From an uncultured bacterium (GTDB lineage: Bacteria > Bacillota_I > Bacilli_A > RFN20 > CAG-826), in assembly GCA_949284685.1 (NCBI GenBank), contig CASDWE010000002.1, positions 596,106 to 660,105 of the forward strand: 64,000 nucleotides of DNA, in the 5' to 3' direction. The position numbers and the translations under genes were made by a program. How positions within the stretch are numbered: the stretch's first letter is position 1; each line of letters begins with the position of its first letter. Under the pieces are notes generated by a model. It was given only the letters and a program-made list of their open reading frames with translations. It ran no database searches and had not been told where the DNA came from. Below are positions 1-64,000 of the stretch, piece by piece.

Positions 1-1
1 C

Positions 2-574
2 AATATTAATTGTCTACATAATGAAAAAAAATTATTTACATTAGCAAGATTAGATCTTAAACAAAAAAGATTAGATGTACTTATTAAAGCTTTTGATTTA
101 GTTTATCAAATACATCCTGAATACGTATTAGAAATTTATGGACGCGCAAATACAGAAGATGAGTATAAAGAAATTTTAGATATTATAAATTCCACTAGTG
201 CAAAAAATAATATAAGAATATTAAACCCTATTAAAAACGTTCATGAGAAAGTTAAAAACTATCGTGGTTTTATCTTAACTAGTGATTATGAAGGAATGAG
301 CAATGCATTGCTAGAGTGTTTTAGTTTAGGAATACCATGCATAAGCAGCGACTGGGATGGCGTTGAAGATGTTTTGACAAATAATGTTGATTCATTGATA
401 TATCACAGACAAGATATAACTCAATTAAAAAACTGTATTATTAAAATTATTGAAAACGATGTGTTTTGTGATGAAATCACTGCAAATGCCAAACAAAATT
501 GCAAAAAATTTGATAAAAATACTGTTATGAGCAAATATTTTGAAATTATAACTAAGGAAAAAAACAATGGATAA
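2..574 (+). CDS. GT4-family (GT1-fold) glycosyltransferase, C-terminal part; the 5' end lies outside the window
   Basis: The frame is open from nt 2 and reads ...VLEIYGRANTEDEYKEIL...GFILTSDYEGMSNALLECFSLGIPCISSDWDG, the typical GT4 C-terminal domain. It ends at the TAA at 572-574. Confidence 0.6.
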   Translation, partial: NINCLHNEKKLFTLARLDLKQKRLDVLIKAFDLVYQIHPEYVLEIYGRANTEDEYKEILDIINSTSAKNNIRILNPIKNVHEKVKNYRGFILTSDYEGMSNALLECFSLGIPCISSDWDGVEDVLTNNVDSLIYHRQDITQLKNCIIKIIENDVFCDEITANAKQNCKKFDKNTVMSKYFEIITKEKNNG

Positions 575-1331
575 CAATAAAGTTTCTATAATAACTCCGC
601 TTTACAATTGCGAGAAATACATAACCGATACATTTAATAGTGTCATTAATCAAACTTATAAAAATTGGGAATGGATAATTGTTGATGATTGTTCGAGCGA
701 TAATTCATTAAATTTGATAAAAAAATTAGCGAAAAATTATGAAAATATTAAGATAATTTCTCTTAAAAAAAATTCTGGTCCTTGTGTTGCTAGGAACAAA
801 GGATTAGATATAGCGACAGGTGATTATGTTTGTTTTTTAGATAGCGATGACATGTTAGATGCGACAATGTTTGAAAAGCAAATAAAATTTATTTCACAAA
901 ATGATTATGATATTGTTTACTGCTCATTTAGAAGACTGACTGATAAATCATGTTCAGATTATATCGTTCCAAAAATAAGTACTTATAAATCTATTTTAAA
1001 AGGTAATCCATTTTTTATAGGAGCGGTTATTTATAGATTAAAAACATTTAGCAAAGAAAGATTTAGGGAAGATTTATATCGTTCTAACGATCGTGAAGAT
1101 TATGCTTTTTGGCTATCTTTATTAAAAAAAGGATACATAGCTTACGCTAATCAGGAAGTTTTGTGTACATATCGAATTGTTAAAAATTCACGTTCCTCTA
1201 ATAAATTTAAAATGATTATTCCACAATGGCGAATTTATTTTAAAATTGAAAAATTAGGATTTTTTAAAAGTATTTATTATTTATTTTGCTGGGTTGTTTA
1301 TGGTTTAAAAAAATATAAAAATGTAAAATGA
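567..1331 (+). CDS. GT2-family glycosyltransferase
   Basis: The N-terminus reads SIITPLYNCEKYI...SVINQTY, followed by the DXD motif (LDSDD). There is an AAGGA ribosome-binding site (RBS) upstream. It overlaps the upstream GT4 gene by 8 nt, which suggests one operon. Confidence 0.7.
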   Translation: MDNNKVSIITPLYNCEKYITDTFNSVINQTYKNWEWIIVDDCSSDNSLNLIKKLAKNYENIKIISLKKNSGPCVARNKGLDIATGDYVCFLDSDDMLDATMFEKQIKFISQNDYDIVYCSFRRLTDKSCSDYIVPKISTYKSILKGNPFFIGAVIYRLKTFSKERFREDLYRSNDREDYAFWLSLLKKGYIAYANQEVLCTYRIVKNSRSSNKFKMIIPQWRIYFKIEKLGFFKSIYYLFCWVVYGLKKYKNVK

Positions 1332-1337
1332 TTTGAT

Positions 1338-2003
1338 TCATTTTGCACCCTTATGATTTAACACAGCAGGTATAGTTAAAAATATAAGTTTTAAATCGAA
1401 AAACAAACTTCTTTTTCTTAAATAGGCAAGTTCCATTTCTTGTCTTTTTCTATTTTTGTATGTGACATCGCTTCTTCCATAAGCTTGCCAATATCCAGTA
1501 AGTCCAGGTTTAACACTTAATAATGCATTTTGTTCCTCTTTTGTATAATTTGCATCTAATTCATTTCTTGCAACAGGGCGAGGTCCCACAAATGACATAT
1601 TTCCAATAAATATGTTAAACAATTGAGGCAATTCATCTAATGAAGTTTTTCTTAAGATTTTACCGATTTTGGTTATTCTTTTATCATTATCAATTTTTCG
1701 TTCAATTTTCCATTTTTCGATTTCTTCTTTTGACATATATTTTTCAATATTTGCTTCAGCATCAACATACATTGTGCGGAATTTATATACATTAATTTCT
1801 TTATGATTTCTTCCAACTCTTTTGTCTTTAAAAATAACTTTTCCTGGAGAATTTATAGCAATTAAAATAACAATTATTAAAAATAGAAAAGATAAAATAA
1901 TTATTGATAAAGTTGAAAATAAAATATCAAAAAATCTTTTAAAAAAATCATAAGTTTTTGATTTTCTAATATAAATTAAGTCAGCGTCCATTTTCTTTCC
2001 CAT
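1338..2003 (-). CDS. Bacterial sugar transferase, an undecaprenyl-phosphate hexose-1-phosphate transferase of the WbaP/CpsE C-terminal-domain type
   Basis: It has an N-terminal transmembrane (TM) helix, then KRFFDI...INSPGKVIFKDKRVGRN...YKFRTM...DELPQLFNIFIGNMSFVGPRP, the hallmark of this family. Confidence 0.75.
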   Translation of the reverse strand: MGKKMDADLIYIRKSKTYDFFKRFFDILFSTLSIIILSFLFLIIVILIAINSPGKVIFKDKRVGRNHKEINVYKFRTMYVDAEANIEKYMSKEEIEKWKIERKIDNDKRITKIGKILRKTSLDELPQLFNIFIGNMSFVGPRPVARNELDANYTKEEQNALLSVKPGLTGYWQAYGRSDVTYKNRKRQEMELAYLRKRSLFFDLKLIFLTIPAVLNHKGAK

Positions 2004-2231
2004 TTACAACATTTTCAAATTATACACAAATAAGTTTTATTTGCAACCATGGGTTACATATATTTATAGACATGTTGATATATTTATAAATTTTAATATA
2101 ATATTATCTGATTGGGGAGTAGCGTGACATATTTGTCGTCAATACGATATATTAAATATATCCGGCCATATGTGATAATATAGCAAGACCAAGTTACACA
2201 TTAATGCTTAATTATAAAGGAGTATTTCTTC

Positions 2232-5150
2232 ATGAGAAAAAAAGAAAAATCAAATAGTAGTTCACCTACTCAAAATAATAAAAAGATTGCTTATGAATCT
2301 TTAACAATAGAACAAACAAAGCAAGCTCTTTCAACTGATATTGATAAAGGTTTAACAAATGAAGAAGCGAAAGCAAGATTAGAAAAATATGGTCCAAATA
2401 AATTACAAGAAAAAAAGAAAAAAAGTTGGATAAGAATATTTTTTGAACAAATGAACAATCCAATGATTTTTGTTCTTTTTGCTGCGATTGGTGTTTGTAT
2501 AGCGGTTTCAATTTATGAAACAATCAATACAATGAATATTATAAATACTGGAGGAGAGGCTGCATTCGATTGGTTAGTAAATCATGGTTTTATTCTAGAA
2601 GGCACCGACTTTGATTCAAATTTAATTGGTCCCGCGAGTAGTCAAATCAACTGGTTTTTAGATATCGGGGATTGGTCTGATGTTATTATCATTTTAGCGG
2701 TCGTTTTATTAAATTCTATAATTGGTACTGTTCAAGAAGTTAAAGCTCAAACATCCTTAGAAGCTTTAAAAAAGCTGTCGTCACCAGAATCCACTGTTAT
2801 TAGAGGCGGGAAAAGATTTAAAGTTAAATCGTCTGATTTAGTTATTGGTGATGTAGTTATTTTAGAAGAAGGAGACACTATTGGAGCGGATTTACGTCTT
2901 GTTGAAGCTGTTAATTTAAAAGCAAACGAATCATCATTAACTGGTGAATCTGTTCCTGTTGATAAAGATTGTCAAATAACTTTTTCTAACGAAGTAGCAC
3001 TTGGTGACAAATGCAATATGGCTTTTATGTCCACTCCTGTTAGTTATGGTCGTGGTCGCGGTATTGTATGTGCAACAGGCATGAATACTGAAATAGGTAA
3101 AATTGCTACAGCATTAGATGAGGAAGAAGATAGCCAAACTCCACTTCAAAAAATATTAGCCAAACTATCAAAGTTCCTTGGTTTATTGACATTAGTAGTA
3201 GTAATTTTAGTTTTAATAGCAGATATTATTTGGATATTCGTTGATGGAAACGGAAGTAATATTGAATCCTGGATTGAAGCTATTTTATCTTCTATTGCAT
3301 TAGCGGTTGCTGCAATACCTGAAGGATTAGCTGCTGTTGTCACAATTGTTTTATCTATAGGTGTTAGAAAGATGACGAAAGTTAACACTATTGTTAGAAA
3401 ACTTCCGTCTGTTGAAACATTAGGTGCTGTTAGTGTTGTTTGTAGTGACAAAACTGGAACTTTAACTCAAAATAAGATGACCGTTTTAAAAGCTTATACA
3501 AACAATTCTTTCTATGTAAGTGAAGACTTTAATAAAGAAAATAAAGAAGAACATTTATTATTGTTAGCAAAAGGCATGTCGCTATGTAGTAACGCCACTG
3601 TTGATGAAGGATTGTATGGTGATCCTACTGAAATCGCTCTAGTGGCTTTTGCTAATGAATTTAATATGCGCAAAAAAGATTTAGAAAAAGCATTGCCACG
3701 TGTCGATGAATTGCCTTTTGATTCAGTTAGAAAAATGATGTCTACCAAACATAAAAAAGATGATAAAAAACACATCATTTTTACCAAAGGTGCGTTAGAC
3801 TCTATTCTTTCAAATACCTCATTTATTCTAGAAAATGGAAAAGAAAGAAAAATAACAAAACAAGATATTGATAAAATTTATGAAGTGAATTCCATGTATT
3901 CTAATGAGGCATTACGTGTATTGGCATTGGCTTATTCAAATAAAGAAACAATCGAAGAAAAAGATTTAATTTTTGTTGGTTTAGTGGCAATGATTGACCC
4001 CGCTAGACCTGAAGCAAAACCTGCAGTAAGTAAATTTAAAGGTGCTGGCATTGTGACAGTTATGATTACTGGCGACCATAAAGATACCGCTTTTGCTATC
4101 GCCAAAGAATTAGGAATAGTGGAAACAATTGATCAATGTGTAATGGGTAAAGAAATAGATGCTTTAACTTTTGATGAATTATGTGAAATTTGTAAAAAAA
4201 CTAGGGTTTTTGCAAGAGTTTCGCCAGAAAATAAGGTCCAAATTGTTAAAGCTTTCCAAGCAAATGGCAACATTTGTGCGATGACAGGTGATGGTGTTAA
4301 TGACGCTCCTTCTTTAAAAGCAGCAGATATTGGCATTGCAATGGGCATTACTGGAACCGATGTTGCTAAAGGTGCTGCTGATATGGTTTTAACCGACGAT
4401 AATTTTGCTAGCATTGAAAAAGCAGTAGAAGAAGGTCGAGGGATTTATGCTAATATCAAGAAAACTGTTATTTTCTTACTTTCTTCAAACATTGCAGAAG
4501 TATTAGCAATGTTTTTTATCATATGTATTGGCTTTCCCGCTCCATTAATTGCCATTCATTTGCTTTGGGTTAATTTAATTACTGACTCAACACCAGCAAT
4601 TGCACTAGGTATGGATGGAAAAGATAGCAATATCATGAAAGAAAAACCACGAGATCCAAAAGAAACTTTCTTTGCTCATGGCGGCCTTATTATTACTTTG
4701 GTTTATGGTGCAATACTAACTATTGCCGTACTACTTGCTTACTTTAGTTGTGCTTGGACGCATGGTGTATATGATTTTAATGGCATTAAAAATTTATATT
4801 CTGATAATCCTACAATTTTGCACGAAGCCCAAACAATGGCTTTTACGACCTTGGCGGTTGGAGAATTATTCCATATGGTTGGAATGTCAAATATCAAACA
4901 AAGTTTTGTTAGAATTTTCGCTAAGAAAAATTATATGATGTTAATCGCTTTTGTCGTTGGCATTGCTTTACAATTATTTGTTATTGAAACTCCAGGAGTT
5001 CAAGATGTTTTTAGTACCGCTAATCTTGATTGGAAAGAATGGTTGATTACTTGTTCGCTTTCTGTTATTCCATTAGTGGCACATGAATTAATTGTCTTTG
5101 GTATGTGGATTAAAAACAAAATTAAAAACAAAAAATTAAAAACAAATTAA
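2232..5150 (+). CDS. P-type cation-transporting ATPase of type IIA (Ca2+-ATPase-like)
   Basis: The phosphorylation motif CSDKTGTLTQN, MITGDHKDTA and the hinge GDGVNDAPSLKAADIGIAMG are all present, with multiple TM segments. An AAAGGAG RBS sits 8 nt upstream. Length is 972 aa. Confidence 0.85.
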   Translation: MRKKEKSNSSSPTQNNKKIAYESLTIEQTKQALSTDIDKGLTNEEAKARLEKYGPNKLQEKKKKSWIRIFFEQMNNPMIFVLFAAIGVCIAVSIYETINTMNIINTGGEAAFDWLVNHGFILEGTDFDSNLIGPASSQINWFLDIGDWSDVIIILAVVLLNSIIGTVQEVKAQTSLEALKKLSSPESTVIRGGKRFKVKSSDLVIGDVVILEEGDTIGADLRLVEAVNLKANESSLTGESVPVDKDCQITFSNEVALGDKCNMAFMSTPVSYGRGRGIVCATGMNTEIGKIATALDEEEDSQTPLQKILAKLSKFLGLLTLVVVILVLIADIIWIFVDGNGSNIESWIEAILSSIALAVAAIPEGLAAVVTIVLSIGVRKMTKVNTIVRKLPSVETLGAVSVVCSDKTGTLTQNKMTVLKAYTNNSFYVSEDFNKENKEEHLLLLAKGMSLCSNATVDEGLYGDPTEIALVAFANEFNMRKKDLEKALPRVDELPFDSVRKMMSTKHKKDDKKHIIFTKGALDSILSNTSFILENGKERKITKQDIDKIYEVNSMYSNEALRVLALAYSNKETIEEKDLIFVGLVAMIDPARPEAKPAVSKFKGAGIVTVMITGDHKDTAFAIAKELGIVETIDQCVMGKEIDALTFDELCEICKKTRVFARVSPENKVQIVKAFQANGNICAMTGDGVNDAPSLKAADIGIAMGITGTDVAKGAADMVLTDDNFASIEKAVEEGRGIYANIKKTVIFLLSSNIAEVLAMFFIICIGFPAPLIAIHLLWVNLITDSTPAIALGMDGKDSNIMKEKPRDPKETFFAHGGLIITLVYGAILTIAVLLAYFSCAWTHGVYDFNGIKNLYSDNPTILHEAQTMAFTTLAVGELFHMVGMSNIKQSFVRIFAKKNYMMLIAFVVGIALQLFVIETPGVQDVFSTANLDWKEWLITCSLSVIPLVAHELIVFGMWIKNKIKNKKLKTN

Positions 5151-5253
5151 CTAATATTGGTCAATAATTTGAAATTTGGTTCTAATTGATTACAAATTAT
5201 TCTTGCAATAAATACGTATTTAAATATAATATTATTTGCTGCGCTGCTAGAAC

Positions 5254-5330
5254 GCCGACTTAGCTCAATCTGGCAGAGCAACTGAATCGTAATCAGTAGG
5301 TTGTAGGTTCAATTCCTATAGTCGGCACCA
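5254..5330 (+). tRNA. tRNA-Thr, anticodon CGU as read by eye
   Basis: The acceptor stem gccgact/agtcggc pairs perfectly. D-loop agctcaatctggcagagc and T-loop gttcaattcc are present, and CCA is encoded. The anticodon loop reads aTCGTaa. Confidence 0.7.
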
Positions 5331-5348
5331 AAATTATTGACCAGCTAT

Positions 5349-5424
5349 GGATGTTTAGCTCAGCTGGGAGAGCACCTGTTTGACGTACAGGAGGTCGAGG
5401 GTTCGATCCCCCCAGCATCCACCA
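5349..5424 (+). tRNA. tRNA-Val, anticodon GAC
   Basis: The acceptor stem ggatgtt/agcatcc has one G-U pair. D-arm tagctcagctgggagagc, anticodon stem-loop cctgt-ttGACgt-acagg and T-loop ttcgatc are present, with an encoded CCA. Confidence 0.7.
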
Positions 5425-5464
5425 AATTATAAAAATACCGGTGTTCCGGTTTTTTTATACAAAC

Positions 5465-5535
5465 GCACCTGTAGTTCAATGGTAGAACGTTAGCTTCCCA
5501 AGCTGAATACGCGAGTTCGATTCTCGTCAGGTGCT
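5465..5535 (+). tRNA. tRNA-Gly. The anticodon was read as CCC, but UCC is not excluded
   Basis: The acceptor stem gcacctg/caggtgc pairs perfectly. D-arm gttcaatggtagaac resembles Gly tRNAs. The anticodon loop is ttCCCaa and the T-loop is ttcgatt. Confidence 0.6.
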
Positions 5536-5633
5536 CCGTCAAAATCTAAACATAAAGTTTTAGATAATTCCAAAATCATAAACTTTTTACTTTTTATGAA
5601 TTCAATTAAAATATTTTTGGAGGATACAATTAT

Positions 5634-6782
5634 ATGGTCAATAGAATAATTTTAAATGAAACAAGCTATCATGGTCGTGGTGCAATTTTAGAAATCGCTA
5701 ATGAAGCAAAGGCAAGAGGATTTAAAAAAGCGTTTCTTTGCTCGGATCCTGATTTATTAAAATTTCACGTCACGGATAAAGTTATTGATGTTTTAAAAAA
5801 CAATAATTTAGATTATGAAATTTATTCTGATATTAAAGCTAACCCAACAATTGAAAACGTTTTACATGGTGTCGAAACATTTCAAAAAAGTGGGGCTGAC
5901 TATATCATCGCTGTTGGTGGTGGATCTAGTATAGATACTGCAAAAGCGATAGGCATTATTGTTACAAATCCTGAATTTAAAGATGTTCGTTCTTTAGAAG
6001 GCGTAGCATCAACTAAACATCCTTGCATTCCTATTTTAGCTGTTCCTACTACAGCAGGAACCGCGGCGGAGGTAACTATTAACTATGTAATTACCGATGC
6101 ACAAAAGAAAAGAAAATTTGTTTGCGTGGATGTACATGATATTCCTATTGTAGCAATTATTGATCCTGAAATGATGGAAACAATGCCTAAAGGCTTGACT
6201 GCTGCGACCGGGATGGATGCATTAACACATGCAATCGAAGGTTATATAACAAACGCTGCCTGGGAAATGACTAATATGTTTCATCTAGAAGCTATTAGAT
6301 TGATTTCTAAACATTTAAGAGATGCTGTTTCTAACACAAAAGAAGGCAGAGATGGTATGGCTCTTGCTCAATACATTGCTGGAATGGGATTTTCTAATGT
6401 TGGATTAGGTATTGTCCATTCTATGGCGCATGCATTAGGTGCAGTATATGACACCCCGCACGGTGTTGCAAACGCTATTTTATTGCCAACAGTTATGGCT
6501 TTTAATGCTCCATGTACTGGTGAAAAATATCGTGAAATTGCGCGTGCAATGGGCGTGAAAGATGTCGATAAAATGAACCAAGAAGAATATAGAAATGCCG
6601 CTGTCTTAGCAGTTAGACAATTGGCACACGATGTTGGCATTCCAAGTGATTTAAAAAACATTGTTAAAGAAGAAGATTTAGATTTTTTATCTAATTCAGC
6701 TTATAACGATGCTTGTGCTCCTGGGAATCCACGCAAAGCATCTGTAGAAGAAATTAAAAATTTGTATAAATCATTAATGTAA
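5634..6782 (+). CDS. Iron-containing (group III) alcohol dehydrogenase, 1,2-propanediol oxidoreductase-like
   Basis: The nucleotide-binding motif GGGSSIDTAKAIG is present, with metal-binding His residues in HAIEGY and HSMAHALG. There is a GGAGG RBS. Confidence 0.8.
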   Translation: MVNRIILNETSYHGRGAILEIANEAKARGFKKAFLCSDPDLLKFHVTDKVIDVLKNNNLDYEIYSDIKANPTIENVLHGVETFQKSGADYIIAVGGGSSIDTAKAIGIIVTNPEFKDVRSLEGVASTKHPCIPILAVPTTAGTAAEVTINYVITDAQKKRKFVCVDVHDIPIVAIIDPEMMETMPKGLTAATGMDALTHAIEGYITNAAWEMTNMFHLEAIRLISKHLRDAVSNTKEGRDGMALAQYIAGMGFSNVGLGIVHSMAHALGAVYDTPHGVANAILLPTVMAFNAPCTGEKYREIARAMGVKDVDKMNQEEYRNAAVLAVRQLAHDVGIPSDLKNIVKEEDLDFLSNSAYNDACAPGNPRKASVEEIKNLYKSLM

Positions 6783-6816
6783 AATATTTATATTTTTTCT
6801 TTTTAAAATATAGTAT

Positions 6817-6859
6817 GCGGTGATTAATTATTATAAATAATTAACTCATCGCTTTTTTA
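6817..6859 (+). terminator. Rho-independent terminator
   Basis: The stem gcggtga...tcatcgc encloses an AT-rich, partly self-complementary loop and is followed by TTTTTT. It lies downstream of the alcohol dehydrogenase gene. Confidence 0.45.
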
Positions 6860-6946
6860 AATTAATTTATAATTTGTCTATATTTTTCATTTTCAATATT
6901 TTATAATGTTTTGTCAAATAAAGATTTTAAAAGGAGGATTTTTACA

Positions 6947-9900
6947 ATGTCTAAGAAGAAATTTTTGATTTTTTTGCCATTGGTAACATTAGCAATTACT
7001 GGTTGCAATGGCGATTCTTCTTCTAGTATTTTTTCATCTAGTGGTGGTGGAAGTTCAACAACTTCACAAACAACATCAACCACTACATCAACGTCGACTT
7101 CTACGTCAACATCTACATCGACTTCAACATCAACCACTACTGGTGGAGGTGGTACAACTTCAGAAATTACCCCAGAAGAATTATGGAATGCAGCATTAAA
7201 TCAAGACTACACTAATTCGACGACCTATACCATGGCGTCATCTAGTTCTGGTGATGGATATCCTGCTTATATCTATAATTATAATGGCTATAACATTGTT
7301 CACGATTATACCTATAATTACATGTATGGGGAAACTATTTACAATTATTATCATGATTATGAAGGTGTATCTCATCTATACTTTGAAGATGAAGGTAATG
7401 GTGATGCTTGGTTAAGTCTAGGTTATCATGATGCTCCTCTTGGAATTGAAAATAATTACTTTGATATTATGTATTTCCAAGAAGTGTTAAAAGAACTCGA
7501 TTATAGTAATGTCGAACCAGCATATATTGGTGGTTATTACATTACAGACACCGCAATTATGGAAGAACTTAATTATTCCATATTCATGTTTGAAGACCGC
7601 TACATTGAATATTGTTTTATTTCAATTGATGAAACTACTCAATTATTTGATTCCGTCATTGGATTTGTAAATTATGATGATGATCAAAATTATGTTGAAG
7701 CATCCTTTAGTGATATTGGTACGACAACATTTACTTATGCTACATTACCTCCAGAACCAAATGAAGAGAATGTTAGAACATACGCTGATTATAAAGGCGA
7801 AGATCCATGGGTTGAAACTCATGTTACATCTTTAACTTTATCAACTTTAGAACCTAATGCTTCTTTAACTCTTGATTTAGATGAAACATTGTTATTAAAA
7901 GTTGATTTTGCTCCAACAGACGCTAATACAATGTTATTGACTCCTCATTCAGATGATGAAAATGTTGTACTAATTGATTATGCAACTGAAACACGAACTT
8001 ATGAAGTTTATGGTTTGCACGAAGGAACAACAACTGTTTACATCGAAGATGAGGTAAGTGGTGTAATTTCTAATAAATTAACAATTACAGTTAATGGTGT
8101 TGCGCAACCTACTCGTGAAGATGTCGTTAATGATATCACATTTAAGTATATTTCGTTAACAGATGGAAGTATTGAATATACCGACAATGTTGTTGGTGCT
8201 GCACCTGTTGAATTTACACTTGATGATGGTGGAAATACCGATATTCGTGCTCATACAAATAATTCTGCATTAGAATTAGTTAGACCAAATGAAAGCGCAA
8301 TTTTATATTTTGAACCTGGTCAAGGTGGTGCAAATAATCCAGAAGCACATCTTGATATTGATATGTTAACAAATAGTGTTGATGGATTATCTTTCTACTA
8401 TGGATTAGAATTTGAAGATCATTATGCAAATATTAACTATCTCAGTGCTAAAGTTTATACTTCTACTGATGGAAGTGAATATACGTTAGCAGAAGATTTT
8501 ACTGATGAATATAAAGAAAATGTTTCACCATATAACATGTCTTTATACGAACTTAATTTCGACTCTTTAACTAGATATATTCGTATTGAATTTGATGTTA
8601 ATTTCATTGGCAAAAATGTTTGGACAGTTATTCAAGGTTTAAGACTTTATAAAACACCTTCAACTGATGTTTTAATGGAATCCGTTGAATTTAACGAATT
8701 TAATCAAACAATTTATGTCGATGATACTTTCCAAACTCCAATTACAGTTTTACCTGCTGACACAACTGATAAGAGCGTAACATTTACAAGTTCTGATGAA
8801 ACAGTTGTTCAAGTAGTGGATGCTGCTAATGGACAATTTAAAGCTTTAAAAGCTGGCACATCTATTTTGACTGTTAGTGCTAATCAAAATAAAGAATTAA
8901 CAGACACTCTATCTATCACAGTTAATGAGAAAATACCTGATGTTACATCTATTGAAATTACTAGTGAAAATGCATCTATGGAATGTGATCAAACTAGTGA
9001 TTTAACTGTTAATGTCGTGGCTAGACAACCTGATTTAACAGGATATTCGTTATCATTGAATGATAATACATTAGGTAGTATTGTATATGATGATTACAAC
9101 AATCCAAGTTTTCAAGCTAGAAAACCTGGGACAGTTGTAATTACTGCAACTAGCACAATTGATTCAACAAAATCCGACACCGTTTCTATTGAGATTACTC
9201 CAGTAATGGTTGATAACAATTCTTATGATAGTGCTACTTATGATTTAGAATCACCAGATGATTATTCTAAAGACTGGAATTATGAAGAAGTTACTGTTGC
9301 AAGTGCAAGATTAGTCAAAGCAAGCGATGATACTTTAGAAATGTTTGTTTCGGTCAATAATCAAGCAGAAGTTTCTTTCTATGCTTATTCATATTCATTT
9401 GGCGAACCAGTATATTTTAGAAGTTATGATGAAGATTTAGCTTTAGATGTTGAAGTTGAAACTTCATATGGTTCTATTTCCATTATGTCAGTGGATTATT
9501 CATGGGGACTATATATTATTCAAAGTGTTCCTGCTGAAGGTGTTGAGATTTTAGGCTTAGAGGAAGGATACACAGTTGGTGATACTATTGAACTTAGTGT
9601 TTCATTACTTCCTGATTACACTACTGATGCAATAACATCCGTTCAATGGACGATTAATGAAACTACTGTTGTCACAACAGAAGATACTCTTGATCATGAA
9701 ACATTAACATTAACTGCCAAAGAAGCAGGTAGTTGTACAGTTTCTGTTTTGGTTAATGGAGAATTCAATGCTGAAGCGACTATTAATGTTGTCGAAGCAG
9801 TTGAACCGGTCAGTATTCCTAGTGAATTTTATGGTACTTATACAGATGTTGATTGTATGATTGAATTAACTGTTGATTCTGATGGAATATATGTCATGGA

Positions 9901-10099
9901 ATATTCTCTTAGTATTTTTTCTCAATTTAGCGTAACATCATATGATGCTGAAACAAATACCGCTACTTTGGATGAACCTGAAGGAAATTATAATCTTAAA
10001 GTAGTGTTCTATGATACTGATGGCACAATTACTCTTGATATCACAATTTATAATTGGAGTGGCAGTGTTGAAGCAGAATACACTGGTTGTACACAATAA
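6947..10099 (+). CDS. Large surface lipoprotein with a Ser/Thr-rich linker and Tyr/Asp-rich beta-type repeats, possibly with Ig-like domains (1050 aa from the ATG)
   Basis: An AAAGGAGG RBS lies 10 nt upstream of the ATG at 6947. The track's 6911 start is a TTG upstream of that RBS. It has a signal peptide with lipobox LAITGC, a (ST)n linker, and YxYNY-rich repeats. Confidence 0.6.
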   Translation: MSKKKFLIFLPLVTLAITGCNGDSSSSIFSSSGGGSSTTSQTTSTTTSTSTSTSTSTSTSTSTTTGGGGTTSEITPEELWNAALNQDYTNSTTYTMASSSSGDGYPAYIYNYNGYNIVHDYTYNYMYGETIYNYYHDYEGVSHLYFEDEGNGDAWLSLGYHDAPLGIENNYFDIMYFQEVLKELDYSNVEPAYIGGYYITDTAIMEELNYSIFMFEDRYIEYCFISIDETTQLFDSVIGFVNYDDDQNYVEASFSDIGTTTFTYATLPPEPNEENVRTYADYKGEDPWVETHVTSLTLSTLEPNASLTLDLDETLLLKVDFAPTDANTMLLTPHSDDENVVLIDYATETRTYEVYGLHEGTTTVYIEDEVSGVISNKLTITVNGVAQPTREDVVNDITFKYISLTDGSIEYTDNVVGAAPVEFTLDDGGNTDIRAHTNNSALELVRPNESAILYFEPGQGGANNPEAHLDIDMLTNSVDGLSFYYGLEFEDHYANINYLSAKVYTSTDGSEYTLAEDFTDEYKENVSPYNMSLYELNFDSLTRYIRIEFDVNFIGKNVWTVIQGLRLYKTPSTDVLMESVEFNEFNQTIYVDDTFQTPITVLPADTTDKSVTFTSSDETVVQVVDAANGQFKALKAGTSILTVSANQNKELTDTLSITVNEKIPDVTSIEITSENASMECDQTSDLTVNVVARQPDLTGYSLSLNDNTLGSIVYDDYNNPSFQARKPGTVVITATSTIDSTKSDTVSIEITPVMVDNNSYDSATYDLESPDDYSKDWNYEEVTVASARLVKASDDTLEMFVSVNNQAEVSFYAYSYSFGEPVYFRSYDEDLALDVEVETSYGSISIMSVDYSWGLYIIQSVPAEGVEILGLEEGYTVGDTIELSVSLLPDYTTDAITSVQWTINETTVVTTEDTLDHETLTLTAKEAGSCTVSVLVNGEFNAEATINVVEAVEPVSIPSEFYGTYTDVDCMIELTVDSDGIYVMEYSLSIFSQFSVTSYDAETNTATLDEPEGNYNLKVVFYDTDGTITLDITIYNWSGSVEAEYTGCTQ
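7058..7143 (+). repeat. Coding low-complexity (ACN)n codon repeat encoding T/S-rich TSTSTSTSTSTS
   Basis: acaacatcaaccactacatcaacgtcgacttctacgtcaacatctacatcgacttcaacatca is visible in the sequence. It creates spurious antisense ORFs (6901-7137, 7008-7199). Confidence 0.6.
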
Positions 10100-10134
10100 T
10101 TAAAAGTAATTATCGTTACGAATCATCAATTAAA

Positions 10135-10160
10135 AGCGGTGACATATCATCGCTTTTTTA
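10135..10160 (+). terminator. Rho-independent terminator
   Basis: agcggtga-cata-tcatcgct is followed by TTTTTT. The stem sequence is the same as the terminator at 6817. Confidence 0.5.
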
Positions 10161-10220
10161 GTTTTACTATATTGACAAATTAAAACAGTTAATACAGAAT
10201 AAATATAAGGAATTTAATCT

Positions 10221-10688
10221 ATGAAAAATATAGTTTTTAAATTGCTTTTGTTAAATTGTACACTTATAAGTTTATCTTCGTGTTTAGCAATAGAAAAAAG
10301 AACTAACTTTGTAGTGCCGGGTGAATTTTATGGTGAGAATTTAGGCGTAACTTTCTATTTAAATATTAATAAAATTTCAAGAGATGATTTTGACGCTGCA
10401 GATGGATTAAATGTTTTAGAAGATTTTGCTAATCCTAATAATTATTATTCAATTGATTTTTATTACATTGATGATGACGATAATAAAATTAATTTGCCTT
10501 TCGAAAATTTTAAATATACGAGTACATCAATGCAGCCAGTTACATATATCGATGATTATAAAAATTATTTTACTCCAATGATTATGAATAAAAATGAGTT
10601 ATCAACTCAATTATTTGATAAATATTTTTATAGTATAGATTATAATAGATACAATTATGAATATTTTGTATATTTTAAGATGATATAA
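10221..10688 (+). CDS. Small lipoprotein, hypothetical
   Basis: It has a signal peptide and lipobox SLSSC, plus a VPGEFYGENLGVTFYL motif related to the C-terminus of the 6947 lipoprotein. There is an AAGGA RBS. Confidence 0.5.
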   Translation: MKNIVFKLLLLNCTLISLSSCLAIEKRTNFVVPGEFYGENLGVTFYLNINKISRDDFDAADGLNVLEDFANPNNYYSIDFYYIDDDDNKINLPFENFKYTSTSMQPVTYIDDYKNYFTPMIMNKNELSTQLFDKYFYSIDYNRYNYEYFVYFKMI

Positions 10689-10837
10689 TAAATTACTTTA
10701 AATTATAAATATGGCGTTTTTGCACTAATTTAAAAGAAATTTACGCAGTTTTTTGATTACTTAAAATTATTTTATAGTTATGTAAAGGCTTGTCGATAAA
10801 TATTTAAATTATATAATTATATATATTTGGAGGAATT

Positions 10838-11419
10838 ATGGAGCAAATAGATATTTCATTGTTTGATTGTATATTAGATAAAGACGAATATATTATTAAA
10901 ACAATTCGTCCAAACAAAAAAAGATATTGTCTCGTGAGTCAATTCGGTTATTTTATAAACTTTATTTTATTTTTTGTTATTGCAATCATTTTTTTAGTAT
11001 TGTCACTTAATAGCATCGTTGAAATGGGTTTCTTTTATGTTATTATCGGGTTAAGCGCTGCAATTTTGTTAGCGTTTATATGGAATATTATTTATGTATT
11101 AGTTAGCTATAAAAAAACATTTTATGCATGCACAAATAAAAGAATTATTATTCGTTCAGGATTTATTGGTGTTGATTTTAAAACCTTAGATATCAATATG
11201 ATTGGTACTATAAATGTTAATGTTTCATTTCTTGATAAGTTGATGAAAAAGAATACAGGTAGAATATCATTTGGTTCACAATCTTCACCAATGATTAATT
11301 ATCAAAATAATTACGTAAACAGCTTTGCTTTTGTTTGTCTTGATAATCCTTACGATTTGTATAAAGAAATTAAAGAAATTATTGATAGAGTTAAAAAGCA
11401 AGAAAAGGAGAAAAATTAA
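10838..11419 (+). CDS. Membrane protein with a bacterial PH (bPH_2 / YdbS-YdbT-like) domain
   Basis: Two TM helices are followed by YACTNKRIIIRSGFIGVDFKTLDINMIG...ISFGS, the typical bPH_2 pattern. There is a GGAGG RBS. Confidence 0.5.
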   Translation: MEQIDISLFDCILDKDEYIIKTIRPNKKRYCLVSQFGYFINFILFFVIAIIFLVLSLNSIVEMGFFYVIIGLSAAILLAFIWNIIYVLVSYKKTFYACTNKRIIIRSGFIGVDFKTLDINMIGTINVNVSFLDKLMKKNTGRISFGSQSSPMINYQNNYVNSFAFVCLDNPYDLYKEIKEIIDRVKKQEKEKN

Positions 11420-11421
11420 TT

Positions 11422-12228
11422 ATGTCAGAATGTAACCACGATTGTGAAAATTGCAGTCAAGATTGTGCTTCTAGAGAAAGTCAATCTTTAAAAGCTACTT
11501 TAAATGATGCTTCTCATATTAAAAAAACTATCGCTATTGTTTCGGGGAAAGGTGGCGTAGGTAAATCTTTAGTCGCTTCCTTATTAGCGGTCAGTCAAAA
11601 TCGCTTAAAGAAAGCAGTTGCGATTTTAGACGCTGATGTGACAGGTCCTTCAATTCCAAAATGTTTTGGTGTCCACGATCGTTTAGAAGGCGACGGTGAG
11701 TATATTTATCCATCTTTAAGTAAAAATAATATCAAATTGATAAGTGCCAACTTAATGATGGATGATGAAACCGAACCTATTATTTGGCGAGGACCTCTTA
11801 TTGCTAGTATGGTTAAGCAATTTTATAGTGATGTTAATTATGGCGATTTAGATTATTTATTTATTGATATGCCGCCAGGAACTGGCGATGTTTCTTTAAC
11901 TGTATTTCGATCATTAAATGTTGATGGAATTATTATTGTTACAACACCACAAGATCTTGTATCAATGATTGTTGAAAAAGCTATTAAAATGGCAAATATG
12001 ATGAATATTAAAGTTTTAGGTCTTGTAGAAAATATGTCATATGCCATTTGTCCTAAATGTGGAGAAAAGTTAGAAATATTTGGGCATAGTAAGGTTAATG
12101 ACGTGGCGAAAAAATATAACTTAGATATTTTAGCAAGAATACCAATTAATCAAAATTTAGCTAAATTATGTGATGAAGGAAAAATAGAGGAAGTTGAGCA
12201 AACATATTTTGAAAAAGTAAAATTATGA
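11422..12228 (+). CDS. Mrp/ApbC-family Fe-S cluster carrier ATPase
   Basis: The deviant Walker A IAIVSGKGGVGKS is present, followed by the CPxC region (ICPKCGE). The N-terminus is Cys-rich. There is an AAGGAG RBS. Confidence 0.8.
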   Translation: MSECNHDCENCSQDCASRESQSLKATLNDASHIKKTIAIVSGKGGVGKSLVASLLAVSQNRLKKAVAILDADVTGPSIPKCFGVHDRLEGDGEYIYPSLSKNNIKLISANLMMDDETEPIIWRGPLIASMVKQFYSDVNYGDLDYLFIDMPPGTGDVSLTVFRSLNVDGIIIVTTPQDLVSMIVEKAIKMANMMNIKVLGLVENMSYAICPKCGEKLEIFGHSKVNDVAKKYNLDILARIPINQNLAKLCDEGKIEEVEQTYFEKVKL

Positions 12229-13778
12229 GAAAACTATTTCGCTTTCTTTCGAGTAGATTTTTTTGGACTGCCTTGATTATTTTAATTGAGATTGGTTTAT
12301 TGTTTGTTTTTATTTTTGCACTGTCTAATTTGCATAAAAATATAGCTTTATATGTATATATTGCTATTGAAATCTTAAGTATATTTCAAATGATTTTTAT
12401 TATTTCCACGAATGGAAATATTGCTTATAAATTAGCGTGGGTATTTTTTGTTGGGGCTATACCTATCGTGGGATTTTTTTGTTATTTGATTTTTGGCAAT
12501 AAAAAAATTAGTAAACGACAAATTAAAAAAATAATGCCTATTTATATTTCTTTAAAAGATGCAAAATATGACACTAAGGCATTGGATTATGTTAAAAAGA
12601 ACAATCCTGACATTGGACATATTTTTGAATATCTTTATAAGCAAGGCGGAAACCCACCATTTGGCGATACGATTGTTAAATATTTTCCCCTTGGAGATAT
12701 CGCTTGGCCGATGATGTTAGAAAAACTCCAAAATGCTAAGCACTTCATTTTTATAGAATATTTTATTATCGCCTATGGTAAAATGTGGAATTCAATTTTA
12801 GCAATATTAAAACAAAAATCTATCGAAGGTTTAGATATTCGAATTATCTATGACGATTTTGGAAGTATAACAACACTTCCAAGTGATTTTGAACAGCGGA
12901 TGATAAATTTAGGCATTAAGTGTCATACGTATAATCGTTTTAAGCCTTTATTAGATGTCAAAATGAATAATCGTGATCATAGAAAGCTTTTAATAATAGA
13001 TGGTCATACTGGATTTACTGGTGGAATAAATATCGCGGATGAATATGTAAATTTAAAAATGCGTTTTGGGCATTGGAAAGATAACGCAATCATGCTAGTA
13101 GGGGAAGGAGTATGGGGATTAACCACAATGTTTTTAACTTTGTGGGATTTTCTTGATAATAGTCTGAGTGATTATAAAAATTTTTATTATGAAAAATACG
13201 CTAATGAACTTAGTAAACCAGTTAAAGAAAGCGGCTTTGTTCAACCATATAGCGATTTTCCTTTTGATAATGAAACCATTTCTCAAACGCTTTATATTAA
13301 TATTTTAATGCGTGCTAAAGATTATGTATTTATTACCACTCCTTATTTAATTTTATCTAACGAATTACAATTTGCTTTGACAAGTACAGCAAAGCAGGGT
13401 GTAAATGTTGTCGTTTTAACACCTCACATTCCCGATAAAAAATTAGTTTTCTCTGTAACGAGAAGCTATTATAGGAATTTATTAGAAGCAGGAGTAAAAA
13501 TTTATGAATATACACCAGGATTTGTCCATTCAAAAATGTTTATTTCTGATGACAAGGTCGCGGTAGTGGGTACCGCTAATTTAGATTATCGTTCTTTGTT
13601 TTTGCATATAGAAAATGGTGTTTTTATTTACGATAAGAAAGAAGTTTTGAATATGAAAAAAGATTTTCTAAATTCGTTAAAAGTTTCTCAACTATGGAAA
13701 CTTTCCGATTATAAGAAAATCAATATATTCAAAAGAATGTGGTGGTCATTTTTAAGATTGTTTGCCACTCTTATGTAG
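12225..13778 (+). CDS. cls: Cardiolipin synthase of the phospholipase D family
   Basis: N-terminal TM helices are present, with two HKD motifs (HRKLLIIDG... and HSKMFISDD). It overlaps the Mrp/ApbC gene by 4 nt. Confidence 0.8.
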   Translation: MRKLFRFLSSRFFWTALIILIEIGLLFVFIFALSNLHKNIALYVYIAIEILSIFQMIFIISTNGNIAYKLAWVFFVGAIPIVGFFCYLIFGNKKISKRQIKKIMPIYISLKDAKYDTKALDYVKKNNPDIGHIFEYLYKQGGNPPFGDTIVKYFPLGDIAWPMMLEKLQNAKHFIFIEYFIIAYGKMWNSILAILKQKSIEGLDIRIIYDDFGSITTLPSDFEQRMINLGIKCHTYNRFKPLLDVKMNNRDHRKLLIIDGHTGFTGGINIADEYVNLKMRFGHWKDNAIMLVGEGVWGLTTMFLTLWDFLDNSLSDYKNFYYEKYANELSKPVKESGFVQPYSDFPFDNETISQTLYINILMRAKDYVFITTPYLILSNELQFALTSTAKQGVNVVVLTPHIPDKKLVFSVTRSYYRNLLEAGVKIYEYTPGFVHSKMFISDDKVAVVGTANLDYRSLFLHIENGVFIYDKKEVLNMKKDFLNSLKVSQLWKLSDYKKINIFKRMWWSFLRLFATLM

Positions 13779-14184
13779 ATTTTTTAATTTTTTCTACAAG
13801 ATAGTTGATTATAGAACTTCTTCTAACAATTCCGATAAAATTGCCTAAATCATCATTTACAGGAACAAAGTTTTGATTAGAAATTAAATTAATAAGAGAA
13901 TCCATATCATTATTTATTGATATAGGTTTAATTTCTCTTGATGGCTTAACTTTACAAATGTTGATTTTTTCTGTTTTTTCAAAATCAAGACGATTATCTT
14001 TTAAATACCATAATAAATCCCCTTCAGAAATAGTTGTGATATATTTTCCTTTTTTTGAAAGAAGAGGAACCGCACTATAATGATGAAATTGCATTTTCTC
14101 TAAAGTTTGACGTATTGAATAGTCTTCTTCGACATATACAACACTTGATTTTGGAAGCAAAAAGAATAAAACGTTCATAAACAT
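13771..14184 (-). CDS. CBS-pair domain protein
   Basis: Two CBS-like segments are present: ...IRQTLEKMQFHHYSAVPLL... and ...GNFIGIVRRSSIINYL. Confidence 0.55.
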   Translation of the reverse strand: MFMNVLFFLLPKSSVVYVEEDYSIRQTLEKMQFHHYSAVPLLSKKGKYITTISEGDLLWYLKDNRLDFEKTEKINICKVKPSREIKPISINNDMDSLINLISNQNFVPVNDDLGNFIGIVRRSSIINYLVEKIKKST

Positions 14185-14813
14185 TCCTCCAATTCATTTA
14201 TATTATTTATTATTTTACAATTTATATCTTTTCTATTTTCTAAATAACCAAATCCATAATTAACTAATATACAATCAACATTACTATTTTTAGCAAATTC
14301 TAAATCAATTACACTATCGCCAACATATAAAACATCACTATTATTTAAATATAATTTTTGAATTACTGAAATCATCATTTCTTTATTTGGTTTTGTTTGT
14401 AATTTATTAGTTTGTCCTAATACAACATCAAATAAATTTGGATAAAACTTATTTATTAATAATGTGCAAATATCATTTGGTTTATTAGAAATTAATGCGA
14501 GTTTTGCACCCTTTTGTTTGATTTTTGCAAGAAAATCGAAAACCCCAGGATATGGTTTTGTGTACACATCAAAATGTGATAAATAATAATTTTTATAATC
14601 ATTATAGACAATATCAAACAATTCCAAACGTTTATCATCCATTGCATTTTTTATTAAATGATTAGAACCTAATCCTAAATAGGTCTGAATTGTTTTTTCA
14701 TCTTTTTGTAAAAATCCATGTTTTTTCAAAGAAAAATTAACTGCTTCAGTTATATCTTTTAACGTATTTAAAACAGTGCCATCTAAATCAAAAAAAACAG
14801 CTTTATATTTCAT
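14175..14813 (-). CDS. HAD-family hydrolase of the phosphoglycolate phosphatase/PGMB type
   Basis: Motif I FFDLDGTVLNT, motif II LISNK and motif III GDSVIDLEFA are present. Confidence 0.7.
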   Translation of the reverse strand: MKYKAVFFDLDGTVLNTLKDITEAVNFSLKKHGFLQKDEKTIQTYLGLGSNHLIKNAMDDKRLELFDIVYNDYKNYYLSHFDVYTKPYPGVFDFLAKIKQKGAKLALISNKPNDICTLLINKFYPNLFDVVLGQTNKLQTKPNKEMMISVIQKLYLNNSDVLYVGDSVIDLEFAKNSNVDCILVNYGFGYLENRKDINCKIINNINELEECL

Positions 14814-15910
14814 AAATTAAAACCTAAAACATCTATAATCATTTCTTTGTCAAGGCCACCGCCGTGATGACCAATAAAATGATTTTCATCGCGGCTAACA
14901 AACATCGCTTTATTTGAAATTGAAACTGCAAGGCAATCACCTAAAAATGATAATGCCTCATTGCTATATTTTGCATATCCAAATAAATTATTATTGATAA
15001 CTTCTTGCCTTGTATATAATTCAAAATCGCTAGAGAAATATTTATTAAACAATTTGATGAATTCTTCCTTTTTATTTTCTTTTATCTTAAAATTTGGAGA
15101 ACGAACTTCAAAACTTGGATGATAATATAAAGTCGATAAAAAATCTGGATAATCTTCTAAATAAATTGGCTCAATATTAATTTGACCATGATCGGCAATA
15201 ACAAAAATAGTAAATTCTGGATTATTTTTAGCAAATTGTTGGACTGTATCGTTTATGTTTTTAATATGATTTTTAACTTGAATAGAATCTACACCAAAAT
15301 CATGTGAATCATGGTCTGGATTAGTAAAATAAGCGTATGTAAATGTTGTTTCTTGTCTATTTGCTTTTTCTTGAACTTTTATTAATAATTCATCAAGAGT
15401 TTTTGGTCCACTTTTATCAACTGGATATTGGAAAACAGAAGAAGCAATTTCACAATTATTTGTTTTGTTTATTAATGTTGTAATTGATATATAAGGTTTA
15501 AGTTGTTTATATATTATTTCTTTATCGATAAACTCGTCCGTTTGACTATTTGCACCAGTAAATACATCAGCATTGACTTTGAAATCATCAAATGGTTGAG
15601 ACCAAGCCATATAACCTGTTTCACAAGGATATTTCCCACTTAATAAAGCAGTAGTAGCCGCTACTGTGGTAGGAGGAAAAGTAGATGTGATTGTTAATAT
15701 TTTATGTTTTAGCAAAAAACTAGAAACATCTTTATGAATATTTAATAAATAATCGCCCATTCCATCGCAAAGCAAAACGACTATTTTCTTTTTATCTTTA
15801 ATGATGTCAAAAAGAGAATCGATCTGTCTATGAAATGGTTTAACACCATATTTTTTCAAGAAAGTATTAGAGAAGTTTATCAAAGATAAATCTTTATCAA
15901 TCTTAAACAT
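14810..15910 (-). CDS. Alkaline-phosphatase-superfamily metalloenzyme, type I phosphodiesterase/nucleotide pyrophosphatase-like
   Basis: The metal-site motifs VVLLCDGMGDY and IADHGQI are present. It overlaps the HAD gene, forming a CBS-HAD-phosphatase operon on the minus strand. Confidence 0.55.
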   Translation of the reverse strand: MFKIDKDLSLINFSNTFLKKYGVKPFHRQIDSLFDIIKDKKKIVVLLCDGMGDYLLNIHKDVSSFLLKHKILTITSTFPPTTVAATTALLSGKYPCETGYMAWSQPFDDFKVNADVFTGANSQTDEFIDKEIIYKQLKPYISITTLINKTNNCEIASSVFQYPVDKSGPKTLDELLIKVQEKANRQETTFTYAYFTNPDHDSHDFGVDSIQVKNHIKNINDTVQQFAKNNPEFTIFVIADHGQINIEPIYLEDYPDFLSTLYYHPSFEVRSPNFKIKENKKEEFIKLFNKYFSSDFELYTRQEVINNNLFGYAKYSNEALSFLGDCLAVSISNKAMFVSRDENHFIGHHGGGLDKEMIIDVLGFNL

Positions 15911-15987
15911 AAATTAAATATAACATTATTTAATATAAATGTAAAAAAATAAGGCAATATTTTGTTAATGTATTATAATTTATATAC

Positions 15988-16063
15988 ACGCCAATAGCTC
16001 AATTGGATAGAGCATTAGACTTCGAATCTAACGGTTGCGGGTTCAAATCCTGTTTGGCGTGCC
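15988..16063 (+). tRNA. tRNA-Arg, anticodon UCG
   Basis: The acceptor stem acgccaa/ttggcgt pairs perfectly. D-arm agctcaattggatagagc, anticodon loop ctTCGaa and T-loop ttcaaat are present, with an encoded CCA. Confidence 0.7.
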
Positions 16064-16584
16064 ACTTGTTAAATAATATTTATGACTCTTATTAGTTATA
16101 GATTTTTTAATAAATAAAACTTTTTGTCATCAAACCACGTTTTAAATTTTGTATTTAACTTAGTATTTCCAAAATATGCATTAATTATATTTGTAAATAT
16201 AACCACAAACATATAAAAATGGTTGTGATAAGAAGTTCGATTAACAAAATGTTCTTTCACAAGCTTTCAAAAAACTGCAAGATTTCTACATTTAAAGACG
16301 CTATGAAATTATTAATGATAGAAAAACATTCTTGCAAGGCGGCATCTTATTCAAACAAGTATGATTTTGCTCACGATATACGATTTGAAGATGTGTTGCG
16401 TGCAATATTAAAAGTTATAAAAAATTATAACGAGTGGTAAGAATCAAAATATATAGAGAATTAAAACTAGTTTTTAATTTAAAATTTTTTAATAGTTTTT
16501 GTGAAAGCATGTGTTTTACCATGCAACTAAAACATTTATTTTTTTATTGTGTGTGAATATAATATAATCATCTTATAGATAGCG

Positions 16585-17457
16585 ATGACAATTACGAATA
16601 AGAAAGAATGTTTGTTTTTGGGTTTAATAGTTGTTTTTGACTTTATCATTTTTCTTATTTTTTCTCTTGTAACGTTATACACAAACGTCAATTATAATTC
16701 GTTATTTTTTACTCATTTTTTCTTTGTTATATTCTCATTAATTGCTTTTTTAATTTTGTTGTTTTTTGCTAAAGAAAGACACCGGGGATATATTTTTCAA
16801 ACAATTATTGCATCAGCGGTATTACTGATATTTTTAATAGGTTATTTAATTGATGATTTTTCTATCAGTGGTATAAATTTTCAAATTTTAGCACTTTCTA
16901 ATTCGTTTGTAATTTCATTAATCATCAAAGTTCAAATTCTAATTAATTTAATAATTGAGTATTTTTTAAAACCTATTTCTAAAACTTTTTCTCATTTAGC
17001 TTTATCTCTTATCTCTATATTTGGATTTGTTATTGAAATTTTAGCATTTGGTTTAATTTTTTCATTAATGTTAGGTGGAAATGAAACCAATTCTATAACC
17101 ATTAAATTATTTTTATATGTACTTGTCCTTATTAATATTTTAAGTGTTTTTTCTATTTCTACGATATTGAATGAAATTTATTTAGATAAGAAAATTTTAA
17201 ATATTATCTTGAATGTAACCATGTCATTAAGTGTATTTGTTATTATGATGAATGTATATTTAGCAATGGAAAGAATTTTGTTTGGACCAATTTCCGCTGA
17301 TAGTATTGGTGAGGCACTAGGAAATGGCATAGCGTTGATGGTTTATGTTGGTATTATATTAGTTCCAGCAATTTTGTTTGCAGTAGCACAATTTGTTTTG
17401 ATAATTATTGCATTAATTAAAAGTATTAAAGAAAAAAGCAATCATGTTAATGAATAG
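16585..17457 (+). CDS. Polytopic membrane protein, hypothetical
   Basis: The 290-aa ORF has at least 7 hydrophobic helices. No RBS is recognisable. Confidence 0.4.
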   Translation: MTITNKKECLFLGLIVVFDFIIFLIFSLVTLYTNVNYNSLFFTHFFFVIFSLIAFLILLFFAKERHRGYIFQTIIASAVLLIFLIGYLIDDFSISGINFQILALSNSFVISLIIKVQILINLIIEYFLKPISKTFSHLALSLISIFGFVIEILAFGLIFSLMLGGNETNSITIKLFLYVLVLINILSVFSISTILNEIYLDKKILNIILNVTMSLSVFVIMMNVYLAMERILFGPISADSIGEALGNGIALMVYVGIILVPAILFAVAQFVLIIIALIKSIKEKSNHVNE

Positions 17458-17483
17458 TTTTCGCAATTTACTTTGGTAAAAGA

Positions 17484-18773
17484 TTGTTCGATAATATAAA
17501 TATGAAAAAAATATTTCCTTTCATTAGCATTTTAATTCTTAGTTTAACAACATCTTGTGCAAATCAAGTTAATTATCAAGTGTTGAGTGCACCTTATGAC
17601 AAAAGTCAATATAGCGAACTGACTAAAAATAAATTTTCTTATGAAACTTTAATTAATAGCACAAATAGTTTTGCTAATAAATTCATGGATGCAATATACG
17701 ATGGTGATAGCAATGATAATTTAGTTATTTCTCCTATATCGATTTATACCTCATTAGCGTTATCTAGTGCTATTACAAATGGAAACACCAAATCAGAAAT
17801 TTTATCCGCTTTAGGTGTTGACTATGATGTCTTGTTAGAAAGCTTTGACGATTTGTATTTCAAATTAAATAGCATTTATGATGAGGGAATGATATCATTA
17901 AGCAATTCTCTTTGGATAAATCAAAATATTGATGTTAAGAAAAATTGTTTAGATGTTTTAGGAAATAATTTTTTAACTCACTCTTTTTATGTTGATTTTG
18001 TCAATAACACAAAAGGAGCAATACAGGCGATTCATGACTTTGTTTTTGAAAAAACAAACGGCTTAATTGACAAATATTATGCTTTAGATTCTTTTACATC
18101 ATTAGTAATATTAAATACGCTGTATTTAAAAGATACATGGAATATTTTTGGTGAAGATTTAAATTACACTAATGAGACATATTCCTTTGTTGATTCAAAA
18201 GGAAATGTCACAAACAAACAATTTATTTCTCCAAAATATAATCTTGGAAGAACATATGATAATGGGAACTTTAAAACATTTTATTCTACAACCGAAAACG
18301 GATTTAAAATTGATTTTATTGTTCCTAATGATGGATATTCAATACAAGATGTTTTTAACAAAGAAACTTTAGATATCTTAGATAATGTAGAATACACGAT
18401 TACAAACGATGAAGAAATGCTTAGATACAACACAAGTTGTGTGTTTCCAGAATTTCACGCTGAATATGATCAAGATATTAAAGGCATTTTGTGTGATGAA
18501 TTTAATATTGTAGATTTTTTCTCTAGCCAATGCGATTTATCAAGTTTAACAAATGGTGGTGGAAGTTGTTCTTCAGTGATACATACTGTTAATTTAACTG
18601 TCGATAAATCTGGTATGTTAGGTGCAGCAGCAACTGCACAAATTATATCCACTAGTCCTGGCCCAGATGGATATACCGATGTATATGAACATTTTGTAGT
18701 AGACAAATCTTTTGGCTATGTTATTTCAAGAAATAATATAAAATTATTTTGTGGTGTAATAAATAATATTTAA
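17484..18773 (+). CDS. Serpin (serine protease inhibitor), lipoprotein form
   Basis: It has a signal peptide and lipobox LTTSC. The serpin N-terminal region VISPISIYTSLALSSAIT is present. The hinge GMLGAAATAQII matches the serpin hinge GTEAAAAT. The C-terminal FVVDKSFGYVISRNNIKLFCGVIN matches the FxxDxPFxFxI...LFxG pattern. Confidence 0.75.
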   Translation: MFDNINMKKIFPFISILILSLTTSCANQVNYQVLSAPYDKSQYSELTKNKFSYETLINSTNSFANKFMDAIYDGDSNDNLVISPISIYTSLALSSAITNGNTKSEILSALGVDYDVLLESFDDLYFKLNSIYDEGMISLSNSLWINQNIDVKKNCLDVLGNNFLTHSFYVDFVNNTKGAIQAIHDFVFEKTNGLIDKYYALDSFTSLVILNTLYLKDTWNIFGEDLNYTNETYSFVDSKGNVTNKQFISPKYNLGRTYDNGNFKTFYSTTENGFKIDFIVPNDGYSIQDVFNKETLDILDNVEYTITNDEEMLRYNTSCVFPEFHAEYDQDIKGILCDEFNIVDFFSSQCDLSSLTNGGGSCSSVIHTVNLTVDKSGMLGAAATAQIISTSPGPDGYTDVYEHFVVDKSFGYVISRNNIKLFCGVINNI

Positions 18774-18782
18774 GGAGAGAAT

Positions 18783-19304
18783 ATGTTAAACGAAATTATA
18801 AATAATATTATCTTGCGTCGTAGTTGTCGTTCGTTTTTAAATAAGCCAATTTTAAAAGATGAATTAGATCAAATTCTTCTTGCTGGAACTTACGCTCCTA
18901 GCGGTAGGGGTGCTCAATCTCCTGTAATTGTTGCTATTACTAATCCTGATGAACGAAACCTTGTTAGTAAACTTAATGCTCAAATATTAAATTCTCATAA
19001 TGATCCCTACTATGGTGCACCATATATCATTCTTGTTTTAGCAGATAGTAATATTAATACATATATTGAAGACGGTAGTTGTGCTTTAGAAAATATGATG
19101 TTAGCAGCAACATCTTTAGGAATAGGAAGTTGTTGGATACATCGTGAGCGAGAAATGTTTGAAACCGAACAAGGAAAACAACTTTTAAAAAAGTGGGGTC
19201 TTTCCGAATCTTTAAAAGGGGTTGGTAGTCTAGCCATTGGCTATCCAAAAGAACTTAAGACAGAAGCAAAACCTCGCAAATCGGATTATATTAAAATTAT
19301 TTAG
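18783..19304 (+). CDS. Nitroreductase-family protein
   Basis: RRSCRSF...AGTYAPSG...SCW is typical of the FMN nitroreductase fold. There is an AAGGAG RBS. Confidence 0.7.
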   Translation: MLNEIINNIILRRSCRSFLNKPILKDELDQILLAGTYAPSGRGAQSPVIVAITNPDERNLVSKLNAQILNSHNDPYYGAPYIILVLADSNINTYIEDGSCALENMMLAATSLGIGSCWIHREREMFETEQGKQLLKKWGLSESLKGVGSLAIGYPKELKTEAKPRKSDYIKII

Positions 19305-20622
19305 ACTTTAATTTTTCTTTAATTTCTTTTATTTGTTTTAGACGTTCTTTATATCTAATTTCTAATCCTTCTTCACTAGGATGATAATATATTTTATTTT
19401 TTAAAGAATCTGGTAAACATTGCATGTTCGCCATTTTTTCTTTTGTGTCGTGAGCATAAACATAACCTTTTCCATATCCTAAATTTTTCATTAATGAAGT
19501 TTCAGCATTTCTTATCACCAATGGGACAGGTTCGTCTAGCATATTTAAAGCGTCTTCTTTTGCTAAATTATATGCAACTTCCATTGAATTTGATTTTGGA
19601 GACATTGCCATATATGTAACAGCGTGAGTTAAAATAACATTGCATTCTGGCATCCCTAAATAGTGGCAGGCTTGATAAGCATCTACAGCGATTGATAATG
19701 CCTTAGAATCAGCAAGACCAATATCTTCACTAGCAAAACGAATTATTCTTCTTGCAATATATAATGGATCTTCTCCAGACTCTAACATTCTGGCTAACCA
19801 ATATATCGCAGCGTCTGGATCTGAATTTCTCATCGACTTATGTAAGGCACTTATCAAGTTATAATGTTCTTCTCCTTTTTTATCATATAAGAAAGTTTTT
19901 TTAGAAGTGCATTGCTCTATATTGTTTTTATCAACTAAAATAGAGCCATCGCTTTTAACTTTCCCATTTAAAATTGCCATTTCTAAGGTGGTAAGAGCAT
20001 TTCTTGCATCTCCATTTGAAAATAATGCAATTGCATTTAATAATTCTTTAGAAATATTTATTTTTTGATTTCCGTAACCATTTGGACTTTTAAGAGCGTT
20101 TTGCAAAATTTCTAAAATATCATCAGTAGATAATTGATTTAATACAAATACTTTACAGCGAGATAAAAGCGCAGAATTCACTTCAAATGAAGGATTTTCT
20201 GTTGTTGCACCTATCAATATTATGCTCCCTTTTTCTACATATGGTAAAAAAGCATCTTGCTGAGCCTTGTTAAAGCGATGTATTTCATCCACAAACAAAA
20301 TAGTTTTTTCACCAAACTGTCTATTTTTTTCCGCTTCTTCCATAACGTTTTTTATTTCTTTTATGCCAGATGTTACAGCACTAAAATCAATAAAATGAGC
20401 TTTGGTTTTATTTGCTATTATTCTTGCAAGTGTTGTTTTGCCAACACCTGGCGGACCCCAAAATATCATCGACCCGACATTATCGCTTTCGATAATATTT
20501 CTTAAAACTTTGCCTTTACCTAAAAGATGTTTTTGTCCGATAAAATCTTCTAAAGTATTTGGTCTAAGTCTTGCCGCTAAAGGCTGCGAATCTATTTTTT
20601 CAAATAAATTAATTTGTTCCAT
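19297..20622 (-). CDS. rarA: Replication-associated recombination protein A (MgsA/RarA AAA+ ATPase)
   Basis: Walker A GPPGVGKTTLA, Walker B ILFVDEIHRFNKAQQD and the C-terminal MgsA helical domain are present. Confidence 0.85.
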   Translation of the reverse strand: MEQINLFEKIDSQPLAARLRPNTLEDFIGQKHLLGKGKVLRNIIESDNVGSMIFWGPPGVGKTTLARIIANKTKAHFIDFSAVTSGIKEIKNVMEEAEKNRQFGEKTILFVDEIHRFNKAQQDAFLPYVEKGSIILIGATTENPSFEVNSALLSRCKVFVLNQLSTDDILEILQNALKSPNGYGNQKINISKELLNAIALFSNGDARNALTTLEMAILNGKVKSDGSILVDKNNIEQCTSKKTFLYDKKGEEHYNLISALHKSMRNSDPDAAIYWLARMLESGEDPLYIARRIIRFASEDIGLADSKALSIAVDAYQACHYLGMPECNVILTHAVTYMAMSPKSNSMEVAYNLAKEDALNMLDEPVPLVIRNAETSLMKNLGYGKGYVYAHDTKEKMANMQCLPDSLKNKIYYHPSEEGLEIRYKERLKQIKEIKEKLKSK

Positions 20623-20624
20623 AT

Positions 20625-21338
20625 TTAGGCAAATTTTTCAGCGGTTTCTATGGCAACTTCAATCATTTTAGCTAAACCAAGTTGTCTTTGTTCACTAGTC
20701 AATTTTTCTTTTTTTATAAAATGATCTGTTACAGTTAAAATACAAAGTGCTCTTTTTTTGTATCTCATAGCGGTGGTGTAAAGAGCGTATGATTCCATTT
20801 CAACGCCCATAACATTTAATTTGGCCCATTTTTTCCAAAGATTAGGATCTTCATCGTAAAATACATCTGCACTTAAAATTTGTCCTACATGCAATGGCAT
20901 ATTTTTCTTTTTTAATATTTCGTATGCTTGTAAAGTTAATTCAAAGTCGCTTGCTGCACTTAATTGCGGAACATCGTATTGTTTGTACCAATTTGAATCT
21001 GTAGAGGCACTAGAACATAATAAAACGTCAAATAAGTTGATATTGTCTTGATACGCTCCACAGGTACCAACTCGAATAATTGTTTCAACATTATAAGATG
21101 TATATAGTTCATGACAATAAATACCAATTGATGGTATACCCATACCAGAAGCCATAACTGATATTAATTTGTTATTTTTTGTATATCCAGTATATCCTAG
21201 TATTCCACGAACTGAATTTACTTGCTTATAGTCGTGTAAAAATGTTTCCACTATCCACTTAGCGCGAAGAGGATCTCCTGGCATTAGGACTACTTTTGCA
21301 AAATCATTTTCTAAAGCATTAATATGAGGTGTTGGCAT
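20625..21338 (-). CDS. deoD: Purine nucleoside phosphorylase, DeoD type
   Basis: MPTPHINA...VVLMPGDPLRAKWIVETFL...GMGIPSIGIYCHEL...GTCGA matches DeoD closely. An AAGGAG RBS lies 8 nt upstream of the ATG at 21338. The track's 21386 start is upstream of that RBS. Confidence 0.8.
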   Translation of the reverse strand: MPTPHINALENDFAKVVLMPGDPLRAKWIVETFLHDYKQVNSVRGILGYTGYTKNNKLISVMASGMGIPSIGIYCHELYTSYNVETIIRVGTCGAYQDNINLFDVLLCSSASTDSNWYKQYDVPQLSAASDFELTLQAYEILKKKNMPLHVGQILSADVFYDEDPNLWKKWAKLNVMGVEMESYALYTTAMRYKKRALCILTVTDHFIKKEKLTSEQRQLGLAKMIEVAIETAEKFA

Positions 21339-21402
21339 AATATGATCTCCTTTATTTGTAATTAAATTATACTTTATTTTCTTCAATATATCATCATATT
21401 AT

Positions 21403-21798
21403 TTGTATAATAATCACATGGAAAAAGCATTTAAATTAACATTAATAGATTATCGACTCCTGCAAATTATATTACAACTCAACGATGTGAATTTGACCTC
21501 TAATAGATATGGAGTATATTGCATCGCAAAAGGCATAATAAATAATGAAACTGAAATGTTAAAAAATAATTCTTATTTTGGTACCATAAAAAGTTCTTCT
21601 CAAAAACAAATTTCGCTTCGTTTAATTAAATTACATAAAGCAAAACTTATTGAAAATTTATACATAGAAAAATATAACGATACGTTTTTAAAAATTACAA
21701 ATTTAGGTGAAGAAAGGGTAGAGAATTATTTTTCAAAACATAAAAATACAGTTGCAAAACCTAAACAAAACAAACAAAATATTGTTTTTTTAAAATAA
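21403..21798 (+). CDS. Hypothetical protein, possibly a winged-helix DNA-binding protein
   Basis: The 131-aa ORF is divergent from deoD. It has no firm motif. Confidence 0.3.
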   Translation: MYNNHMEKAFKLTLIDYRLLQIILQLNDVNLTSNRYGVYCIAKGIINNETEMLKNNSYFGTIKSSSQKQISLRLIKLHKAKLIENLYIEKYNDTFLKITNLGEERVENYFSKHKNTVAKPKQNKQNIVFLK

Positions 21799-21915
21799 TT
21801 TTTTTCAAAATCTTTGCAAAACTTGATTATTATTTTTTAAAACACCAATTTTGTTCATTTTTTATACAAATTTGCATTGTTTTTTGTTACTATAATTTAG
21901 GGAGAAATTCTTTTT

Positions 21916-22725
21916 ATGAATTTTATTTGGGACACAATAAACGAGCCTTATGGTGCTGATTTAGGTAACATTATTTTAGATATCATTATCATTACTTTGA
22001 TATATGGTCTTTTGTTTTTTATTTTTGTGAAAGCTATTAAAAGAAAATCGGGTTATATACTTTTAGGTATTTCTTTTGGCTTAACGATTTTGTCTTATAT
22101 TTTCTCTTTACAATTGGCACTTATTGTCGTTTCAGCTATAACTTCTTGTTTGGTTGCAGTTATGCTTTTTGCTAATATTGGCGACTTACGTTATTACATT
22201 GCTAATCCTTTTAAAAGAGCCAATCCAAAATCGAATAAAAATCATGTTGAAAAAATATTTGATAGACACGCTACTTATCAAATTATTGATAGTACTGTAA
22301 AAGCTTTATCAAAAGCTAAAATTGGTGCTTTAATGACTTTTGAAAGACAAACACTACTTGACGATTTTTGCAAAAATGGCGTTAAAATTGACGCTCCAAT
22401 TAGTCAAGAATTATTAATGACTATTTTTTATCCTGGCACTAGACTTCATGATGGGGCAGTTATTATTCATGGTGATATGATTAAGTCTGCTGCGGTATTT
22501 TTTACTCCATCAACAAAAGCGTTTACCAATAAATATGGTTCAAGACATCGTGCTGCTATTGGAATTAGCGAAGTAAGTGACTCGGTGACTATTGTTGTAA
22601 GTGAAGAAACTGGTCGTATTTCTTTTGCTGTCAATGGACAAATAGAATCAGTCACTAGTGAAAACTTTTTAAGAGTATTTGAAAATTATATGATTGATTA
22701 TGAAAACTCCACAGAAGAAGAATAA
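21916..22725 (+). CDS. cdaA: Diadenylate cyclase CdaA (DisA_N domain, c-di-AMP synthase)
   Basis: Three N-terminal TM helices are followed by the DAC-domain motifs DGAVIIHGDMIKSAAVFFTP...SRHRAAIGISEVSDSVTIVVSEETG. There is a GGGAG RBS. Confidence 0.8.
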   Translation: MNFIWDTINEPYGADLGNIILDIIIITLIYGLLFFIFVKAIKRKSGYILLGISFGLTILSYIFSLQLALIVVSAITSCLVAVMLFANIGDLRYYIANPFKRANPKSNKNHVEKIFDRHATYQIIDSTVKALSKAKIGALMTFERQTLLDDFCKNGVKIDAPISQELLMTIFYPGTRLHDGAVIIHGDMIKSAAVFFTPSTKAFTNKYGSRHRAAIGISEVSDSVTIVVSEETGRISFAVNGQIESVTSENFLRVFENYMIDYENSTEEE

Positions 22726-24049
22726 ATATTTTGGCACTGATGGAATTAGATTAAATGCCTATATGTTTGATAGGCATTTTTGTTTTTCAATAGGAAAATT
22801 TCTTGGCAATTATAATAATAAAAAAAACAAAATTTTGATTGCTCGTGATACTAGAGAAAGCGGAGAGCAGATTCTAAATGATATTTCTGATGGACTTTAT
22901 TCTAGCGGGGCAGAAATTTATAATTTAGATATTTCAACTACTCCTTCGATGTCTTATTTATTACAAGAAGAAAAAAAATTTGATTTTGGAATAATGATTA
23001 GTGCATCACATAATTCATATACAGATAATGGAATAAAAATTTTCTCAAAAGATGGAAGAAAAATCAGTGACGACTTGGAATTTGCGATTGAAGAATATAT
23101 TAATAATAATAAAAATAATTCTTCGATTAATTATTATGATAAGAAATACATTTATTCATCAAAAAAATTATTAAAAGATTATATTATCTTCCTTTCAGAA
23201 AAATATAAGTTTAATAATTCCTATAACATTCTTATCGATTGTGCTCATGGAAGCACATCCTTATTTGCTAAAACATTGTTTAAGGAACACTTACATCAAA
23301 ATGTTAAAATAATTAATGCCGATTACAATGGAAAAGATATTAATAAAGACTGTGGATCAACACATATAGATTGCTTAATCAATCATATTAAAGAAGGAAA
23401 TTATGATGTCGGTTTTAGTTTTGATGGTGATGGAGATAGATTAATTTGTGTAACAAAAAAAGGTATTGTTTGTGATGGTGATTTTCAACTATATTTGAAC
23501 GCTAAATATTTAAAAGATTGCAATAGATTAAGTAATAATCAAATTGTTCTTACTAGCATGTCAAATAATGGTTTGAAGTATGATTTAGATAATATTAATG
23601 TTTCTTATGTAACTGTTGATGTAGGTGATAAATATGTTGAAAAGGCTCTCGCTGATTTTAATTTAAATCTTGGTGGAGAGCAAAGCGGACATATTATTCA
23701 TTATGATGATTTGTGTACTGGCGATGGACTTTTAAGCGCTATTTACATGCTAAATATAATTTCTTATTATAACGCTAGTTTAGATGATTTAATTGAGGAT
23801 TTGCACATTTTTCCACAGATTTTGCACAATATTAAGGTAAATAACAAACGCGAAAACTATAAAAAAATTATTTCTGATACCCGTATAAAAAAAATATTAA
23901 AAGAAATTAAATATAATGAGAAATTGCTCATTAGAGAAAGCGGCACCGAACCTTTAATTAGGATAACAGTTTCCTCTATTGATTCTAAACGTTGTCATGA
24001 AATATTAAATAAGGCTATAACAATTATTAATGAAATAATTCAATCGTAA
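22694..24049 (+). CDS. glmM: Phosphoglucosamine mutase
   Basis: FGTDGIR, the phosphoserine loop SASHNSYTDNGIK and GDGDR are present. It overlaps the 3' end of cdaA, keeping the conserved cdaA-glmM synteny without an intervening cdaR. Confidence 0.8.
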   Translation: MIMKTPQKKNKYFGTDGIRLNAYMFDRHFCFSIGKFLGNYNNKKNKILIARDTRESGEQILNDISDGLYSSGAEIYNLDISTTPSMSYLLQEEKKFDFGIMISASHNSYTDNGIKIFSKDGRKISDDLEFAIEEYINNNKNNSSINYYDKKYIYSSKKLLKDYIIFLSEKYKFNNSYNILIDCAHGSTSLFAKTLFKEHLHQNVKIINADYNGKDINKDCGSTHIDCLINHIKEGNYDVGFSFDGDGDRLICVTKKGIVCDGDFQLYLNAKYLKDCNRLSNNQIVLTSMSNNGLKYDLDNINVSYVTVDVGDKYVEKALADFNLNLGGEQSGHIIHYDDLCTGDGLLSAIYMLNIISYYNASLDDLIEDLHIFPQILHNIKVNNKRENYKKIISDTRIKKILKEIKYNEKLLIRESGTEPLIRITVSSIDSKRCHEILNKAITIINEIIQS

Positions 24050-24474
24050 ATTTCCTTAACTTGTCTAATGTCCCTTAATTCTACTCCAATTTTTTGCAAA
24101 TTAATTTTAAGGTAATCAAAATTTATATCATCTTTTAAAAGTGTTATTTCATTTATAAATCCATCAACAGTTTTTTTAGAATAATAAAACATTTTAGGAT
24201 CATTTATGTCGTATGTTATTTCAGCTTTTTTTCCATTATTTAAGCGAAAAGTTTTTTTGTTATTTTTTAAATGATAATAGGCAACTCTACGATAAACAAA
24301 CGGCCAGAAAAAGTACCATCCTTCATAATAGCAATTATAAAATTCTTGCATTTTTTCGATAATGATTACTGAATTTTTTTTGACACGATAAATACATGCG
24401 ATGAAAAATATGATAATCCCAATTACAAAGGCACAAATAACAGATATCAAAATGACAATATCTTCTTTACTCAT
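24040..24474 (-). CDS. Hypothetical membrane-anchored protein
   Basis: The 144-aa ORF has one N-terminal TM helix. It is convergent with glmM. Confidence 0.35.
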   Translation of the reverse strand: MSKEDIVILISVICAFVIGIIIFFIACIYRVKKNSVIIIEKMQEFYNCYYEGWYFFWPFVYRRVAYYHLKNNKKTFRLNNGKKAEITYDINDPKMFYYSKKTVDGFINEITLLKDDINFDYLKINLQKIGVELRDIRQVKEIYD

Positions 24475-24570
24475 ATGAAGATATTATAATAATTTTTTTA
24501 AAAATTGCGTATCTTTTATAATTAAAATCTTTTATTATCATTTTCTCACTATTATATTTATAATAAATAT

Positions 24571-25179
24571 ATGGATTCAAAAGAAATTTATGATTTTTTA
24601 ATCAAAGTTCAATCAATTGCAAAAATTGGTTTAGTTTACAGCAAAGACCCATATGCAATTTCAAACTATCAGGAAATTAATAATTTAACTTTAAGGTTTT
24701 TAGAAGATTTTGAAAATATAAAGCTTAATCGTAACAATTATTTTAAAAGAGACGTTTATCCCACTCCAAACATTTCTGTTAGGACCATCATTTTAAATAA
24801 TGATAAAACAAAGGTTTTAATGGTTAGAGAAAAAAAAGATGAATCATTTTCATTGCCAGGTGGGTGGTGTGATCTATACGATTCACCTAGTGAAGCAGCA
24901 AAAAAAGAATGTCTTCAAGAAGCTGGTGCAAACGTAGAAATTATTCGTCTTGTCGGCATATTAAATCGAACGCCATTTAAACAAAAAACAAGCGTCCCTG
25001 AATATGTAATTGTATTTTTAGCTAAATTGAATGGTGAATTAGTGGAACATGAATATGAAACTGATGGAATATTTTTCTTTGATATTGACAATTTGCCGAC
25101 ATATTGTGATAAAGTATCTCTACCTGAAATTAAAAAAATGTTGCATGCCGCAATAAATAACGAAACGATTTTTGATTAA
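24571..25179 (+). CDS. NUDIX hydrolase
   Basis: The Nudix box GGWCDLYDSPSEAAKKECLQEAGANVE is present. Confidence 0.7.
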   Translation: MDSKEIYDFLIKVQSIAKIGLVYSKDPYAISNYQEINNLTLRFLEDFENIKLNRNNYFKRDVYPTPNISVRTIILNNDKTKVLMVREKKDESFSLPGGWCDLYDSPSEAAKKECLQEAGANVEIIRLVGILNRTPFKQKTSVPEYVIVFLAKLNGELVEHEYETDGIFFFDIDNLPTYCDKVSLPEIKKMLHAAINNETIFD

Positions 25180-25194
25180 ACGAAAGGAAACATT

Positions 25195-25851
25195 ATGCCT
25201 ATTACACTTGTTGATTTAGATCCTATCCAAATTACGTTTATTATAGTTGTTCCAATTATTGTTATTTTTATTGTATTCATTTTGTTATATAAACCGATAA
25301 TGCGCAAAATATATCGAAAAAAATTTAAAGATTTATATGGCAAAAAAATTTATAAAATTGCTCTATACGAAGATTTTTATTTAATAAATGATTTTATATT
25401 TAGTTATGAAGATACTAAAAACGCTAAAATTGATCATGTTTTATTTGGCGATAAGTTTATTTATCTAATAAATGATTATTATTACAATGGTTCGCTTGTT
25501 GGAAATGTTGATAATCAATCGTTAATTCTTGTTTCTCCAAACAATACTAAATCATACGCTGACAATCCTTTAAATGATAGCAAACTCATATTGAAAAGAT
25601 TATCTTTAATAACCAATATTGATTCTTCTCTTATGATAGGAATATCTTTAGTCAATGATGAATGTGCTATTGATATTGAGCAAACTAGCAAACAATTTTA
25701 TTTAATACAAGCTAGCAATCTTTCAAAACTAATAAAAGCCATCGAGTCTAGACCAATTCAACAAATAAATGCTGATCAATTACAAATTGTTGTTAAAGAA
25801 TTAGATAAATTTAATCGAAGAGGTAAACGTCGTGCTAAAAAATCTTCTTAA
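25195..25851 (+). CDS. Membrane-anchored NERD-domain (nuclease-related) protein, tentative
   Basis: An N-terminal TM helix is followed by IDHVLFGDKFIYLINDYYYNGSLVG, which resembles the NERD core. There is an AAAGGA RBS. Confidence 0.4.
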   Translation: MPITLVDLDPIQITFIIVVPIIVIFIVFILLYKPIMRKIYRKKFKDLYGKKIYKIALYEDFYLINDFIFSYEDTKNAKIDHVLFGDKFIYLINDYYYNGSLVGNVDNQSLILVSPNNTKSYADNPLNDSKLILKRLSLITNIDSSLMIGISLVNDECAIDIEQTSKQFYLIQASNLSKLIKAIESRPIQQINADQLQIVVKELDKFNRRGKRRAKKSS

Positions 25852-26854
25852 GGTATCTTTTTTAAATTTTAAAAAGAATATACTTTATTTTATATTTTTA
25901 TCATTAATTTTAGTTTTGTGTGGAGCAGTAACTTTTTCACTTGATTTGATTGGTTTTGGAATCGGAACACTAATCGTTTTTCCGTTTTTATTTATGCCGG
26001 TAGTGTTTGCGATTCAAGTAGCTATTTTTGGTTTCCGTCAAGATGCAAATCCCAATTGGCGTTTATTTTTTAGATTTTTTTCATCATATTTTAAATCAAC
26101 ATTTCGAGGTTGCTATCGTTTTATATTGTCTGCAGCTTTCGGAATAATATTGTTTAGTATTTTTTCTACTATTTTTTCATTTATATCTGAATCAATTTGC
26201 TTAAGTATTTTTCCAAATTTTTCACAACAATTAGAGGAAGTGATGAATAGTATATATAATGGAAACGTTGAAGATGTAATGTCTTTGATAAATAATGATG
26301 AAATACGCACCTGTTTTTATATTGCTTATTTACCTAGTATTGGAATAGGTGCTATTGGAGCTTTTGTTAGCATGTCATTTAATTCATTTTATATTTATTT
26401 TAGAATACAAAATTCAAGATTTGCTCCTCAATATAGCAAGGTGGTATATAGAGTTGCCAAAAATAAAATAAGAAAAAATCTTATTAAAGAATATTGGTCT
26501 TTAAATTGGCCTTTATATCTCTTATTTGTAGCTGGTTTTGTTGGTGGAACATGCTGCAGTTTTTATCTAGATTATAATTTTTATTATGCAATTAGTTTTG
26601 CTATTATTTTCGCTATTGTAGCGATGATATTTTATTTACCAATGTATTTTTCTAATATGGAAACTATATATTTATCGCACCAAGAAACATTTTTAAGTGC
26701 TCCTAATATTGCTAGGGAAATGATGATGAACAATTTACAGAATCAAATTAATATTATGAATCAGAATTTGCATGATTTAGAAAAGCAAAAAGATGAATTT
26801 AATTCCAAAGAAAAAAACGAAAATGGAAATGATGTAGATAATAAAGACTCATAA
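25832..26854 (+). CDS. Polytopic membrane protein with an acidic coiled-coil tail, hypothetical
   Basis: The 340-aa ORF has multiple TM helices. It overlaps the previous gene by 20 nt. Confidence 0.35.
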   Translation: MLKNLLKVSFLNFKKNILYFIFLSLILVLCGAVTFSLDLIGFGIGTLIVFPFLFMPVVFAIQVAIFGFRQDANPNWRLFFRFFSSYFKSTFRGCYRFILSAAFGIILFSIFSTIFSFISESICLSIFPNFSQQLEEVMNSIYNGNVEDVMSLINNDEIRTCFYIAYLPSIGIGAIGAFVSMSFNSFYIYFRIQNSRFAPQYSKVVYRVAKNKIRKNLIKEYWSLNWPLYLLFVAGFVGGTCCSFYLDYNFYYAISFAIIFAIVAMIFYLPMYFSNMETIYLSHQETFLSAPNIAREMMMNNLQNQINIMNQNLHDLEKQKDEFNSKEKNENGNDVDNKDS

Positions 26855-26913
26855 TACTATTTTCTATTATTTTTCTAAAATAATATGCTAAAATATATTG
26901 GCTTTCGGTTTAA

Positions 26914-26938
26914 AATAAAAAACCTAGGTCTACCTAGG
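26914..26938 (-). terminator. Rho-independent terminator for the minus-strand tRNA-Gly
   Basis: The palindrome cctagg-tcta-cctagg is followed, on the minus strand, by TTTTTTATTTT. Confidence 0.5.
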
Positions 26939-26949
26939 ATGTCGTCATC

Positions 26950-27023
26950 TGGAGCAGGTGACGAGAATCGAACTCGCATAACTACCTTGGCAAGGTAGTG
27001 TTCTACCACTGAACTACACCTGC
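26950..27023 (-). tRNA. tRNA-Gly, anticodon GCC
   Basis: The reverse complement reads gcaggtgtagttcagtggtagaacactaccttGCCaaggtag...ttcgattctcgtcacctgctcca. The acceptor stem gcaggtg/cacctgc pairs perfectly. Confidence 0.75.
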
Positions 27024-27092
27024 ATTACAGCGTGTATTATTATAATCAAAGTAAATTTAACTTTCAATAATTATTTTAAGGAGTTTAAAAAA

Positions 27093-28751
27093 ATGATTAC
27101 ATCAAAACAATTAGCGGATCTTATTTTTCCTGAAGTAACTAAAACAATTGATGATTTAGAAAAACTTTTTCCAAGTAGAAATCTTCCACAAGATGCGGAA
27201 GTAACGCGTTTTGCACCTTCTCCTACTGGGTTTTTGCATACTGGAAGTTTATTTACTTCAATGATTTGTCAAAAATTAGCAAAACAAACAAATGGTGTTT
27301 TTTATATTCGTTTAGAAGATACAGATACTAAAAGGGAAATTCAAGGGTCTGGAGAAAAATTGTTAGAAGAAATGAAACAATTTAATATCGTTCCAAATGA
27401 AGGCTATTTTGGTTCACATCAAAAGGGAGATTATGGTCCATATATTCAAAGCCAACGTTCTGAAATTTATAAAATCTGTATTAAATACCTTTTACAGCAA
27501 GGATTAGCGTATCCATGTTTTTGTTCAAGCAAAGATATTGAAGAATTAAGAACTGTTCAAGAAGCAAATAAAATATTGCCGGGATATTATGGACCATATG
27601 CAAAATGTCGAAGTCTTTCTCTTGATGAAGCTTATGGAAAAATTAAAAATAATGAACCATTTGTAATTAGATTTAAGTCAAGTGGAAATCATAATAATAA
27701 AATTAAAGTCGATGATTTAATTCATGGAACTTTTTCAATCGCAGAAAACGATCAAGATATTGTCATTTATAAATCAGATGGCCTTCCCACATATCATTTT
27801 GCTCATGTTTGTGATGATCATTTTATGCATACAACGACAGTAATACGTGGGGAAGAATGGATTTCATCACTACCAATTCATTTGCAATTATTTAAAGCAA
27901 TGAATTGGCAACCCCCAAAATACGCTCACGTGCCAGTAATCATGAAAGTTGATGAAAATGGTAACAAACGTAAATTATCAAAAAGAAAAGACGCTGAAGC
28001 AGCAGTTAGTTATTTTTTAGATGATGGTTATCCAAGCGAAGCACTTATCATGTATTTGATGACAATCGCTAATTCTAATTTTGAAGAATGGATTTTTGAA
28101 CACGATTTTAAAAATATGGAAGAATTTGAATTTTCATTTAGTAAAATGTCATTAGATGGTGCCTTGTTTGATATAAATAAATTACAGTTCTTCGCTCGCG
28201 AAATTTTGGCTAGAAAAACAAAACACGAAATGTTATTAATGGCTTTAGATTTTGCCAATAAACACGATCAAAATCTTTTATATCACATTAATTTAAATCA
28301 TGAATATTTTGAAGAAATAATGAATATAGAAAGAGAAGTAGAAAAACCAAGAAAAGATTATTATAAATTTGGTAACATGTTAGATTATATTGGATTTTTC
28401 TACCATGATTTATATGATGTTAATATTGATATTAATTTGTTTAATCAAAATATTGATAAAACGATTATTAAAAATGTTTTGTTGGATTTAAAAAAACTAG
28501 ATTTTAGCAAACCTCAAAATGAATGGTTTGAACAAATGAAAGAAATTGCCTCAAAACATAATTTCGCTTCCTCAAATAAAGAATATAAGCAAAACAAAGA
28601 TATGTATGTAGGGCAAGTAGGCGATGTTGCAGAAATGTTAAGAATAACTTTGTGCAATCGAAAAAACGCTCCTAATTTATATTGCGTGATGGTAGTTTTG
28701 GGCAAAAACGAAGTTATGCGTCGTATTGATAAAATCGTGACTTTGTTGTAA
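27093..28751 (+). CDS. gltX: Glutamate--tRNA ligase
   Basis: The class I HIGH motif reads RFAPSPTGFLHTGSL, and KLSKR is the KMSKS motif. There is an AAGGAG RBS. Confidence 0.85.
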   Translation: MITSKQLADLIFPEVTKTIDDLEKLFPSRNLPQDAEVTRFAPSPTGFLHTGSLFTSMICQKLAKQTNGVFYIRLEDTDTKREIQGSGEKLLEEMKQFNIVPNEGYFGSHQKGDYGPYIQSQRSEIYKICIKYLLQQGLAYPCFCSSKDIEELRTVQEANKILPGYYGPYAKCRSLSLDEAYGKIKNNEPFVIRFKSSGNHNNKIKVDDLIHGTFSIAENDQDIVIYKSDGLPTYHFAHVCDDHFMHTTTVIRGEEWISSLPIHLQLFKAMNWQPPKYAHVPVIMKVDENGNKRKLSKRKDAEAAVSYFLDDGYPSEALIMYLMTIANSNFEEWIFEHDFKNMEEFEFSFSKMSLDGALFDINKLQFFAREILARKTKHEMLLMALDFANKHDQNLLYHINLNHEYFEEIMNIEREVEKPRKDYYKFGNMLDYIGFFYHDLYDVNIDINLFNQNIDKTIIKNVLLDLKKLDFSKPQNEWFEQMKEIASKHNFASSNKEYKQNKDMYVGQVGDVAEMLRITLCNRKNAPNLYCVMVVLGKNEVMRRIDKIVTLL

Positions 28752-28774
28752 TATCATAAAGACAACAAGTCAAT

Positions 28775-28849
28775 GGCCCCATGGTCAAGAGGTTAAGACG
28801 AGACCCTCTCAAGGTCTAATCCCGAGTTCGATTCTCGGTGGGGTCGCCA
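28775..28849 (+). tRNA. tRNA-Glu, anticodon CUC as read by eye
   Basis: The acceptor stem ggcccca/tggggtc has one G-U pair. The Glu-type D-arm tggtcaagaggttaagac is present. The anticodon arm is agacc-ctCTCaa-ggtct and the T-arm is ccgag-ttcgatt-ctcgg, with an encoded CCA. Confidence 0.65.
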
Positions 28850-29120
28850 TCATTTGAATATTGTAAAAATTATTTTAGACAGTTATAGATTAAAAGAAAT
28901 GGCTGATTATATAAATAGAAAAAAGATATTTAATTTTTTAGCAGGAGAATTTTCGAAAGTTAAAGATGGGGAAAATTAAAAAAATATTAACATTTTAAAT
29001 TGATATTTCCCAAGCTCAAGAATGTTCATATTAATCTTAATTATTTTTAAAATGGTGTGGAAGTCATAGGTTAAAATGCAGCTGGTATATTTAATTTTGA
29101 TGAACTTTACTCATAATTAT

Positions 29121-29176
29121 TAGTTTTTCTCTCATTTTGTGTTATAATTTATGGGAAAGAGGTTGAATATGAGAGA
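29121..29176. repeat. Inverted-repeat module ttctctcat-N32-atgagagaa spanning the Fic promoter and start codon
   Basis: The left arm tagtttttctctcatttt (29121-29138) and right arm atatgagagaa (29166-29176) enclose an extended -10 (TGtTATAAT, 29140-29148). A second copy flanks the 3' end of the gene. Confidence 0.45.
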
Positions 29177-30218
29177 ATTTGATTATAGTAAACTAAAATA
29201 TAAATCTTGGAATAATGAAATACTTCTTAAGGTAGCAAATATTCATGAAGCAAAGGGAAAACAAGAGCTATATTTGGCTCAAAAACCTGATGATTTGAAT
29301 AGATTAGTTGAAATTGCTAAAATACAAAGTACTGAAGCAAGTAATGCAATAGAAGGAATTAGAACAACTGATTCAAGATTAAAACAACTTATAAACGAAA
29401 AGACTACTCCAAAAAATAGAAACGAAAAAGAAATAGCAGGATATAGAGATGCATTATCAACTATTCACGATAGTTTTGAATATATTCCATTAACGCCTAA
29501 TTATATTTTACAATTACATTCTATTTTATGTTCTCATAATGATGAAGTTAATGATGGTGGGAAATTTAAAAATGTCCAAAATTATATAAGTACAACTGAT
29601 GAAAAAGGTAATAGTTATACTTTATTTACCCCGCTTTCACCATTTGAAACTCCTTTCGCAATTAAAAATTTATGTGATGAATATAATAAGGCGGCAGAAA
29701 AAAAAGAAGTTGATCCACTTATTTTAATCCCCATTTTTATTCATGATTTTTTATGTATACATCCATTTAATGATGGTAATGGAAGAATGTCTAGGTTACT
29801 TACAACTTTACTTTTATATAAATCTGGATATTATGTTGGAAAATATATTTCTTTAGAAGCAAAAATATCAAAGATAAAAGATTTATATTATGATGCCTTG
29901 TTCGATTCTCAACATGGATGGCACGAAGGAAATGATAATCCAACCCCATTTGTTAAATATTTACTAAGCATTATTGAGATGGCCTATGATGATTTTGAAC
30001 AACGAGTAAAACTAATATCTAAAAAGCTGTCTGCATATGAACTGGTTGATAATGCAATTAAGCAAAAACTTGGCAAAATTACAAAATCTAATATTGCGGA
30101 ATTATGCCCAAGTTTATCTATTAGCGCTATTGAAAAAGCAATGGCTAAAATGGTAGAGGAAGGAAAACTTGAAAAACAAGGTTCTGGTAAAACAACATAT
30201 TACATAGTGAAATTATAG
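29169..30218 (+). CDS. Fic/Doc-family protein (AMPylation/adenylyltransferase fold)
   Basis: The canonical Fic motif HPFNDGNGRMSRLL is present. A GAAAGAGG RBS lies 6 nt upstream of the ATG at 29169. The track's 29151 start is in the same frame. Confidence 0.8.
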   Translation: MREFDYSKLKYKSWNNEILLKVANIHEAKGKQELYLAQKPDDLNRLVEIAKIQSTEASNAIEGIRTTDSRLKQLINEKTTPKNRNEKEIAGYRDALSTIHDSFEYIPLTPNYILQLHSILCSHNDEVNDGGKFKNVQNYISTTDEKGNSYTLFTPLSPFETPFAIKNLCDEYNKAAEKKEVDPLILIPIFIHDFLCIHPFNDGNGRMSRLLTTLLLYKSGYYVGKYISLEAKISKIKDLYYDALFDSQHGWHEGNDNPTPFVKYLLSIIEMAYDDFEQRVKLISKKLSAYELVDNAIKQKLGKITKSNIAELCPSLSISAIEKAMAKMVEEGKLEKQGSGKTTYYIVKL

Positions 30219-30270
30219 TTTCTCTCATTTGACATAATATTTTACGAGAAATTTTTTAAAAATGAGAGAA
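30218..30270. repeat. Second copy of the inverted-repeat module (ttctctcattt-N26-aaatgagagaa), immediately after the Fic stop codon
   Basis: tagtttctctcattt (30218-30232) and aaatgagagaa (30259-30269) repeat the motif seen at 29121-29176. Confidence 0.45.
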
Positions 30271-30563
30271 CCACCTCATAAAAGTACGATATGTCTGATA
30301 TAAACTTAGAAAATTTCTAGGTGTATCCAGACTTTTTTAATTTATATCCCCATCAAAACAGCTTTGAGATCTCCATATGGTGAGAAGGGTACGGGGTGAG
30401 CCACAAGGCCAAGATTGGCGGGCAAAGAAGAATACTATGGGAAATATCGATAAAACCTCAACTTTATATAGGGGTTGCAAAGTTGGCAAGGGGGTTGCGC
30501 TTTATAACTAGGGGTCGCAACCGCATTAAAATAGGTATTCTTGTCCATACGATATAAAAATAT

Positions 30564-30599
30564 AAACTTGAACAGAAAATAACTAGTTCAAGTTTTTTA
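30564..30599 (+). terminator. Rho-independent terminator, possibly bidirectional
   Basis: acttgaac-agaaaataacta-gttcaagt has an 8-bp perfect stem and is followed by TTTTTT. It is preceded by an A-run. Confidence 0.55.
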
Positions 30600-31004
30600 T
30601 CAATTAGTGGATAATTTAAACGTGTACGTATCTTTAAAAAGATTGTTTTATTCGATAAACTTTAATACAAGTTGTTAAATTCACAGCTTAGGATTGGAAG
30701 GTTTTTTATGTCTCACATCAATTAATTAAAGAATCATAGAAGTTTTAACAATAAATTAGAGTTTAACATCGAAAATAGGTCTATTTAAAGGAATTAAAAA
30801 GTAGCATAACGAACTGAGTATAAACAAGAGATGTAAAACAAGAAAAATCATATATTTAATATTTTTATCAAAAAAAAGCTTGATAATTATGATTCTTTTG
30901 TTATTCGTTTTAAAAATATTTGATGTTAATAATTTAAATTATCATAAAGACACGAATTAGATTGCTATAGCAAATAAAATACATATAAATTTAAATAAAA
31001 TCAC

Positions 31005-31026
31005 TGCAAAACTGACTTATTTTGTG
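31005..31026 (+). promoter_or_regulatory. Conserved upstream motif TGCAAAACTGACTTATTTT (copy 1), about 25 nt upstream of an extended -10 (TGaTAAAAT, 31046-31054)
   Basis: A near-identical 19-mer recurs at 38292-38310 upstream of another envelope-protein gene. Confidence 0.35.
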
Positions 31027-31088
31027 TACTCTTTTTCAAATATTTGATAAAATATTTAAGTCAGAAAAAATGAAAGGAGTGACAATTA

Positions 31089-33688
31089 ATGGAGAAAAAA
31101 TCTTTTTTATTTTTAGCGGTAGTTTTTTCGCTTCTTCTTGCTGGATGTAATAATGTTGATAATACATCTAGCGAGAATTCATCTACAACAAGTGTTGGTG
31201 GTAGTTCATCTTCTTCAAGTGAAGTTAACGTTAATCCACCATCATTTTTATTAGGTAAATTTTATGCTCCTACTGGAATACTTACCGTAAACGAAAAAGA
31301 AGCTGTTTTAGATGATTTAACTTTATCTTATATTGATTATGATGAAGCCGAAGAAATATTATATTTAGAAAATTTTAATGGCGGAGATGCATATCGTTTA
31401 TATCTTTCTAACAGTGAAAAAATGGAAGTCATTTTAGATATTCAAAATGGAGAAAATTTTGAAATTATTGATACTTTTATGCCAGATATCACTCAATTTG
31501 TAGGTACATACACTGCGTATGGTGATTCTAGTCCTTATAATATTCCTATCGTTATTACAGATGAATATGTTAGTGATTTAGATACCTTTACGGTTAATCA
31601 ACCACTTTATTCTTATGGTCTTATGATAATGATTATTACTATGTATCAACATATTTTGCATATATCGATGGTGAATTAAAAACAATGATCGACATCTTAG
31701 ATTACGAAGATGATTATCTTTATTATTCTTGCTATTTGACTATCAATAATGGGATTGCTTCGCTTTATGATGTTCTTTATGATAGCGAAGCATATTATGC
31801 TGATCTATCATTTGTATATGGGACTTATTTTGTTGATGATAATAAAACTTTATCGTTTGAATATTCTCCAGTTTATGATGAAAACACATGGGAATATTCT
31901 ATTAACTCAGAATTGATGATTGATGGAGAATCGTTCAACATTGAACTTATTTATGATAATGGTTCTTATCTAAAAATTTATAATGACAGCAGAGAAGCAC
32001 TTCTTCAATCTACCGCTTATGGATTAAAGTGGATTGAAAATAATAAAATTAACTATTATCCGTATAATACTCTTGAACATTTGGTTGGGACATATAAAAA
32101 TGAAGTTGGTTTTGTATATAGTTTTCAACTCGACAATGCGAATTTAATTGATGGAACACTTCTAATTAACAATCAGCAAAATGAATTCGAAGTAGTTATT
32201 TTTGAAGATAAATTAGGCATTTCGACCCATGTTGATGGATATAATGAAAATGTTGTATTTATCGAATTTAAAACAAATATATCTATAGAAATGTATGCAA
32301 ATGAATCTTTTTCCTATTTAATTAATTACGATGCTTTTTTAGAAGCTTTCCAACGAACTTATTTTCAAATTGTTTATACATCAAATGGATCCATAGTTCA
32401 TTTTTATAATGTTGATTCTAATTTAACATTAAGTTCTAATAATCAAACTTTTGAAGGATATTTTAAATATAATCCAAGAGAAGATTATCCAAAACTTGTT
32501 TATTCTGATTGGTCGATAAGTGTTATCGATTATGAAAATAAAATATTTGCTATGACTAATAACATCGATGGAAAAATAAAGTATTTATTTGATATATCTT
32601 TTTTTGATAATCTAGATAACAAAGATTACACTAACGGAAAAGAAAAAATATCTTTTATTTATGATAACGAGAAAATTAATTTAGATTATAAAAATGAAAA
32701 TCTTTCTTTTGTTTTAATTCCCATTTATGATGCATATTCTTTTTCGTATTTAATTGCTGTTGATTTTGAACTTGCTGGTGAGTATTTAGAATTAATTTAT
32801 TCTGAAGGTGGGCAATGGACAGAATATATTTTGGAAAACGAACAATATATTGCAAATGATAGTTATATTCCACTTGATACATTTAACAAATTAGTTGGCG
32901 TATATAAATATGAAGGACAATATGGTGTCGAAGGTTTCGAACTTACTAGCGATGGTCATTTTTACGCTGATACCTTAAATGAAAAAGGTGATGGATTAAT
33001 TTATCATCAAGAAATGGAATATCAATTACAAATGTATCCTCTTGGTAATGGTGAAGTTTCTCCTGTTATTTCCTTTTATTATGATGGAATGTGGATTAAT
33101 TGTTATTTTGAAGATTATTCTTTACTTGTCGTTGAAACTAGGTATGTAAGAGAAGAATTATTTAATTATAGTGGTATTTATGTCGATTCAACTAACACTA
33201 GCATAATTGCTATTTACCAAAACAAAATAATGATTAATGGAGTAGAAGCATTAATTAACAACATTAAAATTGTAGATGATACATTAAATATTGAAGTGAC
33301 AATAAATGGTGAAATATCAACAATTATACTATCAACTGTCGATGGAGTTAAAAAGATAACATATAACGATATTGAACTAATTTTAAATGATGTTAATTAT
33401 AGTTCATTTGTTGGTACTTATACCGATGAAAGTGGCAACACTTATACATTTGATAACCATTATGGATTAGGTGGTATTATTAACGGATTTGAACTAACCT
33501 ACACATCTGTCTCAAGTGGATTGCCAACAGTGTATACTGATTTTACTGTCATATTAATGAACGGACATATTACTTTAAAATTCAGTGGTATAAGCGAAAC
33601 TTATTATTTAGAAATGACCGATACTGGAGTTATAGCATCGCTTGAAAGTAGCATTCCTCTTCCACCCCCACCTCCACCAGTAGGATAG
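31089..33688 (+). pseudogene. Tyr/Asp-rich surface lipoprotein gene interrupted by a -1 frameshift near 31615-31640 (fragments 31089-31679 and 31685-33688)
   Basis: The first ORF has a signal peptide and lipobox LLAGC and ends after the out-of-character tail LMIMIITMYQHILHISMVN. The second ORF lacks a signal peptide. Its frame is open upstream of its ATG as ...SYDNDYYYVSTYFAYIDGELK, the same composition as the rest. The shift maps to a CTTATGgtCTTATG direct repeat. Both parts carry FVGTYT-type repeats. Confidence 0.45.
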
Positions 33689-33757
33689 TGCTTCAAATCT
33701 GAATGATAAAAATTTATAATTTGAAAAATCAAATTATTAATTTAAAATATTTATGAT

Positions 33758-35539
33758 ATGGTAAAACTAACTAATGTATTTTTGCTTTCGGTTGAATGGT
33801 TTAATACCTCACACCCATATTTTTATTTAGTTATCATTTTAGGTATTTTTATCATTGCATTATTAGCATATTTTATTATTTCTTTTTCATATGGAAAATC
33901 AGTAGTGCATCGTTATACTACAAAAATCAAAAACGAATCAAATACATTAAGAATATTTTCTATTGATGTTAAAAATGGTGTCGTAAAATATTTTGATCGT
34001 GTTGATATGAAAAATAAAAAAACTATTAATATGAGCGAGTTTTATAATTTTTTCAACGCCACTGATGTTGATAAAATTAAAAATTGGTTTGCTGATATCT
34101 CTTCACAAAAAGAAGATATTACTCCTTATTTAGAAGTTCAAAGTATTAGCGATACCGACACCGAATTGAATTTCTTTTCACTTTTAAAACTTATTTCTTT
34201 TCACAAAAAACAAAATGTTATTCATTTAGAAATGCAAACATTAAAGTATCTTTCAGTTAACACCAGTGAAAAAACCAAAAAGAAACTAATATCAAACACT
34301 ATTGTTAATATGTCCACTATAAAAATAATTATCGAAAATAACAAATCATTAAAAGGTTTTACTTTTTCTTTACGATTCACTTATGTTAATCAACTAGCAT
34401 TTGCAGAAAGCGAAGAAGAAAGATTGATGCTTTTAAAAATTAAAAATAGTGTTTATCCATATGCAAAAGATAAAAAACATCCTAGATATTTGTGCGAGGT
34501 TAATGCTTCTGAAATATTGATATTTGATTTAAAATTAACTGATAAAAAGGATGCTTACCAATTAGCATTATCATTATCAAATACCATTCATAAGGTTATG
34601 TTGCTAAATGATTTTAGTCGTTATTTTAAATTGACTATTGGTATTGTCCAAAATAATAAGTTTTATCAAGATTTTAATAATATTGTTAAAAGTGCTCAAG
34701 AAGCATCATTTATAGCAATAAATGAAAATAGAGAAATATGTTTTTACGAAAAAAATGTTGTCAAAGAATTAAACGAAGAGAAAAACAAAGAATTAATTGA
34801 TTCTTTAATTCGTGATGATAAAATCCGGTATTTGTTTCGTCCAATAGTGGACGTTAAAGGTAAAAAAGTTTTGGGATATATCGAATCTATTAAAACGTAT
34901 GGAGCGTCTTTTTCTTCTTATAATGAGATGATGAAATACGCTCACACGTGTCATAAAGATCGCGAATTATTCGCGGTCGTTGCTAAAAATGTTATACCAA
35001 GATACGCTGATGAAAATCCACGACCTAAATCATTATTATTTTTTCCTGTCTCTATTTTAGATTTTGAAAACATTCAAACAATTTTGCCACAAATAACAAG
35101 AATTGATAAAGTTCACTTGGTTTTGATTTTTGAAGAACAAGAAATTTCTCAAACATCATCTCATTTAAAAGAGTTGATGAATTCTTTATCTACTTTAAAA
35201 TTACTTGGCTATGAATTAGCACTTTCTATGATGGATAAAAATTTACTATTAGATGTAAATTTCTATAAAATTTTTGATTATTTTATTGCCGGAACCTCAA
35301 TGACTGGTGAATTAAAGAAAAATAATTTGACTCGATTATCTTTAAGAGCTTTGATTGAATCATTATTAAAATTTAAAAAACCAATTATCGCTACTGGTCT
35401 AGAAGGTTGGCAATCTGTTGAATTGATGGTTAAAAGTGGTGTAAACTTTGTTTCTAGTGAAGCTATATCACCTTCAAGTGAGATGATATTGCCAGTCGAA
35501 AAGAAAAAATTTGAAAAATTGATAGATTTTATTAAATAA
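33758..35539 (+). CDS. Membrane-anchored protein with a C-terminal degenerate EAL-like (c-di-GMP phosphodiesterase-fold) domain
   Basis: An N-terminal TM helix is present. The C-terminal half reads YLFRPIVDV...GYIESIKTY...(EAL to ESI)...KIFDYFIAG...TGLEGWQSVELMVKSGVNFVSSEAIS, in the order of EAL-domain blocks. Several catalytic signatures look degenerate. Confidence 0.4.
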   Translation: MVKLTNVFLLSVEWFNTSHPYFYLVIILGIFIIALLAYFIISFSYGKSVVHRYTTKIKNESNTLRIFSIDVKNGVVKYFDRVDMKNKKTINMSEFYNFFNATDVDKIKNWFADISSQKEDITPYLEVQSISDTDTELNFFSLLKLISFHKKQNVIHLEMQTLKYLSVNTSEKTKKKLISNTIVNMSTIKIIIENNKSLKGFTFSLRFTYVNQLAFAESEEERLMLLKIKNSVYPYAKDKKHPRYLCEVNASEILIFDLKLTDKKDAYQLALSLSNTIHKVMLLNDFSRYFKLTIGIVQNNKFYQDFNNIVKSAQEASFIAINENREICFYEKNVVKELNEEKNKELIDSLIRDDKIRYLFRPIVDVKGKKVLGYIESIKTYGASFSSYNEMMKYAHTCHKDRELFAVVAKNVIPRYADENPRPKSLLFFPVSILDFENIQTILPQITRIDKVHLVLIFEEQEISQTSSHLKELMNSLSTLKLLGYELALSMMDKNLLLDVNFYKIFDYFIAGTSMTGELKKNNLTRLSLRALIESLLKFKKPIIATGLEGWQSVELMVKSGVNFVSSEAISPSSEMILPVEKKKFEKLIDFIK

Positions 35540-35551
35540 AGAGGTGTGATT

Positions 35552-36991
35552 ATGAAAGAAAACAATGTAATTAAAAACGAATCGATAACTAGACAAGAAG
35601 ATGATTTTGCACAATGGTATACTGATGTTTGTTTAAAGGCAGAATTAATGGATTATAGTGATGTTAAAGGATTTATTATTTATCGTCCATACGGATATGC
35701 TTTATGGGAAAATATCAAAAACTATTTAGATATGCGTTTTAAACAAACCGGACATGAAAATATTTATATGCCTTTGGTCATTCCAGAATCTTTATTCAAT
35801 AAAGAAAAAGAACATGTTGAAGGTTTTGCACCAGAAACATTAATCGCAACAATCGGTGGTAAAAATAAATTAGAAGATCGTTTAATTATCCGTCCAACAT
35901 CAGAAGTTTTATTTTGCCAGCATTACGCAAAAGTTATTTCTTCATATCGTGATTTACCAAAAAAATATAATCAGTGGTGTTCGGTTGTCCGTTGGGAAAA
36001 AACTACTCGTCCATTTCTAAGAGGCAGTGAATTTTTATGGCAAGAAGGACACACTATGCATTTAACAGAACAAGAGGCAAGACACGAAACATTATCTATG
36101 TTGGAAATATACGATGAGTTAGGTAAAGATATTTTAGCCATACCTTTTGTTAAAGGCAAAAAGACTGATAAAGAAAAATTTGCCGGCGCATTAGAAACTT
36201 ATTCCATTGAAGCTTTAATGCCAGATGGAAAAGCTTTGCAAAGTGGGACGACCCATTATTTTGGTCAAGGATTTGCAAAAGCATTCAATGTTTCTTATCA
36301 ATCAAAAGAAGGCAAATTAGAGACTCCATATCAAACATCATGGGGCGTCTCAACAAGATTAATTGGATCAATTATTATGGTTCATGGTGATGATAATGGT
36401 TTGGTATTGCCACCTTATGTTGCGCCTATTCAAGTTGTTATTATACCAATCGCACAACAAAAACCAAATGTCTTACCAGAGGCAAGAAAAATATATGAAT
36501 TGTTAACTAAACATAATATAAGAGTCAAAATTGATGAAACTGATAAAACACCAGGGTATAAGTTTGCGGATTGGGAAATGAAAGGTGTTCCATTGCGTTT
36601 AGAAATTGGTCCTAGGGATATTGAAAATAATCGTTGTGTTCTAGTTAAACGAAACACACAAGAAAAAATAACAGTTAATCAAGATGATTTGTTAAATCAG
36701 GTCGATTTGTTATTAAAAACAATTCATCGAGAAATGTATCAAAAAGCTTATCAATTCCTTTTAGAACATATTACAGAAGTTCATTCATTAGATGAATTAA
36801 AACAAGTAGTGGATAGAGGTGGATATGCAAAAATGATGTGGTGTGGGGATGAGGACTGTGAAAACAAAATTAAAGAATTAACAACCGCGACCGCAAGATG
36901 CATGCCATTTAATCAGCAAGAATTTGATGATGTATGTCCAATATGTGGCAAAAAAGCCAAAAAAGTTGTTTTATTTGCTAAAGCATATTAA
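35552..36991 (+). CDS. proS: Proline--tRNA ligase (archaeal/eukaryote-like type with a C-terminal zinc-binding domain)
   Basis: Class II motifs are present, with a C-terminal CxxC...CPICGK Zn ribbon. An AAAGAGG RBS lies 7 nt upstream of the ATG at 35552. The track's GTG at 35546 sits too close to that RBS. Confidence 0.85.
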   Translation: MKENNVIKNESITRQEDDFAQWYTDVCLKAELMDYSDVKGFIIYRPYGYALWENIKNYLDMRFKQTGHENIYMPLVIPESLFNKEKEHVEGFAPETLIATIGGKNKLEDRLIIRPTSEVLFCQHYAKVISSYRDLPKKYNQWCSVVRWEKTTRPFLRGSEFLWQEGHTMHLTEQEARHETLSMLEIYDELGKDILAIPFVKGKKTDKEKFAGALETYSIEALMPDGKALQSGTTHYFGQGFAKAFNVSYQSKEGKLETPYQTSWGVSTRLIGSIIMVHGDDNGLVLPPYVAPIQVVIIPIAQQKPNVLPEARKIYELLTKHNIRVKIDETDKTPGYKFADWEMKGVPLRLEIGPRDIENNRCVLVKRNTQEKITVNQDDLLNQVDLLLKTIHREMYQKAYQFLLEHITEVHSLDELKQVVDRGGYAKMMWCGDEDCENKIKELTTATARCMPFNQQEFDDVCPICGKKAKKVVLFAKAY

Positions 36992-37040
36992 ATATTATTG
37001 CTAAAAATTGTCTATTTATGGTAATATAAATAGGCTTTGT

Positions 37041-37131
37041 GGAGCAATACCCAAGTTGGTGAAGGGGCGTCCCTGCTAAGGACGTAGGTCGGGTAACTGG
37101 CGCGAGAGTTCGAGTCTCTCTTGCTCCGCCA
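37041..37131 (+). tRNA. tRNA-Ser, anticodon GCU
   Basis: The acceptor stem ggagcaa/ttgctcc pairs perfectly. The anticodon arm is cgtcc-ctGCTaa-ggacg. A long variable arm and a T-arm are present. It is 91 nt with an encoded CCA. Confidence 0.75.
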
Positions 37132-37142
37132 AATAGCAAATT

Positions 37143-37166
37143 ATCTAGGCTGTGCCTAGATTTTTA
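37143..37166 (+). terminator. Rho-independent terminator after tRNA-Ser
   Basis: atctaggc-tgt-gcctagat is followed by TTTTTATT. Confidence 0.5.
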
Positions 37167-37392
37167 TTATAAATGTTTTCTATAATTATTCTCATATATC
37201 ATCATTAACAGCTAAACCTTAAAAAATTAAAGGTAAAAAATAATTGGATTAAATCATTTCTGAACATAATGAAGTATATTTTTCCTATGATAATGATAAT
37301 AAAATATACAAAATTGGTGGATTTGTTTTGTATTTTTGGCAATAAAAATAAAATATTTTGAATGTTTTATTTAATGTAATAAAATTAAAAAC

Positions 37393-38244
37393 ATGAGAGC
37401 AATCTTTGTTTATAATCCTAGTAGTGGTACACAAAAAATTAGTAACAAATTAGACTATATTGTCGATAAATTAATGATGGTTTTTGCAGTAGTGGATGTT
37501 TATCAATCAAAAGATAGAGAAGATTTTATAAACATTTGCAAAAAAGCTTGTGGTGTGTATGATTCTTTAATATTTGCGGGCGGGGATGGCACTTTTAATA
37601 TGGTTGTAAACGCCTTGGCTAATGAAGATAACCCACCAACTCTTGGCATTATTCCGACTGGTACAATAAACGATGCAGCAAAAAATTTCTCGATAAGAAA
37701 AAATGTAAAAAAAGCAGTGAATATTATTTTAAAACAACATGTGAAAAATTTTGATATAGGAAAAATTAATGATAAATATTTTGTATTTGCCGCTGCAATA
37801 GGGGCATACGCTGATATACCATTAATTACATCACCTAAATCAAAAAAGAAGTTAGGCCCGCTTGCATATTATTTTAAAGCTCTTCCTAAATTATTTAAAA
37901 TAAAAAAAATCGAAGGAGAAATATTGATAGATAACGAAAAATTAATTCACTATAAAACTCCTTTTATATTAATTTTAAACTCCACTCATATGGGGGGATT
38001 TAAAATAAATCCAAAAAGCAATATTAATGATGGCAAATTTGATTTATTTATGACAAAACCCGAACCATTTAATGGAATATTAAGTTATTTATTTTTTAAA
38101 AAAAGATTGCAACATTATCTTGTCAATAATTTGAAAATTGATGTTAAAATTAATGATTATTGGGATATCGATGGTGAAAAAGGGCCTCAAAATAGTGTTG
38201 AAATATCCCTAATACGCGACAAATTTCGTATATATGGAAAATAA
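37393..38244 (+). CDS. Diacylglycerol-kinase-family lipid kinase (YegS/DgkB-like)
   Basis: The DAGK catalytic domain motif GGDGT is present, with a conserved PxGTxND segment (IPTGTINDAA). Confidence 0.7.
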   Translation: MRAIFVYNPSSGTQKISNKLDYIVDKLMMVFAVVDVYQSKDREDFINICKKACGVYDSLIFAGGDGTFNMVVNALANEDNPPTLGIIPTGTINDAAKNFSIRKNVKKAVNIILKQHVKNFDIGKINDKYFVFAAAIGAYADIPLITSPKSKKKLGPLAYYFKALPKLFKIKKIEGEILIDNEKLIHYKTPFILILNSTHMGGFKINPKSNINDGKFDLFMTKPEPFNGILSYLFFKKRLQHYLVNNLKIDVKINDYWDIDGEKGPQNSVEISLIRDKFRIYGK

Positions 38245-38291
38245 ATATTTGGATTTTGCGGGTTTTTTTGGATGTAATTTCTTAAAATGCT

Positions 38292-38310
38292 TGCAAAATT
38301 GACTTATTTT
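38292..38310 (+). promoter_or_regulatory. Conserved upstream motif TGCAAAATTGACTTATTTT (copy 2), upstream of the 38381 gene
   Basis: This is the same 19-mer as at 31005-31026, with one mismatch. It contains a TTGACT -35-like hexamer. Confidence 0.35.
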
Positions 38311-38380
38311 TTAAAAATTATAGCAATTCCACTGAAATTATATTAAAATTGTTTTAGATTATATAGTAGGAGGATTTCTT

Positions 38381-40078
38381 ATGAAAAAGGCCTTAGGTGT
38401 TTTTACAATTTTAGAGGGAATATCGCTAGTAGTTTGGATTGTAATTCTTTTGTGTACTTTTGCATTTGCGGGTACTGGTACGGATTATTTGACATCGTTA
38501 GTTGATTTCTTTAGACCATTTGGTAATGTTTTTGCCAATTTAGGATCAATAGGCAATCCGAGTGTTTATGGTACTTATGGGTATGTCACACTTGTTTTGT
38601 TTGTAATTTTCTTAGTTTTAGTTTTATTATGGATTATCTTACTTGGTGTTAAGAAAAAACCAATTTATTTATCTTTCTTACCAATTGTTTTATTAGGTCT
38701 ATTTCCATTATTGTGCACTGTAGCAAACTTTGATGCATTCTTATCAATGTTTACTAATGGTATGACTCAAGAAACTATTGTTGGATTGGTAATATATTCT
38801 CTTTTATTTGCTTATGCTGTTTTAATAACTCTGTTGTTTGTAGTATTTTATATTTTGGGACTTGCCAATATTTTAAAACGTGTACCAACGAGCGAAACCA
38901 AAGAACTTCCAGTCGATGGAGATGCTGCAGTTGATGCTTCTTATCCTTATTCAACTGTTGAAGCACCCGCAATGTCTGTTGAAGAACCTACACCAGAACC
39001 TGCTCCTACATATGTTGAAGGAGTTGAACCAGAAGGCGAGCCTGCTCAACACGTTGATGAAACCAATGAACCTACACCAGAACCTGCTCCAACTCCTGCT
39101 CCGGAATCTGTTGGTATTAATGGAAATAATTTAGATGCACAGACTCTTGCACAAGCTATACGCGATGCAGTTCGTGATATAGTTAGAGATGAATTAGCAC
39201 GTGCTGAATTAAATAAACCGCATTCTGTTCCAACCAATTCTAATTCCACCATCACTGGTGCTACATTTGGTGGTCCTCTAGTGGTTCAATATTTTAATGG
39301 TGGTATAAATTCTGTTCCTGCACCAGAACCAAAACCTGTTGAACAGCCTGTTCAAAAAGAAGAGAAAAAATGTGAAGAGGAAGTTAAGGAAGAAAAAGTG
39401 GAAGAGGTTAAGGAAGAACCTGTAGTTGAAGAGCCAACACCAGAACCAACACCAGAACCTGAACCTATAGTTGAACCAGAACCAATTGTTGAAGAACCTG
39501 TTGTTGAACCAGAACCCGAACCCGTGCCTGATGAACCAACACCAGAACCTGTAGTTGAAGAGCCAATTGTTGAACCTGTAGTCGAACCAGAATCAACACC
39601 AGAACCAGTTGTTGTAGAGGAAAAACCACAAAAAGTTTATGAAAGAATATCTTTCATTGATCGTATGATTGATGCTGATAAAGATATGCAGGATAATTAC
39701 AATATTTTGAAAAATGAAATATTGTCATATGGTGTTAAATCTAGAGTTAGTAATTCTGGCGACACATTTAGATTACATAAGAAAACTTATGCTAAAATTA
39801 CAATTGCTGGCAAATCATTAAAATTATACTTTGCACTAGATCCAAAGGATTATGAAAATTCTACCATGCCAGTTCAAGATGCTGGTCATAAAGGAATTTA
39901 TGCTGAAATCCCATTAGTGTTCAAAGTTAGATCTGAATTATCTATGCGAAGATGTAAAGATTTAATTCAAACAGTTATGGAAAAAGATCACTTAGAACAA
40001 GGTGAAATACTTGATGTAAATTGGATTGAAGATTTAAAATCTATCGCCTTAGAAAAAGATAAAGAAGAGGACGATTAA
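38381..40078 (+). CDS. Membrane protein with a long Pro/Glu-rich (EPxPEP) repeat stalk and a C-terminal globular domain, hypothetical
   Basis: There is a GGAGG RBS. Five TM helices are followed by TPEPAP/EPVVEEP repeats (roughly nt 38980-39630) and a conserved-looking 140-aa C-terminus. Confidence 0.5.
   Translation: MKKALGVFTILEGISLVVWIVILLCTFAFAGTGTDYLTSLVDFFRPFGNVFANLGSIGNPSVYGTYGYVTLVLFVIFLVLVLLWIILLGVKKKPIYLSFLPIVLLGLFPLLCTVANFDAFLSMFTNGMTQETIVGLVIYSLLFAYAVLITLLFVVFYILGLANILKRVPTSETKELPVDGDAAVDASYPYSTVEAPAMSVEEPTPEPAPTYVEGVEPEGEPAQHVDETNEPTPEPAPTPAPESVGINGNNLDAQTLAQAIRDAVRDIVRDELARAELNKPHSVPTNSNSTITGATFGGPLVVQYFNGGINSVPAPEPKPVEQPVQKEEKKCEEEVKEEKVEEVKEEPVVEEPTPEPTPEPEPIVEPEPIVEEPVVEPEPEPVPDEPTPEPVVEEPIVEPVVEPESTPEPVVVEEKPQKVYERISFIDRMIDADKDMQDNYNILKNEILSYGVKSRVSNSGDTFRLHKKTYAKITIAGKSLKLYFALDPKDYENSTMPVQDAGHKGIYAEIPLVFKVRSELSMRRCKDLIQTVMEKDHLEQGEILDVNWIEDLKSIALEKDKEEDD
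39300..39630 (+). repeat. Coding Pro/Glu-rich tandem repeats (PEPTPEPEPIVEPEP...) inside the 38381 gene
   Basis: Reiterated gaaccagaaccaacaccagaacct-type codon blocks are visible. They generate spurious ORFs on other frames (38775-38972 and 39046-39255 on the minus strand, 38880-39134 on the plus strand). Confidence 0.55.
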
Positions 40079-40103
40079 TTCCTCATTGAAAAGCAAATTA
40101 GTT

Positions 40104-40133
40104 AAGGGTGCATTGAAGTGCATCCTTTTCTTT
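40104..40133 (+). terminator. Rho-independent terminator
   Basis: aagggtgca-ttgaag-tgcatcctt is followed by TTCTTT. Confidence 0.5.
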
Positions 40134-40328
40134 AATAATTGGTTGCACTAGATTATACTATTTGTATGATAAACCGTAATTTTGATTTAGAACCACGTGG
40201 TGAAAATGAGCCCAAATATAATCCAAATAACAAAACTGATAAAAAATTAGTGACAATTTTATCAATAGTTGCTGGTTTGTTTGTGTTAATTGCTATCGGC
40301 TGTTTTTTGATTTACTATTTTTTATTTT

Positions 40329-41252
40329 ATGTCAATTAATAAATATTTGAATAAACATCTTCCTTTAAATTTTGATTTATCTAATAAAATTTTTGTTATA
40401 ACTGGTGCTAATTCAGGCATTGGTTATGAGTTAGCAAAATTATTTGCTAATTATAATGCTACTATCGTATTTGCGTGTCGCAATAAAGAAAAAGCAAGTA
40501 ATGCTATCAATAATTTAAAAAAAATATATATGAATGCAAAATTTGCTTACTTGTATTTAGACCAAAGCAGCTTGGAAAGTGTTGATGAATTTGTTAATCA
40601 ATTGTTTTTATTATATCCAAATTTTGATTCATTAATTTTAAACGCAGGCATTTTATTTGCTGATCCGGATAGTAAAACAAAAGATGGATTTTATTTAGTT
40701 AATGGAACAAATTTTATTGGTATATATTATTTGATTAATAAATTAAATCAATTAATCTCTTCAAGTAATGTATCTTGCAAACATAAAATTATTTTTCAAG
40801 GTTCTTTTATGACAATGTTTTCAAAATATAAAAAAGGAGCATTATCTAATAAAAATAGCCATGGTTTTAAAGCATATAATATTTCTAAACTTGGTGTTGA
40901 ATCTATTTTTTATAATTTTGTCAAAAACAATAGTGACACGAATATGGTGTATGCATTAGCTGAACCAGGTGCTTGCAAAAGCAACATTTATCATAACTTG
41001 AATAAAATTTTAATTCCTATTGCTGATTTATTTATGTCAGTATTTTTTCATAGTACTGAAAAAGGTGCTTTGCCTGCTTTTATGTTAGCGGCAAACCCAA
41101 ATATTAAAAATGGAGATATACTTATTCCTCGTGGTATATTGTCATTAAGTGGCTTTCCTAAAAAAGGTAAAGTAAGAAAAAAAGTAAAAAGAAATTACTT
41201 AACTATACTTAATGAAGCAGAAGATCTTTTAAATTCTAAATATAATTTATAA
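40329..41252 (+). CDS. Short-chain dehydrogenase/reductase (SDR) family oxidoreductase
   Basis: The Rossmann motif ITGANSGIGYELAK and catalytic YxxxK (YNISK) are present. Confidence 0.7.
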   Translation: MSINKYLNKHLPLNFDLSNKIFVITGANSGIGYELAKLFANYNATIVFACRNKEKASNAINNLKKIYMNAKFAYLYLDQSSLESVDEFVNQLFLLYPNFDSLILNAGILFADPDSKTKDGFYLVNGTNFIGIYYLINKLNQLISSSNVSCKHKIIFQGSFMTMFSKYKKGALSNKNSHGFKAYNISKLGVESIFYNFVKNNSDTNMVYALAEPGACKSNIYHNLNKILIPIADLFMSVFFHSTEKGALPAFMLAANPNIKNGDILIPRGILSLSGFPKKGKVRKKVKRNYLTILNEAEDLLNSKYNL

Positions 41253-41755
41253 ACAATATCGCATACTTCTTCAATTGTGTGATTTTCCGTATTTACTATT
41301 CCATCAGCGTTAGTTAATTTACTCATTGAAAATTCTTGTTTATCTTTAAAAATTCTTTCTTTTGCATCTTCTATTTTGTCGCCTCTAAATATCATTCTTT
41401 CATATCTTGTTTTTTCGCTTGCCAATAATACAATTGCAAAAATATTTTTATTTTTAATTTTTTTATATGCATTTAAACCTTTTGGATCGACTACGACACA
41501 TTTATTATCTGCAATTTGATCTTTTCTCGACCCATAATAGTTCCCGTTATATATGGTATATTCAACAAACAAATCTTTTTTTATCATTTCTTTAAACAAA
41601 TCAGAAGAAATAAAAAAATAATCTTTTCCATTGACTTCGCCTTGTCTTTTTTTGCGCGTAGTGGTGGTAATAATTTTTTTAATACCATATTTTTGCGCTA
41701 ATAATTTAGCAACTTCTGTTTTTCCACTAGCACTAGCACCTACTAATACAATCAT
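41195..41755 (-). CDS. gmk: Guanylate kinase
   Basis: The P-loop GASASGKT is present. TTTRKKRQGEVNGKDYFFIS matches the GMP-binding signature TTRxxRxGExxGxDYxFV. It is convergent with the SDR gene and overlaps its 3' end. Confidence 0.7.
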   Translation of the reverse strand: MIVLVGASASGKTEVAKLLAQKYGIKKIITTTTRKKRQGEVNGKDYFFISSDLFKEMIKKDLFVEYTIYNGNYYGSRKDQIADNKCVVVDPKGLNAYKKIKNKNIFAIVLLASEKTRYERMIFRGDKIEDAKERIFKDKQEFSMSKLTNADGIVNTENHTIEEVCDIVYKLYLEFKRSSASLSIVK

Positions 41756-41853
41756 ACAAATATTATCTAATATTAAAATATTTAATTAAAGGAAATAAAT
41801 TATATTTTTAGTCAAATTAGATATTTCCACCTATAAGTAATTAAGGAGGGAAT

Positions 41854-42171
41854 ATGTTAGACATCAAATATGCATCTTTAAATAATAAAGAAAAAATAAA
41901 ACTTATTGCCAAACAATACGGAACGAGTTATCACCGATATGCGAGCAATACTTCCACTTATTCAGACATATATTTTATAAATGTTTTAAATAAAGCATTT
42001 GATCAATTAGACGACAAAGGAAAAATGTATATTAATAACATTTATTTTTTGCAACAAAACGCCAAATGGTGGAAAAACATTTATCCAAAATCTACTTATT
42101 ATAGGTTGAAAAACAAATATTTAAATCAATTTATTAAAAATGTGGAGGAAATATATGACACCTATTGTTAA
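41854..42171 (+). CDS. Hypothetical protein, first gene of the pilus-like operon
   Basis: There is a GGAGGG RBS. The 105-aa product has no recognisable motif. Confidence 0.3.
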   Translation: MLDIKYASLNNKEKIKLIAKQYGTSYHRYASNTSTYSDIYFINVLNKAFDQLDDKGKMYINNIYFLQQNAKWWKNIYPKSTYYRLKNKYLNQFIKNVEEIYDTYC

Positions 42172-43159
42172 AATCGCTTCTTTGTTAGCAATCTCGTTTT
42201 CTAGTTTATTTTCGCCAATTCAAGAACAAACAATTTATGTAACAGTTGATAAATTCGGGCCATTTTATCGTAATCAAGATGTTAGAGTGAATATCAAATT
42301 AGAAAGTAAAAGTCGTTATGAAGATTTGATAGTTGATTTATATTACAATATTGATGCAAACGATGACTATTTTTTAGTTGCCAGCAGCGGTTATATTGAT
42401 ATAGAACCAAATATTGCAACTATCACCGATATTAAGGTTCCAACATATTTGTTCCAACATTTTAATCCGATTAATTTTGAAATTAGAGTAACAAGAGATG
42501 CAACATATCAATTTCTTACAACTGTTCCTTTTAGATTGTATGAAGGCAAAGAATATCAAATCGATATACAAACATTAAAAAACTCTGAATCGATTTATAA
42601 TCCACCAAGAACAACTATTAGTATATTAAATAATGAAGTTTTTTATAGAGACAGTGACCAATTAAGTTTTAAAAGATTTTCTGAAAGTTTTGTTGAAGAA
42701 TATTATCATAGACTAACTTTTGGAAATAAATTTTTCTTCAATTATTATTCCAAAGCCAACATTATATATGACGATATATTTTTGATATTTAATGATAAAG
42801 AAAACTTATTTCCTTATCTTGCTGATGATACTAGAACAGTCAAAATAAGATTAAAAGCTGTTCAAAGTGGCACAAATTATATTCACACATTGGCTTTAAA
42901 TGAAGAAACACTTTTTGTAGATCCTACAACTTTACAAATGTCGAGAACAAAAAGAAATAACTATGTGAAAACAAATTATTTTTACTTGCCAGTTAACGGA
43001 AAATCTCTTTTTGAAACATATGATTTAATAATATATTTTAAAGGTTTGGGTCAAGGTGGTTTCGATTATTATTATTTGACAAATTATATGGCATCAAAGT
43101 CAATTATTGGAAATTGTTCATCTTCACAATTTTGTATAGTAGGAGGTATATATGATTAA
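42155..43159 (+). CDS. Secreted protein in the pilus-like operon, hypothetical
   Basis: A GGAGG RBS lies 6 nt upstream of the ATG at 42155. It has a Sec-type signal peptide, MTPIVKIASLLAISFSSLFSPIQ. Confidence 0.4.
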   Translation: MTPIVKIASLLAISFSSLFSPIQEQTIYVTVDKFGPFYRNQDVRVNIKLESKSRYEDLIVDLYYNIDANDDYFLVASSGYIDIEPNIATITDIKVPTYLFQHFNPINFEIRVTRDATYQFLTTVPFRLYEGKEYQIDIQTLKNSESIYNPPRTTISILNNEVFYRDSDQLSFKRFSESFVEEYYHRLTFGNKFFFNYYSKANIIYDDIFLIFNDKENLFPYLADDTRTVKIRLKAVQSGTNYIHTLALNEETLFVDPTTLQMSRTKRNNYVKTNYFYLPVNGKSLFETYDLIIYFKGLGQGGFDYYYLTNYMASKSIIGNCSSSQFCIVGGIYD

Positions 43160-43553
43160 CGCCTTCATAGCAATGATTGTTTGTGTCATGTCTTTTCAAA
43201 TATTTACTACGACATATCAATTAAGCGGAATTAACAAGACTCTTATAAATATGCCTAAATCTATCATAGAAAATTCTATTCCATTAGAGGGTGAAGAAAA
43301 TAATTTTATTCCAACAATTGATAAAACGCTATTACAAGAAAATGCAAACGAATATTTTAAGAAAAATTTATCTAGATATACAAACGAATATAAATTGCAG
43401 TACTTATTTTATGATAAAGATACAAATCGACCATGCATTATTAAAAATTGCAGTGGTGTAAGAATTACTTTGACTTGCAAAATTTTACAAATTTTTAATT
43501 ATAGTCAAACAATGTATTACGAAATTATAAAAGGAGATTTATGGACAGCTTAA
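43152..43553 (+). CDS. Small protein with an N-terminal hydrophobic segment (possible pseudopilin/pilus accessory protein)
   Basis: There is a GGAGG RBS. The N-terminus is MINAFIAMIVCVMSFQIF. It overlaps its neighbours. Confidence 0.3.
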   Translation: MINAFIAMIVCVMSFQIFTTTYQLSGINKTLINMPKSIIENSIPLEGEENNFIPTIDKTLLQENANEYFKKNLSRYTNEYKLQYLFYDKDTNRPCIIKNCSGVRITLTCKILQIFNYSQTMYYEIIKGDLWTA

Positions 43554-44545
43554 AAGTATATGATTTTATTAAAAATTCTTTTTTAAAACCTTTAATATTA
43601 GATGAGGATGTAACAGATATTTCTTATAATGGGAAAGATATATATTATCAAAACAATATTTTTGGTCGGAAAAAATACGATTTAGAAATAAGTTTAAATG
43701 ATGTTTATGATTTTTTACGACAAATAGCAAATTTATGCGAACAATATTTTTCGATTGCACATCCTATTTTAGATATATCAATACGCAATATACGATTAAA
43801 TGCGACATATTTTTCAATCGCACGAGTCGACTATGAAAAATCATTATCATTTTCAATAAGAATCGCTAGAGACAACTTAAATATTGATAGCAAAACATTT
43901 ATGTCTGATATTTGCCGTCAATTCCTTGTTGATTTAGTTCAATCAAAGTCATCCATCATTATATGCGGGCAAACATCATCAGGAAAAACTCAATTACAAA
44001 AATATTTGATTCGGCACTTATTACCAAATACTAGGGCAATTATCATTGATAATGTTTTGGAATTAAATGACTTAACTCAATGCAATGAATTAGATATTAC
44101 ATGTTGGCAATATGATGATTTAAAAGACAATATGACACTTAAAGTACTAATAAAAAACGCTTTAAGAAATAATCCAGATTATCTTGTATTAGCGGAATCA
44201 CGTGGAGAAGAAATGTTTGATATTATTAACGCTTCTTTATCTGGATGTCCTATAATTACAACAATACATAGTCATGATATTAAATCAATAATAGATAGAA
44301 TGGTGTCTCTTTCTTTACTTTGTGATAAAAAAATTACAGCCGAGTACGTTAAAAACAATATCTATCAAAATATCCATTATTTTGTTTTTGTAAATGTTAT
44401 AACAACAAAAAATGAAATGATTGAAAGATTTGTAGAAAAAATAGCGTACTTATCTAATGATGGATCTTTACAAATTATTTATGAAAAAAATAAAAAAGAA
44501 AATGATTTGACAAGACATAGAAAAATGTTAGGAGAATTAAGATGA
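43541..44545 (+). CDS. Type II/IV secretion-system ATPase of the CpaF/TadA/VirB11 (T2SSE) family
   Basis: Walker A ICGQTSSGKTQL is present. Asp box/Walker B DYLVLAESRGEEMFD and His box PIITTIHSHD are present, in the same block order as CpaF. There is an AAGGAG RBS. Confidence 0.7.
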   Translation: MDSLKVYDFIKNSFLKPLILDEDVTDISYNGKDIYYQNNIFGRKKYDLEISLNDVYDFLRQIANLCEQYFSIAHPILDISIRNIRLNATYFSIARVDYEKSLSFSIRIARDNLNIDSKTFMSDICRQFLVDLVQSKSSIIICGQTSSGKTQLQKYLIRHLLPNTRAIIIDNVLELNDLTQCNELDITCWQYDDLKDNMTLKVLIKNALRNNPDYLVLAESRGEEMFDIINASLSGCPIITTIHSHDIKSIIDRMVSLSLLCDKKITAEYVKNNIYQNIHYFVFVNVITTKNEMIERFVEKIAYLSNDGSLQIIYEKNKKENDLTRHRKMLGELR

Positions 44546-45255
44546 AAAAAATAATACTAGTAGACATAACAATTGTTTTTGTTGTCGGATTATCTAGTTA
44601 CTTATGTACAGATAATTTGTATTTAATGTGTGGTGTCATATTTATATTTGCTTTGTATTTATTTATTGTTTTTAACAGGATGTATAAAAAACAACTATCA
44701 AATATAAACCGCTACCACGAATGCTTTAATTTTATGAACGATTACATTGTGTCATTAAACACTAATCAATCTCTTTTAGGTGCATTTGCCGCTATTCAAA
44801 ATAATTTTTCAAAAGAATTAGATATAGAAATTGAGGGAGTTAAAGACACTGATATTATTCAAAAAATTGAATATTTGCAGGGTTATTTTCCATTTCATGT
44901 ATATTTTTTATTTTGTCAAATTATCAAAATATACGATAAACAAGGTGGCAATATTTTAAACATGTCTTCTTATTTAATTAAACAGGCTAGAAGCGTTGAA
45001 GAATATATCGATACAACTGAAAAATATAGGTCACAAAAAATAATTGAAATAATAATATTATGGTCTTGTTGCCTTTTAATTTTAATTTTTATAAGATTTG
45101 GTCTAAATCAATTTTTTAGCACCATAAAAAACAATCTTATCTATGTCATTTTCGTCGGCGCTTTTTATCTTTTCCTTCTTTTATTTATTCATATGAGTGG
45201 GTTAGTATTATTCAAATTTGATGTGCGGGGGTTTGTTAAAAATGAAAAAAATTAA
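44542..45255 (+). CDS. TadB-like inner-membrane platform protein (single T2SSF-type domain), tentative
   Basis: The 237-aa protein has an N-terminal TM helix plus two C-terminal TM helices. It is translationally coupled to the ATPase by a 4-nt overlap. Confidence 0.45.
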   Translation: MKKIILVDITIVFVVGLSSYLCTDNLYLMCGVIFIFALYLFIVFNRMYKKQLSNINRYHECFNFMNDYIVSLNTNQSLLGAFAAIQNNFSKELDIEIEGVKDTDIIQKIEYLQGYFPFHVYFLFCQIIKIYDKQGGNILNMSSYLIKQARSVEEYIDTTEKYRSQKIIEIIILWSCCLLILIFIRFGLNQFFSTIKNNLIYVIFVGAFYLFLLLFIHMSGLVLFKFDVRGFVKNEKN

Positions 45256-45910
45256 AAATTATTTAGAATCATTAAACTTGTCTTTTAAGAAAGAAATTTT
45301 GCTATTTATCATTTGCAATTTATTGTGTATTGCCATTGTATTAGTGGTATCCATTATCTCTAAAAATTATTTATTTTTTATTGTCGGAATTTTGTTAAAT
45401 ATCGGAATAAATATTTCTTTAATAATGCGATATTCGTATATTAAAAGTAACATTATTAAAAATCATGAAAGCGAATTTGTTTACTTTATTCAATATTTAG
45501 AGATTTTTTTATCCAATAAATATAATGTTTATTCATCATTTTTAGCAGTCAAAGAATACATGAGTGATTGGATGCAAAATAGAATAGATGAGTTAATCAA
45601 CGATATAGATAAAGATAAAAGCATAAATCCATACATTAATTTTGCTAAAAATTTTAAGGCTCCTGTAGTTAGTAACGTTATGATGAATATTTATCAAATG
45701 GTAAACGAAGGAGAAGACGAGATGCGTTTGCAACAATTTGATCTATTATTTGTTAAATATTTTGAAAATTATCAAGAAATTCGAATTGACAAAAGAAAGA
45801 AAAATCTTGACAATTTATCAATTTATCCACTTATAGGTGCGGGGATTATAACAATTATTTTAATTTTAGGAGTTGTAATAATTATGGAGGATATGATTAA
45901 TGTCTTATAA
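45242..45910 (+). CDS. TadC-like inner-membrane platform protein, tentative
   Basis: A GGGGG RBS precedes the ATG at 45242. The track's 45218 start is a TTG. The TM topology is similar to the TadB-like gene. Confidence 0.45.
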   Translation: MKKIKNYLESLNLSFKKEILLFIICNLLCIAIVLVVSIISKNYLFFIVGILLNIGINISLIMRYSYIKSNIIKNHESEFVYFIQYLEIFLSNKYNVYSSFLAVKEYMSDWMQNRIDELINDIDKDKSINPYINFAKNFKAPVVSNVMMNIYQMVNEGEDEMRLQQFDLLFVKYFENYQEIRIDKRKKNLDNLSIYPLIGAGIITIILILGVVIIMEDMINVL

Positions 45911-46241
45911 GATATCTTTAATTTTATCAATGGTATTTGTAGCTATGTTTTTCTTGCTTGGTATTGATTTTATTGGTCTTCAATTTGCATATACTGAATT
46001 AGATCAAAAAGCTATTACTATTAGTTATTTAATAGCACAAAACGGCAATCTTTTACCAAGTTTTATTAACAGAATAGAAATTACATATGATGTTGAATTT
46101 GTTTGTAACACAAATTGTACGCCTGCTTTTGGCGATGTTGTTGAGTTTACATTAATTGATGAGTTTAATCCGATAGTGATAAGCAATGACACTATCGATG
46201 TCTCCATTAAACGAACATCAATTATTGGATATTATGATTAA
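45900..46241 (+). CDS. TadE-like pseudopilin-type protein, tentative
   Basis: The 113-aa protein has one N-terminal TM helix (ISLILSMVFVAMFFLLGIDFIG) followed by a beta-rich domain. There is a GGAGG RBS. Confidence 0.3.
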   Translation: MSYKISLILSMVFVAMFFLLGIDFIGLQFAYTELDQKAITISYLIAQNGNLLPSFINRIEITYDVEFVCNTNCTPAFGDVVEFTLIDEFNPIVISNDTIDVSIKRTSIIGYYD

Positions 46242-46256
46242 AGAAGGAGGGATGCT

Positions 46257-46439
46257 ATGTCAGAAATAAAAGGACAACTTTTGGGTATATTGCTTGTCCT
46301 TGCAATTTTTGGAACAGTAGCCGGAACATTAACCACTGTATTTTCATCTTTAGCAGAAGATGTTGAAAGTGAAGTTTCTGGTCTAAATAGTTCACTAAAA
46401 AATTCTAACGTCTTAGAAAAAGAATTATTACATTATTAA
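46257..46439 (+). CDS. Flp/pilin-like small hydrophobic protein, tentative
   Basis: The 60-aa product reads MSEIKGQLLGILLVLAIFGTVAGTL. A Gly lies before the hydrophobic helix. A canonical Flp GxxxxEY or ComGC FTLIE motif is absent. There is a strong AAGGAGGG RBS. Confidence 0.3.
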   Translation: MSEIKGQLLGILLVLAIFGTVAGTLTTVFSSLAEDVESEVSGLNSSLKNSNVLEKELLHY

Positions 46440-46445
46440 AACTTT

Positions 46446-46480
46446 AGGAGGATTAATCACCAAGTCCTCCTTTATTTTTT
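46446..46480 (+). terminator. Rho-independent terminator closing the pilus-like operon
   Basis: aggagga-ttaatcaccaag-tcctcct is followed by TTTATTTTTT. Confidence 0.55.
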
Positions 46481-46543
46481 CTAGACTATTTTATTTTTTT
46501 TAATATAATTGAATTGATTTAAATAAAAAGAGGGAATTTATTT

Positions 46544-46771
46544 ATGGAAAATGTAGCAGATAAAATTCGAAAAATAATTACAAAACATGTAGATATTACA
46601 AATGCAAAAGAGGACACACCTCTTTCAGAATTAGATATCGATTCGCTTGATTTAGTGGAAGCGATGATGGAAATCGAAGAAGAATTTAACATTGAATTTG
46701 ATAATGATGAAATATTGAATTTAAAATGCTTTAACGACATTGTCAGCGTTGTTGAAAACAAATTAAAATAA
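46544..46771 (+). CDS. acpP: Acyl carrier protein
   Basis: The phosphopantetheine attachment site DIDSLDLVEAMMEIEEEF (Ser in the DSLD motif) is present. There is an AGAGGG RBS. Length is 75 aa. Confidence 0.8.
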   Translation: MENVADKIRKIITKHVDITNAKEDTPLSELDIDSLDLVEAMMEIEEEFNIEFDNDEILNLKCFNDIVSVVENKLK

Positions 46772-46848
46772 TTTATTCAGTTTTATTTATAAAAATGTTT
46801 GCTTTAAAAACATATATATGCTAATATTTTTGTTGCGTTAAAACGCAC

Positions 46849-46924
46849 GCCTACTTAGCTCAGTCGGTAGAGCTATCGGCTGTTAACCGATCGGTCGTGG
46901 GTTCGAGTCCCTCAGTAGGCGCCA
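46849..46924 (+). tRNA. tRNA-Asn, anticodon GUU
   Basis: The acceptor stem gcctact/agtaggc pairs perfectly. The anticodon arm is atcgg-ctGTTaa-ccgat and the T-loop is ttcgagt, with an encoded CCA. Confidence 0.75.
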
Positions 46925-46929
46925 ATTTT

Positions 46930-47006
46930 GGCCCGTTGGAGAAGTGGCTTAACTCATATGCCTTTCACGCATACACTCATGGGTTCGAATCCCGTACGGG
47001 TCACCA
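46930..47006 (+). tRNA. tRNA-Glu, anticodon UUC
   Basis: The acceptor stem ggcccgt/acgggtc has one G-U pair. The anticodon arm is tatgc-ctTTCac-gcata and the T-loop is ttcgaat, with an encoded CCA. Confidence 0.75.
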
Positions 47007-47019
47007 TTAGAAAGATACT

Positions 47020-47050
47020 CGCTAGAATTGTAATGATTCTAGCGTTTTTT
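47020..47050 (+). terminator. Rho-independent terminator after the tRNA-Asn/tRNA-Glu pair
   Basis: cgctagaat-tgtaatg-attctagcg has a 9-bp perfect stem and is followed by TTTTTT. Confidence 0.55.
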
Positions 47051-47274
47051 CATTATTCATAGGCATTTTTATTACTTTTTATAAGTTTTAAATATCTATG
47101 AAGTAGAATTTTTGACTTTAATACATATCAAAAATGCAAAAATGTGATACAATAAAAGCATTATTTAATGATAAGTTTTTATTTGAATTAACTATTGACG
47201 TTATCTTTAATATGTAATAAATGCCTGATTTCAAATAATAATTATTATTGAAGGAAAGATTGATTGACTAATTT

Positions 47275-48237
47275 ATGACTCAAGACGAAAAATTGATATA
47301 TTTAAATGAAATTGTTAAAAATAATTTTACAAGTGAATATAAGGGCCCTTTAATTTTGTATAAATATAGACCATTTGATGAGTATACTTTTGAAATGCTA
47401 GATAATGATTATATTTTCTTGTGTCCAGCCGAAAAAGAAGATGATGAAACTGAGTGCTTAACTACAACGAATCTTAATGAAATGTTAGATCCTAAGACTG
47501 GTAATTTATCAAAAAAATACTTAAATAAAATCGTTAGTTTGATAAAACCTAGTTCAACCGATAAGAATTATGAAATTGCTAAAGATAAAGTTTTTGAAAT
47601 TGCTGATAAAGAAGGTACTAATCCAATAATTTTTAATAAAGATTTTGCTATAGAACTTAAAAAAATGGCACCAGAAGGTACAGATGTTGGTCCAATAATA
47701 AAGGCAATTGAAAACATACCAGAAATGCTTAATAAGCCGGAAATGAGCAAAACTCTTGAACCAGCCTTCAAATTAGCAATTGATGCAAGAAAGAAAATTG
47801 GTATATGTTCATTAGCTGAAACAAATAATATAGATTATATGTGGAAGAATTACGCTCAAGAATCTTCTGGCTATTGTATTGAATATGACTTAAATGATTA
47901 TGAACTAGTAAAGAATATTTTACCTGTTATTTATCAAGATGAAAGAGAAACTAATATAATAGTTCAGTTTACAGGCACTATGCTAGGCTTACTTATATGT
48001 GCTATCAGCAAAGGATTAATACCTGCAGATGCGTCACACTTTATTAGATTATTCTTAACAAAATATAAGAAGTGGGAATATCAAAATGAGTGGAGATATA
48101 TAGGTAGTGCTAATGACAAGCCTAAGGCTCCAAAAGTAAAAACAATTTACTTAGGAAAGAATGTTACTGCTGAGAACGAAATAGAAATGAGAAAATATGC
48201 AGCTTTAAAGAGCATACCAGTTATAAAACTTAATTAG
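47275..48237 (+). CDS. DUF2971-like protein (defence-island associated), tentative
   Basis: The N-terminal region LILYKYRPFDEYTFEMLDNDYIFLCPAEKEDDETE resembles the ...lyKYrs...N-DpfE signature of the DUF2971 family. Confidence 0.45.
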   Translation: MTQDEKLIYLNEIVKNNFTSEYKGPLILYKYRPFDEYTFEMLDNDYIFLCPAEKEDDETECLTTTNLNEMLDPKTGNLSKKYLNKIVSLIKPSSTDKNYEIAKDKVFEIADKEGTNPIIFNKDFAIELKKMAPEGTDVGPIIKAIENIPEMLNKPEMSKTLEPAFKLAIDARKKIGICSLAETNNIDYMWKNYAQESSGYCIEYDLNDYELVKNILPVIYQDERETNIIVQFTGTMLGLLICAISKGLIPADASHFIRLFLTKYKKWEYQNEWRYIGSANDKPKAPKVKTIYLGKNVTAENEIEMRKYAALKSIPVIKLN

Positions 48238-48249
48238 GGAGGAAAGGCT

Positions 48250-49410
48250 ATGAAAATCCATAATATTCATATACATTTTGATTTTGGAAACTGTCTTGTG
48301 ATAAGAAACGATACTCCATTGCTTGATTGTTATCAAATCCAAAAAGATAATGCTAATGCAGCATTAATTGATAAAATTGAAAAAGAAACAAGTGGTAAGT
48401 TTGTATATTTCTTAATTGATATAAATCAAGCAAAGAACGTAAAAAGAAATATTTATATTGGAAAAACAAACAGCTTGATGAATCGAATTATCAGTCATAG
48501 AAAGAATAAAGACTGGTGGAATACGATTATCGTATTTGGTAACAAGTATTTATCTTCAGATGACATAGATGCTATTGAAAAGCTTCTTATTGAGGAATAT
48601 GAAAATTCTGATCTTTATACAATCAAAAATGATGTGGGATCTAATGCTAAATTAAGTGAGCAACATAATGATTATAGAGAATACATTGTTGATATTATGG
48701 ATTTTCTATCTTATGGAGTTACTAAAACTGTCATTACTCCTGAGACTAAAACTAATCAAGTGGTTATTCAAACAGCTGCTCAACCATTATCTAATTCTAG
48801 TAGACAAGAATCATTTAAATTTTCAATGTTAGATATAAAACCTGGTGAGATACTTTCATTTATTAACAATGATAAAGTAACTTGCGAAGTTGTTGATGAT
48901 AAGAATGTTAAATATAAAGGGAAGTTATATTCTTTAAGTTCTTTGGCAAAAGAATTATTGAATACTAATGTTCCTAAAAGAGGAACTGATTATTTTTTAT
49001 ATAAAGGTAAGACTTTAAGAGTTTTAAGAGATGAAAAGAATGGAATACAAGTTTCTGATGTTGAAAAAACTAATAATTGGATTATTTCTTGTAATAAAGA
49101 GTTCTATGATTTAGATAATGCATTAAACGAAATGAAAATTATTGATTTTAAACAAAATGCTAATGTTGAAGCTGGTAGTAAAGTATATATTTATTCATCA
49201 GGTGAAGATAAAAAATTAGTTTATATAACTGAAGCTGTTGTAGTTAATAAACCAGAACAGACTATAAATGACGATAAATATATAAAGAATAAGAGTGGTT
49301 ATGCTGATTCTAATAGATACATGGAACTTAAGCTAGTAAAAAAACTCGAATCTGATAAATTATCATTATCTGATTTAAAGAAAAATGGACTTAGAGGTAA
49401 CTTGCAATGA
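48250..49410 (+). CDS. GIY-YIG nuclease-family protein with a C-terminal extension (DUF4357-like), tentative
   Basis: FVYFLIDIN...NIYIGKTNSLMNRIISHRKN fits the GIY...YIG...R...H spacing. There is a GGGAGG RBS. Confidence 0.5.
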   Translation: MKIHNIHIHFDFGNCLVIRNDTPLLDCYQIQKDNANAALIDKIEKETSGKFVYFLIDINQAKNVKRNIYIGKTNSLMNRIISHRKNKDWWNTIIVFGNKYLSSDDIDAIEKLLIEEYENSDLYTIKNDVGSNAKLSEQHNDYREYIVDIMDFLSYGVTKTVITPETKTNQVVIQTAAQPLSNSSRQESFKFSMLDIKPGEILSFINNDKVTCEVVDDKNVKYKGKLYSLSSLAKELLNTNVPKRGTDYFLYKGKTLRVLRDEKNGIQVSDVEKTNNWIISCNKEFYDLDNALNEMKIIDFKQNANVEAGSKVYIYSSGEDKKLVYITEAVVVNKPEQTINDDKYIKNKSGYADSNRYMELKLVKKLESDKLSLSDLKKNGLRGNLQ

Positions 49411-49481
49411 CCTTGTAGAGTCCCTGTTGAATTACAAGCATATATAGATTTTATTATTAAGTAGAAAGGTGGTGAGACGAT

Positions 49482-51149
49482 ATGTCTTTATTTAAAGAAA
49501 AACCGATATTATTTGAAACAATGTACTTCAAAGGTGGAGATTATGCAGGTGCTTTCTTTTTAAAGAATGTCGTTGACAATCTTTCTTATATTGAAACAAC
49601 TTTATCTTCGTTTGATTACTCAATTAATTCTATTGAAGATTTGTTTGATTTTTTGTGGTTGTCAGACTTTATAGAGATGGCAAATGAATTAGATATATTT
49701 AAAATCGATGAGGATATTAAAACAAGAATTCGTAATCTTGCTGATTCTATATATACTAATCCAAAAGAGTTTATAAAGTTTATTAATAATGATCCTGAAT
49801 TGGTTTTTACAAAACAAAATATTAATAAACCAATGTATTGGCATCTTTACTTACCGAGAATGTTAAATCTATGCTTTAACAAATATTCAACATCATTGAG
49901 ACAAAATGTTTTTGACTTCATAGAAGAAAATCTATATTTGAATGTATTATCATCATTTGATGAGTACCAAAAGTATTATCTAAAACATAAAGAATCATTT
50001 AAAAAGTTATTTAATTCTTTGAAAGAAACCAGACCATTTGATGACCAGATTTATAAAAACTTTTTATTAAAAAAGAATGATATTATAGATCTCGAATTCT
50101 TAAAAGAACAAGCCACATTTATATGTGAAAGAGCATATGATGAAATAATAAAAATGGGGTTAGATTCAGAAAATAAAGAAATTATGCAAGCAGTTAATTT
50201 TTTTGATGAATATTATGAACTTGCTCGTTTTTATAAACTTAAATGTGCAAATAAATATAGTGCCTATAAACCAAAAATAGAAAAAGTGTTAAATGATTAC
50301 ATTGTTAAGCATGGTCAACATATGGATTTTGGTCCTATAGATTTAAAACCAGCGCTAGATATTTTTGAAAAATCAGATGATGTATATAGATTTTTTCAAC
50401 TAACACATAGCATGAAAGATGATAAATACTATAACAATTTAAATAATGTATTTGAAACTACTCCGCCTGATGGTTTATCAGAATTATTTCCACCGAGAGG
50501 TAAAGTTGGTAGTGAGAATTATCCTATCTATAGACAGGATCATATTGATTTATATCTTTCGATTAATTCGAGTATTTTAAATATGATAATAGTTCATCCA
50601 AAGTTATCTGTTGATTTTTCGAATTATATCGGTGCAATCTGCTCTCATGTTCAAACTAACTATTTTGATGATCAAATCAATATTTTCAAAGAAATCGGTG
50701 GAAGTTATGAGATGATTAGTAATCTTTATATGCTTAGAACAAAGAAGCAGAGTGACTCTTTATTGTATAAAGCATTATGTAACGGATGCTGTGTAAATTT
50801 ATGTGGAACCATTGAAAAGATACTAAGAAATATAATAATTAAAGAAGAATCAGACAATGTTTACATTGATGAAAGTAAACTCACATTAGGTCAAATTTTT
50901 AAAAGAACGCATAATTTATCATCAATTTCAAATGGTATTAAATACTATTTAAAATACATATTAATGACTGATGAAGAGACTTCACCAATAAAAGAAAAAA
51001 GACCAGGTAGGGATATAAGAAATTGGCAGATGCATAACGCAAATGATAAGTATGATAAAACAAGTTATCAATTATGCGTTGAACTATTCTATTTAACTAT
51101 ATCTCTTGTAGTTGATTTAGTTGTAGTATCGTTAAAATACGACGAGTAG
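49482..51149 (+). CDS. Hypothetical protein with a C-terminal HEPN-like Rx4H motif
   Basis: The 555-aa product has a C-terminal ...RPGRDIRNWQMHNANDKYD... (R-x4-H) motif, similar to the motif in the 58195 gene. Confidence 0.4.
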   Translation: MSLFKEKPILFETMYFKGGDYAGAFFLKNVVDNLSYIETTLSSFDYSINSIEDLFDFLWLSDFIEMANELDIFKIDEDIKTRIRNLADSIYTNPKEFIKFINNDPELVFTKQNINKPMYWHLYLPRMLNLCFNKYSTSLRQNVFDFIEENLYLNVLSSFDEYQKYYLKHKESFKKLFNSLKETRPFDDQIYKNFLLKKNDIIDLEFLKEQATFICERAYDEIIKMGLDSENKEIMQAVNFFDEYYELARFYKLKCANKYSAYKPKIEKVLNDYIVKHGQHMDFGPIDLKPALDIFEKSDDVYRFFQLTHSMKDDKYYNNLNNVFETTPPDGLSELFPPRGKVGSENYPIYRQDHIDLYLSINSSILNMIIVHPKLSVDFSNYIGAICSHVQTNYFDDQINIFKEIGGSYEMISNLYMLRTKKQSDSLLYKALCNGCCVNLCGTIEKILRNIIIKEESDNVYIDESKLTLGQIFKRTHNLSSISNGIKYYLKYILMTDEETSPIKEKRPGRDIRNWQMHNANDKYDKTSYQLCVELFYLTISLVVDLVVVSLKYDE

Positions 51150-51184
51150 TCTTGCATTTGTTTTTTATATTAATGAGGTAGAAT

Positions 51185-51901
51185 ATGAAATCATTGAATG
51201 AAATAAAGTTATCTATAATAGATGAATTATCTAAGAACAAAGCGTATGATTTACCAAATATATGTTCTGCACTAGGGTTGGAAGATGGTACTGAAAACGA
51301 AGCCTATAATAGTAAAAGAATGTATGTGAGTAAACGAATTAATCATCTTTCTAAAGTTGAAATAAATAAATTACTATATGCAATGAAAGAAAATTTTGAT
51401 ATTGACCTATTACCAGAAGAAAACTGTAACTTTGATAATCTAAAAAAAGTCTCTGAAGAAATAAATAGTGACTATATAAATGTACAAATAGAATTAATGA
51501 AAAAATTTCAAAAAGAAAATCCAACAGAGGCTATTGGTAAAGCGAAGGAACTTTTAGAAACTATTTGTAAAACCATTTTAAAAAGATTAAATATAGAATT
51601 CGATGAATCATGTGAAATCCAAGCCTTAGCAAAAGCAACTTATAAAGCCTTGAAATTATCTCCAGATGAAGTAAAGGATGGCCCTTTATCTCAAACAATA
51701 AAACAAATATTAGGTGGATTGAATAGTATTTCAAGTGGTTTGGCTAGTTTGAGAAACTCTTATGGAAGTGGACATGGCAAGGACGAAAGTTATAAGGGGC
51801 TTCCAGAAAGATATTCAAAGTTAGCAATTGGAAGTGTATCTACACTAGTGGTGTTTCTATGGGAAACAATGCTATATCAAATTGATAAAAATCAAGAGTA
51901 A
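51185..51901 (+). CDS. Abi_C-like abortive-infection protein (HEPN superfamily), tentative
   Basis: The C-terminal ...SSGLASLRNSYGSGHGKD... fits the Abi_C pattern R-N-x5-H-G. There is a GAGG RBS. Confidence 0.5.
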   Translation: MKSLNEIKLSIIDELSKNKAYDLPNICSALGLEDGTENEAYNSKRMYVSKRINHLSKVEINKLLYAMKENFDIDLLPEENCNFDNLKKVSEEINSDYINVQIELMKKFQKENPTEAIGKAKELLETICKTILKRLNIEFDESCEIQALAKATYKALKLSPDEVKDGPLSQTIKQILGGLNSISSGLASLRNSYGSGHGKDESYKGLPERYSKLAIGSVSTLVVFLWETMLYQIDKNQE

Positions 51902-52132
51902 ATAATTGTAGTGATTTTATTCTTAAACTTGCATTTAGTAGAAACTAATGGAATAAGTATGTTAAAACCTGTCGTTTGGGTGAAAAAAATAACATTAGCA
52001 AATTTAAGGTCAAATAACTGTAGAGTTATTGTAGGTTCAGTAAATTGATAAAATAACTCTTTTGTTATATAATTATACCGATAATCTAAAGTACCAGAAA
52101 GTTGAGGAAGGGCTCAAAGGAGGTACTTGTGT

Positions 52133-52363
52133 ATGGATTATCAAAAAGCCATATTAGATAAAGAAGCAACAAGTATTAAACTTAGGTCCCTTAGAATCAA
52201 AGCTAATCTAACACATGATAGACTAGCTGCATTACTTCAACTAAACACACCTCGTGTGATTTATGATTGGGAATGTGCAAAGAAGATGCCTAATGTTGAA
52301 AACTTGTATAATCTGGCTCTAATATTTAATATGAAAATGGAGGATTTACTTGTGACCAAGTAG
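52133..52363 (+). CDS. XRE-family helix-turn-helix transcriptional regulator
   Basis: The HTH_3 core LRSLRIKANLTHDRLAALLQLNTPRVIYDWECAKKMPNVENLYNLALIF is present. An AAGGAGG RBS lies 9 nt upstream of the ATG at 52133. The track's 52127 start is a TTG. Confidence 0.7.
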   Translation: MDYQKAILDKEATSIKLRSLRIKANLTHDRLAALLQLNTPRVIYDWECAKKMPNVENLYNLALIFNMKMEDLLVTK

Positions 52364-52672
52364 ATCCTTCTTTTTTATTTTTGAACTATAGTACATTTTT
52401 TATTCCTGGATTTATTGTTAAAATAATAACAGTATCTATGAATATGTCCGTTGATATTGAAATAAATTTCAATAATGTGATATAATTATATAAAGATACA
52501 TATGCAGGTTCTGAAACAGTGGAGTAAGAACTTTACCTATATGAAATGTTGGAACAAATCCTATGGTTGGGATATACCATATGAGGAGTAAACCAATAGT
52601 TAAAAGCTAATTTTCAAGAGTGGTATTGCGTGTCTAAACAAAATAACATAATAAGAGGAAGAATGTTATTGA

Positions 52673-52708
52673 AGTGGCGATAGGCTAATACCTACCGTCA
52701 CTTTTTTG
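52673..52708 (+). terminator. Intrinsic terminator (attenuator-like) at the end of a ~370-nt leader, 7 nt upstream of the operon RBS
   Basis: agtggcgatagg-ctaata-cctaccgtcact forms a 12-bp stem with one G-U pair and one mismatch, followed by TTTTTTG. The AAGGAGG RBS and the ATG at 52731 follow. Confidence 0.5.
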
Positions 52709-52730
52709 TATATAAGGAGGTGTCAATAAC

Positions 52731-53660
52731 ATGAAAAAGAAAAGCAAAGTCATCGGTAAAGACTATGATAAATTAGAAAAAGATAATAGATTCGATCAGA
52801 TTGATTATTATGGTCTTATTGCTAAAGATGGCAGAATTAAAATTGACACAAAGAGATATAAAAAATTCTTTACTATTCCTGATACTAAAATAGAAAGAAG
52901 ACAATCTGTTTATTACCTTCCAACAAAGCAACATAGATCCGATTATAAATGTAATTGGTTCAGAGATTTGTTAGCAGGTTATAAACAATTGTGGTTTAGA
53001 GAATATAAAAGTTTTATTGATAGCATTAAGACACCAAAGCAAGTAGAAGATAGTGCGAGATTAGATTATTTAGCTGATGGTGTTCTTGAGTACGATGAAG
53101 CTAATGCAAAAGCATTTATTGCAGGTATGAAAAGAAGTGCTGACTATAAAGTGATTATTAAATCTTTATATGCTCAATTCTTCCATCAAATGATGTCTAG
53201 CATTGATGCTTTATGTTTAAAGATGTTAACTGCCTGTGGTTATAAAGAAGAAGATTATACTAAGAAACAATTTGATATTTATATTCAAGGTTTGCAAGGT
53301 AATAATGCATTATCATTCAGACAATACGATAATTATCAATTATATGATAGAGCATTTACTGTTTGGAACTTCCTAAAGCATAACTCTCTTAGATCATATA
53401 AGATCTTGAAGCAATGGTATCCTAAAATGGTATGGGATCCAGAAGAGAAATATCAAAATGGTGAATCTGCACTTACTGTTGTTAAATTAGATGAGAAATT
53501 CATCTTAGATTGTATTGATAACTTACATTTATTCTTTGATGAATTATGTGCGAGAGCTTTTGGTGAAAATGCTGATGATGCACAATGGGATTATGATGAT
53601 TACTTCTTAGACGTCGTACAAGATGAAATAGATGTTATTGTTAATCCACTAGGTATATAG
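52731..53660 (+). CDS. Hypothetical protein, first gene of the helicase operon
   Basis: The 309-aa product has a strong AAGGAGG RBS and no recognisable catalytic motif. Confidence 0.45.
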   Translation: MKKKSKVIGKDYDKLEKDNRFDQIDYYGLIAKDGRIKIDTKRYKKFFTIPDTKIERRQSVYYLPTKQHRSDYKCNWFRDLLAGYKQLWFREYKSFIDSIKTPKQVEDSARLDYLADGVLEYDEANAKAFIAGMKRSADYKVIIKSLYAQFFHQMMSSIDALCLKMLTACGYKEEDYTKKQFDIYIQGLQGNNALSFRQYDNYQLYDRAFTVWNFLKHNSLRSYKILKQWYPKMVWDPEEKYQNGESALTVVKLDEKFILDCIDNLHLFFDELCARAFGENADDAQWDYDDYFLDVVQDEIDVIVNPLGI

Positions 53661-53672
53661 GAGGGCGGAAGA

Positions 53673-56600
53673 ATGGCATATTTATTTCTATCTTTTACTG
53701 ACAGATTGAATAATGGTTCTAATTTTAAAAGTGAATTATATAATCAATCTCTAACTGAACAATTTGAATATATCCAAAAAAGAATCCCTCTTGAAAGACA
53801 AGTTAGTAGCTTTAGATCATTTATAGAAGAATGCTTTACTACAGGAATGATGAAGAAATATTACATTTCTTGCCCTAACTTCTTAAGAGAAAAAGAATCT
53901 TCAAAAAGTGGTAAAGTGCAATATCTTGATAATGTAGTTGTACGTCCAGAATTAACTTTATCAATGAGAAAAGTGTTACCTGATAATCAAAACATAATTC
54001 TTATCGGTAAGATTGTAGAAGGTGGCAAACAAAAACATTTAGAGGTAAAAGGGATACAATTAATAGATTCCTCTATGTCTTCACCTAATGATATTGTTAT
54101 TTCTGCAGCTGCATGTAATTCATTTTCTGAAGAAAAAAGAGCAAGCATGTATGGTGGTACATTTGCTGTTAACATATGGTCGGTTCCAAATGTTCCTTAT
54201 GAAGATACTGTATTTACACCTAATTTTGTATATGAACTAATTCAATCATGCTGGACTGTATCTAAGCCAGAGCAAATTAGACAATCTTATGATATTTGGA
54301 ATAAATACATTGAATTTAGAAAGTACTATCTTCAAGAACAATCAAAGCGTAATTTTAAATTAGATAGAGCTATGTTTGTTGAAGCATATGCCGTCAATAG
54401 AAAAGACTACAAAAAGAATGCTTCAATTTATGATGAATATCTACTTGATGGACGAGATGAGTTTAAATGGGGAGATATGATTGTTTTATCTGAAAAGATA
54501 GAAGATGCTGAAGAATTCCCACTTATTAGATTAGATATTGAAAGAAATAGAAAAGCTTTTAATGAAGCTAAAGTTACAAAACGTGGAAAATTAGTTAATG
54601 AAGAAGAACGTAAGATTCGTTCATTATCTAGTGATAATGTATTTATTACTGCTATTGATCCTGAAAGTAAATCACAGCATAACGATAGACAGGTTACTTT
54701 TGGTGAATTATTAAATGCTGGATATGCATTAGGTGATAGATTTAAAATTGTTTCTTATGATATCGAACCTACTGAGCATTTAGAAGAATTAGATCAAGTA
54801 TATACAAAAGATATTGATAACTCATATAAAAATATAGATGCTAAGTTTGAAAAGATTATTAAAGAAGAAGTAAAACAAGCAGTTACTTTATATGAAAAAG
54901 AATTAAATAAACAAGCTAAAGAAAGAATTGATTCTTATAAAAATGAACTAGATAGTTCTTTAGAACAAGATGTTTTAGAAAATAAAGATAAAAATATTAT
55001 TAGTTTAATTGATAAAAAGAAAAAAGAAATTGAAGCTAATGTTAAAAAGAATAATAAACAAGATAAAAAAGAAAAAGATAATGAATATGCATTAAGAATA
55101 AAAGCGTTAATTGAAGATGAAATATCTAAAATTGATGTCAAGTCATATTATGTTGAAAGAAATTCTAAATTATTACAAGATAATGCGAATAAGATTGAAG
55201 TTGAACTAAAGAGATTATTGGCACAGTATGAAGTAAAAAAGAATTCTGAAATTACTAACAAATATAAAGATGATGTTAGAAATGAAAAGATTAAATCAAA
55301 AGAAGAACTTGATGCTAAGTTAAAGTCTGATAAAGAAAAAGCAATTGAAGAAGAAACAATTATTAGATTCTCGTTATATTTTAGATTAGGTGATTCTAAT
55401 AATTTTATTTCTGATAAGCAAAAAAAGGTTGTAGATTCTTGTGAATATATTGTTTATGATAATCGTGCTGAAAAGGCAAAGATATCAAGACAAGAAGCAG
55501 CTTTAGATAATTTCTATTCTGGATATGTTAAGAATCCATATCTTTCAACATATCTTTTTAATCCTGAAGAATTAGATACTGTTAAAGCTGAACCTAGCGA
55601 TTGGATATGGTATTTAGATTCTCTTAATGAAAAGCAAAAAGAGGCTGTAAGAAAAGCAGTTTCAAGTAACGGTATATTCTTACTTCAAGGTCCTCCAGGA
55701 ACTGGTAAAACACAAGTAATTGCTGAAACAGTAGCTCAGTTAATTAAAAAAGGTAAGAAGGTATTAATTTCATCAGAAACTCATAAGGCAATTGATAATG
55801 TATTTGAAAGATTACCTAAGATTGCTGAAATTGTACCTATTAGATTAATTCCTTCTAATAATGATAAAAAGAAAGAAAACGAATATGATCCAAAATTCCT
55901 AGTAGATAATTTCTATTTAAATATTTCTTCTAATATGAAGAAAGCTGTTAATAGATATAAGAATTTTGAAAAGAACAAAATAGAATTTGCTGAAAACTTT
56001 GATAAATTAAAGTTGGCAAAAGCCAAAATAGAAAAATCTCAAAAGGTTTTAGATAAGGCTAACGAAGAAATCAAAAAGTTTGAAGACAATGCTAAAGACA
56101 TTAATTCTAAGATATCAGTATTAAATGATAAAAAGGACTTGGTCAGAATTGATATTGATATCTTAAGAAGAACTAAACGTCATATTGAAAATGATAATTT
56201 GAGACCTGATGAAGATGTAAAGGTTGACTTGATTGTTGATGTAAGAAAGAAACTAGAACCTTTATTTGAAAAAGATGTTTATATCGATGATGATTTAGGC
56301 CAATTATTAAAAAATATTAATTTAATTAAAAATGATGAAATAGAACGTGAGTTAGCAGTCATTAATCCTGAATCCAATAAAACTATTCTTGAAGTTAAGA
56401 AAAATGATTTAAAGGCTGAATTAAATAAATATGTTGATGAATTGGGAGACATTATTAATCCTAATAATGAAGAAAAAGTTGAAGAAATTAAAAATGAATT
56501 AAGAAAGGTTTTAAAAGAACTTAAGGCTGAATCAGTTGACATATCTTTAAGCGATTTAAAACTTAATAAGATTTTTAATTATTCATATTTAGTTGCTAAT

Positions 56601-58202
56601 ATTTCTCTAATTCCAGAAGTTATTAGAACTGTAAAAGATAGAATTATTGAGATTAAATCTTCAACGATAGAAGTTCTTAATAAAGAATTACGTACTATTG
56701 AAGATAAACAAGCAGAACTAGATAAAGAAATAGATTCATTAAAGCAACAAATAAAAGTAATTAATGAAAATATTATTGATATTCAAGAAAGAAATGATGT
56801 TAAAGATATTCAAGAAGCTAAATACAAGCTTGAGAATGATTTAATAAAATTCTTTAAAGATTTTGAAATTGCTGAACCATATAGAGATGTAGATGAAGGT
56901 CTAAAGATTATTAAACGTAAATGGTCTGAGCTTGAAGATGATTTCCAAGCGAAAGAACAAGAAAATAGAGAAAAAATACCTATGTATGAAAAGATCGCAA
57001 ATTACATCACTAGTGAAGATGTAATTGAAGAAGATAGAAAGGTATTTACTAAAGACTTGTTTGAAAATGCTAATGTATTTGGTATTACATGTACATCTAA
57101 CGATAGATTCAGTGGAAGAAATGTTGATGCATTATCTGAATATAATATCGATGAGATTGATATTAAGTCTGTAGGTATTGATGTAGTTATTATTGACGAA
57201 GTTTCTAAATCAAGTTTTATAGATTTATTGATACCTATTCTTTATGGTAAAACAGTTATTCTAGTTGGAGACCATAGACAATTACCTCCAATGTATGAAT
57301 TCTCAAAATTAAGAGATGATGATTTTGAAGGATTAGATGAGACAATTATTAATAAAGAAATTAATAAAGAGTTCACTAAATTGTATGAAGAGTGTTTCTT
57401 CAAAACTCTATTTGAAAGAATACCAGATAGTTATAAAACTATGTTAGTTCAACAATATAGATGTCATGAACATATTATGAATGTATTTAACCATTTCTAT
57501 AAAGGCGAATTAAAACTAGGTTTTGCAGGTCAAAACAATAATAAACATCATAATGTTAAATTACTATCAAATGGTAGAAATATTATCGAACCAGATAAAC
57601 ATATTTATTTTGTTGATTGTAAGCAAAATGAAACGCATGAAGCTGATTCAACATCTATGTACAATACTGGTGAAGCTAGAGTTGTAGTTGAATTAATCAG
57701 AAAATTAAATACATACTTTAAATCGCATCCTGAACTTGAAAAGTTAAGCATTGGTGTTATTTGTACTTACGGAGACCAAGCTAGAAAAGTAAAAGAATTA
57801 CTTAAGAGTGAAAAGGTTAAAACTGATGCATTTAAAACTGACGTTGAAAAGATGATAGTCTCTACAGTCGATGATTTCCAAGGCGATGAAAGAGATATTA
57901 TTATCTTGACTACAGTTAGAAATCCTGAGAATCCAAAAAGAAGTAATCCTGGATTCATCTTGGCTTATCAAAGAATTAATGTTGCCTTATCTAGAGCTAG
58001 AAGAATGCTTGTTATGGTAGGTAATAGAAAATACCTAGAAGAAAAAGGTGTGATAGATCTACCAGATGTCTATGGTCGTGTTGGTAAAGAGCAACGAAAC
58101 TTTAGAGTTTATGAAGAAATCCTATCTACTATTGAACGATATGGTAAGGTCATTGAGGATATTGATGTATTAGATGATAAGGAGGCGAGAATAAATGGAT
58201 AA
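53673..58202 (+). CDS. Giant Upf1/DNA2-like superfamily-1B helicase (1509 aa) with an unassigned ~640-aa N-terminus and a ~500-aa Lys/Glu coiled-coil insertion
   Basis: Motif I is LLQGPPGTGKTQ and motif II is VVIIDEVSKSSF. VGDHRQLPPM is motif III and QYRCHEHI is motif IV. VSTVDDFQGDERDIIILTTVR and YQRINVALSRARRMLVMVGN are motifs V and VI, the AAA_11/AAA_12 architecture. There is a GGAGGG RBS. Confidence 0.8.
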   Translation: MAYLFLSFTDRLNNGSNFKSELYNQSLTEQFEYIQKRIPLERQVSSFRSFIEECFTTGMMKKYYISCPNFLREKESSKSGKVQYLDNVVVRPELTLSMRKVLPDNQNIILIGKIVEGGKQKHLEVKGIQLIDSSMSSPNDIVISAAACNSFSEEKRASMYGGTFAVNIWSVPNVPYEDTVFTPNFVYELIQSCWTVSKPEQIRQSYDIWNKYIEFRKYYLQEQSKRNFKLDRAMFVEAYAVNRKDYKKNASIYDEYLLDGRDEFKWGDMIVLSEKIEDAEEFPLIRLDIERNRKAFNEAKVTKRGKLVNEEERKIRSLSSDNVFITAIDPESKSQHNDRQVTFGELLNAGYALGDRFKIVSYDIEPTEHLEELDQVYTKDIDNSYKNIDAKFEKIIKEEVKQAVTLYEKELNKQAKERIDSYKNELDSSLEQDVLENKDKNIISLIDKKKKEIEANVKKNNKQDKKEKDNEYALRIKALIEDEISKIDVKSYYVERNSKLLQDNANKIEVELKRLLAQYEVKKNSEITNKYKDDVRNEKIKSKEELDAKLKSDKEKAIEEETIIRFSLYFRLGDSNNFISDKQKKVVDSCEYIVYDNRAEKAKISRQEAALDNFYSGYVKNPYLSTYLFNPEELDTVKAEPSDWIWYLDSLNEKQKEAVRKAVSSNGIFLLQGPPGTGKTQVIAETVAQLIKKGKKVLISSETHKAIDNVFERLPKIAEIVPIRLIPSNNDKKKENEYDPKFLVDNFYLNISSNMKKAVNRYKNFEKNKIEFAENFDKLKLAKAKIEKSQKVLDKANEEIKKFEDNAKDINSKISVLNDKKDLVRIDIDILRRTKRHIENDNLRPDEDVKVDLIVDVRKKLEPLFEKDVYIDDDLGQLLKNINLIKNDEIERELAVINPESNKTILEVKKNDLKAELNKYVDELGDIINPNNEEKVEEIKNELRKVLKELKAESVDISLSDLKLNKIFNYSYLVANISLIPEVIRTVKDRIIEIKSSTIEVLNKELRTIEDKQAELDKEIDSLKQQIKVINENIIDIQERNDVKDIQEAKYKLENDLIKFFKDFEIAEPYRDVDEGLKIIKRKWSELEDDFQAKEQENREKIPMYEKIANYITSEDVIEEDRKVFTKDLFENANVFGITCTSNDRFSGRNVDALSEYNIDEIDIKSVGIDVVIIDEVSKSSFIDLLIPILYGKTVILVGDHRQLPPMYEFSKLRDDDFEGLDETIINKEINKEFTKLYEECFFKTLFERIPDSYKTMLVQQYRCHEHIMNVFNHFYKGELKLGFAGQNNNKHHNVKLLSNGRNIIEPDKHIYFVDCKQNETHEADSTSMYNTGEARVVVELIRKLNTYFKSHPELEKLSIGVICTYGDQARKVKELLKSEKVKTDAFKTDVEKMIVSTVDDFQGDERDIIILTTVRNPENPKRSNPGFILAYQRINVALSRARRMLVMVGNRKYLEEKGVIDLPDVYGRVGKEQRNFRVYEEILSTIERYGKVIEDIDVLDDKEARING

Positions 58203-60327
58203 GTTTAAATTAGAAACTTCTATGCAATTTCCATTCTTTAAATTGAATGAACTTGCTATATATTCAGAAGTTAAAAAGCCTAGTGGTGTAGCCTATATTT
58301 TACTAGTACTTATCAGTGAGTCAAAAAATAAAAATGATAGATTATCTAAAGTGCTAGAGAATTTTGGTATACCTAAATCTTTACATTATATTTTTGCTGA
58401 TAATGTTCAATACCTTATGAATCAGGGAATACTAGAAGAATTTAACTTTTACAAAACTGAATTTGATAGTTATCTTATAGGATCATTTCAATTTACTTCA
58501 AAAGGTAAAAAAATATTTGCAGAAGAATCTATTCCTACAGGTGTTAATAAAGAATTAAAGGTTGCAGTCTTTTATGATATTGCAATGAATGCATTATCTT
58601 TAAAAATGGATGTTGATTTAGATCCTAAACCATTAATGGACTGTGCAATTACACCTGAATTTATGAATTCATTTAAATGTGAAAAGAATGTAGAAAATTT
58701 CTTAAACCTTCAAAAAGGTAAAGGAATAGGCATAAAGAAAGAAGAAATAATTACTAGCGTAGAGTTATTAAATCAAGAAAATTGGATTGGAAAATATGAT
58801 TGTGACATGAATATCAAAGGCGATGATATAGAAATCAAATTTGATGAAGCGTTACTACAAAAATTCTTTGATGCTAATTACAATCAAGAAATGGTTAATT
58901 TAGCCATATCATATAAAAACAAGTTCAAGTTTAAATCTTCTTTTAAAGATAATCTAAAACTAAGTAGTTATGGTTTTGATAGAATTGCTGGAATTATTAT
59001 TCCAAAAGAAATTGATGATGTGTTAAAGCAAAAAAATCAATTATTACTTACAAAAGGTAATTATAAAACTTCAAATGGTTATATGGTTACTAGTGCTGAT
59101 TCACTTGCTGGATTTGATGATACAATTGAATTCATACAAGTTGATATGCATGATTCGATTTATGCATATATTCCAGGCAACTTTAATTTTAATAATAGTA
59201 TATTTGGAACTATTACAATTCCTTTGGCTGTTAAAATTAAACTAACTGATGAGGAATTGAAAAATGTTATTAGACCATATGTACTTTCTTTATCTTCATA
59301 TAGCGAAGATAACTTTAGAGAGCTTGTTAAGGTAACAAATATCACTGATGACTTAAAGTTAGCAAAAGAGATTATTGAAGGTTATGTTAATAAAAATGCA
59401 GAAAGCAATATTGTCTTGTTAAATGAAATGAAGCCATATGCAATATCTAATGGTGGTATTTCAAATATCTATAGAGAGCTATTAGAAAAGAACTATAACA
59501 ATTATATGGATAATTTAACTGAAGACAATCTTGAAACAGCATTAAAGATAACTGCTTCAGTTCCTAAATTCCTAAATATTCCAAATAAGGACGTTTTATC
59601 TAAAATCTTTAAGAATGTAAAGGCTAGAAGTGAATTGAAGATTTATGAAACTTTAGTAAATAAAGGATTTGATAAATCACTAGTTGTTCTATATGTTAAC
59701 CCAGTAAATGAAATACTTAAGTTGAGAGATTCTGAAGAGAAGAGTCTTATTGATTTAATTAATTATGATGATGCTTTGGAAGAAATGAAACGCATAACAA
59801 ATATAAGTGATTATAAGAGTTATTTGTATGATGAAGAAAAGATAAATCATAATGAATTTAAAACAAATTATAACAAAGCATTCAATCTTCAAAAGAATAT
59901 TTTAGTGTTTAAAAATGGCAATGAAGCATTATTTGCAAATTATGATGGTTTTATGAAGCTGTTCTCTACAATTAATGATGATATTAATATGGTTGAGTCA
60001 GCTCTTAAAAATCCTAATAATCTGAAACTAGATTTAATTGAAAAGAAAATATCTAGTGGTGAATATCAATTTGTATTTGTTAATCTATCTGCAAAATTAG
60101 AAACAATTCTTAAAAACAAGTATAAATTAGAAGGTAAATTATCTGACATGCTAAATGATGCAAGATCTAATGGTATAATCGATAAAAAGATTGTCAGTGA
60201 TTTGCATGATTTTAGAGATAACAGAAATGCAAATGTTCATCCTGAAGATAGAACGTCTAACTATGATGCAAATGATCTCAGAAGATGGGCAAAAGAAATC
60301 TTTGATTTGGAGGTGAAAAAGAAATGA
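58195..60327 (+). CDS. Hypothetical 710-aa protein with a C-terminal HEPN-like (DUF4145-type) Rx4H motif
   Basis: The C-terminal ...LHDFRDNRNANVHPEDRTSNYD... (R-x4-H) is present. There is an AAGGAGG RBS. It overlaps the helicase gene by 8 nt. Confidence 0.45.
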   Translation: MDKFKLETSMQFPFFKLNELAIYSEVKKPSGVAYILLVLISESKNKNDRLSKVLENFGIPKSLHYIFADNVQYLMNQGILEEFNFYKTEFDSYLIGSFQFTSKGKKIFAEESIPTGVNKELKVAVFYDIAMNALSLKMDVDLDPKPLMDCAITPEFMNSFKCEKNVENFLNLQKGKGIGIKKEEIITSVELLNQENWIGKYDCDMNIKGDDIEIKFDEALLQKFFDANYNQEMVNLAISYKNKFKFKSSFKDNLKLSSYGFDRIAGIIIPKEIDDVLKQKNQLLLTKGNYKTSNGYMVTSADSLAGFDDTIEFIQVDMHDSIYAYIPGNFNFNNSIFGTITIPLAVKIKLTDEELKNVIRPYVLSLSSYSEDNFRELVKVTNITDDLKLAKEIIEGYVNKNAESNIVLLNEMKPYAISNGGISNIYRELLEKNYNNYMDNLTEDNLETALKITASVPKFLNIPNKDVLSKIFKNVKARSELKIYETLVNKGFDKSLVVLYVNPVNEILKLRDSEEKSLIDLINYDDALEEMKRITNISDYKSYLYDEEKINHNEFKTNYNKAFNLQKNILVFKNGNEALFANYDGFMKLFSTINDDINMVESALKNPNNLKLDLIEKKISSGEYQFVFVNLSAKLETILKNKYKLEGKLSDMLNDARSNGIIDKKIVSDLHDFRDNRNANVHPEDRTSNYDANDLRRWAKEIFDLEVKKK

Positions 60328-61412
60328 GCCAGCAAGTAACTGTTGATTACCAAGGTGTATCTATTCAAGTGCAAGCTAAATGTGATACAGCTGTTCATTC
60401 GCTATGTCAAATAGATAAAGTGCTTGATAGAATACATAAAACAGCAGATAAGCTAGAAACATCAAAAGTAAAAGAATATGAAGCTTATTTGCAAAAATCC
60501 AAGGAAACAATCAAAGAAAAGATTGAAGCGTTTAAGAAGACTCTAGAAAAATATAAAGAAGCTAGGGCTTATTCGGTTAATAATCATCAACCAGATTATC
60601 AACAATTCATTAATTTTACTAATAAAGTTCAAGCTGAATCACAAGAATTAATTAGAACAGTAAATGAGTTAACTGGTTCTAAACTTGCAGTAATTGATCA
60701 GATGATTGATGAAGGATTATTAAATGCTGGACAAGAAACTACTCAAGCTATGCTTGATAAATTACATGGTGTTATTTCGATTTCAGATGATGTTTTATTA
60801 AAGATTAATAGTATAGAAGATGTTTCATTAAGAGAATTAGCTTATAGAGAAATTCTTAAAAATGATAAACTTAGTTTTGATGAAGCAATTACTAAAGCAC
60901 AAGAAGAATATGATGTTCTCTTAGGTAAACAAACAAAGAAAGTTATTCAAGAATATAAAGAAGAACTTACTGCTAAGGGTATTACTGTTGAAGAATTAGA
61001 TAAAGCTAAATCTATTGATGAAGCTAATGCTATTGCTAATGAAGCAATTACTGATGAAACAGTAAGAAAAGAAACTTTAAAAGTTATTATTAAAGCAATC
61101 AAAGATAGAGGATTCATTGTTGATACAAAGAAGAATCTTAAAATCGATAAAGAAAGAAATATTGTTAAGCTTGTTGCATTAAAGGCATCTGGACAAATGG
61201 CTGAATTTGAAATTCAACTTAATGGTAAGTTTATGTACCACTTTGATGAATATGAAGGTCATGCATGTAAGAAAGATATAGAACCATTCTTAGAAGATTT
61301 AAAGAATATCTACGATATCAATATTCTTCATGAAGAAGTAACGTGGGAAAATCCAGATAAGATTCAAACTCAAAAATATCAATACATAAACAAAAATAAG
61401 GGTACTAATTAG
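60324..61412 (+). CDS. Hypothetical coiled-coil protein (362 aa), possible partner of the downstream ClpB-like ATPase
   Basis: There is a GGAGG RBS and a 4-nt overlap with the upstream gene. It has no catalytic motif. Confidence 0.4.
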   Translation: MSQQVTVDYQGVSIQVQAKCDTAVHSLCQIDKVLDRIHKTADKLETSKVKEYEAYLQKSKETIKEKIEAFKKTLEKYKEARAYSVNNHQPDYQQFINFTNKVQAESQELIRTVNELTGSKLAVIDQMIDEGLLNAGQETTQAMLDKLHGVISISDDVLLKINSIEDVSLRELAYREILKNDKLSFDEAITKAQEEYDVLLGKQTKKVIQEYKEELTAKGITVEELDKAKSIDEANAIANEAITDETVRKETLKVIIKAIKDRGFIVDTKKNLKIDKERNIVKLVALKASGQMAEFEIQLNGKFMYHFDEYEGHACKKDIEPFLEDLKNIYDINILHEEVTWENPDKIQTQKYQYINKNKGTN

Positions 61413-61423
61413 GAGGTAAACAT

Positions 61424-63238
61424 ATGTCTTTACAAAATAGTTTTAATAAAATCAGAAGAAATGCTGGAATTAAAAAATGTGTCATGATTGATGGCAATGT
61501 TGGTGACGTTTATTTAAATGAAAAAAATAATATCGTCACATTAAGAGAATATCTTGAAGCAATGTTCAAAGATATGGATTATCAAGACATTGTTTACTGG
61601 GATAGAGTTGAAGGTGCAACTGGTGCAATTGATAAGCTTACTTTAACAGATGAAGTTGAAGTAGAAGGTGATGCATATGATTTAGGTGATGAAGAAGAAA
61701 CACCTAAAGCACAACAAGGCTTATTTAAATCACCAGCTGAAATCTTAAATGTTGTTTATAAGAATGTAATTGATAAAAAGAAAAAAGTAGCTTTTATTAT
61801 CAATTGGTCTGAATATTTATTCAGTGTTAATGGGTTAAGCGATGATGAAAGACAAAATATTACTTTATTAGGTAAAGCTCTAAAGGATAGAAAAGTAGAT
61901 TATTTAAACACTGACTGCAACGAAAGTGTTGTTGTCATTATTTTAAATAAAGCGTCTGGATTACCATTATCTTTCTATCAAGGAAATCCTGAAGTTGAAA
62001 TTGTAACATTACAAAAACCAGATAGAGAAGAAAGAAAACAAATGATTCAAAAGATAGAAGATTCATTTGAAGTTAGATTAAAATCTGGTACTAGCTCATT
62101 GCTTGATAATGAAAATATCGATTGTATTGATATGCTTGAAGATTTCACTAATCGTGAGATTATTCAATTATCAAGAATGTCTAGAAAAGAAGATAAGATG
62201 ACTTTTGATAAGTTATTCTATTTATTCAAATATGGTGAAAAAGAAAATCCATGGGAAAAATTAGAACAATCTAGAGTTAAGAATATCAAAAAAGAATTAT
62301 CTGACAGAGTTATAGGTCAAGAAGAAGCAATTGATAAAATTGAAAAGACTGTTGTTAAAGCATATATGGGTTTAACAGGCCTTCATAAAACTTCATCTAG
62401 ATCAATGCCAAAAGGTGTATTCTTCTTTGTTGGTCCTACTGGTGTAGGTAAAACTGAGCTTTCAAAGGCTTTAGCTAAATTCTTATTTGGTGATGAACAA
62501 GCTTGTATTAGATTTGATATGTCTGAATATGCTCAAGAGAATAGTGATCAAAAATTAATTGGTGCAGCTCCTGGATATGTTGGATATGAAGAAGGTGGCC
62601 AATTAACTAATGCAATTAAAGAACATCCATTCTCAGTTGTATTATTTGATGAAATTGAAAAGGCTGCAAAACCTAATCCACGTATTCTAGATATTTTCTT
62701 ACAAATTCTAGAAGATGGTCGTTTAACAGATTCTAAAGGTGAAACTGTATACTTCAGCGACACAATTATAGTATTCACATCTAACTTGGGTGCTAACCAA
62801 GTTCAAGCATCATCTGATAAAGAAGGTGTAGCAAAAGAATTCATTAAGATTGTAAAAGATTACTTTGATAATGAATTAAAGAGACCAGAATTATTAGGAC
62901 GTATCGGATACAATAATATCGTTCCATTTAATTTCATTCAAGATAGAGATTTCCAAGTTAAGATTTGTAAGAACAAACTAAAACCAGTTATCAGGGGAAT
63001 AGAAGAAAAATATAAACTTGAATTGGAATTTGAGAAAGAATTGGAAGCTATCGAATATATCTTAAAAGCTGTAGATTCATCTAAAGGTGGTCGTGATATT
63101 TTAAATGCTATCAATGATAGATTATTAGATCCACTAGCAATGTTCTTATTTGAAAATAAAGATGAATTACGTTCTTTAAAAGGAAGCAGAATTATTACAA
63201 AGGTAACAAAAGATGGATTCAGCTTTGACTTCGATTAA
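61424..63238 (+). CDS. ClpA/ClpB-D2-like AAA+ ATPase with an unassigned ~300-aa N-terminal domain
   Basis: RVIGQEEAI...FFFVGPTGVGKTELSKALA...LIGAAPGYVGYEEGGQLT...VVLFDEIEKAAKPNPRILDIFLQILEDGRLTDSKG...VFTSN is the canonical ClpB second nucleotide-binding domain, with sensor and D2-small domain. There is an AGGAGG RBS. Confidence 0.75.
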   Translation: MSLQNSFNKIRRNAGIKKCVMIDGNVGDVYLNEKNNIVTLREYLEAMFKDMDYQDIVYWDRVEGATGAIDKLTLTDEVEVEGDAYDLGDEEETPKAQQGLFKSPAEILNVVYKNVIDKKKKVAFIINWSEYLFSVNGLSDDERQNITLLGKALKDRKVDYLNTDCNESVVVIILNKASGLPLSFYQGNPEVEIVTLQKPDREERKQMIQKIEDSFEVRLKSGTSSLLDNENIDCIDMLEDFTNREIIQLSRMSRKEDKMTFDKLFYLFKYGEKENPWEKLEQSRVKNIKKELSDRVIGQEEAIDKIEKTVVKAYMGLTGLHKTSSRSMPKGVFFFVGPTGVGKTELSKALAKFLFGDEQACIRFDMSEYAQENSDQKLIGAAPGYVGYEEGGQLTNAIKEHPFSVVLFDEIEKAAKPNPRILDIFLQILEDGRLTDSKGETVYFSDTIIVFTSNLGANQVQASSDKEGVAKEFIKIVKDYFDNELKRPELLGRIGYNNIVPFNFIQDRDFQVKICKNKLKPVIRGIEEKYKLELEFEKELEAIEYILKAVDSSKGGRDILNAINDRLLDPLAMFLFENKDELRSLKGSRIITKVTKDGFSFDFD

Positions 63239-63767
63239 GTTTAATGTAGCATATATAAAATTATGTACTAAAACTGAAGGTCCATATAAGAGATGCTGTA
63301 TTTGGTTTCAAGGATGTAACATTAATTGTAGAGGATGTTGTAATAACGATTTACAACCATTAGTTCCAAATCATATAGTTACATTAAAAGAACTTATCGA
63401 TATAGTTAAAGAAGCTAAAGATAAGTTTGATATAGAAGGTATAACTCTTAGTGGTGGTGAACCTTCTTTACAAACTGGTTTAAAATTCTTCAATAATGAA
63501 ATTCATAAATTAGGATTAGGAATTATTATGTTTTCAGGAAAAAATAAACAACTTCTTGACAAAGAACTAGTTGAATCTGTTGATTTATTAATAGATGGTC
63601 CATTTATTGAAGAACAACTTGATGATAAAAGAGTTTTATTAGGTTCTAAAAATAAACGATTATCTTTTATTACTGATAGATATAAAAAAGAAGAAAATTA
63701 TTTCAATAATCCTATAGCTATAGAAGAAGTAACAGCTGAGGATTATATCTTCATAAATGGAGACTGA
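63213..63767 (+). CDS. Small radical-SAM / 4Fe-4S activase-like protein (NrdG/QueE-like)
   Basis: The cluster motif FQGCNINCRGC is CX3CX2C. ITLSGGEP (SAM-binding) is present. The 184-aa size is typical of NrdG-type activases. Confidence 0.7.
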   Translation: MDSALTSIKFNVAYIKLCTKTEGPYKRCCIWFQGCNINCRGCCNNDLQPLVPNHIVTLKELIDIVKEAKDKFDIEGITLSGGEPSLQTGLKFFNNEIHKLGLGIIMFSGKNKQLLDKELVESVDLLIDGPFIEEQLDDKRVLLGSKNKRLSFITDRYKKEENYFNNPIAIEEVTAEDYIFINGD

Positions 63768-63769
63768 TT

Positions 63770-64000
63770 ATGGATAAAAAGAGAATAGAAAGTGAAATGA
63801 GAGAATTAGAACTTAAAATTCATTATCATTTCAATGACATATCTTGGCTTGCTAAAGCTATGGGTTCTATAAAAGTACCTGTTCCAGGTCAAGGAAAGAA
63901 TGGTTCTGAATATTCTAATGAAGGCTTGGCTACTGTTGGTGATACTATATTAAAATCAGTTATTGCTGATAAGTTTTATAGAGAAGGAATAAGAACCAAA
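63770..64000 (+). CDS. Divergent RNase III-like protein, N-terminal 77 aa; the gene continues beyond the window
   Basis: LELKIHYHFNDISWLAKAMGS...SEYSNEGLATVGDTILKSVIADKFYREG aligns with the RNase III N-terminal LxxxLGYxFxDxxLLxxALTHxS...NERLEFLGDAxLxxVVxxxLY. The ERLEFLGD signature has diverged to EGLATVGD. The ATG is 2 nt after the radical-SAM stop. Confidence 0.6.
   Translation, partial: MDKKRIESEMRELELKIHYHFNDISWLAKAMGSIKVPVPGQGKNGSEYSNEGLATVGDTILKSVIADKFYREGIRTK

Follow-up and report, generated by a model that had tools for sequence, protein, structure and literature searches.

A strain-variable defence-gene island behind a tRNA-Glu gene in an uncultured low-GC Bacilli species, and the helicase operon that it carries

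How did a dense run of defence-type genes come to lie directly behind a pair of tRNA genes, with no integrase to account for it? This question is raised by a 64,000-nucleotide stretch of DNA (hereafter referred to as the window) from an uncultured low-GC Bacilli species, for which a preliminary description had proposed a genomic island and called the insertion mechanism unknown. The segment following tRNA-Glu is a real, strain-variable defence-gene island, and its position as the occupant of a hypervariable defence hotspot is supported by the comparisons below.

The variable region behind the tRNA genes

The genes for tRNA-Asn(GTT) (46849–46924) and tRNA-Glu(TTC) (46930–47006) lie next to each other on the forward strand, and both were identified by ARAGORN and Rfam (68.9 bits for tRNA-Asn). 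On its left, the variable region is bounded by the 3' CCA end of tRNA-Glu, which is followed on the same strand by a hairpin with a T-run resembling an intrinsic terminator (47020–47044), as first described; this hairpin occurs only in this island variant, a different one taking its place in the others. Twelve genes follow, all on the forward strand, and the gene set listed previously (DUF2971-like, GIY-YIG-like, a 555-residue protein with a HEPN motif, Abi_C-like, an XRE regulator and a helicase operon) was recovered in full. Homology to all other strains ends at 47007–47019 on the left, with blastn breakpoints at 47008 and, on the right, at 64723, where homology to strains with an empty site returns. 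The island extends from 47009 to about 64722, forming a 17.7 kb mosaic that continues for 0.7 kb beyond the end of the window.

I compared ten places with an identical acpP gene, as well as two further GTDB genomes. At least six different contents follow tRNA-Glu among these contigs, between same-species flanks that are 94–99% identical. Two states are near-empty. In others the site is taken up by type II methyltransferases with the Hachiman protein HamB (1e-269), by an IS element with TrkA genes, by polysaccharide genes, or by a prophage-like element that encodes two large serine recombinases. In a genome whose ComGA is 59% identical, genes for a PvuRts1I-like restriction enzyme, SoFic and PDC-S01 lie there. 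Of these occupants, HamB, the type II methyltransferases, the PvuRts1I-like enzyme, SoFic and PDC-S01 count as recognised defence genes. In one same-species contig, L017, the proteins encoded at the hotspot include a cI-like HTH protein and a Bro/ANT protein alongside two serine recombinases. The sequence immediately behind the CCA end takes at least five different forms across contigs, and at the right border three different sequences abut the same nucleotide. Related genomes hence carry varying cargo rather than the same gene set at this place, in line with the island first proposed.

All of the hosts are uncultured, metagenome-assembled genomes, and the junctions might in principle reflect a chimeric contig, through an error of assembly or binning. 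However, both the tRNA-island and the island-backbone junctions were seen again at 99.3–100% identity in independent assemblies (ERZ16268261, ERZ16268233, ERZ16268140, ERZ17292905 and two Logan assemblies), which leaves such an artefact a negligible probability.

The composition of the island is distinct in part. AGA accounts for 0.82–0.87 of arginine codons in the island versus 0.52 in the backbone, AAG for 0.28–0.32 versus 0.11 and GGT for 0.53–0.61 versus 0.41, confirming numerically a preference that had been noted by eye. This departure is found in both blocks of the island, and the genes right after it are backbone-like. Ribosome-binding sites had been described as uniformly strong GGAGG: a Shine-Dalgarno match of at least 5 nt precedes six of the eight helicase-cassette genes but only 2/4 genes of the first block, the first island gene (DUF2971) being without one, against 33% of backbone genes, and the description holds only in part. 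Codon choice and ribosome-binding site strength set the island apart as anticipated, but its GC content (0.27–0.28, versus 0.29) is that of the backbone. This shared GC content, the lack of mobility genes, and the occurrence of an identical island in at least three independent assemblies could indicate ancestral backbone that other strains have lost. I consider this very unlikely, given the codon usage of both blocks and its return to normal right after the island, the 90% DNA identity that the cassette shares with a phage contig and with contigs whose flanks are unrelated, the truncated phage regulator gene in which the island ends, and the unrelated cargo, as opposed to simple deletions, found in other strains.

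Since the window ends inside the operon, the segment could also be an intact integrative element, with its integrase and attR site just beyond. The sequence was followed to 73.7 kb. In agreement with the preliminary description, no gene up to this point encodes an integrase or recombinase domain, no repeat of the tRNA-Glu gene longer than 10 nt is found downstream, and no att sites were identified. The genes downstream of the island (a PDC-S01-like ATPase, GGACT, a ferredoxin-like protein and glycosyltransferases) have no recombinase domain, and an integrase just past the window is refuted for 10 kb downstream of it. With the island ending at 64722, an intact element is hardly conceivable.

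A phage accessory region as the probable source

The first part of the island, Block A (47275–51901), contains a gene pair split by a third gene, plus an AbiJ-like gene, all on the forward strand. The pair consists of a DUF2971 protein (47275–48237; Pfam 3.1e-06, PADLOC candidate PDC-S31 2e-26, phrog_1762 5e-30) and of p555, a 555-residue protein with a C-terminal HEPN-type R-N-x3-H motif (49482–51149; RNWQMH). p555 has no match in Pfam, PADLOC or NCBIfam, and R513, N514, M517 and H518 are invariant across 18 homologues, down to 30% identity. The two form a conserved pair: the DUF2971 gene lies directly upstream of p555 homologues in three other loci (L038, L040 and L041), all lacking the intervening gene. 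The latter (48250–49410) encodes a GIY-YIG-like N-terminal nuclease domain and a PDC-S57-like C-terminal region (Pfam GIY-YIG 0.0059, below cut-off; PDC-S14 7.5e-17; PDC-S57 7.6e-26; a phage endonuclease PHROG 2e-4). The AbiJ-like protein (51185–51901) has a C-terminal Abi_C domain of the HEPN family (Pfam Abi_C 6.6e-26; PADLOC AbiJ 4.5e-15). No phage relatives of Block A were detectable.

Block B (51902–64713) opens with an intergenic element termed X, followed by the XRE regulator and an operon of seven genes; a second copy of X comes next, and the block closes with the first ∼46 codons of a phage late-transcription regulator. The first X copy (51900–52031, forward strand, ∼130 nt) forms the left end of the phage-collinear block, and is 80% identical to the second (64287–64417, beyond the window) and shows 94% identity to its positional counterpart in L027, an IMG/VR phage contig. 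It is followed by a promoter-like site for the XRE gene (52045–52073, forward strand; TTGATA-17-TATAAT, an 11/12 consensus match only), and by the XRE-family HTH regulator itself (52127–52363, forward strand; Pfam HTH_3 2.6e-06), whose stop codon is overlapped by a terminator-like hairpin (52339–52370). This gene is present in L021–L025 and L027, and absent from L026, L028, L030 and L042–L044.

Over its whole length, Block B is collinear with positions 3734–16523 of L027, at 91–95% DNA identity, and the cassette at 52060–64317 shows 90.4% DNA identity to contigs with unrelated flanks. In L027 the cassette lies just upstream of a late regulator (phrog_36 5.6e-18), an HNH endonuclease, and the small and large terminases (3.6e-113 for the latter). 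The island retains only codons 1–45 of the late-regulator gene, 95.6% identical at the amino-acid level to its full-length counterpart in L033; the backbone junction interrupts the gene at a point that lacks flanking homology to the empty site. Judging from this collinearity, Block B appears to be a piece of the accessory ('moron') region of a temperate phage, and the island would largely be the leftover of such a phage's cargo region. This answers in part how the insertion arose, through a phage-accessory-derived block with a cut late-regulator gene.

All or part of a temperate phage would have entered the hotspot, and everything but the defence cargo would then have been lost. Prophage decay would best account for the absence of an integrase, and the lack of a tRNA repeat is expected as well, given that the action of serine recombinases does not generate long direct repeats. 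Taken as a whole, the account comprising a hotspot, the cargo of a decayed prophage and a defence operon seems to me likely. It requires that both prophage ends were lost. Block A may also have arrived separately; since it has no detectable phage relatives, what looks like one decayed prophage may be two or more events.

Alternatively, the cargo may have been swapped by homologous recombination through the conserved flanks, namely the tRNA genes at the left and the conserved block at the right, following natural transformation or transduction, the phage-like block being acquired as a fragment with no site-specific phage integration in this lineage. In many variants the breakpoints coincide precisely with the edges of conserved sequence, a ComG competence-pilus operon (with its T2SSE ATPase) is directly upstream, neither a recombinase nor an att repeat is present, and hotspots with no identifiable mode of mobilisation have been reported in E. 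coli and P. aeruginosa (PMC10121019). However, the right junction splits a phage gene where flanking homology to the empty site is lacking, which resembles an illegitimate deletion and not a clean allelic replacement, and a strain of the same species has a recombinase-bearing prophage in the hotspot. I therefore regard recombination as an unlikely sole origin, but the two models are not exclusive, as spread between strains could use flanking homology.

A five-gene core around a UPF1-like helicase

A promoter-like site (52457–52486, forward strand; TTGAAA-18-TATAAT with an upstream TG, again an 11/12 consensus match only) precedes the operon, all genes of which are on the forward strand. The first, p309 (52731–53660; 309 residues), is a lineage-specific accessory gene that gave no match; a 172–174-residue protein takes its place in L026, L028 and L030, and a homologue at 30% identity is found in L029. 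Core gene 1 (53673–58202) encodes a 1509-residue UPF1-like SF1 helicase (AAA_11 at residues 651–815, AAA_12 at 1244–1453; PADLOC MkoA 3.1e-93), with a 640-residue uncharacterised N-terminal region and a charged helical insertion of ∼335 residues between the RecA lobes. Its closest solved relatives are IGHMBP2, Sen1, DNA2 and UPF1, and helicase motifs I and II are invariant in eight divergent operons. Core gene 2 (58195–60327) encodes p710, a 710-residue protein and predicted RNase effector with a C-terminal HEPN (DUF4145) domain, in which R677 and H682 are invariant among the compared operons; an N-terminal wHTH is weakly supported. Neither the helicase N-terminus nor most of p710 gave any match.

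Core gene 3 (60324–61412) encodes p362, a protein of 362 residues in which a helical bundle is combined with a small, conserved alpha/beta domain at the C-terminus. Core gene 4 (61424–63238) encodes a 604-residue ClpB-D2-like AAA+ ATPase with a conserved 280-residue N-terminal domain (Pfam AAA_2 2.6e-51 and ClpB_D2-small; NCBIfam ClpB 1.7e-75, far below cut-off; PADLOC PDC-M37B 1e-33 and DolB 1e-20). It is the most conserved operon protein, with no variation in Walker A, Walker B or the GYVG pore loop and with 54–63% identity to the most distant operons. Core gene 5 (63213–63767) encodes a 184-residue radical SAM enzyme of the NrdG/PflA activase type (Fer4_12 8.6e-23, Radical_SAM 1.8e-10; NCBIfam NrdG 2e-17, below cut-off), whose closest solved structure is the PFL-activating enzyme. 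C35, C39 and C42 (CX3CX2C) do not vary, nor does the GGEP motif, and none of the operon partners was found to contain a glycyl-radical motif. The operon extends beyond 64000 with an accessory last gene (63770–64270, of which 63770–64000 are in the window), encoding a 166-residue RNase III-like protein (Pfam Ribonuclease_3 3e-06, 28.4 bits; NCBIfam RNaseIII 2e-08, below cut-off). In its signature, NEGLATVGD, the second acidic residue is Ala, and one canonical acidic residue is thus missing. The gene is replaced by one for a 138-residue protein with an RNHWAH motif in L025, and is absent in L042–L044.

The order of the five core genes (helicase, HEPN protein, helical protein, ClpB-like ATPase, radical SAM enzyme) is kept even at 20–30% identity. 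It was found in 16 loci (the window, L021–L028, L030 and L042–L044 among them), with p710 identity from 100% down to 20%, and the first part of the same order occurs in L029, up to the end of the contig. I found no published description of this operon, which is a rare and apparently undescribed five-gene system, and probably an anti-phage one. The UPF1-like helicase may sense or translocate on phage RNA or replication intermediates, and would be coupled to p710 as HEPN RNase effector, possibly, as a guess, through p362 as a helical adaptor. The ClpB-like unfoldase and the NrdG-like radical SAM enzyme could, equally speculatively, form a very conserved engine. The RNase III-like gene would add a second RNase in this lineage, and the expected outcome would be RNA cleavage and abortive infection.

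A different function is conceivable, namely that the operon serves the phage, by excluding competing phages, by counter-defence or by controlling phage RNA processing, and was left behind when the prophage decayed. It is found in the accessory slot of one phage contig and in three other IMG/VR contigs, and serine recombinases adjoin it in several loci; such carriage by phages is equally compatible with a phage-serving function. On the other hand, superinfection exclusion by a prophage is anti-phage defence from the viewpoint of the host, known defence systems are neighbours of the operon in some loci, the visible neighbours of the distant member L043 are housekeeping genes, none of them from a mobile element, and the combination of a UPF1-like helicase with a HEPN protein matches described defence modules. 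A phage-serving role is thus quite improbable.

Comparison with known systems

AbiJ has been classed as a HEPN family (Anantharaman et al., 2013; PMC3710099), and DUF4145 domains fused to or beside helicases have been described (PMC3710099). Similar to HEPN abortive-infection proteins such as AbiJ and the DUF4145 family, the AbiJ-like protein, p710 and p555 all possess an R-x4-H motif near the C-terminus, which in p710 and p555 is conserved across their homologues. In contrast to the known members, p555 belongs to no named HEPN family, and p710, unlike stand-alone Abi proteins, has several domains in its 710 residues and is one component of a five-gene machine.

With Mokosh (MkoA/MkoB in type I, MkoC in type II; Millman et al., 2022) the operon shares a helicase of the UPF1-like/COG1112 SF1 group, encoded by the first large gene of an operon in a defence context. 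However, Mokosh is defined by a PLD nuclease, and the operon has none (no Pfam PLD match and no HxKx4D motif in any protein); its helicase gene has no Ser/Thr kinase domain, and the operon instead combines the helicase with a HEPN protein, a helical protein, a ClpB-like ATPase and a radical SAM enzyme.

A UPF1-like helicase followed by a wHTH-nuclease gene is a described defence theme (Mokosh; Bell et al., 2024, eLife; PMC11090510). As in CnuH-CnuE of type II/III CoCoNuT and relatives, a large helical insertion is present within the N-terminal RecA-like region of the helicase, and a nuclease domain forms the end of the following gene (HEPN being among the described effectors). In both cases the operon also includes an AAA+-type NTPase and a separate helical (coiled-coil-like) protein, and an RNA target is predicted. 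Unlike CoCoNuT, it has no McrB-like GTPase (CnuB), McrC-like CnuC or TerY-P module, an unfoldase of the ClpB-D2 type is its NTPase, the invariant core includes a radical SAM enzyme, and support for the N-terminal wHTH of p710 is, as mentioned, weak. A ClpB-like AAA+ protein is a defence component in Dodola (DolA/DolB) and the PADLOC candidate PDC-M37 as well (DolB 1.1e-20; PDC-M37B 1.1e-33), but these matches cover the AAA+ core only (residues about 205–462), and no DolA (DUF6414) or PDC-M37A partner was detected.

Finally, the locus resembles the hotspots of the E. coli pan-genome (PMC10121019) and the core defence hotspots of P. aeruginosa (PMC10250203), where one tRNA-adjacent position between conserved genes receives strain-dependent defence systems, in some cases no mobile element or recombinase can be recognised in the occupant, and prophages are frequent carriers. 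It differs from these in its host, an uncultured low-GC Bacilli lineage, in its left breakpoint, which is the exact tRNA 3' end with no duplication of that end, and in its occupant, which can be traced back to one particular accessory slot of a phage, with a repeated ∼130-nt element and a truncated late-regulator gene as boundaries.

The variable region beside the tRNA genes

A tRNA-Asn gene (46849–46924) and a tRNA-Glu(ttc) gene (46930–47006), both located with ARAGORN and Rfam, follow a ComG-type operon and acpP, and a terminator-like hairpin (47020–47044) stands after tRNA-Glu(ttc). Eleven co-oriented ORFs lie across 47275–63767, and a twelfth starts at 63770 and is truncated by the window end. 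I compared this locus with contigs encoding an identical acpP protein, and with GTDB genomes scanned by the ComGA-like protein. Contigs whose flanks are 94–99% identical show at least six configurations past the tRNAs, and this varied content bears out the defence-type island proposed here in the preliminary description. Breakpoints are placed by blastn at 47008 and 64723, giving an island that extends from 47009 to about 64722 (17.7 kb).

The same island as in the window follows tRNA-Glu in contigs L014–L016. In L011 and L013 the site is 'empty', with 250–480 bp and then an AAA_14/DUF4143 gene, and L012 is without even the DUF4143, GGACT, ferredoxin-like and 464-aa genes. Other contigs carry type II methyltransferases and Hachiman HamB (1e-269; L008), a Big_2 protein with two large serine recombinases, a cI-like HTH, a tyrosine recombinase and Bro/ANT (L017), an IS element and TrkA genes (L018), or polysaccharide genes (L019), and in L009 (59% ComGA identity) the site holds a PvuRts1I-like enzyme of methyl-directed restriction, two PDC-S01 genes and SoFic. 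Defence genes are enriched among these occupants, with PADLOC matches in the window island, and HamB, methyltransferases, the restriction enzyme, SoFic and PDC-S01 elsewhere. At the CCA end, at least five unrelated sequences begin directly 3' of tRNA-Glu in different contigs, and at the right border three unrelated sequences join one identical nucleotide. Because both junctions recur in independent assemblies, an assembly artefact is ruled out for either. The region is a strain-variable defence island at a tRNA hotspot and, as a phenomenon, an ordinary member of a familiar kind, the defence hotspot beside tRNA genes.

The right-border sequence at 64723–64760 (about 11511–11550 in L002, the sequence fetched past the window end) reads ACTTTCAGGTTACCACTTCATACCACTTCATACG, with a tandem CCACTTCATA repeat inside; the junction point may be a recombination site, or merely the edge of a conserved promoter region. 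Beyond the window, a second variable segment abuts the island (64723–69010; L002 11511–15798). It encodes a PDC-S01-like AAA_14/DUF4143 ATPase (2.4e-58), GGACT, a ferredoxin-like protein and a 464-aa protein, its codon usage is backbone-like, and it is missing from strain L012, where homology resumes at 69011.

GC is about 28% all along the window, and both GC and GC3 are the same in island and backbone; the sliding GC comparison foreseen in the preliminary description gave a flat profile, uninformative as an island signal. The shares of AGA (Arg; 0.82–0.87 against 0.52 in the backbone), AAG (Lys; 0.28–0.32 against 0.11) and GGT (Gly; 0.53–0.61 against 0.41) are all higher in the island, in agreement with the codon flavour that had been remarked on by eye. 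Per gene, the codon distance to the backbone is 0.086–0.141 in the island, against a backbone mean of 0.081 (sd 0.017), and 0.057–0.098 in the genes just 3' of the island. The ribosome-binding sites had been called uniformly strong; this describes the helicase cassette, where six of the eight genes have strong Shine-Dalgarno sites, but not the first block, where two of four do.

Three further loci in the window deserve mention. A SoFic-like Fic protein (PADLOC SoFic, 2.5e-42) is encoded at 29151–30218, directly after tRNA-Glu(ctc) (28775–28849), and a 68%-identical copy sits in the tRNA-Glu(ttc) hotspot of L009 instead. A 565-aa ORF at 38381–40078 has no family match, varies from 561 to 605 aa among strains of the species and is interrupted in L011 and L015; blastn segments that overlap around 39416–39606 suggest that an internal repeat undergoes expansion and contraction. 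The ComGA-like T2SSE ATPase (43541–44545) is intact in the window and split in L011 (53 + 294 aa) and L018 (132 + 162 aa), so the competence pilus may be decaying in some strains, or the splits may be errors of assembly.

Phage relatives and the missing integrase

The island comprises block A (47275–51901), with DUF2971, GIY-YIG-like, p555 and AbiJ-like genes, and block B (51902–64713), with an XRE regulator and the helicase operon; proteins such as p555 are named by their length in amino acids. The preliminary description had found neither an integrase nor a repeat of the tRNA 3' end, and both observations stand: no gene from 47 to 73.7 kb encodes a recombinase domain, and downstream of the tRNA-Glu gene blastn-short matches at most 10 nt of it, with no longer attR-like copy of the tRNA-Glu or tRNA-Asn region up to 73.7 kb. 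Structural, lysis and integration genes and att sites are likewise absent at this site in the window genome.

The DNA of 52060–64317 is 90.4% identical to contigs with unrelated flanks, and 51902–64713 aligns collinearly, at 91–95% identity, to positions 3734–16523 of L027, an IMG/VR phage contig. There, a SpbK-like TIR gene precedes a ~130-nt intergenic repeat (hereafter X), the XRE gene and operon, a second X, and a 137-aa late transcriptional regulator (phrog_36, 5.6e-18), past which lie an HNH endonuclease, a small terminase, a ParB/methyltransferase gene and a large terminase (3.6e-113). Of the late regulator, the window retains only ~45 codons from the 5' end, 95.6% identical to the full-length 135-aa gene of contig L033 (itself with weak DUF1492 and sigma-70 region 4 matches), and the gene is truncated about 9 nt before the backbone junction. 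Since block B is collinear with L027, and since the regulator is truncated at the junction, block B is best read as the accessory ('moron') slot of a temperate phage whose remainder has been lost. The island is a mosaic, most of it probably phage-derived.

Prophages bearing recombinases do use this hotspot, as L017 has one there. Serine recombinases leave no long repeats, and the missing tRNA repeat would therefore fit entry by such an enzyme. Taken together, I regard the account of an island holding a phage remnant as highly probable. It would show unusually clearly how a defence island comes to be 'integrase-less', phage cargo surviving deletion of the prophage with the scar visible inside a phage gene. 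Neither the cassette DNA (XRE and the seven-gene operon, between the X copies) nor p710 has a match in INPHARED or PLSDB.

Divergence between L027 (13230–16081) and the window (61424–64270) is itself uneven, with the ClpB-like protein 99.7%, p710 88% and the RNase III-like protein 64% identical, a mosaic pattern that points to recombination inside the operon. In one cassette lineage, two adjacent large ORFs and a ~173-aa protein directly precede the core operon (L026 1787–4671, L028 1273–4190, L030 1951–4831). The large pair of L026 (439 and 525 aa) are identified as serine recombinases by Pfam, and those of L028 and L030 (440–454 and 523–527 aa) are probably the same, judging from size and position. 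L021–L024 have one serine recombinase only (481 aa), accompanied by a SHOCT_2 gene, 215 bp downstream.

The gene pair of block A and the X element

Most of the family assignments first made for block A by eye were recovered by profile searches. The DUF2971 gene matches Pfam (3e-06) and PADLOC PDC-S31 (2e-26), and the Abi_C-like gene matches Abi_C/AbiJ (6.6e-26), which places its product among the HEPN proteins. The GIY-YIG assignment is weak in Pfam (0.0059), but draws support from PDC-S14, PDC-S57 and phage endonuclease PHROGs. The HEPN motif claimed for the 555-aa protein is real: within RNWQMH, which follows the R-x4-6-H pattern, none of R513, N514, M517 and H518 varies across 18 homologues, the most distant of them 30% identical, and p555 is a candidate HEPN protein. 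No library match was obtained for p555, and a profile search of PDB sequences was empty.

Homologues of p555 always have a DUF2971 gene directly upstream. In the window, the DUF2971 gene (47275–48237) and the p555 gene (49482–51149) are separated by the GIY-YIG-like gene. In L038 (1317–3955) the two proteins share 39% and 38% identity with their window counterparts, with genes that overlap by 4 nt, and in L040 and L041 (5969–9671) a 587-aa DUF2971 protein is followed by a 71%-identical p556. These pairs lie in other defence islands, beside type I R-M, SIR2 and an OLD+UvrD pair. The arrangement looks like a two-gene unit into which the GIY-YIG-like gene has been inserted in the window. PADLOC models only its DUF2971 half (PDC-S31). 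The pair is thus the second, smaller candidate system of the island, and current tools either overlook it or score its members one by one. Close relatives of p555 and of the AbiJ-like protein are absent from IMG/VR; as no phage relatives of block A were found, it may have arrived separately from block B.

The cassette is flanked on the left by one intergenic copy of X (51900–52031) and on the right, beyond the window, by another (64287–64417; L002 11075–11205), forming an imperfect direct repeat of 80% identity. X also occurs in L027 (3732–3862 and 16098–16228) and in contigs L032–L037, with two alleles overall. It is always positioned directly 3' of the stop codon of a defence-like gene (AbiJ-like, SpbK-like TIR, PDC-S32, DUF4238 or RNase III-like), and on its 3' side is either further cargo or the phage late regulator. 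RNAalifold predicts three invariant hairpins and a 12-bp closing helix, in which three pairs are altered on both sides between the alleles, a covariation amounting to about one event in two lineages only; 97% of cells are paired, against 26–52% with partners slid. Rfam has no match to X, and no real matches were obtained on X or on the spacer between XRE and the operon. Candidate roles for X are those of a structured RNA, a promoter/terminator module or a recombination site. There is a smaller possibility that, as a structured RNA or recombination site, it delimits defence cassettes that a family of Firmicute phages can exchange.

The helicase operon and known defence systems

Block B contains the XRE HTH regulator and the helicase that the preliminary description had named, the latter a 1509-aa UPF1-like SF1 helicase (AAA_11/AAA_12). 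The order helicase, p710, p362, ClpB-like, radical SAM (the core) holds in all relatives examined whose contig extends that far, over p710 identities from 100% to 20%. The surrounding genes are less constant: XRE and p309 are swapped for a ~173-aa protein in L026, L028 and L030, and XRE, p309 and the RNase III-like gene are all missing from L042–L044. In one cassette variant, that of L025 (15659–16075), the RNase III-like last gene gives way to one for an unrelated protein of 138 aa, with an R-N-H-W-A-H motif of HEPN type, which suggests that the operon ends in an exchangeable RNase slot. The p710 family is small: a search of 1.84 billion representative proteins yields 184 clusters at E<=1e-3. 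Contigs bearing the cassette are labeled Eubacteriales, Christensenellales, Roseburia, Anaeroplasma and Malacoplasma, which would suggest wide transfer; I give this little weight, as the labels are those of metagenome-assembled genomes and the flanks of L021–L025 share the same ~27% GC.

Between the window and the most distant operons, identity is 54–63% for the ClpB-like protein, 40–48% for the radical SAM protein, about 30% for the helicase and 20–30% for p710. Invariant features include helicase motifs I and II, R674, R677 and H682 of p710, C35, C39, C42 and the GGEP motif (G81–P84) of the radical SAM protein, and Walker A, Walker B, the GYVG pore loop and much of the N-terminal domain of the ClpB-like protein. 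The closest solved relatives of the helicase are IGHMBP2, Sen1, DNA2 and UPF1. Between AAA_11 (651–815) and the second lobe (from about 1150), it carries a charged, Pro/Gly-poor segment of ~335 aa, the composition of which suggests a helical, coiled-coil insertion.

The radical SAM protein possesses CX3CX2C and GGEP motifs, with NrdG and PflA as best families, both below the curated cut-offs (63.5 bits against 126 and 54.9 against 232), and PFL-AE as best PDB match; a regex scan, which a divergent site would escape, found no glycyl-radical loop (RVxG[FWY]-type) in any island protein. The RNase III-like protein scores 28.4 bits in Pfam (cut-off 27) and 34 in NCBIfam (cut-off 166), and its signature NEGLATVGD has Ala for the second Glu of E-x2-E-x3-D, with the spacing of the C-terminal acidic pair (canonically D-x2-E) off by one. 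Sub-domain Pfam scans gave nothing above noise for the helicase N-terminus and insertion, the ClpB N-domain, the N-terminal and middle parts of p710, p309, the p362 C-domain, the p555 N-terminus or the GIY C-terminus. A profile search of PDB sequences gave no match to p710, and a fold search with a p362 model returned generic helical-bundle matches only.

A working scheme can be sketched from these features. The helicase would survey phage RNA or replication intermediates and control the HEPN RNase of p710, p362 would bridge to the ClpB-like hexamer, and the latter, with the radical SAM enzyme, would act on a protein or nucleotide substrate. The helicase and p710 evolve fast and the ClpB-like and radical SAM proteins slowly, a contrast that fits a conserved engine served by a variable sensor and effector. 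The scheme is speculative, and I would give it somewhat under an even chance. That the five genes (UPF1-like helicase, putative wHTH-HEPN protein, helical adaptor, ClpB-like unfoldase and NrdG-like radical SAM enzyme) constitute an undescribed anti-phage system is possible, though less likely than not. Were it so, sensing by an RNA helicase would be coupled to an RNase effector, and also to a protein-threading AAA+ motor and radical chemistry, by which, for example, a protein or nucleotide would be modified or activated. If protective, the operon would bring activase-type radical SAM chemistry and AAA+ unfolding into the repertoire of RNA-sensing immunity, and provide a tractable system for what bacterial UPF1-like helicases sense. 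The island cargo includes this apparently undescribed five-gene candidate as well as the two-gene candidate. The helicase operon, a rare family with a strictly conserved five-gene core, is of greater value than the island as such.

The defining components of Mokosh are a COG1112 helicase and a PLD nuclease, to which type I adds a kinase domain. The operon resembles it in its COG1112/UPF1-like helicase (PADLOC MkoA, 3.1e-93; Pfam AAA_11/AAA_12). However, no island protein has a PLD Pfam match, an MkoB match or an HxKx4D motif, and the 1509-aa helicase contains no Ser/Thr kinase domain such as that of type I. Although PADLOC would tag the helicase as MkoA, I therefore rejected the assignment to Mokosh. 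In CoCoNuT, the UPF1-like CnuH carries a helical insertion and is typically followed by a wHTH-nuclease gene, CnuE (Bell et al., PMC11090510). The helicase and p710 pair, with its putative helical insertion and putative wHTH, may fit this general CnuH/CnuE theme of types II and III; the McrBC-type partners CnuB and CnuC are absent, the only McrB match being at chance level (0.0043, in the ClpB-like protein), and CoCoNuT was rejected for this reason. Neither ClpB nor radical SAM is mentioned by Bell et al. (PMC11090510). With Dodola/PDC-M37, the operon has the AAA+ core alone in common, the DolB model matching the ClpB-like protein at 1.1e-20; in the absence of a DolA or DUF6414 match anywhere, Dodola was rejected as well.

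A literature search, conducted largely outside subscription journals, returned no description of a helicase/ClpB/radical SAM/HEPN or RNase III combination. To my knowledge, helicase sensing, an RNase, an AAA+ unfoldase and radical chemistry are combined in no characterised defence system. The operon unites a Mokosh/CoCoNuT-type RNA helicase and a putative HEPN nuclease with a ClpB-like unfoldase and a small radical SAM enzyme.

Follow-up and report, generated by a model that had tools for sequence, protein, structure and literature searches.

The HEPN superfamily, in the definition applied here (PMC3710099), is characterized by a family-wide conserved R-x4-6-H motif and by a metal-independent RNase activity for which R and H are required. 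The AbiJ, DUF4145 and DUF4209 proteins all form HEPN families; inactive families of the superfamily lose the R/H motif, the conservation of which is only about 60% in MtlR (PMC3710099). The AbiJ proteins of Lactococcus and other bacteria carry the Abi_C domain (PF14355), and solo Abi_C forms also exist (PMC3710099). DUF4145 was described as an HEPN family whose members occur in fusion with helicases and restriction enzymes (PMC3710099). Combined with a zinc finger, a DUF4145 domain also serves as the RNase of RAZR, a single-gene anti-phage system (PMC13434031). Proteins of the DUF4209/C6orf70 type are encoded in operons related to restriction-modification (R-M) systems.

Upf1-like helicases occur in two of the described systems most similar to the locus analysed here. 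Mokosh consists of a Upf1-like COG1112 helicase and a PLD nuclease, which is encoded separately or fused, with a Ser/Thr kinase domain in the helicase gene of type I. The McrBC-derived CoCoNuT systems of types II and III combine HEPN domains with the Upf1-like helicase CnuH, an McrB-type GTPase (CnuB) and McrC (CnuC), and are predicted to target RNA (PMC11090510). The lactococcal anti-phage system Aristaios is a DUF2971 protein (316 aa) which works as a single gene (PMC11381338).

The predicted defence island

The window, i.e. the whole stretch of 64,000 nucleotides that was analysed, contains a probable chromosomal defence island which begins at about 47.0 kb, downstream of the genes for tRNA-Asn and tRNA-Glu, and continues beyond the window end (Table 1). 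The genes upstream of the tRNAs are housekeeping genes (GltX, ProS and a Tad-like pilus ATPase). We consider it probable that the island comprises at least three independent modules and that the predicted killing activity of each is an HEPN-type RNase (p555, p238 and p710, respectively). In the compared loci, the other island genes never accompany the helicase cassette to which p710 belongs, which suggests that the three modules are independent.

Table 1 Positions of the features of the predicted defence island within the window
Feature	Position	Strand	Basis or remark
tRNA-Asn and tRNA-Glu	46849..47006	+	Left island border; ARAGORN, Rfam; followed by terminator 47020-47044 (terminator scan)
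p320, DUF2971 protein, predicted DarT-like ADP-ribosyltransferase, Aristaios-like	47275..48237	+	Pfam DUF2971, PADLOC PDC-S31
p386, GIY-YIG-like candidate defence gene, between p320 and p555	48250..49410	+	PADLOC
p555, all-alpha, unnamed family, C-terminal HEPN-like domain	49482..51149	+	AF2 model pLDDT 87.4; 30 homologue clusters
p555 HEPN-like domain, residues ~401-550	50682..51131	+	AF2 model helices
p555 motif GRDIRNWQMH, residues 509-518	51006..51035	+	Predicted catalytic R513, N514, H518
p238, AbiJ-family protein, short form	51185..51901	+	Pfam Abi_C 6.6e-26, PADLOC AbiJ 4.5e-15
p238 Abi_C (AbiJ-type HEPN) domain, residues 147-227	51623..51865	+	PF14355 90.7 bits vs cut-off 24, profile positions 2-83 of 83
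p238 motif LRNSYGSGH, residues 189-197 (R190, N191, H197)	51749..51775	+	Conservation
76-aa XRE-type HTH gene	52133..52363	+	Pfam HTH_3 2.4e-6
Structured non-coding leader RNA, ~225 nt, ending in intrinsic terminator	52487..52712	+	Just upstream of p309
p309, first operon gene in close relatives	52731..53660	+	In L003, L007, L008; distant versions in L011, L015
p1509, Upf1/SMUBP-2/Sen1-like SF1 helicase with long Lys/Glu-rich inserts	53673..58202	+	Pfam AAA_11, AAA_12
p710	58195..60327	+	Start overlaps helicase stop; AF2 pLDDT 91.8; family of 144 representatives
p710 DUF4145-type HEPN domain, residues ~577-707	59923..60315	+	Pfam match spans 629-694
p710 motif FRDNRNANVH, residues 673-682	60211..60240	+	Conservation and AF2 model
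p362, always follows p710	60324..61412	+	13/13 loci
p604, single-ring Clp/Hsp100 D2-type AAA+ ATPase, unique N-terminal region	61424..63238	+	Pfam AAA_2 2.6e-51, ClpB_D2-small
p184, small NrdG-like radical-SAM activase	63213..63767	+	Pfam Fer4_12 8.6e-23
Short RNase III gene, 5' part, cut by window end	63770..64000	+	84% identical to L003 gene

Occurrence and conservation of the three motifs

The motifs GRDIRNWQMH, LRNSYGSGH and FRDNRNANVH, on which the original prediction was based, were all found as described near the C-termini of p555, p238 and p710. They correspond to R513-N-x3-H518, R190-N-x5-H197 and R677-N-x3-H682, the motif histidine being 37, 41 and 28 residues away from the C-terminus, respectively. 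Only these three proteins among the 45 window ORFs of at least 150 aa contain RN-x(3-5)-H anywhere, and only they contain R-x4-6-H within the last 60 residues. The chance of finding R-x4-6-H in the last 60 residues after shuffling was 0.08 for p555, 0.03 for p238 and 0.02 for p710, and the bare motif is therefore only weakly significant for each protein. The decisive evidence is the conservation of the motif in homologues. R, N and H are retained in 93-100% of homologues across the three families, and R-x4-6-H is thus conserved family-wide in p555, p238 and p710. A residue of helix 2 that is acidic or polar was also conserved in all of them (E445 in 29/29 homologues of p555, E125 in the upstream helix in 34/34 homologues of p238, and E, Q or D at position 636 in 55/61 homologues of p710).

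Two refuting tests of the original prediction had been set beforehand, and it passed both. R and H, together with N, proved to be conserved in all three families, and the structural models placed the motifs within a four-helix HEPN fold. The proposed HEPN RNase signature is in agreement with the assignment of p238 to Abi_C/AbiJ and of p710 to DUF4145, both recognised HEPN families. Pairwise BLASTP among the three proteins found nothing significant, just as expected from the claim that their N-terminal regions are unrelated, and hhalign among the three C-termini was not significant either. From these comparisons of sequences and models we infer that p555, p238 and p710 would act as RNases in defence.

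p238, a short form of AbiJ

p238 is clearly an AbiJ/Abi_C protein, as judged from its sequence. Its C-terminal 150 residues represent a full Abi_C region with the signature ELRNxYGSGHGK and the invariant K-x-K-E-x-x-E helix. All 34 homologues share R190, N191, G194, G196, H197 and G198; many sources label the homologues of p238 as 'abortive infection family protein'. AbiJ proteins carry one of the N-terminal domains AbiJ-NTD1-5. In contrast to them, p238 is without a recognisable AbiJ-NTD; no Pfam match at all was found in its residues 1-146. Compared with the nearest 399-aa relatives composed of AbiJ_NTD3 and Abi_C (represented by P0296), p238 is devoid of about 170 middle residues; the AbiJ-NTD3 region, which in the relatives matches PF18860, is missing. 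p238, in which the domain thought to sense phage is absent, could be a decaying gene.

p555 and its DUF2971 neighbours

p555 probably represents the founder of an unnamed HEPN-type family. According to its model, the C-terminal domain consists of the helices H1 (401-420), H2 (427-456, with invariant E445, K446 and R449), H3 (484-494 and 512-517) and H4 (529-550), with an insert between H2 and H3. The motif is located on the short helix 512-517, which follows a non-helical break in helix 3 and precedes the helix 529-550; similar distortions were described previously (PMC3710099). All 29 homologues share R513, N514, M517 and H518. No match to p555 was found in Pfam, NCBIfam, PADLOC or PHROGs, and neither p555 nor the family consensus matched any HEPN family or, specifically, Pfam DUF4209. 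For six homologues, DUF4209 was the best Pfam match over the motif region, with 14-18 bits, all below the gathering score of 22.3. A Foldseek search against PDB gave nothing significant for p555. Its best structural matches are the HEPN toxins 7ae2 and 5yep. The HEPN assignment of p555 rests on fold, motif and context; none of the known HEPN families is significantly linked to it by sequence. p555 differs from the DUF4209 proteins and the HEPN toxins by its unique large helical N-terminal region of about 400 residues and by the insert in helix 3. No nucleotidyltransferase domain, as in the antitoxin of HEPN-MNT pairs, was detected by Pfam in the neighbours of p555, p238 or p710.

The p555 homologues adjoin type I R-M, GmrSD/SIR2, HNH/methylase and DUF2971 genes, and the R-M neighbourhood resembles that of DUF4209 proteins. 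The p555-type genes occur alone, beside R-M genes, or directly downstream of a DUF2971 gene, sometimes overlapping it. A DUF2971 gene lies directly upstream of the p555 homologue in 3/7 other loci (L016, L017 and L019), with a stop/start overlap in two of them; homologues without DUF2971 were found in L001, L002 and L018. p320 is 39-53% identical to the DUF2971 proteins of the three paired loci, and this identity (39, 42 and 53%) tracks that of p555 (39, 38 and 56%). p320 itself matches Pfam DUF2971 above the gathering score (28.9 bits vs cut-off 22) and PADLOC PDC-S31 (2e-26). With its 320 aa it has the same size and domain as Aristaios, to which it was likened on these grounds, although Aristaios is a single gene and, in the window as well as in three further loci, the DUF2971 gene is coupled with one of the p555 type.

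In the window, the pair of p320 and p555 is split by the extra gene p386. p386 matches PADLOC PDC-S57 (7.6e-26) and PDC-S14 (7.5e-17), its Pfam GIY-YIG match being sub-threshold, and stands outside the HEPN finding.

p710 and the helicase cassette

p710 reached 24.0 against the gathering score of 23.1 with Pfam DUF4145, and its family consensus matched DUF4145 with 36.8 bits (4e-9), as well as HepT-like, RiboL-PSP-HEPN and Swt1-HEPN. A precomputed PF13643 match is available for many close homologues. R677 is conserved in 58/61 homologues, N678 in 57/61 and H682 in 60/61. These residues are among the only 13 columns conserved to at least 90% in a family which spans down to 18% identity. In the AF2 model, R677 and N678 end the helix 664-681 and H682 is the first residue of the loop, which agrees with the HEPN description (PMC3710099). 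The non-nuclease regulator MtlR is among the best structural matches. The C-terminal domain and its motif R-x2-R-N-x3-H-P match those of the DUF4145 proteins including RAZR; instead of a zinc finger, for which p710 showed neither a Pfam match nor CxxC pairs in its sequence, it has a large beta-rich N-terminal half with possible winged-helix-like elements, followed by the helical half ending in the HEPN domain. Unlike RAZR, p710 is a subunit of a five- to seven-gene cassette.

The location of the p710 gene in a helicase operon, noted from the start, was borne out by the strict synteny of 13 further loci. All 13 have the gene order helicase, p710, p362 and AAA+, even those in which p710 is only 22-28% identical, and p710 as an obligate member of a conserved cassette is strongly supported by this synteny. 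The operon extends well past position 60327 with genes for p362, the ClpB-like AAA+ protein, the radical-SAM protein and RNase III. p309, which had no family match in profile searches, is absent or replaced in the compared loci other than the five given in Table 1, and p362 had no family or PDB match. The helicase core of p1509 matched the PADLOC model MkoA (3e-93), its Walker A (residue 673) and DE box (1172) are intact, and its PDB relatives are SMUBP-2, Sen1, DNA2 and Upf1. p604, the most conserved cassette protein, has intact Walker A and B motifs and is related to ClpE, ClpC and ClpB in PDB. p184, found in 11/13 loci (one of the remaining two ends before its position), contains CxxxCxxC at residue 35 and matched NCBIfam NrdG with 2e-17, under the equivalog cut-off. 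The RNase III gene is present in 9/13 loci; its L003 counterpart in the same position encodes 166 aa with Pfam Ribonuclease_3. p710 is the fastest-evolving cassette protein, being 57-88% identical (22-28% in the distant loci) where p604 is 92-100% (67-72%) identical.

The cassette resembles Mokosh in the Upf1-like helicase core and in the shared logic of an RNA-type SF1 helicase with a nuclease effector, predicted in our case. No Pfam match to PLD and no HxK(x4)D motif was found in any cassette protein, and no kinase match in p1509. The nuclease candidate is instead the HEPN protein, and p362, the ClpB-like AAA+ protein, the radical-SAM protein and RNase III are additional components. A Upf1-like helicase and HEPN are common to the cassette and the CoCoNuTs, and the Lys/Glu-rich inserts of p1509 could form a coiled coil as in the latter. 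In contrast to CoCoNuTs, the cassette has neither CnuB nor CnuC: its ATPase belongs to the Clp/Hsp100 D2 type, the McrB model of NCBIfam gave 0.0043 while the cut-off is much higher, and no McrC was found.

The cassette is distributed patchily among Christensenellales, other Clostridia, Bacilli, Erysipelotrichaceae and Anaeroplasma MAGs (57-88% identity). Serine recombinases adjoin its relatives, which are also spread over distant lineages of Firmicutes; both observations point to horizontal transfer.

Leader RNA and HTH gene

A promoter-like site (52457-52486) precedes the leader RNA. In 45 retrieved loci, this RNA likewise stands upstream of a p309 homologue; 35 different sequences were obtained in total, 34 from these loci and one from the window. 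The common fold has 59 pairs, with 99% of cells paired; compensatory changes were found in 11 pairs vs 3.9±1.3 in shuffles (0/500 shuffles). No Rfam family matched this RNA. The HTH gene has its own promoter-like site (52045-52073) and terminator (52339-52370) and is conserved upstream of the operon in the close relatives L003, L007 and L008 (69-97% identity). In the lineage of the window, the HTH gene, the leader RNA and p309 precede the cassette.

Discussion

By analogy with other HEPN systems, the HEPN domains of the island would stay inactive as long as the variable N-terminal regions sense no infection. In the case of p710, which is most likely the effector of the helicase cassette, sensing may be performed by the helicase through its action on phage RNA or on replication intermediates. 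The HEPN domains would then pair to form a composite R/N/H active site, cellular and phage RNA would be cleaved, and the resulting stop of translation would abort the infection. A more far-reaching reading, which we propose tentatively and give slightly less than an even chance, takes the helicase, p710, p362, AAA+ and radical-SAM proteins, often with RNase III, for a multi-gene anti-phage system not yet described. This system would, in the window's lineage, be headed by the leader RNA gating expression (a new riboswitch-like or protein-bound element). If this is true, an HEPN RNase is coupled to an unfoldase and radical-SAM chemistry. Separately, p555 would found a new HEPN family teaming with DUF2971 ADP-ribosyltransferases.

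The RN-x3-H motif of p555 might belong to a different helical fold or activity (a binding site or another enzyme), in which case only p238 and p710 would be HEPN proteins. The profile searches with p555 would fit this, whereas the modelled helices and the invariant motif argue for HEPN, and we regard the different fold as unlikely. Somewhat more probable, yet still rather unlikely, is that p555 is not autonomous and forms a two-gene system with the DUF2971 protein, whose partner it would be as an antitoxin, a regulator or a second effector. The upstream DUF2971 genes with co-varying identities and the same pair in the window speak for such a system, and the homologues devoid of DUF2971, as well as Aristaios functioning alone, speak against it. 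Since a partner of this kind may itself be an HEPN RNase, it is no true alternative to the assignment of p555 to HEPN.

The HEPN domains might also be non-catalytic and have a dimerisation, ligand-binding or regulatory role, comparable to MtlR or to the substrate-binding domains found in nucleotidyltransferases, the nuclease of the cassette being RNase III or another protein. The similarity of p710 to MtlR and the RNase III encoded by many cassettes, which could be the real nuclease, are consistent with this. The near-complete retention of R/N/H contrasts, however, with the loss of the motif in inactive families, DUF4145 is a demonstrated RNase in RAZR, and distant cassettes without RNase III (L006) still keep p710; we therefore find a non-catalytic role very unlikely and prefer HEPN-type RNases as the effectors. 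The cassette as a whole might be a module for RNA surveillance, stress response or maintenance of a mobile element, with its place in the island incidental. Only its generic helicase and AAA+ cores match known defence models, and housekeeping roles are known for Upf1-like helicases, Clp ATPases and RNase III alike. Such a function nevertheless seems improbable in view of the patchy distribution beside serine recombinases, the AbiJ, DUF2971 and PDC-type genes in the same island and the strong match of the helicase core to Mokosh MkoA. Moreover, p710 evolves far faster than its cassette neighbours, like arms-race genes.

HEPN-type motifs in the defence island

HEPN RNases are a recurring weapon in prokaryotic immunity (Cas13, Csm6, AbiJ and RAZR are examples) and, given this recurrence, three of them in one island are unsurprising in themselves. 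The original prediction placed HEPN-type motifs near the C-termini of three proteins, p555, p238 and p710. These were reproduced exactly in the ORF list, and a regular-expression scan gave their positions: R513-N-W-Q-M-H518 in p555, R190-N-S-Y-G-S-G-H197 in p238 and R677-N-A-N-V-H682 in p710, with the motif histidine 37, 41 and 28 residues from the C-terminus, respectively. The bare R-x4-6-H motif is weak evidence, because shuffled versions of each protein carry it in their last 60 residues with a chance of 0.08 (p555), 0.03 (p238) and 0.02 (p710). Among the 45 window ORFs of at least 150 aa, only these three proteins contain R-x4-6-H in the last 60 residues, and only these three contain RN-x(3-5)-H at any position. 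Pairwise BLASTP found the remainder of the proteins to be unrelated, which bears out the claim that the large N-terminal regions differ. The hhalign comparisons among the three C-terminal domains were not significant, though the motifs align in register.

The genes upstream of 46.8 kb are housekeeping genes, whereas from 47.3 kb on every gene is defence-like or of no assigned function. A Fic/DOC-family protein of 355 aa is encoded among housekeeping genes and tRNAs, approximately 17 kb upstream of the island. Neither p320 (a DUF2971 protein) nor p386 (GIY-YIG-like), p555 or p238 accompanies the helicase cassette, the operon containing p710, in other loci. Since none of these other island genes travels with the cassette, each of the three HEPN proteins belongs to a module of its own.

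Coordinates of the features discussed (window positions)
Feature	Position	Strand	Remark
Fic/DOC-family protein gene	29151-30218		
tRNA-Asn, tRNA-Glu	46849-47006	+	terminator behind
p320	47275-48237		DUF2971 protein
p386	48250-49410		GIY-YIG-like
p555	49482-51149	+	C-terminal HEPN-type motif
p555 residues 303-318	50386-50435		conserved patch
p238	51185-51901	+	C-terminal HEPN-type motif
HTH gene	52133-52363		XRE-type, 76 aa
Promoter-like site	52457-52486		strong
Leader RNA	52487-52712	+	225 nt, between promoter-like site and p309
p710	58195-60327	+	C-terminal HEPN-type motif
p184	63213-63767		radical-SAM
RNase III gene (5' part)	63770-64000	+	directly after radical-SAM gene, cut by window end

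HEPN domains of known families: p710 and p238

Pfam DUF4145 matches residues 629-694 of p710 with 24.0 bits (gathering score 23.1), and the C-terminal consensus of the p710 family matches it with 36.8 bits (E 4e-9), as well as HepT-like, HEPN_RiboL-PSP and HEPN_Swt1. DUF4145 is a recognised HEPN family that is often fused to helicases and restriction enzymes (PMC3710099) and serves as the RNase domain in RAZR, an anti-phage protein (PMC13434031). Membership of RAZR itself was rejected, as its defining partners are absent. An exhaustive search yielded 144 representatives of the p710 family at 50% clustering. Only 13 alignment columns reach 90% conservation across 61 full-length members, whose identity falls to 18%; R677 (58/61), N678 (57/61) and H682 (60/61) are among them. 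The sequence search of the PDB gave no relevant matches and tblastn against plasmid and phage records gave no match. p710 is a known domain within an undescribed system.

Residues 147-227 of p238 match Pfam Abi_C across the whole model (E 6.6e-26). The protein is also matched by the PADLOC AbiJ model (4.5e-15), and its homologues are annotated as 'abortive infection family protein' in several sources. R190, N191, G194, G196, H197 and G198 are invariant in 34 diverse homologues, and the helix before the motif likewise has invariant K119, K121 and E125; a sequence search of the PDB returned no relevant matches. Anantharaman et al. (PMC3710099) include AbiJ among the HEPN families that they define. 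Judged by its sequence, p238 is an ordinary AbiJ-type protein and belongs to already known biology. Its nearest relatives are 399 aa long and consist of AbiJ_NTD3 and Abi_C; p238 aligns with their first 75 and last 153 residues, and the approximately 170 residues between are missing. p238 is therefore a HEPN domain that lacks its customary sensor, and it looks like the product of an in-frame internal deletion that removed this presumed sensor.

The p555 family and its proposed pairing with DUF2971

p555 matched nothing in Pfam, NCBIfam, PADLOC or PHROGs, and only 30 homologue clusters were found. R513, N514, M517 and H518 are invariant in 29 of these, in which E445, K446 and R449 are likewise invariant within a long helix upstream of the motif. 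One alternative is that p555 has another fold. The Foldseek search of the PDB was uninformative, as the best match of the p555 model had an E-value of 0.14 and all matches were helical repeats; the family consensus gave no HEPN match in Pfam, and the search of PDB sequences by the p555 profile gave no relevant matches. Two weak sequence links point to HEPN: the best Pfam match of six homologues over exactly the motif region is the HEPN family DUF4209, at sub-threshold scores (14-18 vs 22.3 bits), and hhalign aligned p555 with the AbiJ C-terminus colinearly over 97 columns comprising the helix-2 block, a middle block and the RN...H motif, though only at E 0.022. We consider the assignment of p555 to HEPN likely, and the protein probably represents a new HEPN family, although it is the least certain of the three assignments. 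Another explanation sees p555 as the partner of a DUF2971 protein. In three of seven other loci (L016, L017 and L019), the gene just upstream of the p555 homologue encodes a DUF2971 protein; in two of them the stop of this gene overlaps the start of the p555 homologue, and the identity of these DUF2971 proteins to p320 (39-53%) tracks that of their p555 partners. In the window, p386 separates p320 and p555. DUF2971 proteins are predicted DarT-like ADP-ribosyltransferases (PMC12522546), and Aristaios, a validated system of a single gene, has this domain (PMC11381338). The pairing of DUF2971 with p555 suggests a two-effector module combining RNA cleavage and ADP-ribosylation. As a family with no model in any library that often stands behind a DUF2971 gene, p555 is the second of two concrete leads that give the finding its value, the first being the helicase cassette.

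Homologues of p555 are encoded in defence-type surroundings, immediately behind the hsdR gene of type I R-M systems in L002 and L019, near SIR2 and GmrSD genes in L017 and between HNH and ASCH/MTaX1/methylase genes in L018. p386 has a weak GIY-YIG match at residues 51-100 and matches the PADLOC single-gene defence candidates PDC-S14 (residues 45-171) and PDC-S57 (174-264).

In residues 303-318 of p555 we observed a patch [RK]-F-x-Q-L-T-H ... N, in which T308 is invariant and H309 and N318 are kept in 28/29 homologues. The patch is not a HEPN motif because its arginine is not conserved: a second HEPN site (R303...H309, R-x5-H) was rejected as the position is R in 15/29 and K in 12/29, and the segment also runs from a short helix into a beta-hairpin.

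The helicase cassette

The original prediction that p710 is embedded in a helicase operon is strongly supported by strict synteny in 13 other loci, two of which have a p710 just 22-28% identical. The order is helicase (p1509), p710, p362 and ClpB-like AAA+ (p604), and the genes overlap or abut. In 11 of the 13 loci a small radical-SAM gene comes next; of the remaining two, one ends before that position. A short RNase III gene is then present in nine of the 13. The RNase III of the relatives has 166 aa and no detected dsRNA-binding domain. In L006, a Sel1-repeat gene occupies the RNase III position.

The p1509 helicase is Upf1/SMUBP-2/Sen1-like, and the Mokosh MkoA models match its core at 3e-93. 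Neither a PLD nuclease nor an HKD motif nor a kinase domain was detected in the cassette, and membership of Mokosh was rejected on these grounds according to its published definition. CoCoNuT was rejected because McrB and McrC are absent and HEPN-MNT because its defining partner is absent. p604 is a single-ring Clp/Hsp100 D2-type AAA+ ATPase, and p184 is a radical-SAM protein that resembles NrdG and has its CxxxCxxC intact. The latter is of the glycyl-radical activase type, yet the cassette encodes no obvious glycyl-radical partner; inspection by eye of the C-termini of p362, p604 and p1509 showed no RVxG-type motif. p362 and p309 (the first gene of the operon in close relatives) match nothing in the family libraries, and their PDB sequence searches gave no relevant matches. 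The R-x4-6-H strings RRTKRH of the helicase and RAYSVNNH of p362 are not C-terminal and were treated as chance. The searched defence, family and literature resources do not describe the combination of genes in the cassette, and no paper was found describing radical SAM, RNase III, helicase and AAA+ or similar together. If the cassette is a defence system, its AAA+ and radical-SAM parts would point to chemistry new to HEPN systems.

Proposed mechanism and alternative explanations

In support of the earlier reading of the island as carrying several HEPN modules, with p710 in the helicase operon, the catalytic-type residues are conserved, the folds are HEPN-like, the synteny is fixed and the neighbourhoods are of the defence type. 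None of this overturns current ideas. By analogy with known HEPN systems, the HEPN domains would dimerise to form the active site, would stay inactive until they receive a phage cue and, once activated, would cut RNA and so stop translation. In the cassette, the helicase may sense phage RNA or replication intermediates and p710 may be the nuclease.

Alternatively, the HEPN domains could be non-catalytic. Loss of the arginine and histidine in homologues had been named as evidence against the original prediction; both are kept in all 29 sequences for p555, in all 34 for p238 and in 58-60 of 61 for p710. The cassette could also have a housekeeping role. It is absent from plasmid and phage collections, and its hosts comprise Christensenellales, other Clostridia, Bacilli, Erysipelotrichaceae and Anaeroplasma MAGs from gut and other anaerobe metagenomes. 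It is horizontally spread, and serine recombinases adjoin it in relatives. The identity of p604 is 92-100% where that of p710 is 57-88%, and 67-72% where that of p710 is 22-28% (58195-63238 vs L003-L015); p710 is thus the part that evolves rapidly, which would be expected if it is in direct conflict with phages. Specific, testable leads are the cassette, the DUF2971-p555 pair and the leader RNA upstream of p309.

A structured leader RNA upstream of the cassette

The leader RNA ends in a terminator hairpin and U-run, 20 nt ahead of the start codon of p309. The element precedes p309 homologues in 45 fetched loci (L003, L007, L008 and the L020-L063 range), which gave an alignment of 35 distinct sequences (34 from the loci and the window's own) with a mean column identity of 90%. 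Its identity to the window is 77% even where p309 is just 61-69% identical. RNAalifold predicted 59 pairs in 10 helices, and 99% of cells pair. Compensatory changes occur in 11 pairs, compared with 3.9±1.3 in shuffles (0/500 reach 11) and 1-4 in slid controls. The leader contains a 29-codon ORF, whose reading as a leader peptide was rejected because the ATG is missing or the ORF stops early in 9/35 sequences while the RNA helices are kept. No Rfam family matched the leader at the gathering or E-value threshold. The leader looks like a new attenuator or riboswitch-like element controlling the helicase-HEPN operon in the window's lineage, and it offers a direct route to studying the silencing of such a toxic operon.

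The leader and p309 are preceded by the HTH gene, which has its own promoter-like site and terminator. The 76-aa product, which shares 69-97% identity with its counterparts in L003, L007 and L008, is probably the regulator of the operon.

Follow-up and report, generated by a model that had tools for sequence, protein, structure and literature searches.

A conserved structured leader RNA paired with an orphan protein family at the head of defence-type operons in gut Bacilli

Several described systems place a structured RNA directly ahead of the protein gene to which it is linked. In the bgl/sac leaders, with their RAT-terminator arrangement, the first gene past the leader terminator encodes an RNA-binding regulator. 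Type III antitoxins are tandem repeats that are processed by the toxin, and in type III toxin-antitoxin (TA) systems the terminator between RNA and protein gene sets the RNA:protein ratio. To our knowledge, few RNA-controlled or RNA-partnered defence systems are described outside CRISPR, retrons/DRTs and type III TA. In RCd22/AbiF of the Clostridioides difficile phage phi027, a sigA promoter is followed by an ncRNA, a terminator, an RBS and the gene for a protein of ~300 aa, with no promoter between the ncRNA and the protein gene (PMC12373285). A short terminated RNA and a read-through mRNA were shown experimentally to arise from one start site in this system, and the RCd22 RNA lowers expression and binds the AbiF protein (PMC12373285).

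The locus described here lies in a window of DNA (the whole stretch that was analysed, 64,000 nt) and combines an XRE-type regulator gene, a structured RNA and the gene for p309, an orphan 309-aa protein (52731..53660, + strand) that is the invariant first gene after the RNA. The RNA is of a known kind, the structured leader or ncRNA partner of a defence gene. We gathered p309 homologues from metagenome assemblies and from 38 genome loci, the sources being mostly MAGs of uncultured gut Bacilli and Mollicutes-like bacteria. Where the p309 proteins are only 50-57% identical, the spacer ahead of the gene retains 70-80% nucleotide identity, and the aligned conserved block runs from directly after the -10 box of a promoter through to a terminator. 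Conservation of the spacer is far above chance. These observations, together with the covariation described below, leave little doubt that the spacer encodes a previously undescribed, strongly conserved structured RNA family.

The conserved structured core spans 140 nt (52495..52634, + strand) and comprises six helices, as defined by RNAalifold, by a covariance model built on the core (R1) and by pair counts. The 5-bp helix P1 (52495-99/52630-34, GAUAC/GUAUC) closes a 135-nt domain. The other helices are the P2 hairpin (52508-12/52527-31), the long and irregular P3 (52534-37/52622-25 plus 52540-47/52611-19, with UACC/GGUA and AUGAAA/UUUCA), and P4 (52548-52/52593-97), P5 (52554-66/52577-89) and P6 (52598-601/52605-08), which together make a three-way junction; all lie on the + strand. 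Within P3 is an invariant internal loop, CCUAUAUG / CAAGAGUGG (52536-43 / 52615-23, + strand). Readings of this loop as a K-turn, T-box or sarcin-ricin element were rejected, as their sequence rules, judged by eye, do not fit and the Rfam T-box model gives no match.

The fold is supported by extensive covariation. RNAalifold, run on 17 sequences, predicts 53 pairs, of which 31 show compensatory changes. Pairs were further counted in a structure-blind MAFFT alignment of 27 distinct sequences, with controls in which the 3' partners were slid by 1-3 columns. In this alignment 96.6% of the cells are paired, against 33-46% in the slid controls, and compensatory changes on both sides are found in 24 of the 39 pairs. 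The covariation score is likewise 0.424 against 0.07-0.09 in the slid controls, and none of 500 shuffles reached the observed pairing values. The RNA is placed on the + strand because G-U pairs are frequent. In the window sequence itself, all pairs of the model except one are canonical. The single-sequence MFE structure of the window RNA reaches -50 kcal/mol, against -39.7 kcal/mol for the comparative structure; the comparative structure is used throughout.

Searches with R1 delimit the family. The model finds a single copy in the whole window, at 158 bits, and 63 relatives at 69-163 bits, made up of 23 genome loci and ~40 metagenome or viral loci. The next-best match scores at most 21 bits, and the family is cleanly separated. 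Pattern scans returned 120 stretches from metagenomes and 4 from viral contigs, among which ~40 are true RNAs. The other 84 were considered as a wider family and rejected as chance matches inside coding genes, several of them being one abundant gene sampled repeatedly. We further note a full copy of the module (L166, 6395-6541) on a 53.7-kb contig classed as viral (IMG/VR UViG_3300009767_000642); this contig may be a prophage or other mobile-element carrier, or may be misclassified.

Membership of a known riboswitch class or other Rfam family is not supported: Rfam 15 (4227 families) contains no match to it in the window or in 15 diverse relatives. At the Rfam gathering thresholds the whole window yields tRNAs only, as do the 15 diverse homologous loci, and a search of the region 52100-52900 at E up to 10 gives chance-level matches far below the thresholds. 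Comparison of the spacer DNA with phage and plasmid collections returned nothing relevant, and our literature search found no description of the leader RNA family or of p309.

At 50% identity, the p309 family falls into 216 clusters in a collection of 1.84 billion representatives, and its members are typically ~300-350 aa long. Neither p309 nor its family members have a sequence or profile match in Pfam, NCBIfam, PADLOC or PDB; Foldseek searches with p309 in PDB and BFVD likewise found nothing, nor did Pfam scans of the more distant members. In the AlphaFold2 model (mean pLDDT 83), p309 forms a helical bundle whose N-terminal extension is basic. On the basis of this model, a HEPN-domain RNase, with its four-helix fold and Rx4-6H motif, is only a lead. 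In sequence, p309 shows no ToxN, Abi_2 or canonical HEPN signatures, and Abi_2 matches none of 21 family members.

The remainder of the operon, which depends on read-through, extends over 53673..63767 (+ strand). Its products are a 1509-aa MkoA-like SF1 helicase, a 710-aa protein whose C-terminus is a DUF4145 domain, a protein of 362 aa, a 604-aa ClpB-like ATPase and a 184-aa NrdG-like radical SAM protein. At least two operon types, unrelated to each other, share the XRE-RNA-p309 head. The second operon type (L009, 1374-5327; L103, 736-4882, minus strand; also L010, L016, L030, L023, L091 and L156) encodes a 388-aa protein, one to three paralogous proteins of 116-151 aa, an AAA ATPase (533 aa), a protein of 512-727 aa and another of 247 aa, a 190-aa NrdG-like radical SAM protein and a 147-aa RNase III-like protein. 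Toward the end of both operon types lies the NrdG-like radical SAM gene. The loci found by RNA pattern scan, which are unbiased with respect to proteins, were assessed where they have enough flanking sequence; in every one of them p309 starts 77-104 nt past the 3' end of the core and the XRE gene ends ~275 nt before it. More generally, an XRE gene is present upstream of the module in essentially all loci that extend far enough.

In the window, the stretch 46849-63767 resembles a defence island and lies directly past two tRNA genes (46849-46921 and 46930-47003). It holds a DUF2971/PDC-S31 protein, a GIY-YIG-like PDC-S57/S14 protein and a 555-aa orphan, along with an AbiJ-like Abi_C protein (51185-51901) ahead of the XRE-RNA-p309 operon. 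Seven further tRNA genes of the window, a cluster of three at 5254-5535 and those at 15988-16061, 26953-27023, 28775-28846 and 37041-37128, are unrelated to the RNA.

The association of the RNA with p309 extends to distant homologues of the protein (27-37% identity), which have a reduced RNA core just upstream. These reduced RNAs retain P1, P2 and the loop CCUA(U/A)A...AG(A/C)GUGGU. The reduced-core motif is found in five out of nine distant p309 loci, against one background match in ~640 kb, and the reduced RNA of L042 scores 20.8 bits with R1. Reduced versions in bacteria (L034, L035, L036, L038 and L042) keep the terminator. In the archaeon Ca. Methanogranum (L039, 3942-4001), a mini core, GCCUAUAA...UAGAGUGGUG, lies upstream of a p309 homologue with 32% identity; it has no terminator and ends 20 nt from the ATG. 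This locus suggests transfer between domains and a function that is not tied to bacterial termination. In the complete genome of Mycoplasmatota bacterium WC44 (L035, 4934-5134), the XRE homologue is located downstream, not upstream, of p309.

The core is embedded in a predicted transcription unit. Ahead of it lies a sigma-70-type extended -10 promoter (52457..52486, + strand), TTGAAA-18-TGaTATAAT, with 11 of 12 consensus matches plus the TG; the -35 box TTGAAA is at 52457-52462, the TG at 52478-52479 and the -10 box TATAAT at 52481-52486. The predicted transcription start, ~52493, falls 1-2 nt ahead of P1. The spacing from the -10 box to P1 is fixed in 24 out of 24 aligned relatives, and 19 of the 24 have the TGn element. 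At the other end is an intrinsic terminator (52671..52707, + strand) with stem 52671-84 / 52691-704, loop 52685-90 and U-run 52702-07. The stem has one A.C mismatch; the folding energy of the hairpin is -16.2 kcal/mol (z = -3.9), a value that none of 200 shuffles equals. In 23 of 24 representatives the scan picked up an equivalent hairpin and U-run (-11 to -20 kcal/mol); that of L017 was missed by the script. Promoter and terminator bound a predicted leader, or short terminated RNA, of ~215 nt (52493..52707, + strand), which consists of the core, a further hairpin (P7) and the terminator; counted to the ATG, the leader is ~238 nt long.

The terminator is followed closely by the p309 gene. The RBS AAGGAGG (52714..52720, + strand) starts 6 nt past the U-run, and in all relatives a strong RBS lies 6-40 nt past the terminator. 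Only 23 nt separate the U-run from the ATG (52731), and because this leaves no room for a promoter between terminator and ATG, the p309 operon needs terminator read-through. The preliminary description recognised here the layout of an attenuator or riboswitch, and this layout is borne out across the bacterial relatives, in which a conserved structured domain is followed by an intrinsic terminator directly before the RBS. It is likely, in our estimation, that the RNA acts in cis through its terminator.

We further find that the core and the terminator could compete for a common strand. Segment 2 of the proposed switch (52627..52635, + strand), which is the P1 3' strand with 3 nt upstream, can pair either with the P1 5' strand (52495-99) or with the terminator 5' arm (52678-52685). 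This arm is unusually conserved, GGAUGAUAnUGG, and the alternative pairing brings together GC(C)GUAUC of the P1 3' strand and GAUAnUGGC of the arm. In 14 of 21 sequences the P1 3' strand is the best upstream partner of the terminator 5' arm. In 14 of 17 lineages this complementarity exceeds that of composition-matched shuffles (mean z = -1.26), although the pooled significance is inflated by the kinship of the sequences. Lineage-specific substitutions also preserve it, such as GCA/UGC in L016, CAAUAUC/GAUAUUG in L156 and UGUAUGUAU/UUGCAUAC in L031, and others in L150 and L023. The resulting antiterminator would have no more than 6-9 bp (-3 to -11 kcal/mol). In the window itself the two strands pair weakly (-6.9 kcal/mol, z = -0.34), and pairing is stronger in L016, L150, L156, L023 and L031. 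An alternative anti-terminator pairing, for which the preliminary description had proposed a folding search, could thus form in most lineages but is weak in the window sequence itself, and we regard a four-segment switch step as suggestive only.

Our preferred reading, to which we give an even chance of being correct, is that the RNA is a dedicated transcription attenuator for p309-headed operons and that its core is probably read by p309. By default, most transcripts would stop at the terminator to give the ~215-nt RNA, and this default termination would keep the potentially harmful helicase/ATPase operon low. In the OFF state P1 and the terminator would both be formed, and in the ON state the P1 3' strand would instead pair to the terminator 5' arm as an antiterminator. 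Since P1 has only 5 bp with which to close the 135-nt domain, its formation should depend on stabilisation of the core, making it a natural control point. The reader of the core would be p309 rather than a metabolite, acting in feedback and/or as one half of an RNA-protein pair like RCd22-AbiF and type III TA. We favour p309 as the most likely reader because the RNA stays with p309 where the rest of the operon is exchanged, where the proteins have diverged deeply, and where the gene has passed to an archaeon. RCd22/AbiF, with its matching layout and experimental record, is the precedent for such a role.

The same architecture could be expected of a small-molecule or ion riboswitch, with the core as aptamer and a ligand whose binding would stabilise P1 and thereby promote termination. 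Metabolite aptamers have just such a multi-helix junction, with a short P1 and unpaired nucleotides that are invariant, a terminator and a plausible antiterminator follow the core, and the RNA is more conserved than the flanking proteins. The NrdG-like radical SAM gene ends both operon types, and the ligand could possibly be a nucleotide-derived product of this operon enzyme or, alternatively, an infection-linked signal. Known riboswitch classes, however, usually control several gene families of one pathway, whereas this RNA is tied to the p309 family alone, even where the rest of the operon is swapped. The operons also contain no recognisable transporter or metabolite-biosynthesis gene, a separate XRE regulator is already there, and none of the Rfam aptamers matches. 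We therefore consider a riboswitch doubtful.

It is also rather unlikely that the RNA functions only in trans, as an antitoxin, scaffold or guide that works with p309 and/or the helicase, with no regulated switch. The terminator would then define the 3' end of the RNA, and a fixed, leaky read-through would set the RNA:protein ratio, as in ToxIN. A plain terminator of this kind would not require the P1 3' strand to stay complementary to the terminator 5' arm. In addition, the RNA differs from type III antitoxins in its lack of repeats, as TRF and a direct-repeat search found neither tandem nor direct ones in 52300-52800 or 52487-52712, and p309 is without the ToxN, Abi_2 and canonical HEPN signatures.

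What separates the P1 3' strand from the terminator 5' arm in the proposed switch is the P7 hairpin (52642..52670, + strand), AAUAACAU / AUGUUAUU, with a purine-rich AGAGG loop. P7 recurs in 22 of 24 representatives, where its stem sequences differ, and is absent from L023 and L031. In 17 of 19 representatives its loop contains AGG/GGA, as SD-like AGAGG/GAGGG, without a conserved ORF behind it. A pseudoknot between the loop AGG and a CCU of the core was considered and rejected, as L150 alters the loop yet retains the CCU. The preliminary description drew attention to a 6-codon mini-ORF at this position, ATG-TTA-TTG-AAG-TGG-CGA-TAG (52663..52683, + strand; AAGAGGA upstream at 52653-52659), and to a possible coupling of translation to termination. 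A ribosome on this ORF would stop inside the terminator 5' arm and prevent termination, and the window clade indeed has AAGAGGA in the P7 loop, an ATG 3-4 nt on and a stop codon in the terminator 5' arm, with a similar arrangement around a TTG start in L018 and L027. Such leader-peptide attenuation is nevertheless very improbable. Only 6 of 19 lineages combine an SD-like loop and a start codon with a stop inside the terminator 5' arm, the arrangement being missing in the other 13 representatives, and the peptides are not conserved. The ATG, moreover, is base-paired as the 3' arm of the covarying P7, and L023 and L031 have no P7 at all. A 29-aa ORF at 52502 is likewise not conserved and is confined to the window clade.

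The regulator gene upstream is predicted to be a separate transcription unit. It encodes a 78-aa XRE-type HTH protein (52127..52363, + strand; Pfam HTH_3, E = 2.6e-6) and ends in its own intrinsic terminator (52339..52376, + strand), a 14-bp stem (52339-52370) followed by TTTTTT, whose hairpin overlaps the XRE stop codon. The XRE gene ends in an equivalent terminator at 16 of 21 representative loci. The region 52364-52730 contains no ORF of at least 40 aa on either strand. The features listed in the preliminary description are all where it placed them, but the 367 nt that it treated as one leader are not a single leader, because the XRE gene has its own terminator and a strong promoter lies inside the spacer. 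That the spacer is an ordinary one, in which the operon-proximal hairpin merely ends the regulator transcript and the operon promoter is elsewhere, was an original ambiguity to which nothing further has been added, and it can be dismissed with near certainty given the XRE gene's own terminator 330 nt upstream of that hairpin, the near-consensus promoter between them, the mere 23 nt from U-run to ATG, and the strong conservation and covariation.

A perfect palindrome, TATTGAAAT-AA-ATTTCAATA (52455..52474, an inverted repeat with 9-nt arms), spans the -35 box and part of the promoter spacer. At the equivalent position, clade-specific palindromes that differ from one another are found in ~9 of 23 relatives. 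The XRE protein is a candidate repressor of the leader RNA promoter, and on the strength of these patterns we propose the palindrome as a candidate operator for it, one that would vary in step with the regulator. Within the preferred attenuator reading, the XRE protein would add promoter-level repression through this palindrome. We also note that a repeat search found a 15-nt extended -10 block, TGTnATATAATTATA, common to 52063-52077 and 52476-52490. The XRE gene's own promoter, at 52045-52073, thus carries a copy of the block in the RNA promoter, which may reflect common regulation or duplication.

The RNA constitutes a new structured class, in which 24 pairs covary and for which Rfam has no counterpart; the Bacilli of the human and animal gut that carry it are largely uncultured. 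It is tied both to a protein family that has no annotation and to two multi-gene operons of defence type that are uncharacterised. The XRE-RNA-p309 module offers a possible explanation of how immune operons that are large and potentially toxic are silenced and then released. The invariant loop, which survives in the reduced and archaeal versions, provides a defined target for finding the ligand or protein binder. A more speculative proposal, which we think improbable at present, is that the RNA is itself an immune sensor, either as a riboswitch-like element that responds to an infection cue or as an obligatory RNA subunit that arms or guides p309 and the downstream effectors. If this were true, a cue such as a nucleotide-derived signal, or a protein or RNA of a phage, would switch on the 10-kb helicase/ATPase/radical-SAM operon, and the module would represent a new class of RNA-dependent antiviral module in gut Bacilli and Mollicutes-like bacteria and in a methanogenic archaeon.

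Among known systems, terminator-type riboswitches and protein-binding attenuators, such as ribosomal-protein leaders and the bgl/sac leaders, resemble the leader RNA in having a 5' domain closed by P1 and a terminator before the RBS; the leader RNA also has a candidate for mutually exclusive pairing, of the P1 3' strand with the terminator 5' arm. The leader RNA differs from these riboswitches and attenuators in the extra P7 that separates core from terminator, and in being restricted to one orphan gene family in loci of defence type. In the type III TA systems ToxIN, CptIN and TenpIN, as here, the RNA gene immediately precedes the protein gene, a terminator separates the two, and there is a link to abortive-infection or defence islands. 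They differ in that the leader RNA is without repeats and p309 is without a ToxN/AbiQ-like signature.

A closer likeness is found in RCd22/AbiF, which has the same order of parts as the leader RNA and p309 and, like them, a defence context in low-GC Firmicutes. In the Rfam search, the leader RNA shows neither sequence nor structure match to the abiF motif (RF03085), and the two RNAs are built differently, RCd22 from two hairpin motifs of ~35 nt and the leader RNA as one multi-helix domain of 140 nt. Similarly, AbiF carries an Abi_2 domain that p309 does not have. Unlike RCd22/AbiF, p309 heads a 10-kb multi-gene operon and has an XRE gene in its module. RCd22/AbiF is the nearest known layout, and it is the layout of gene and RNA alone that the two systems have in common.
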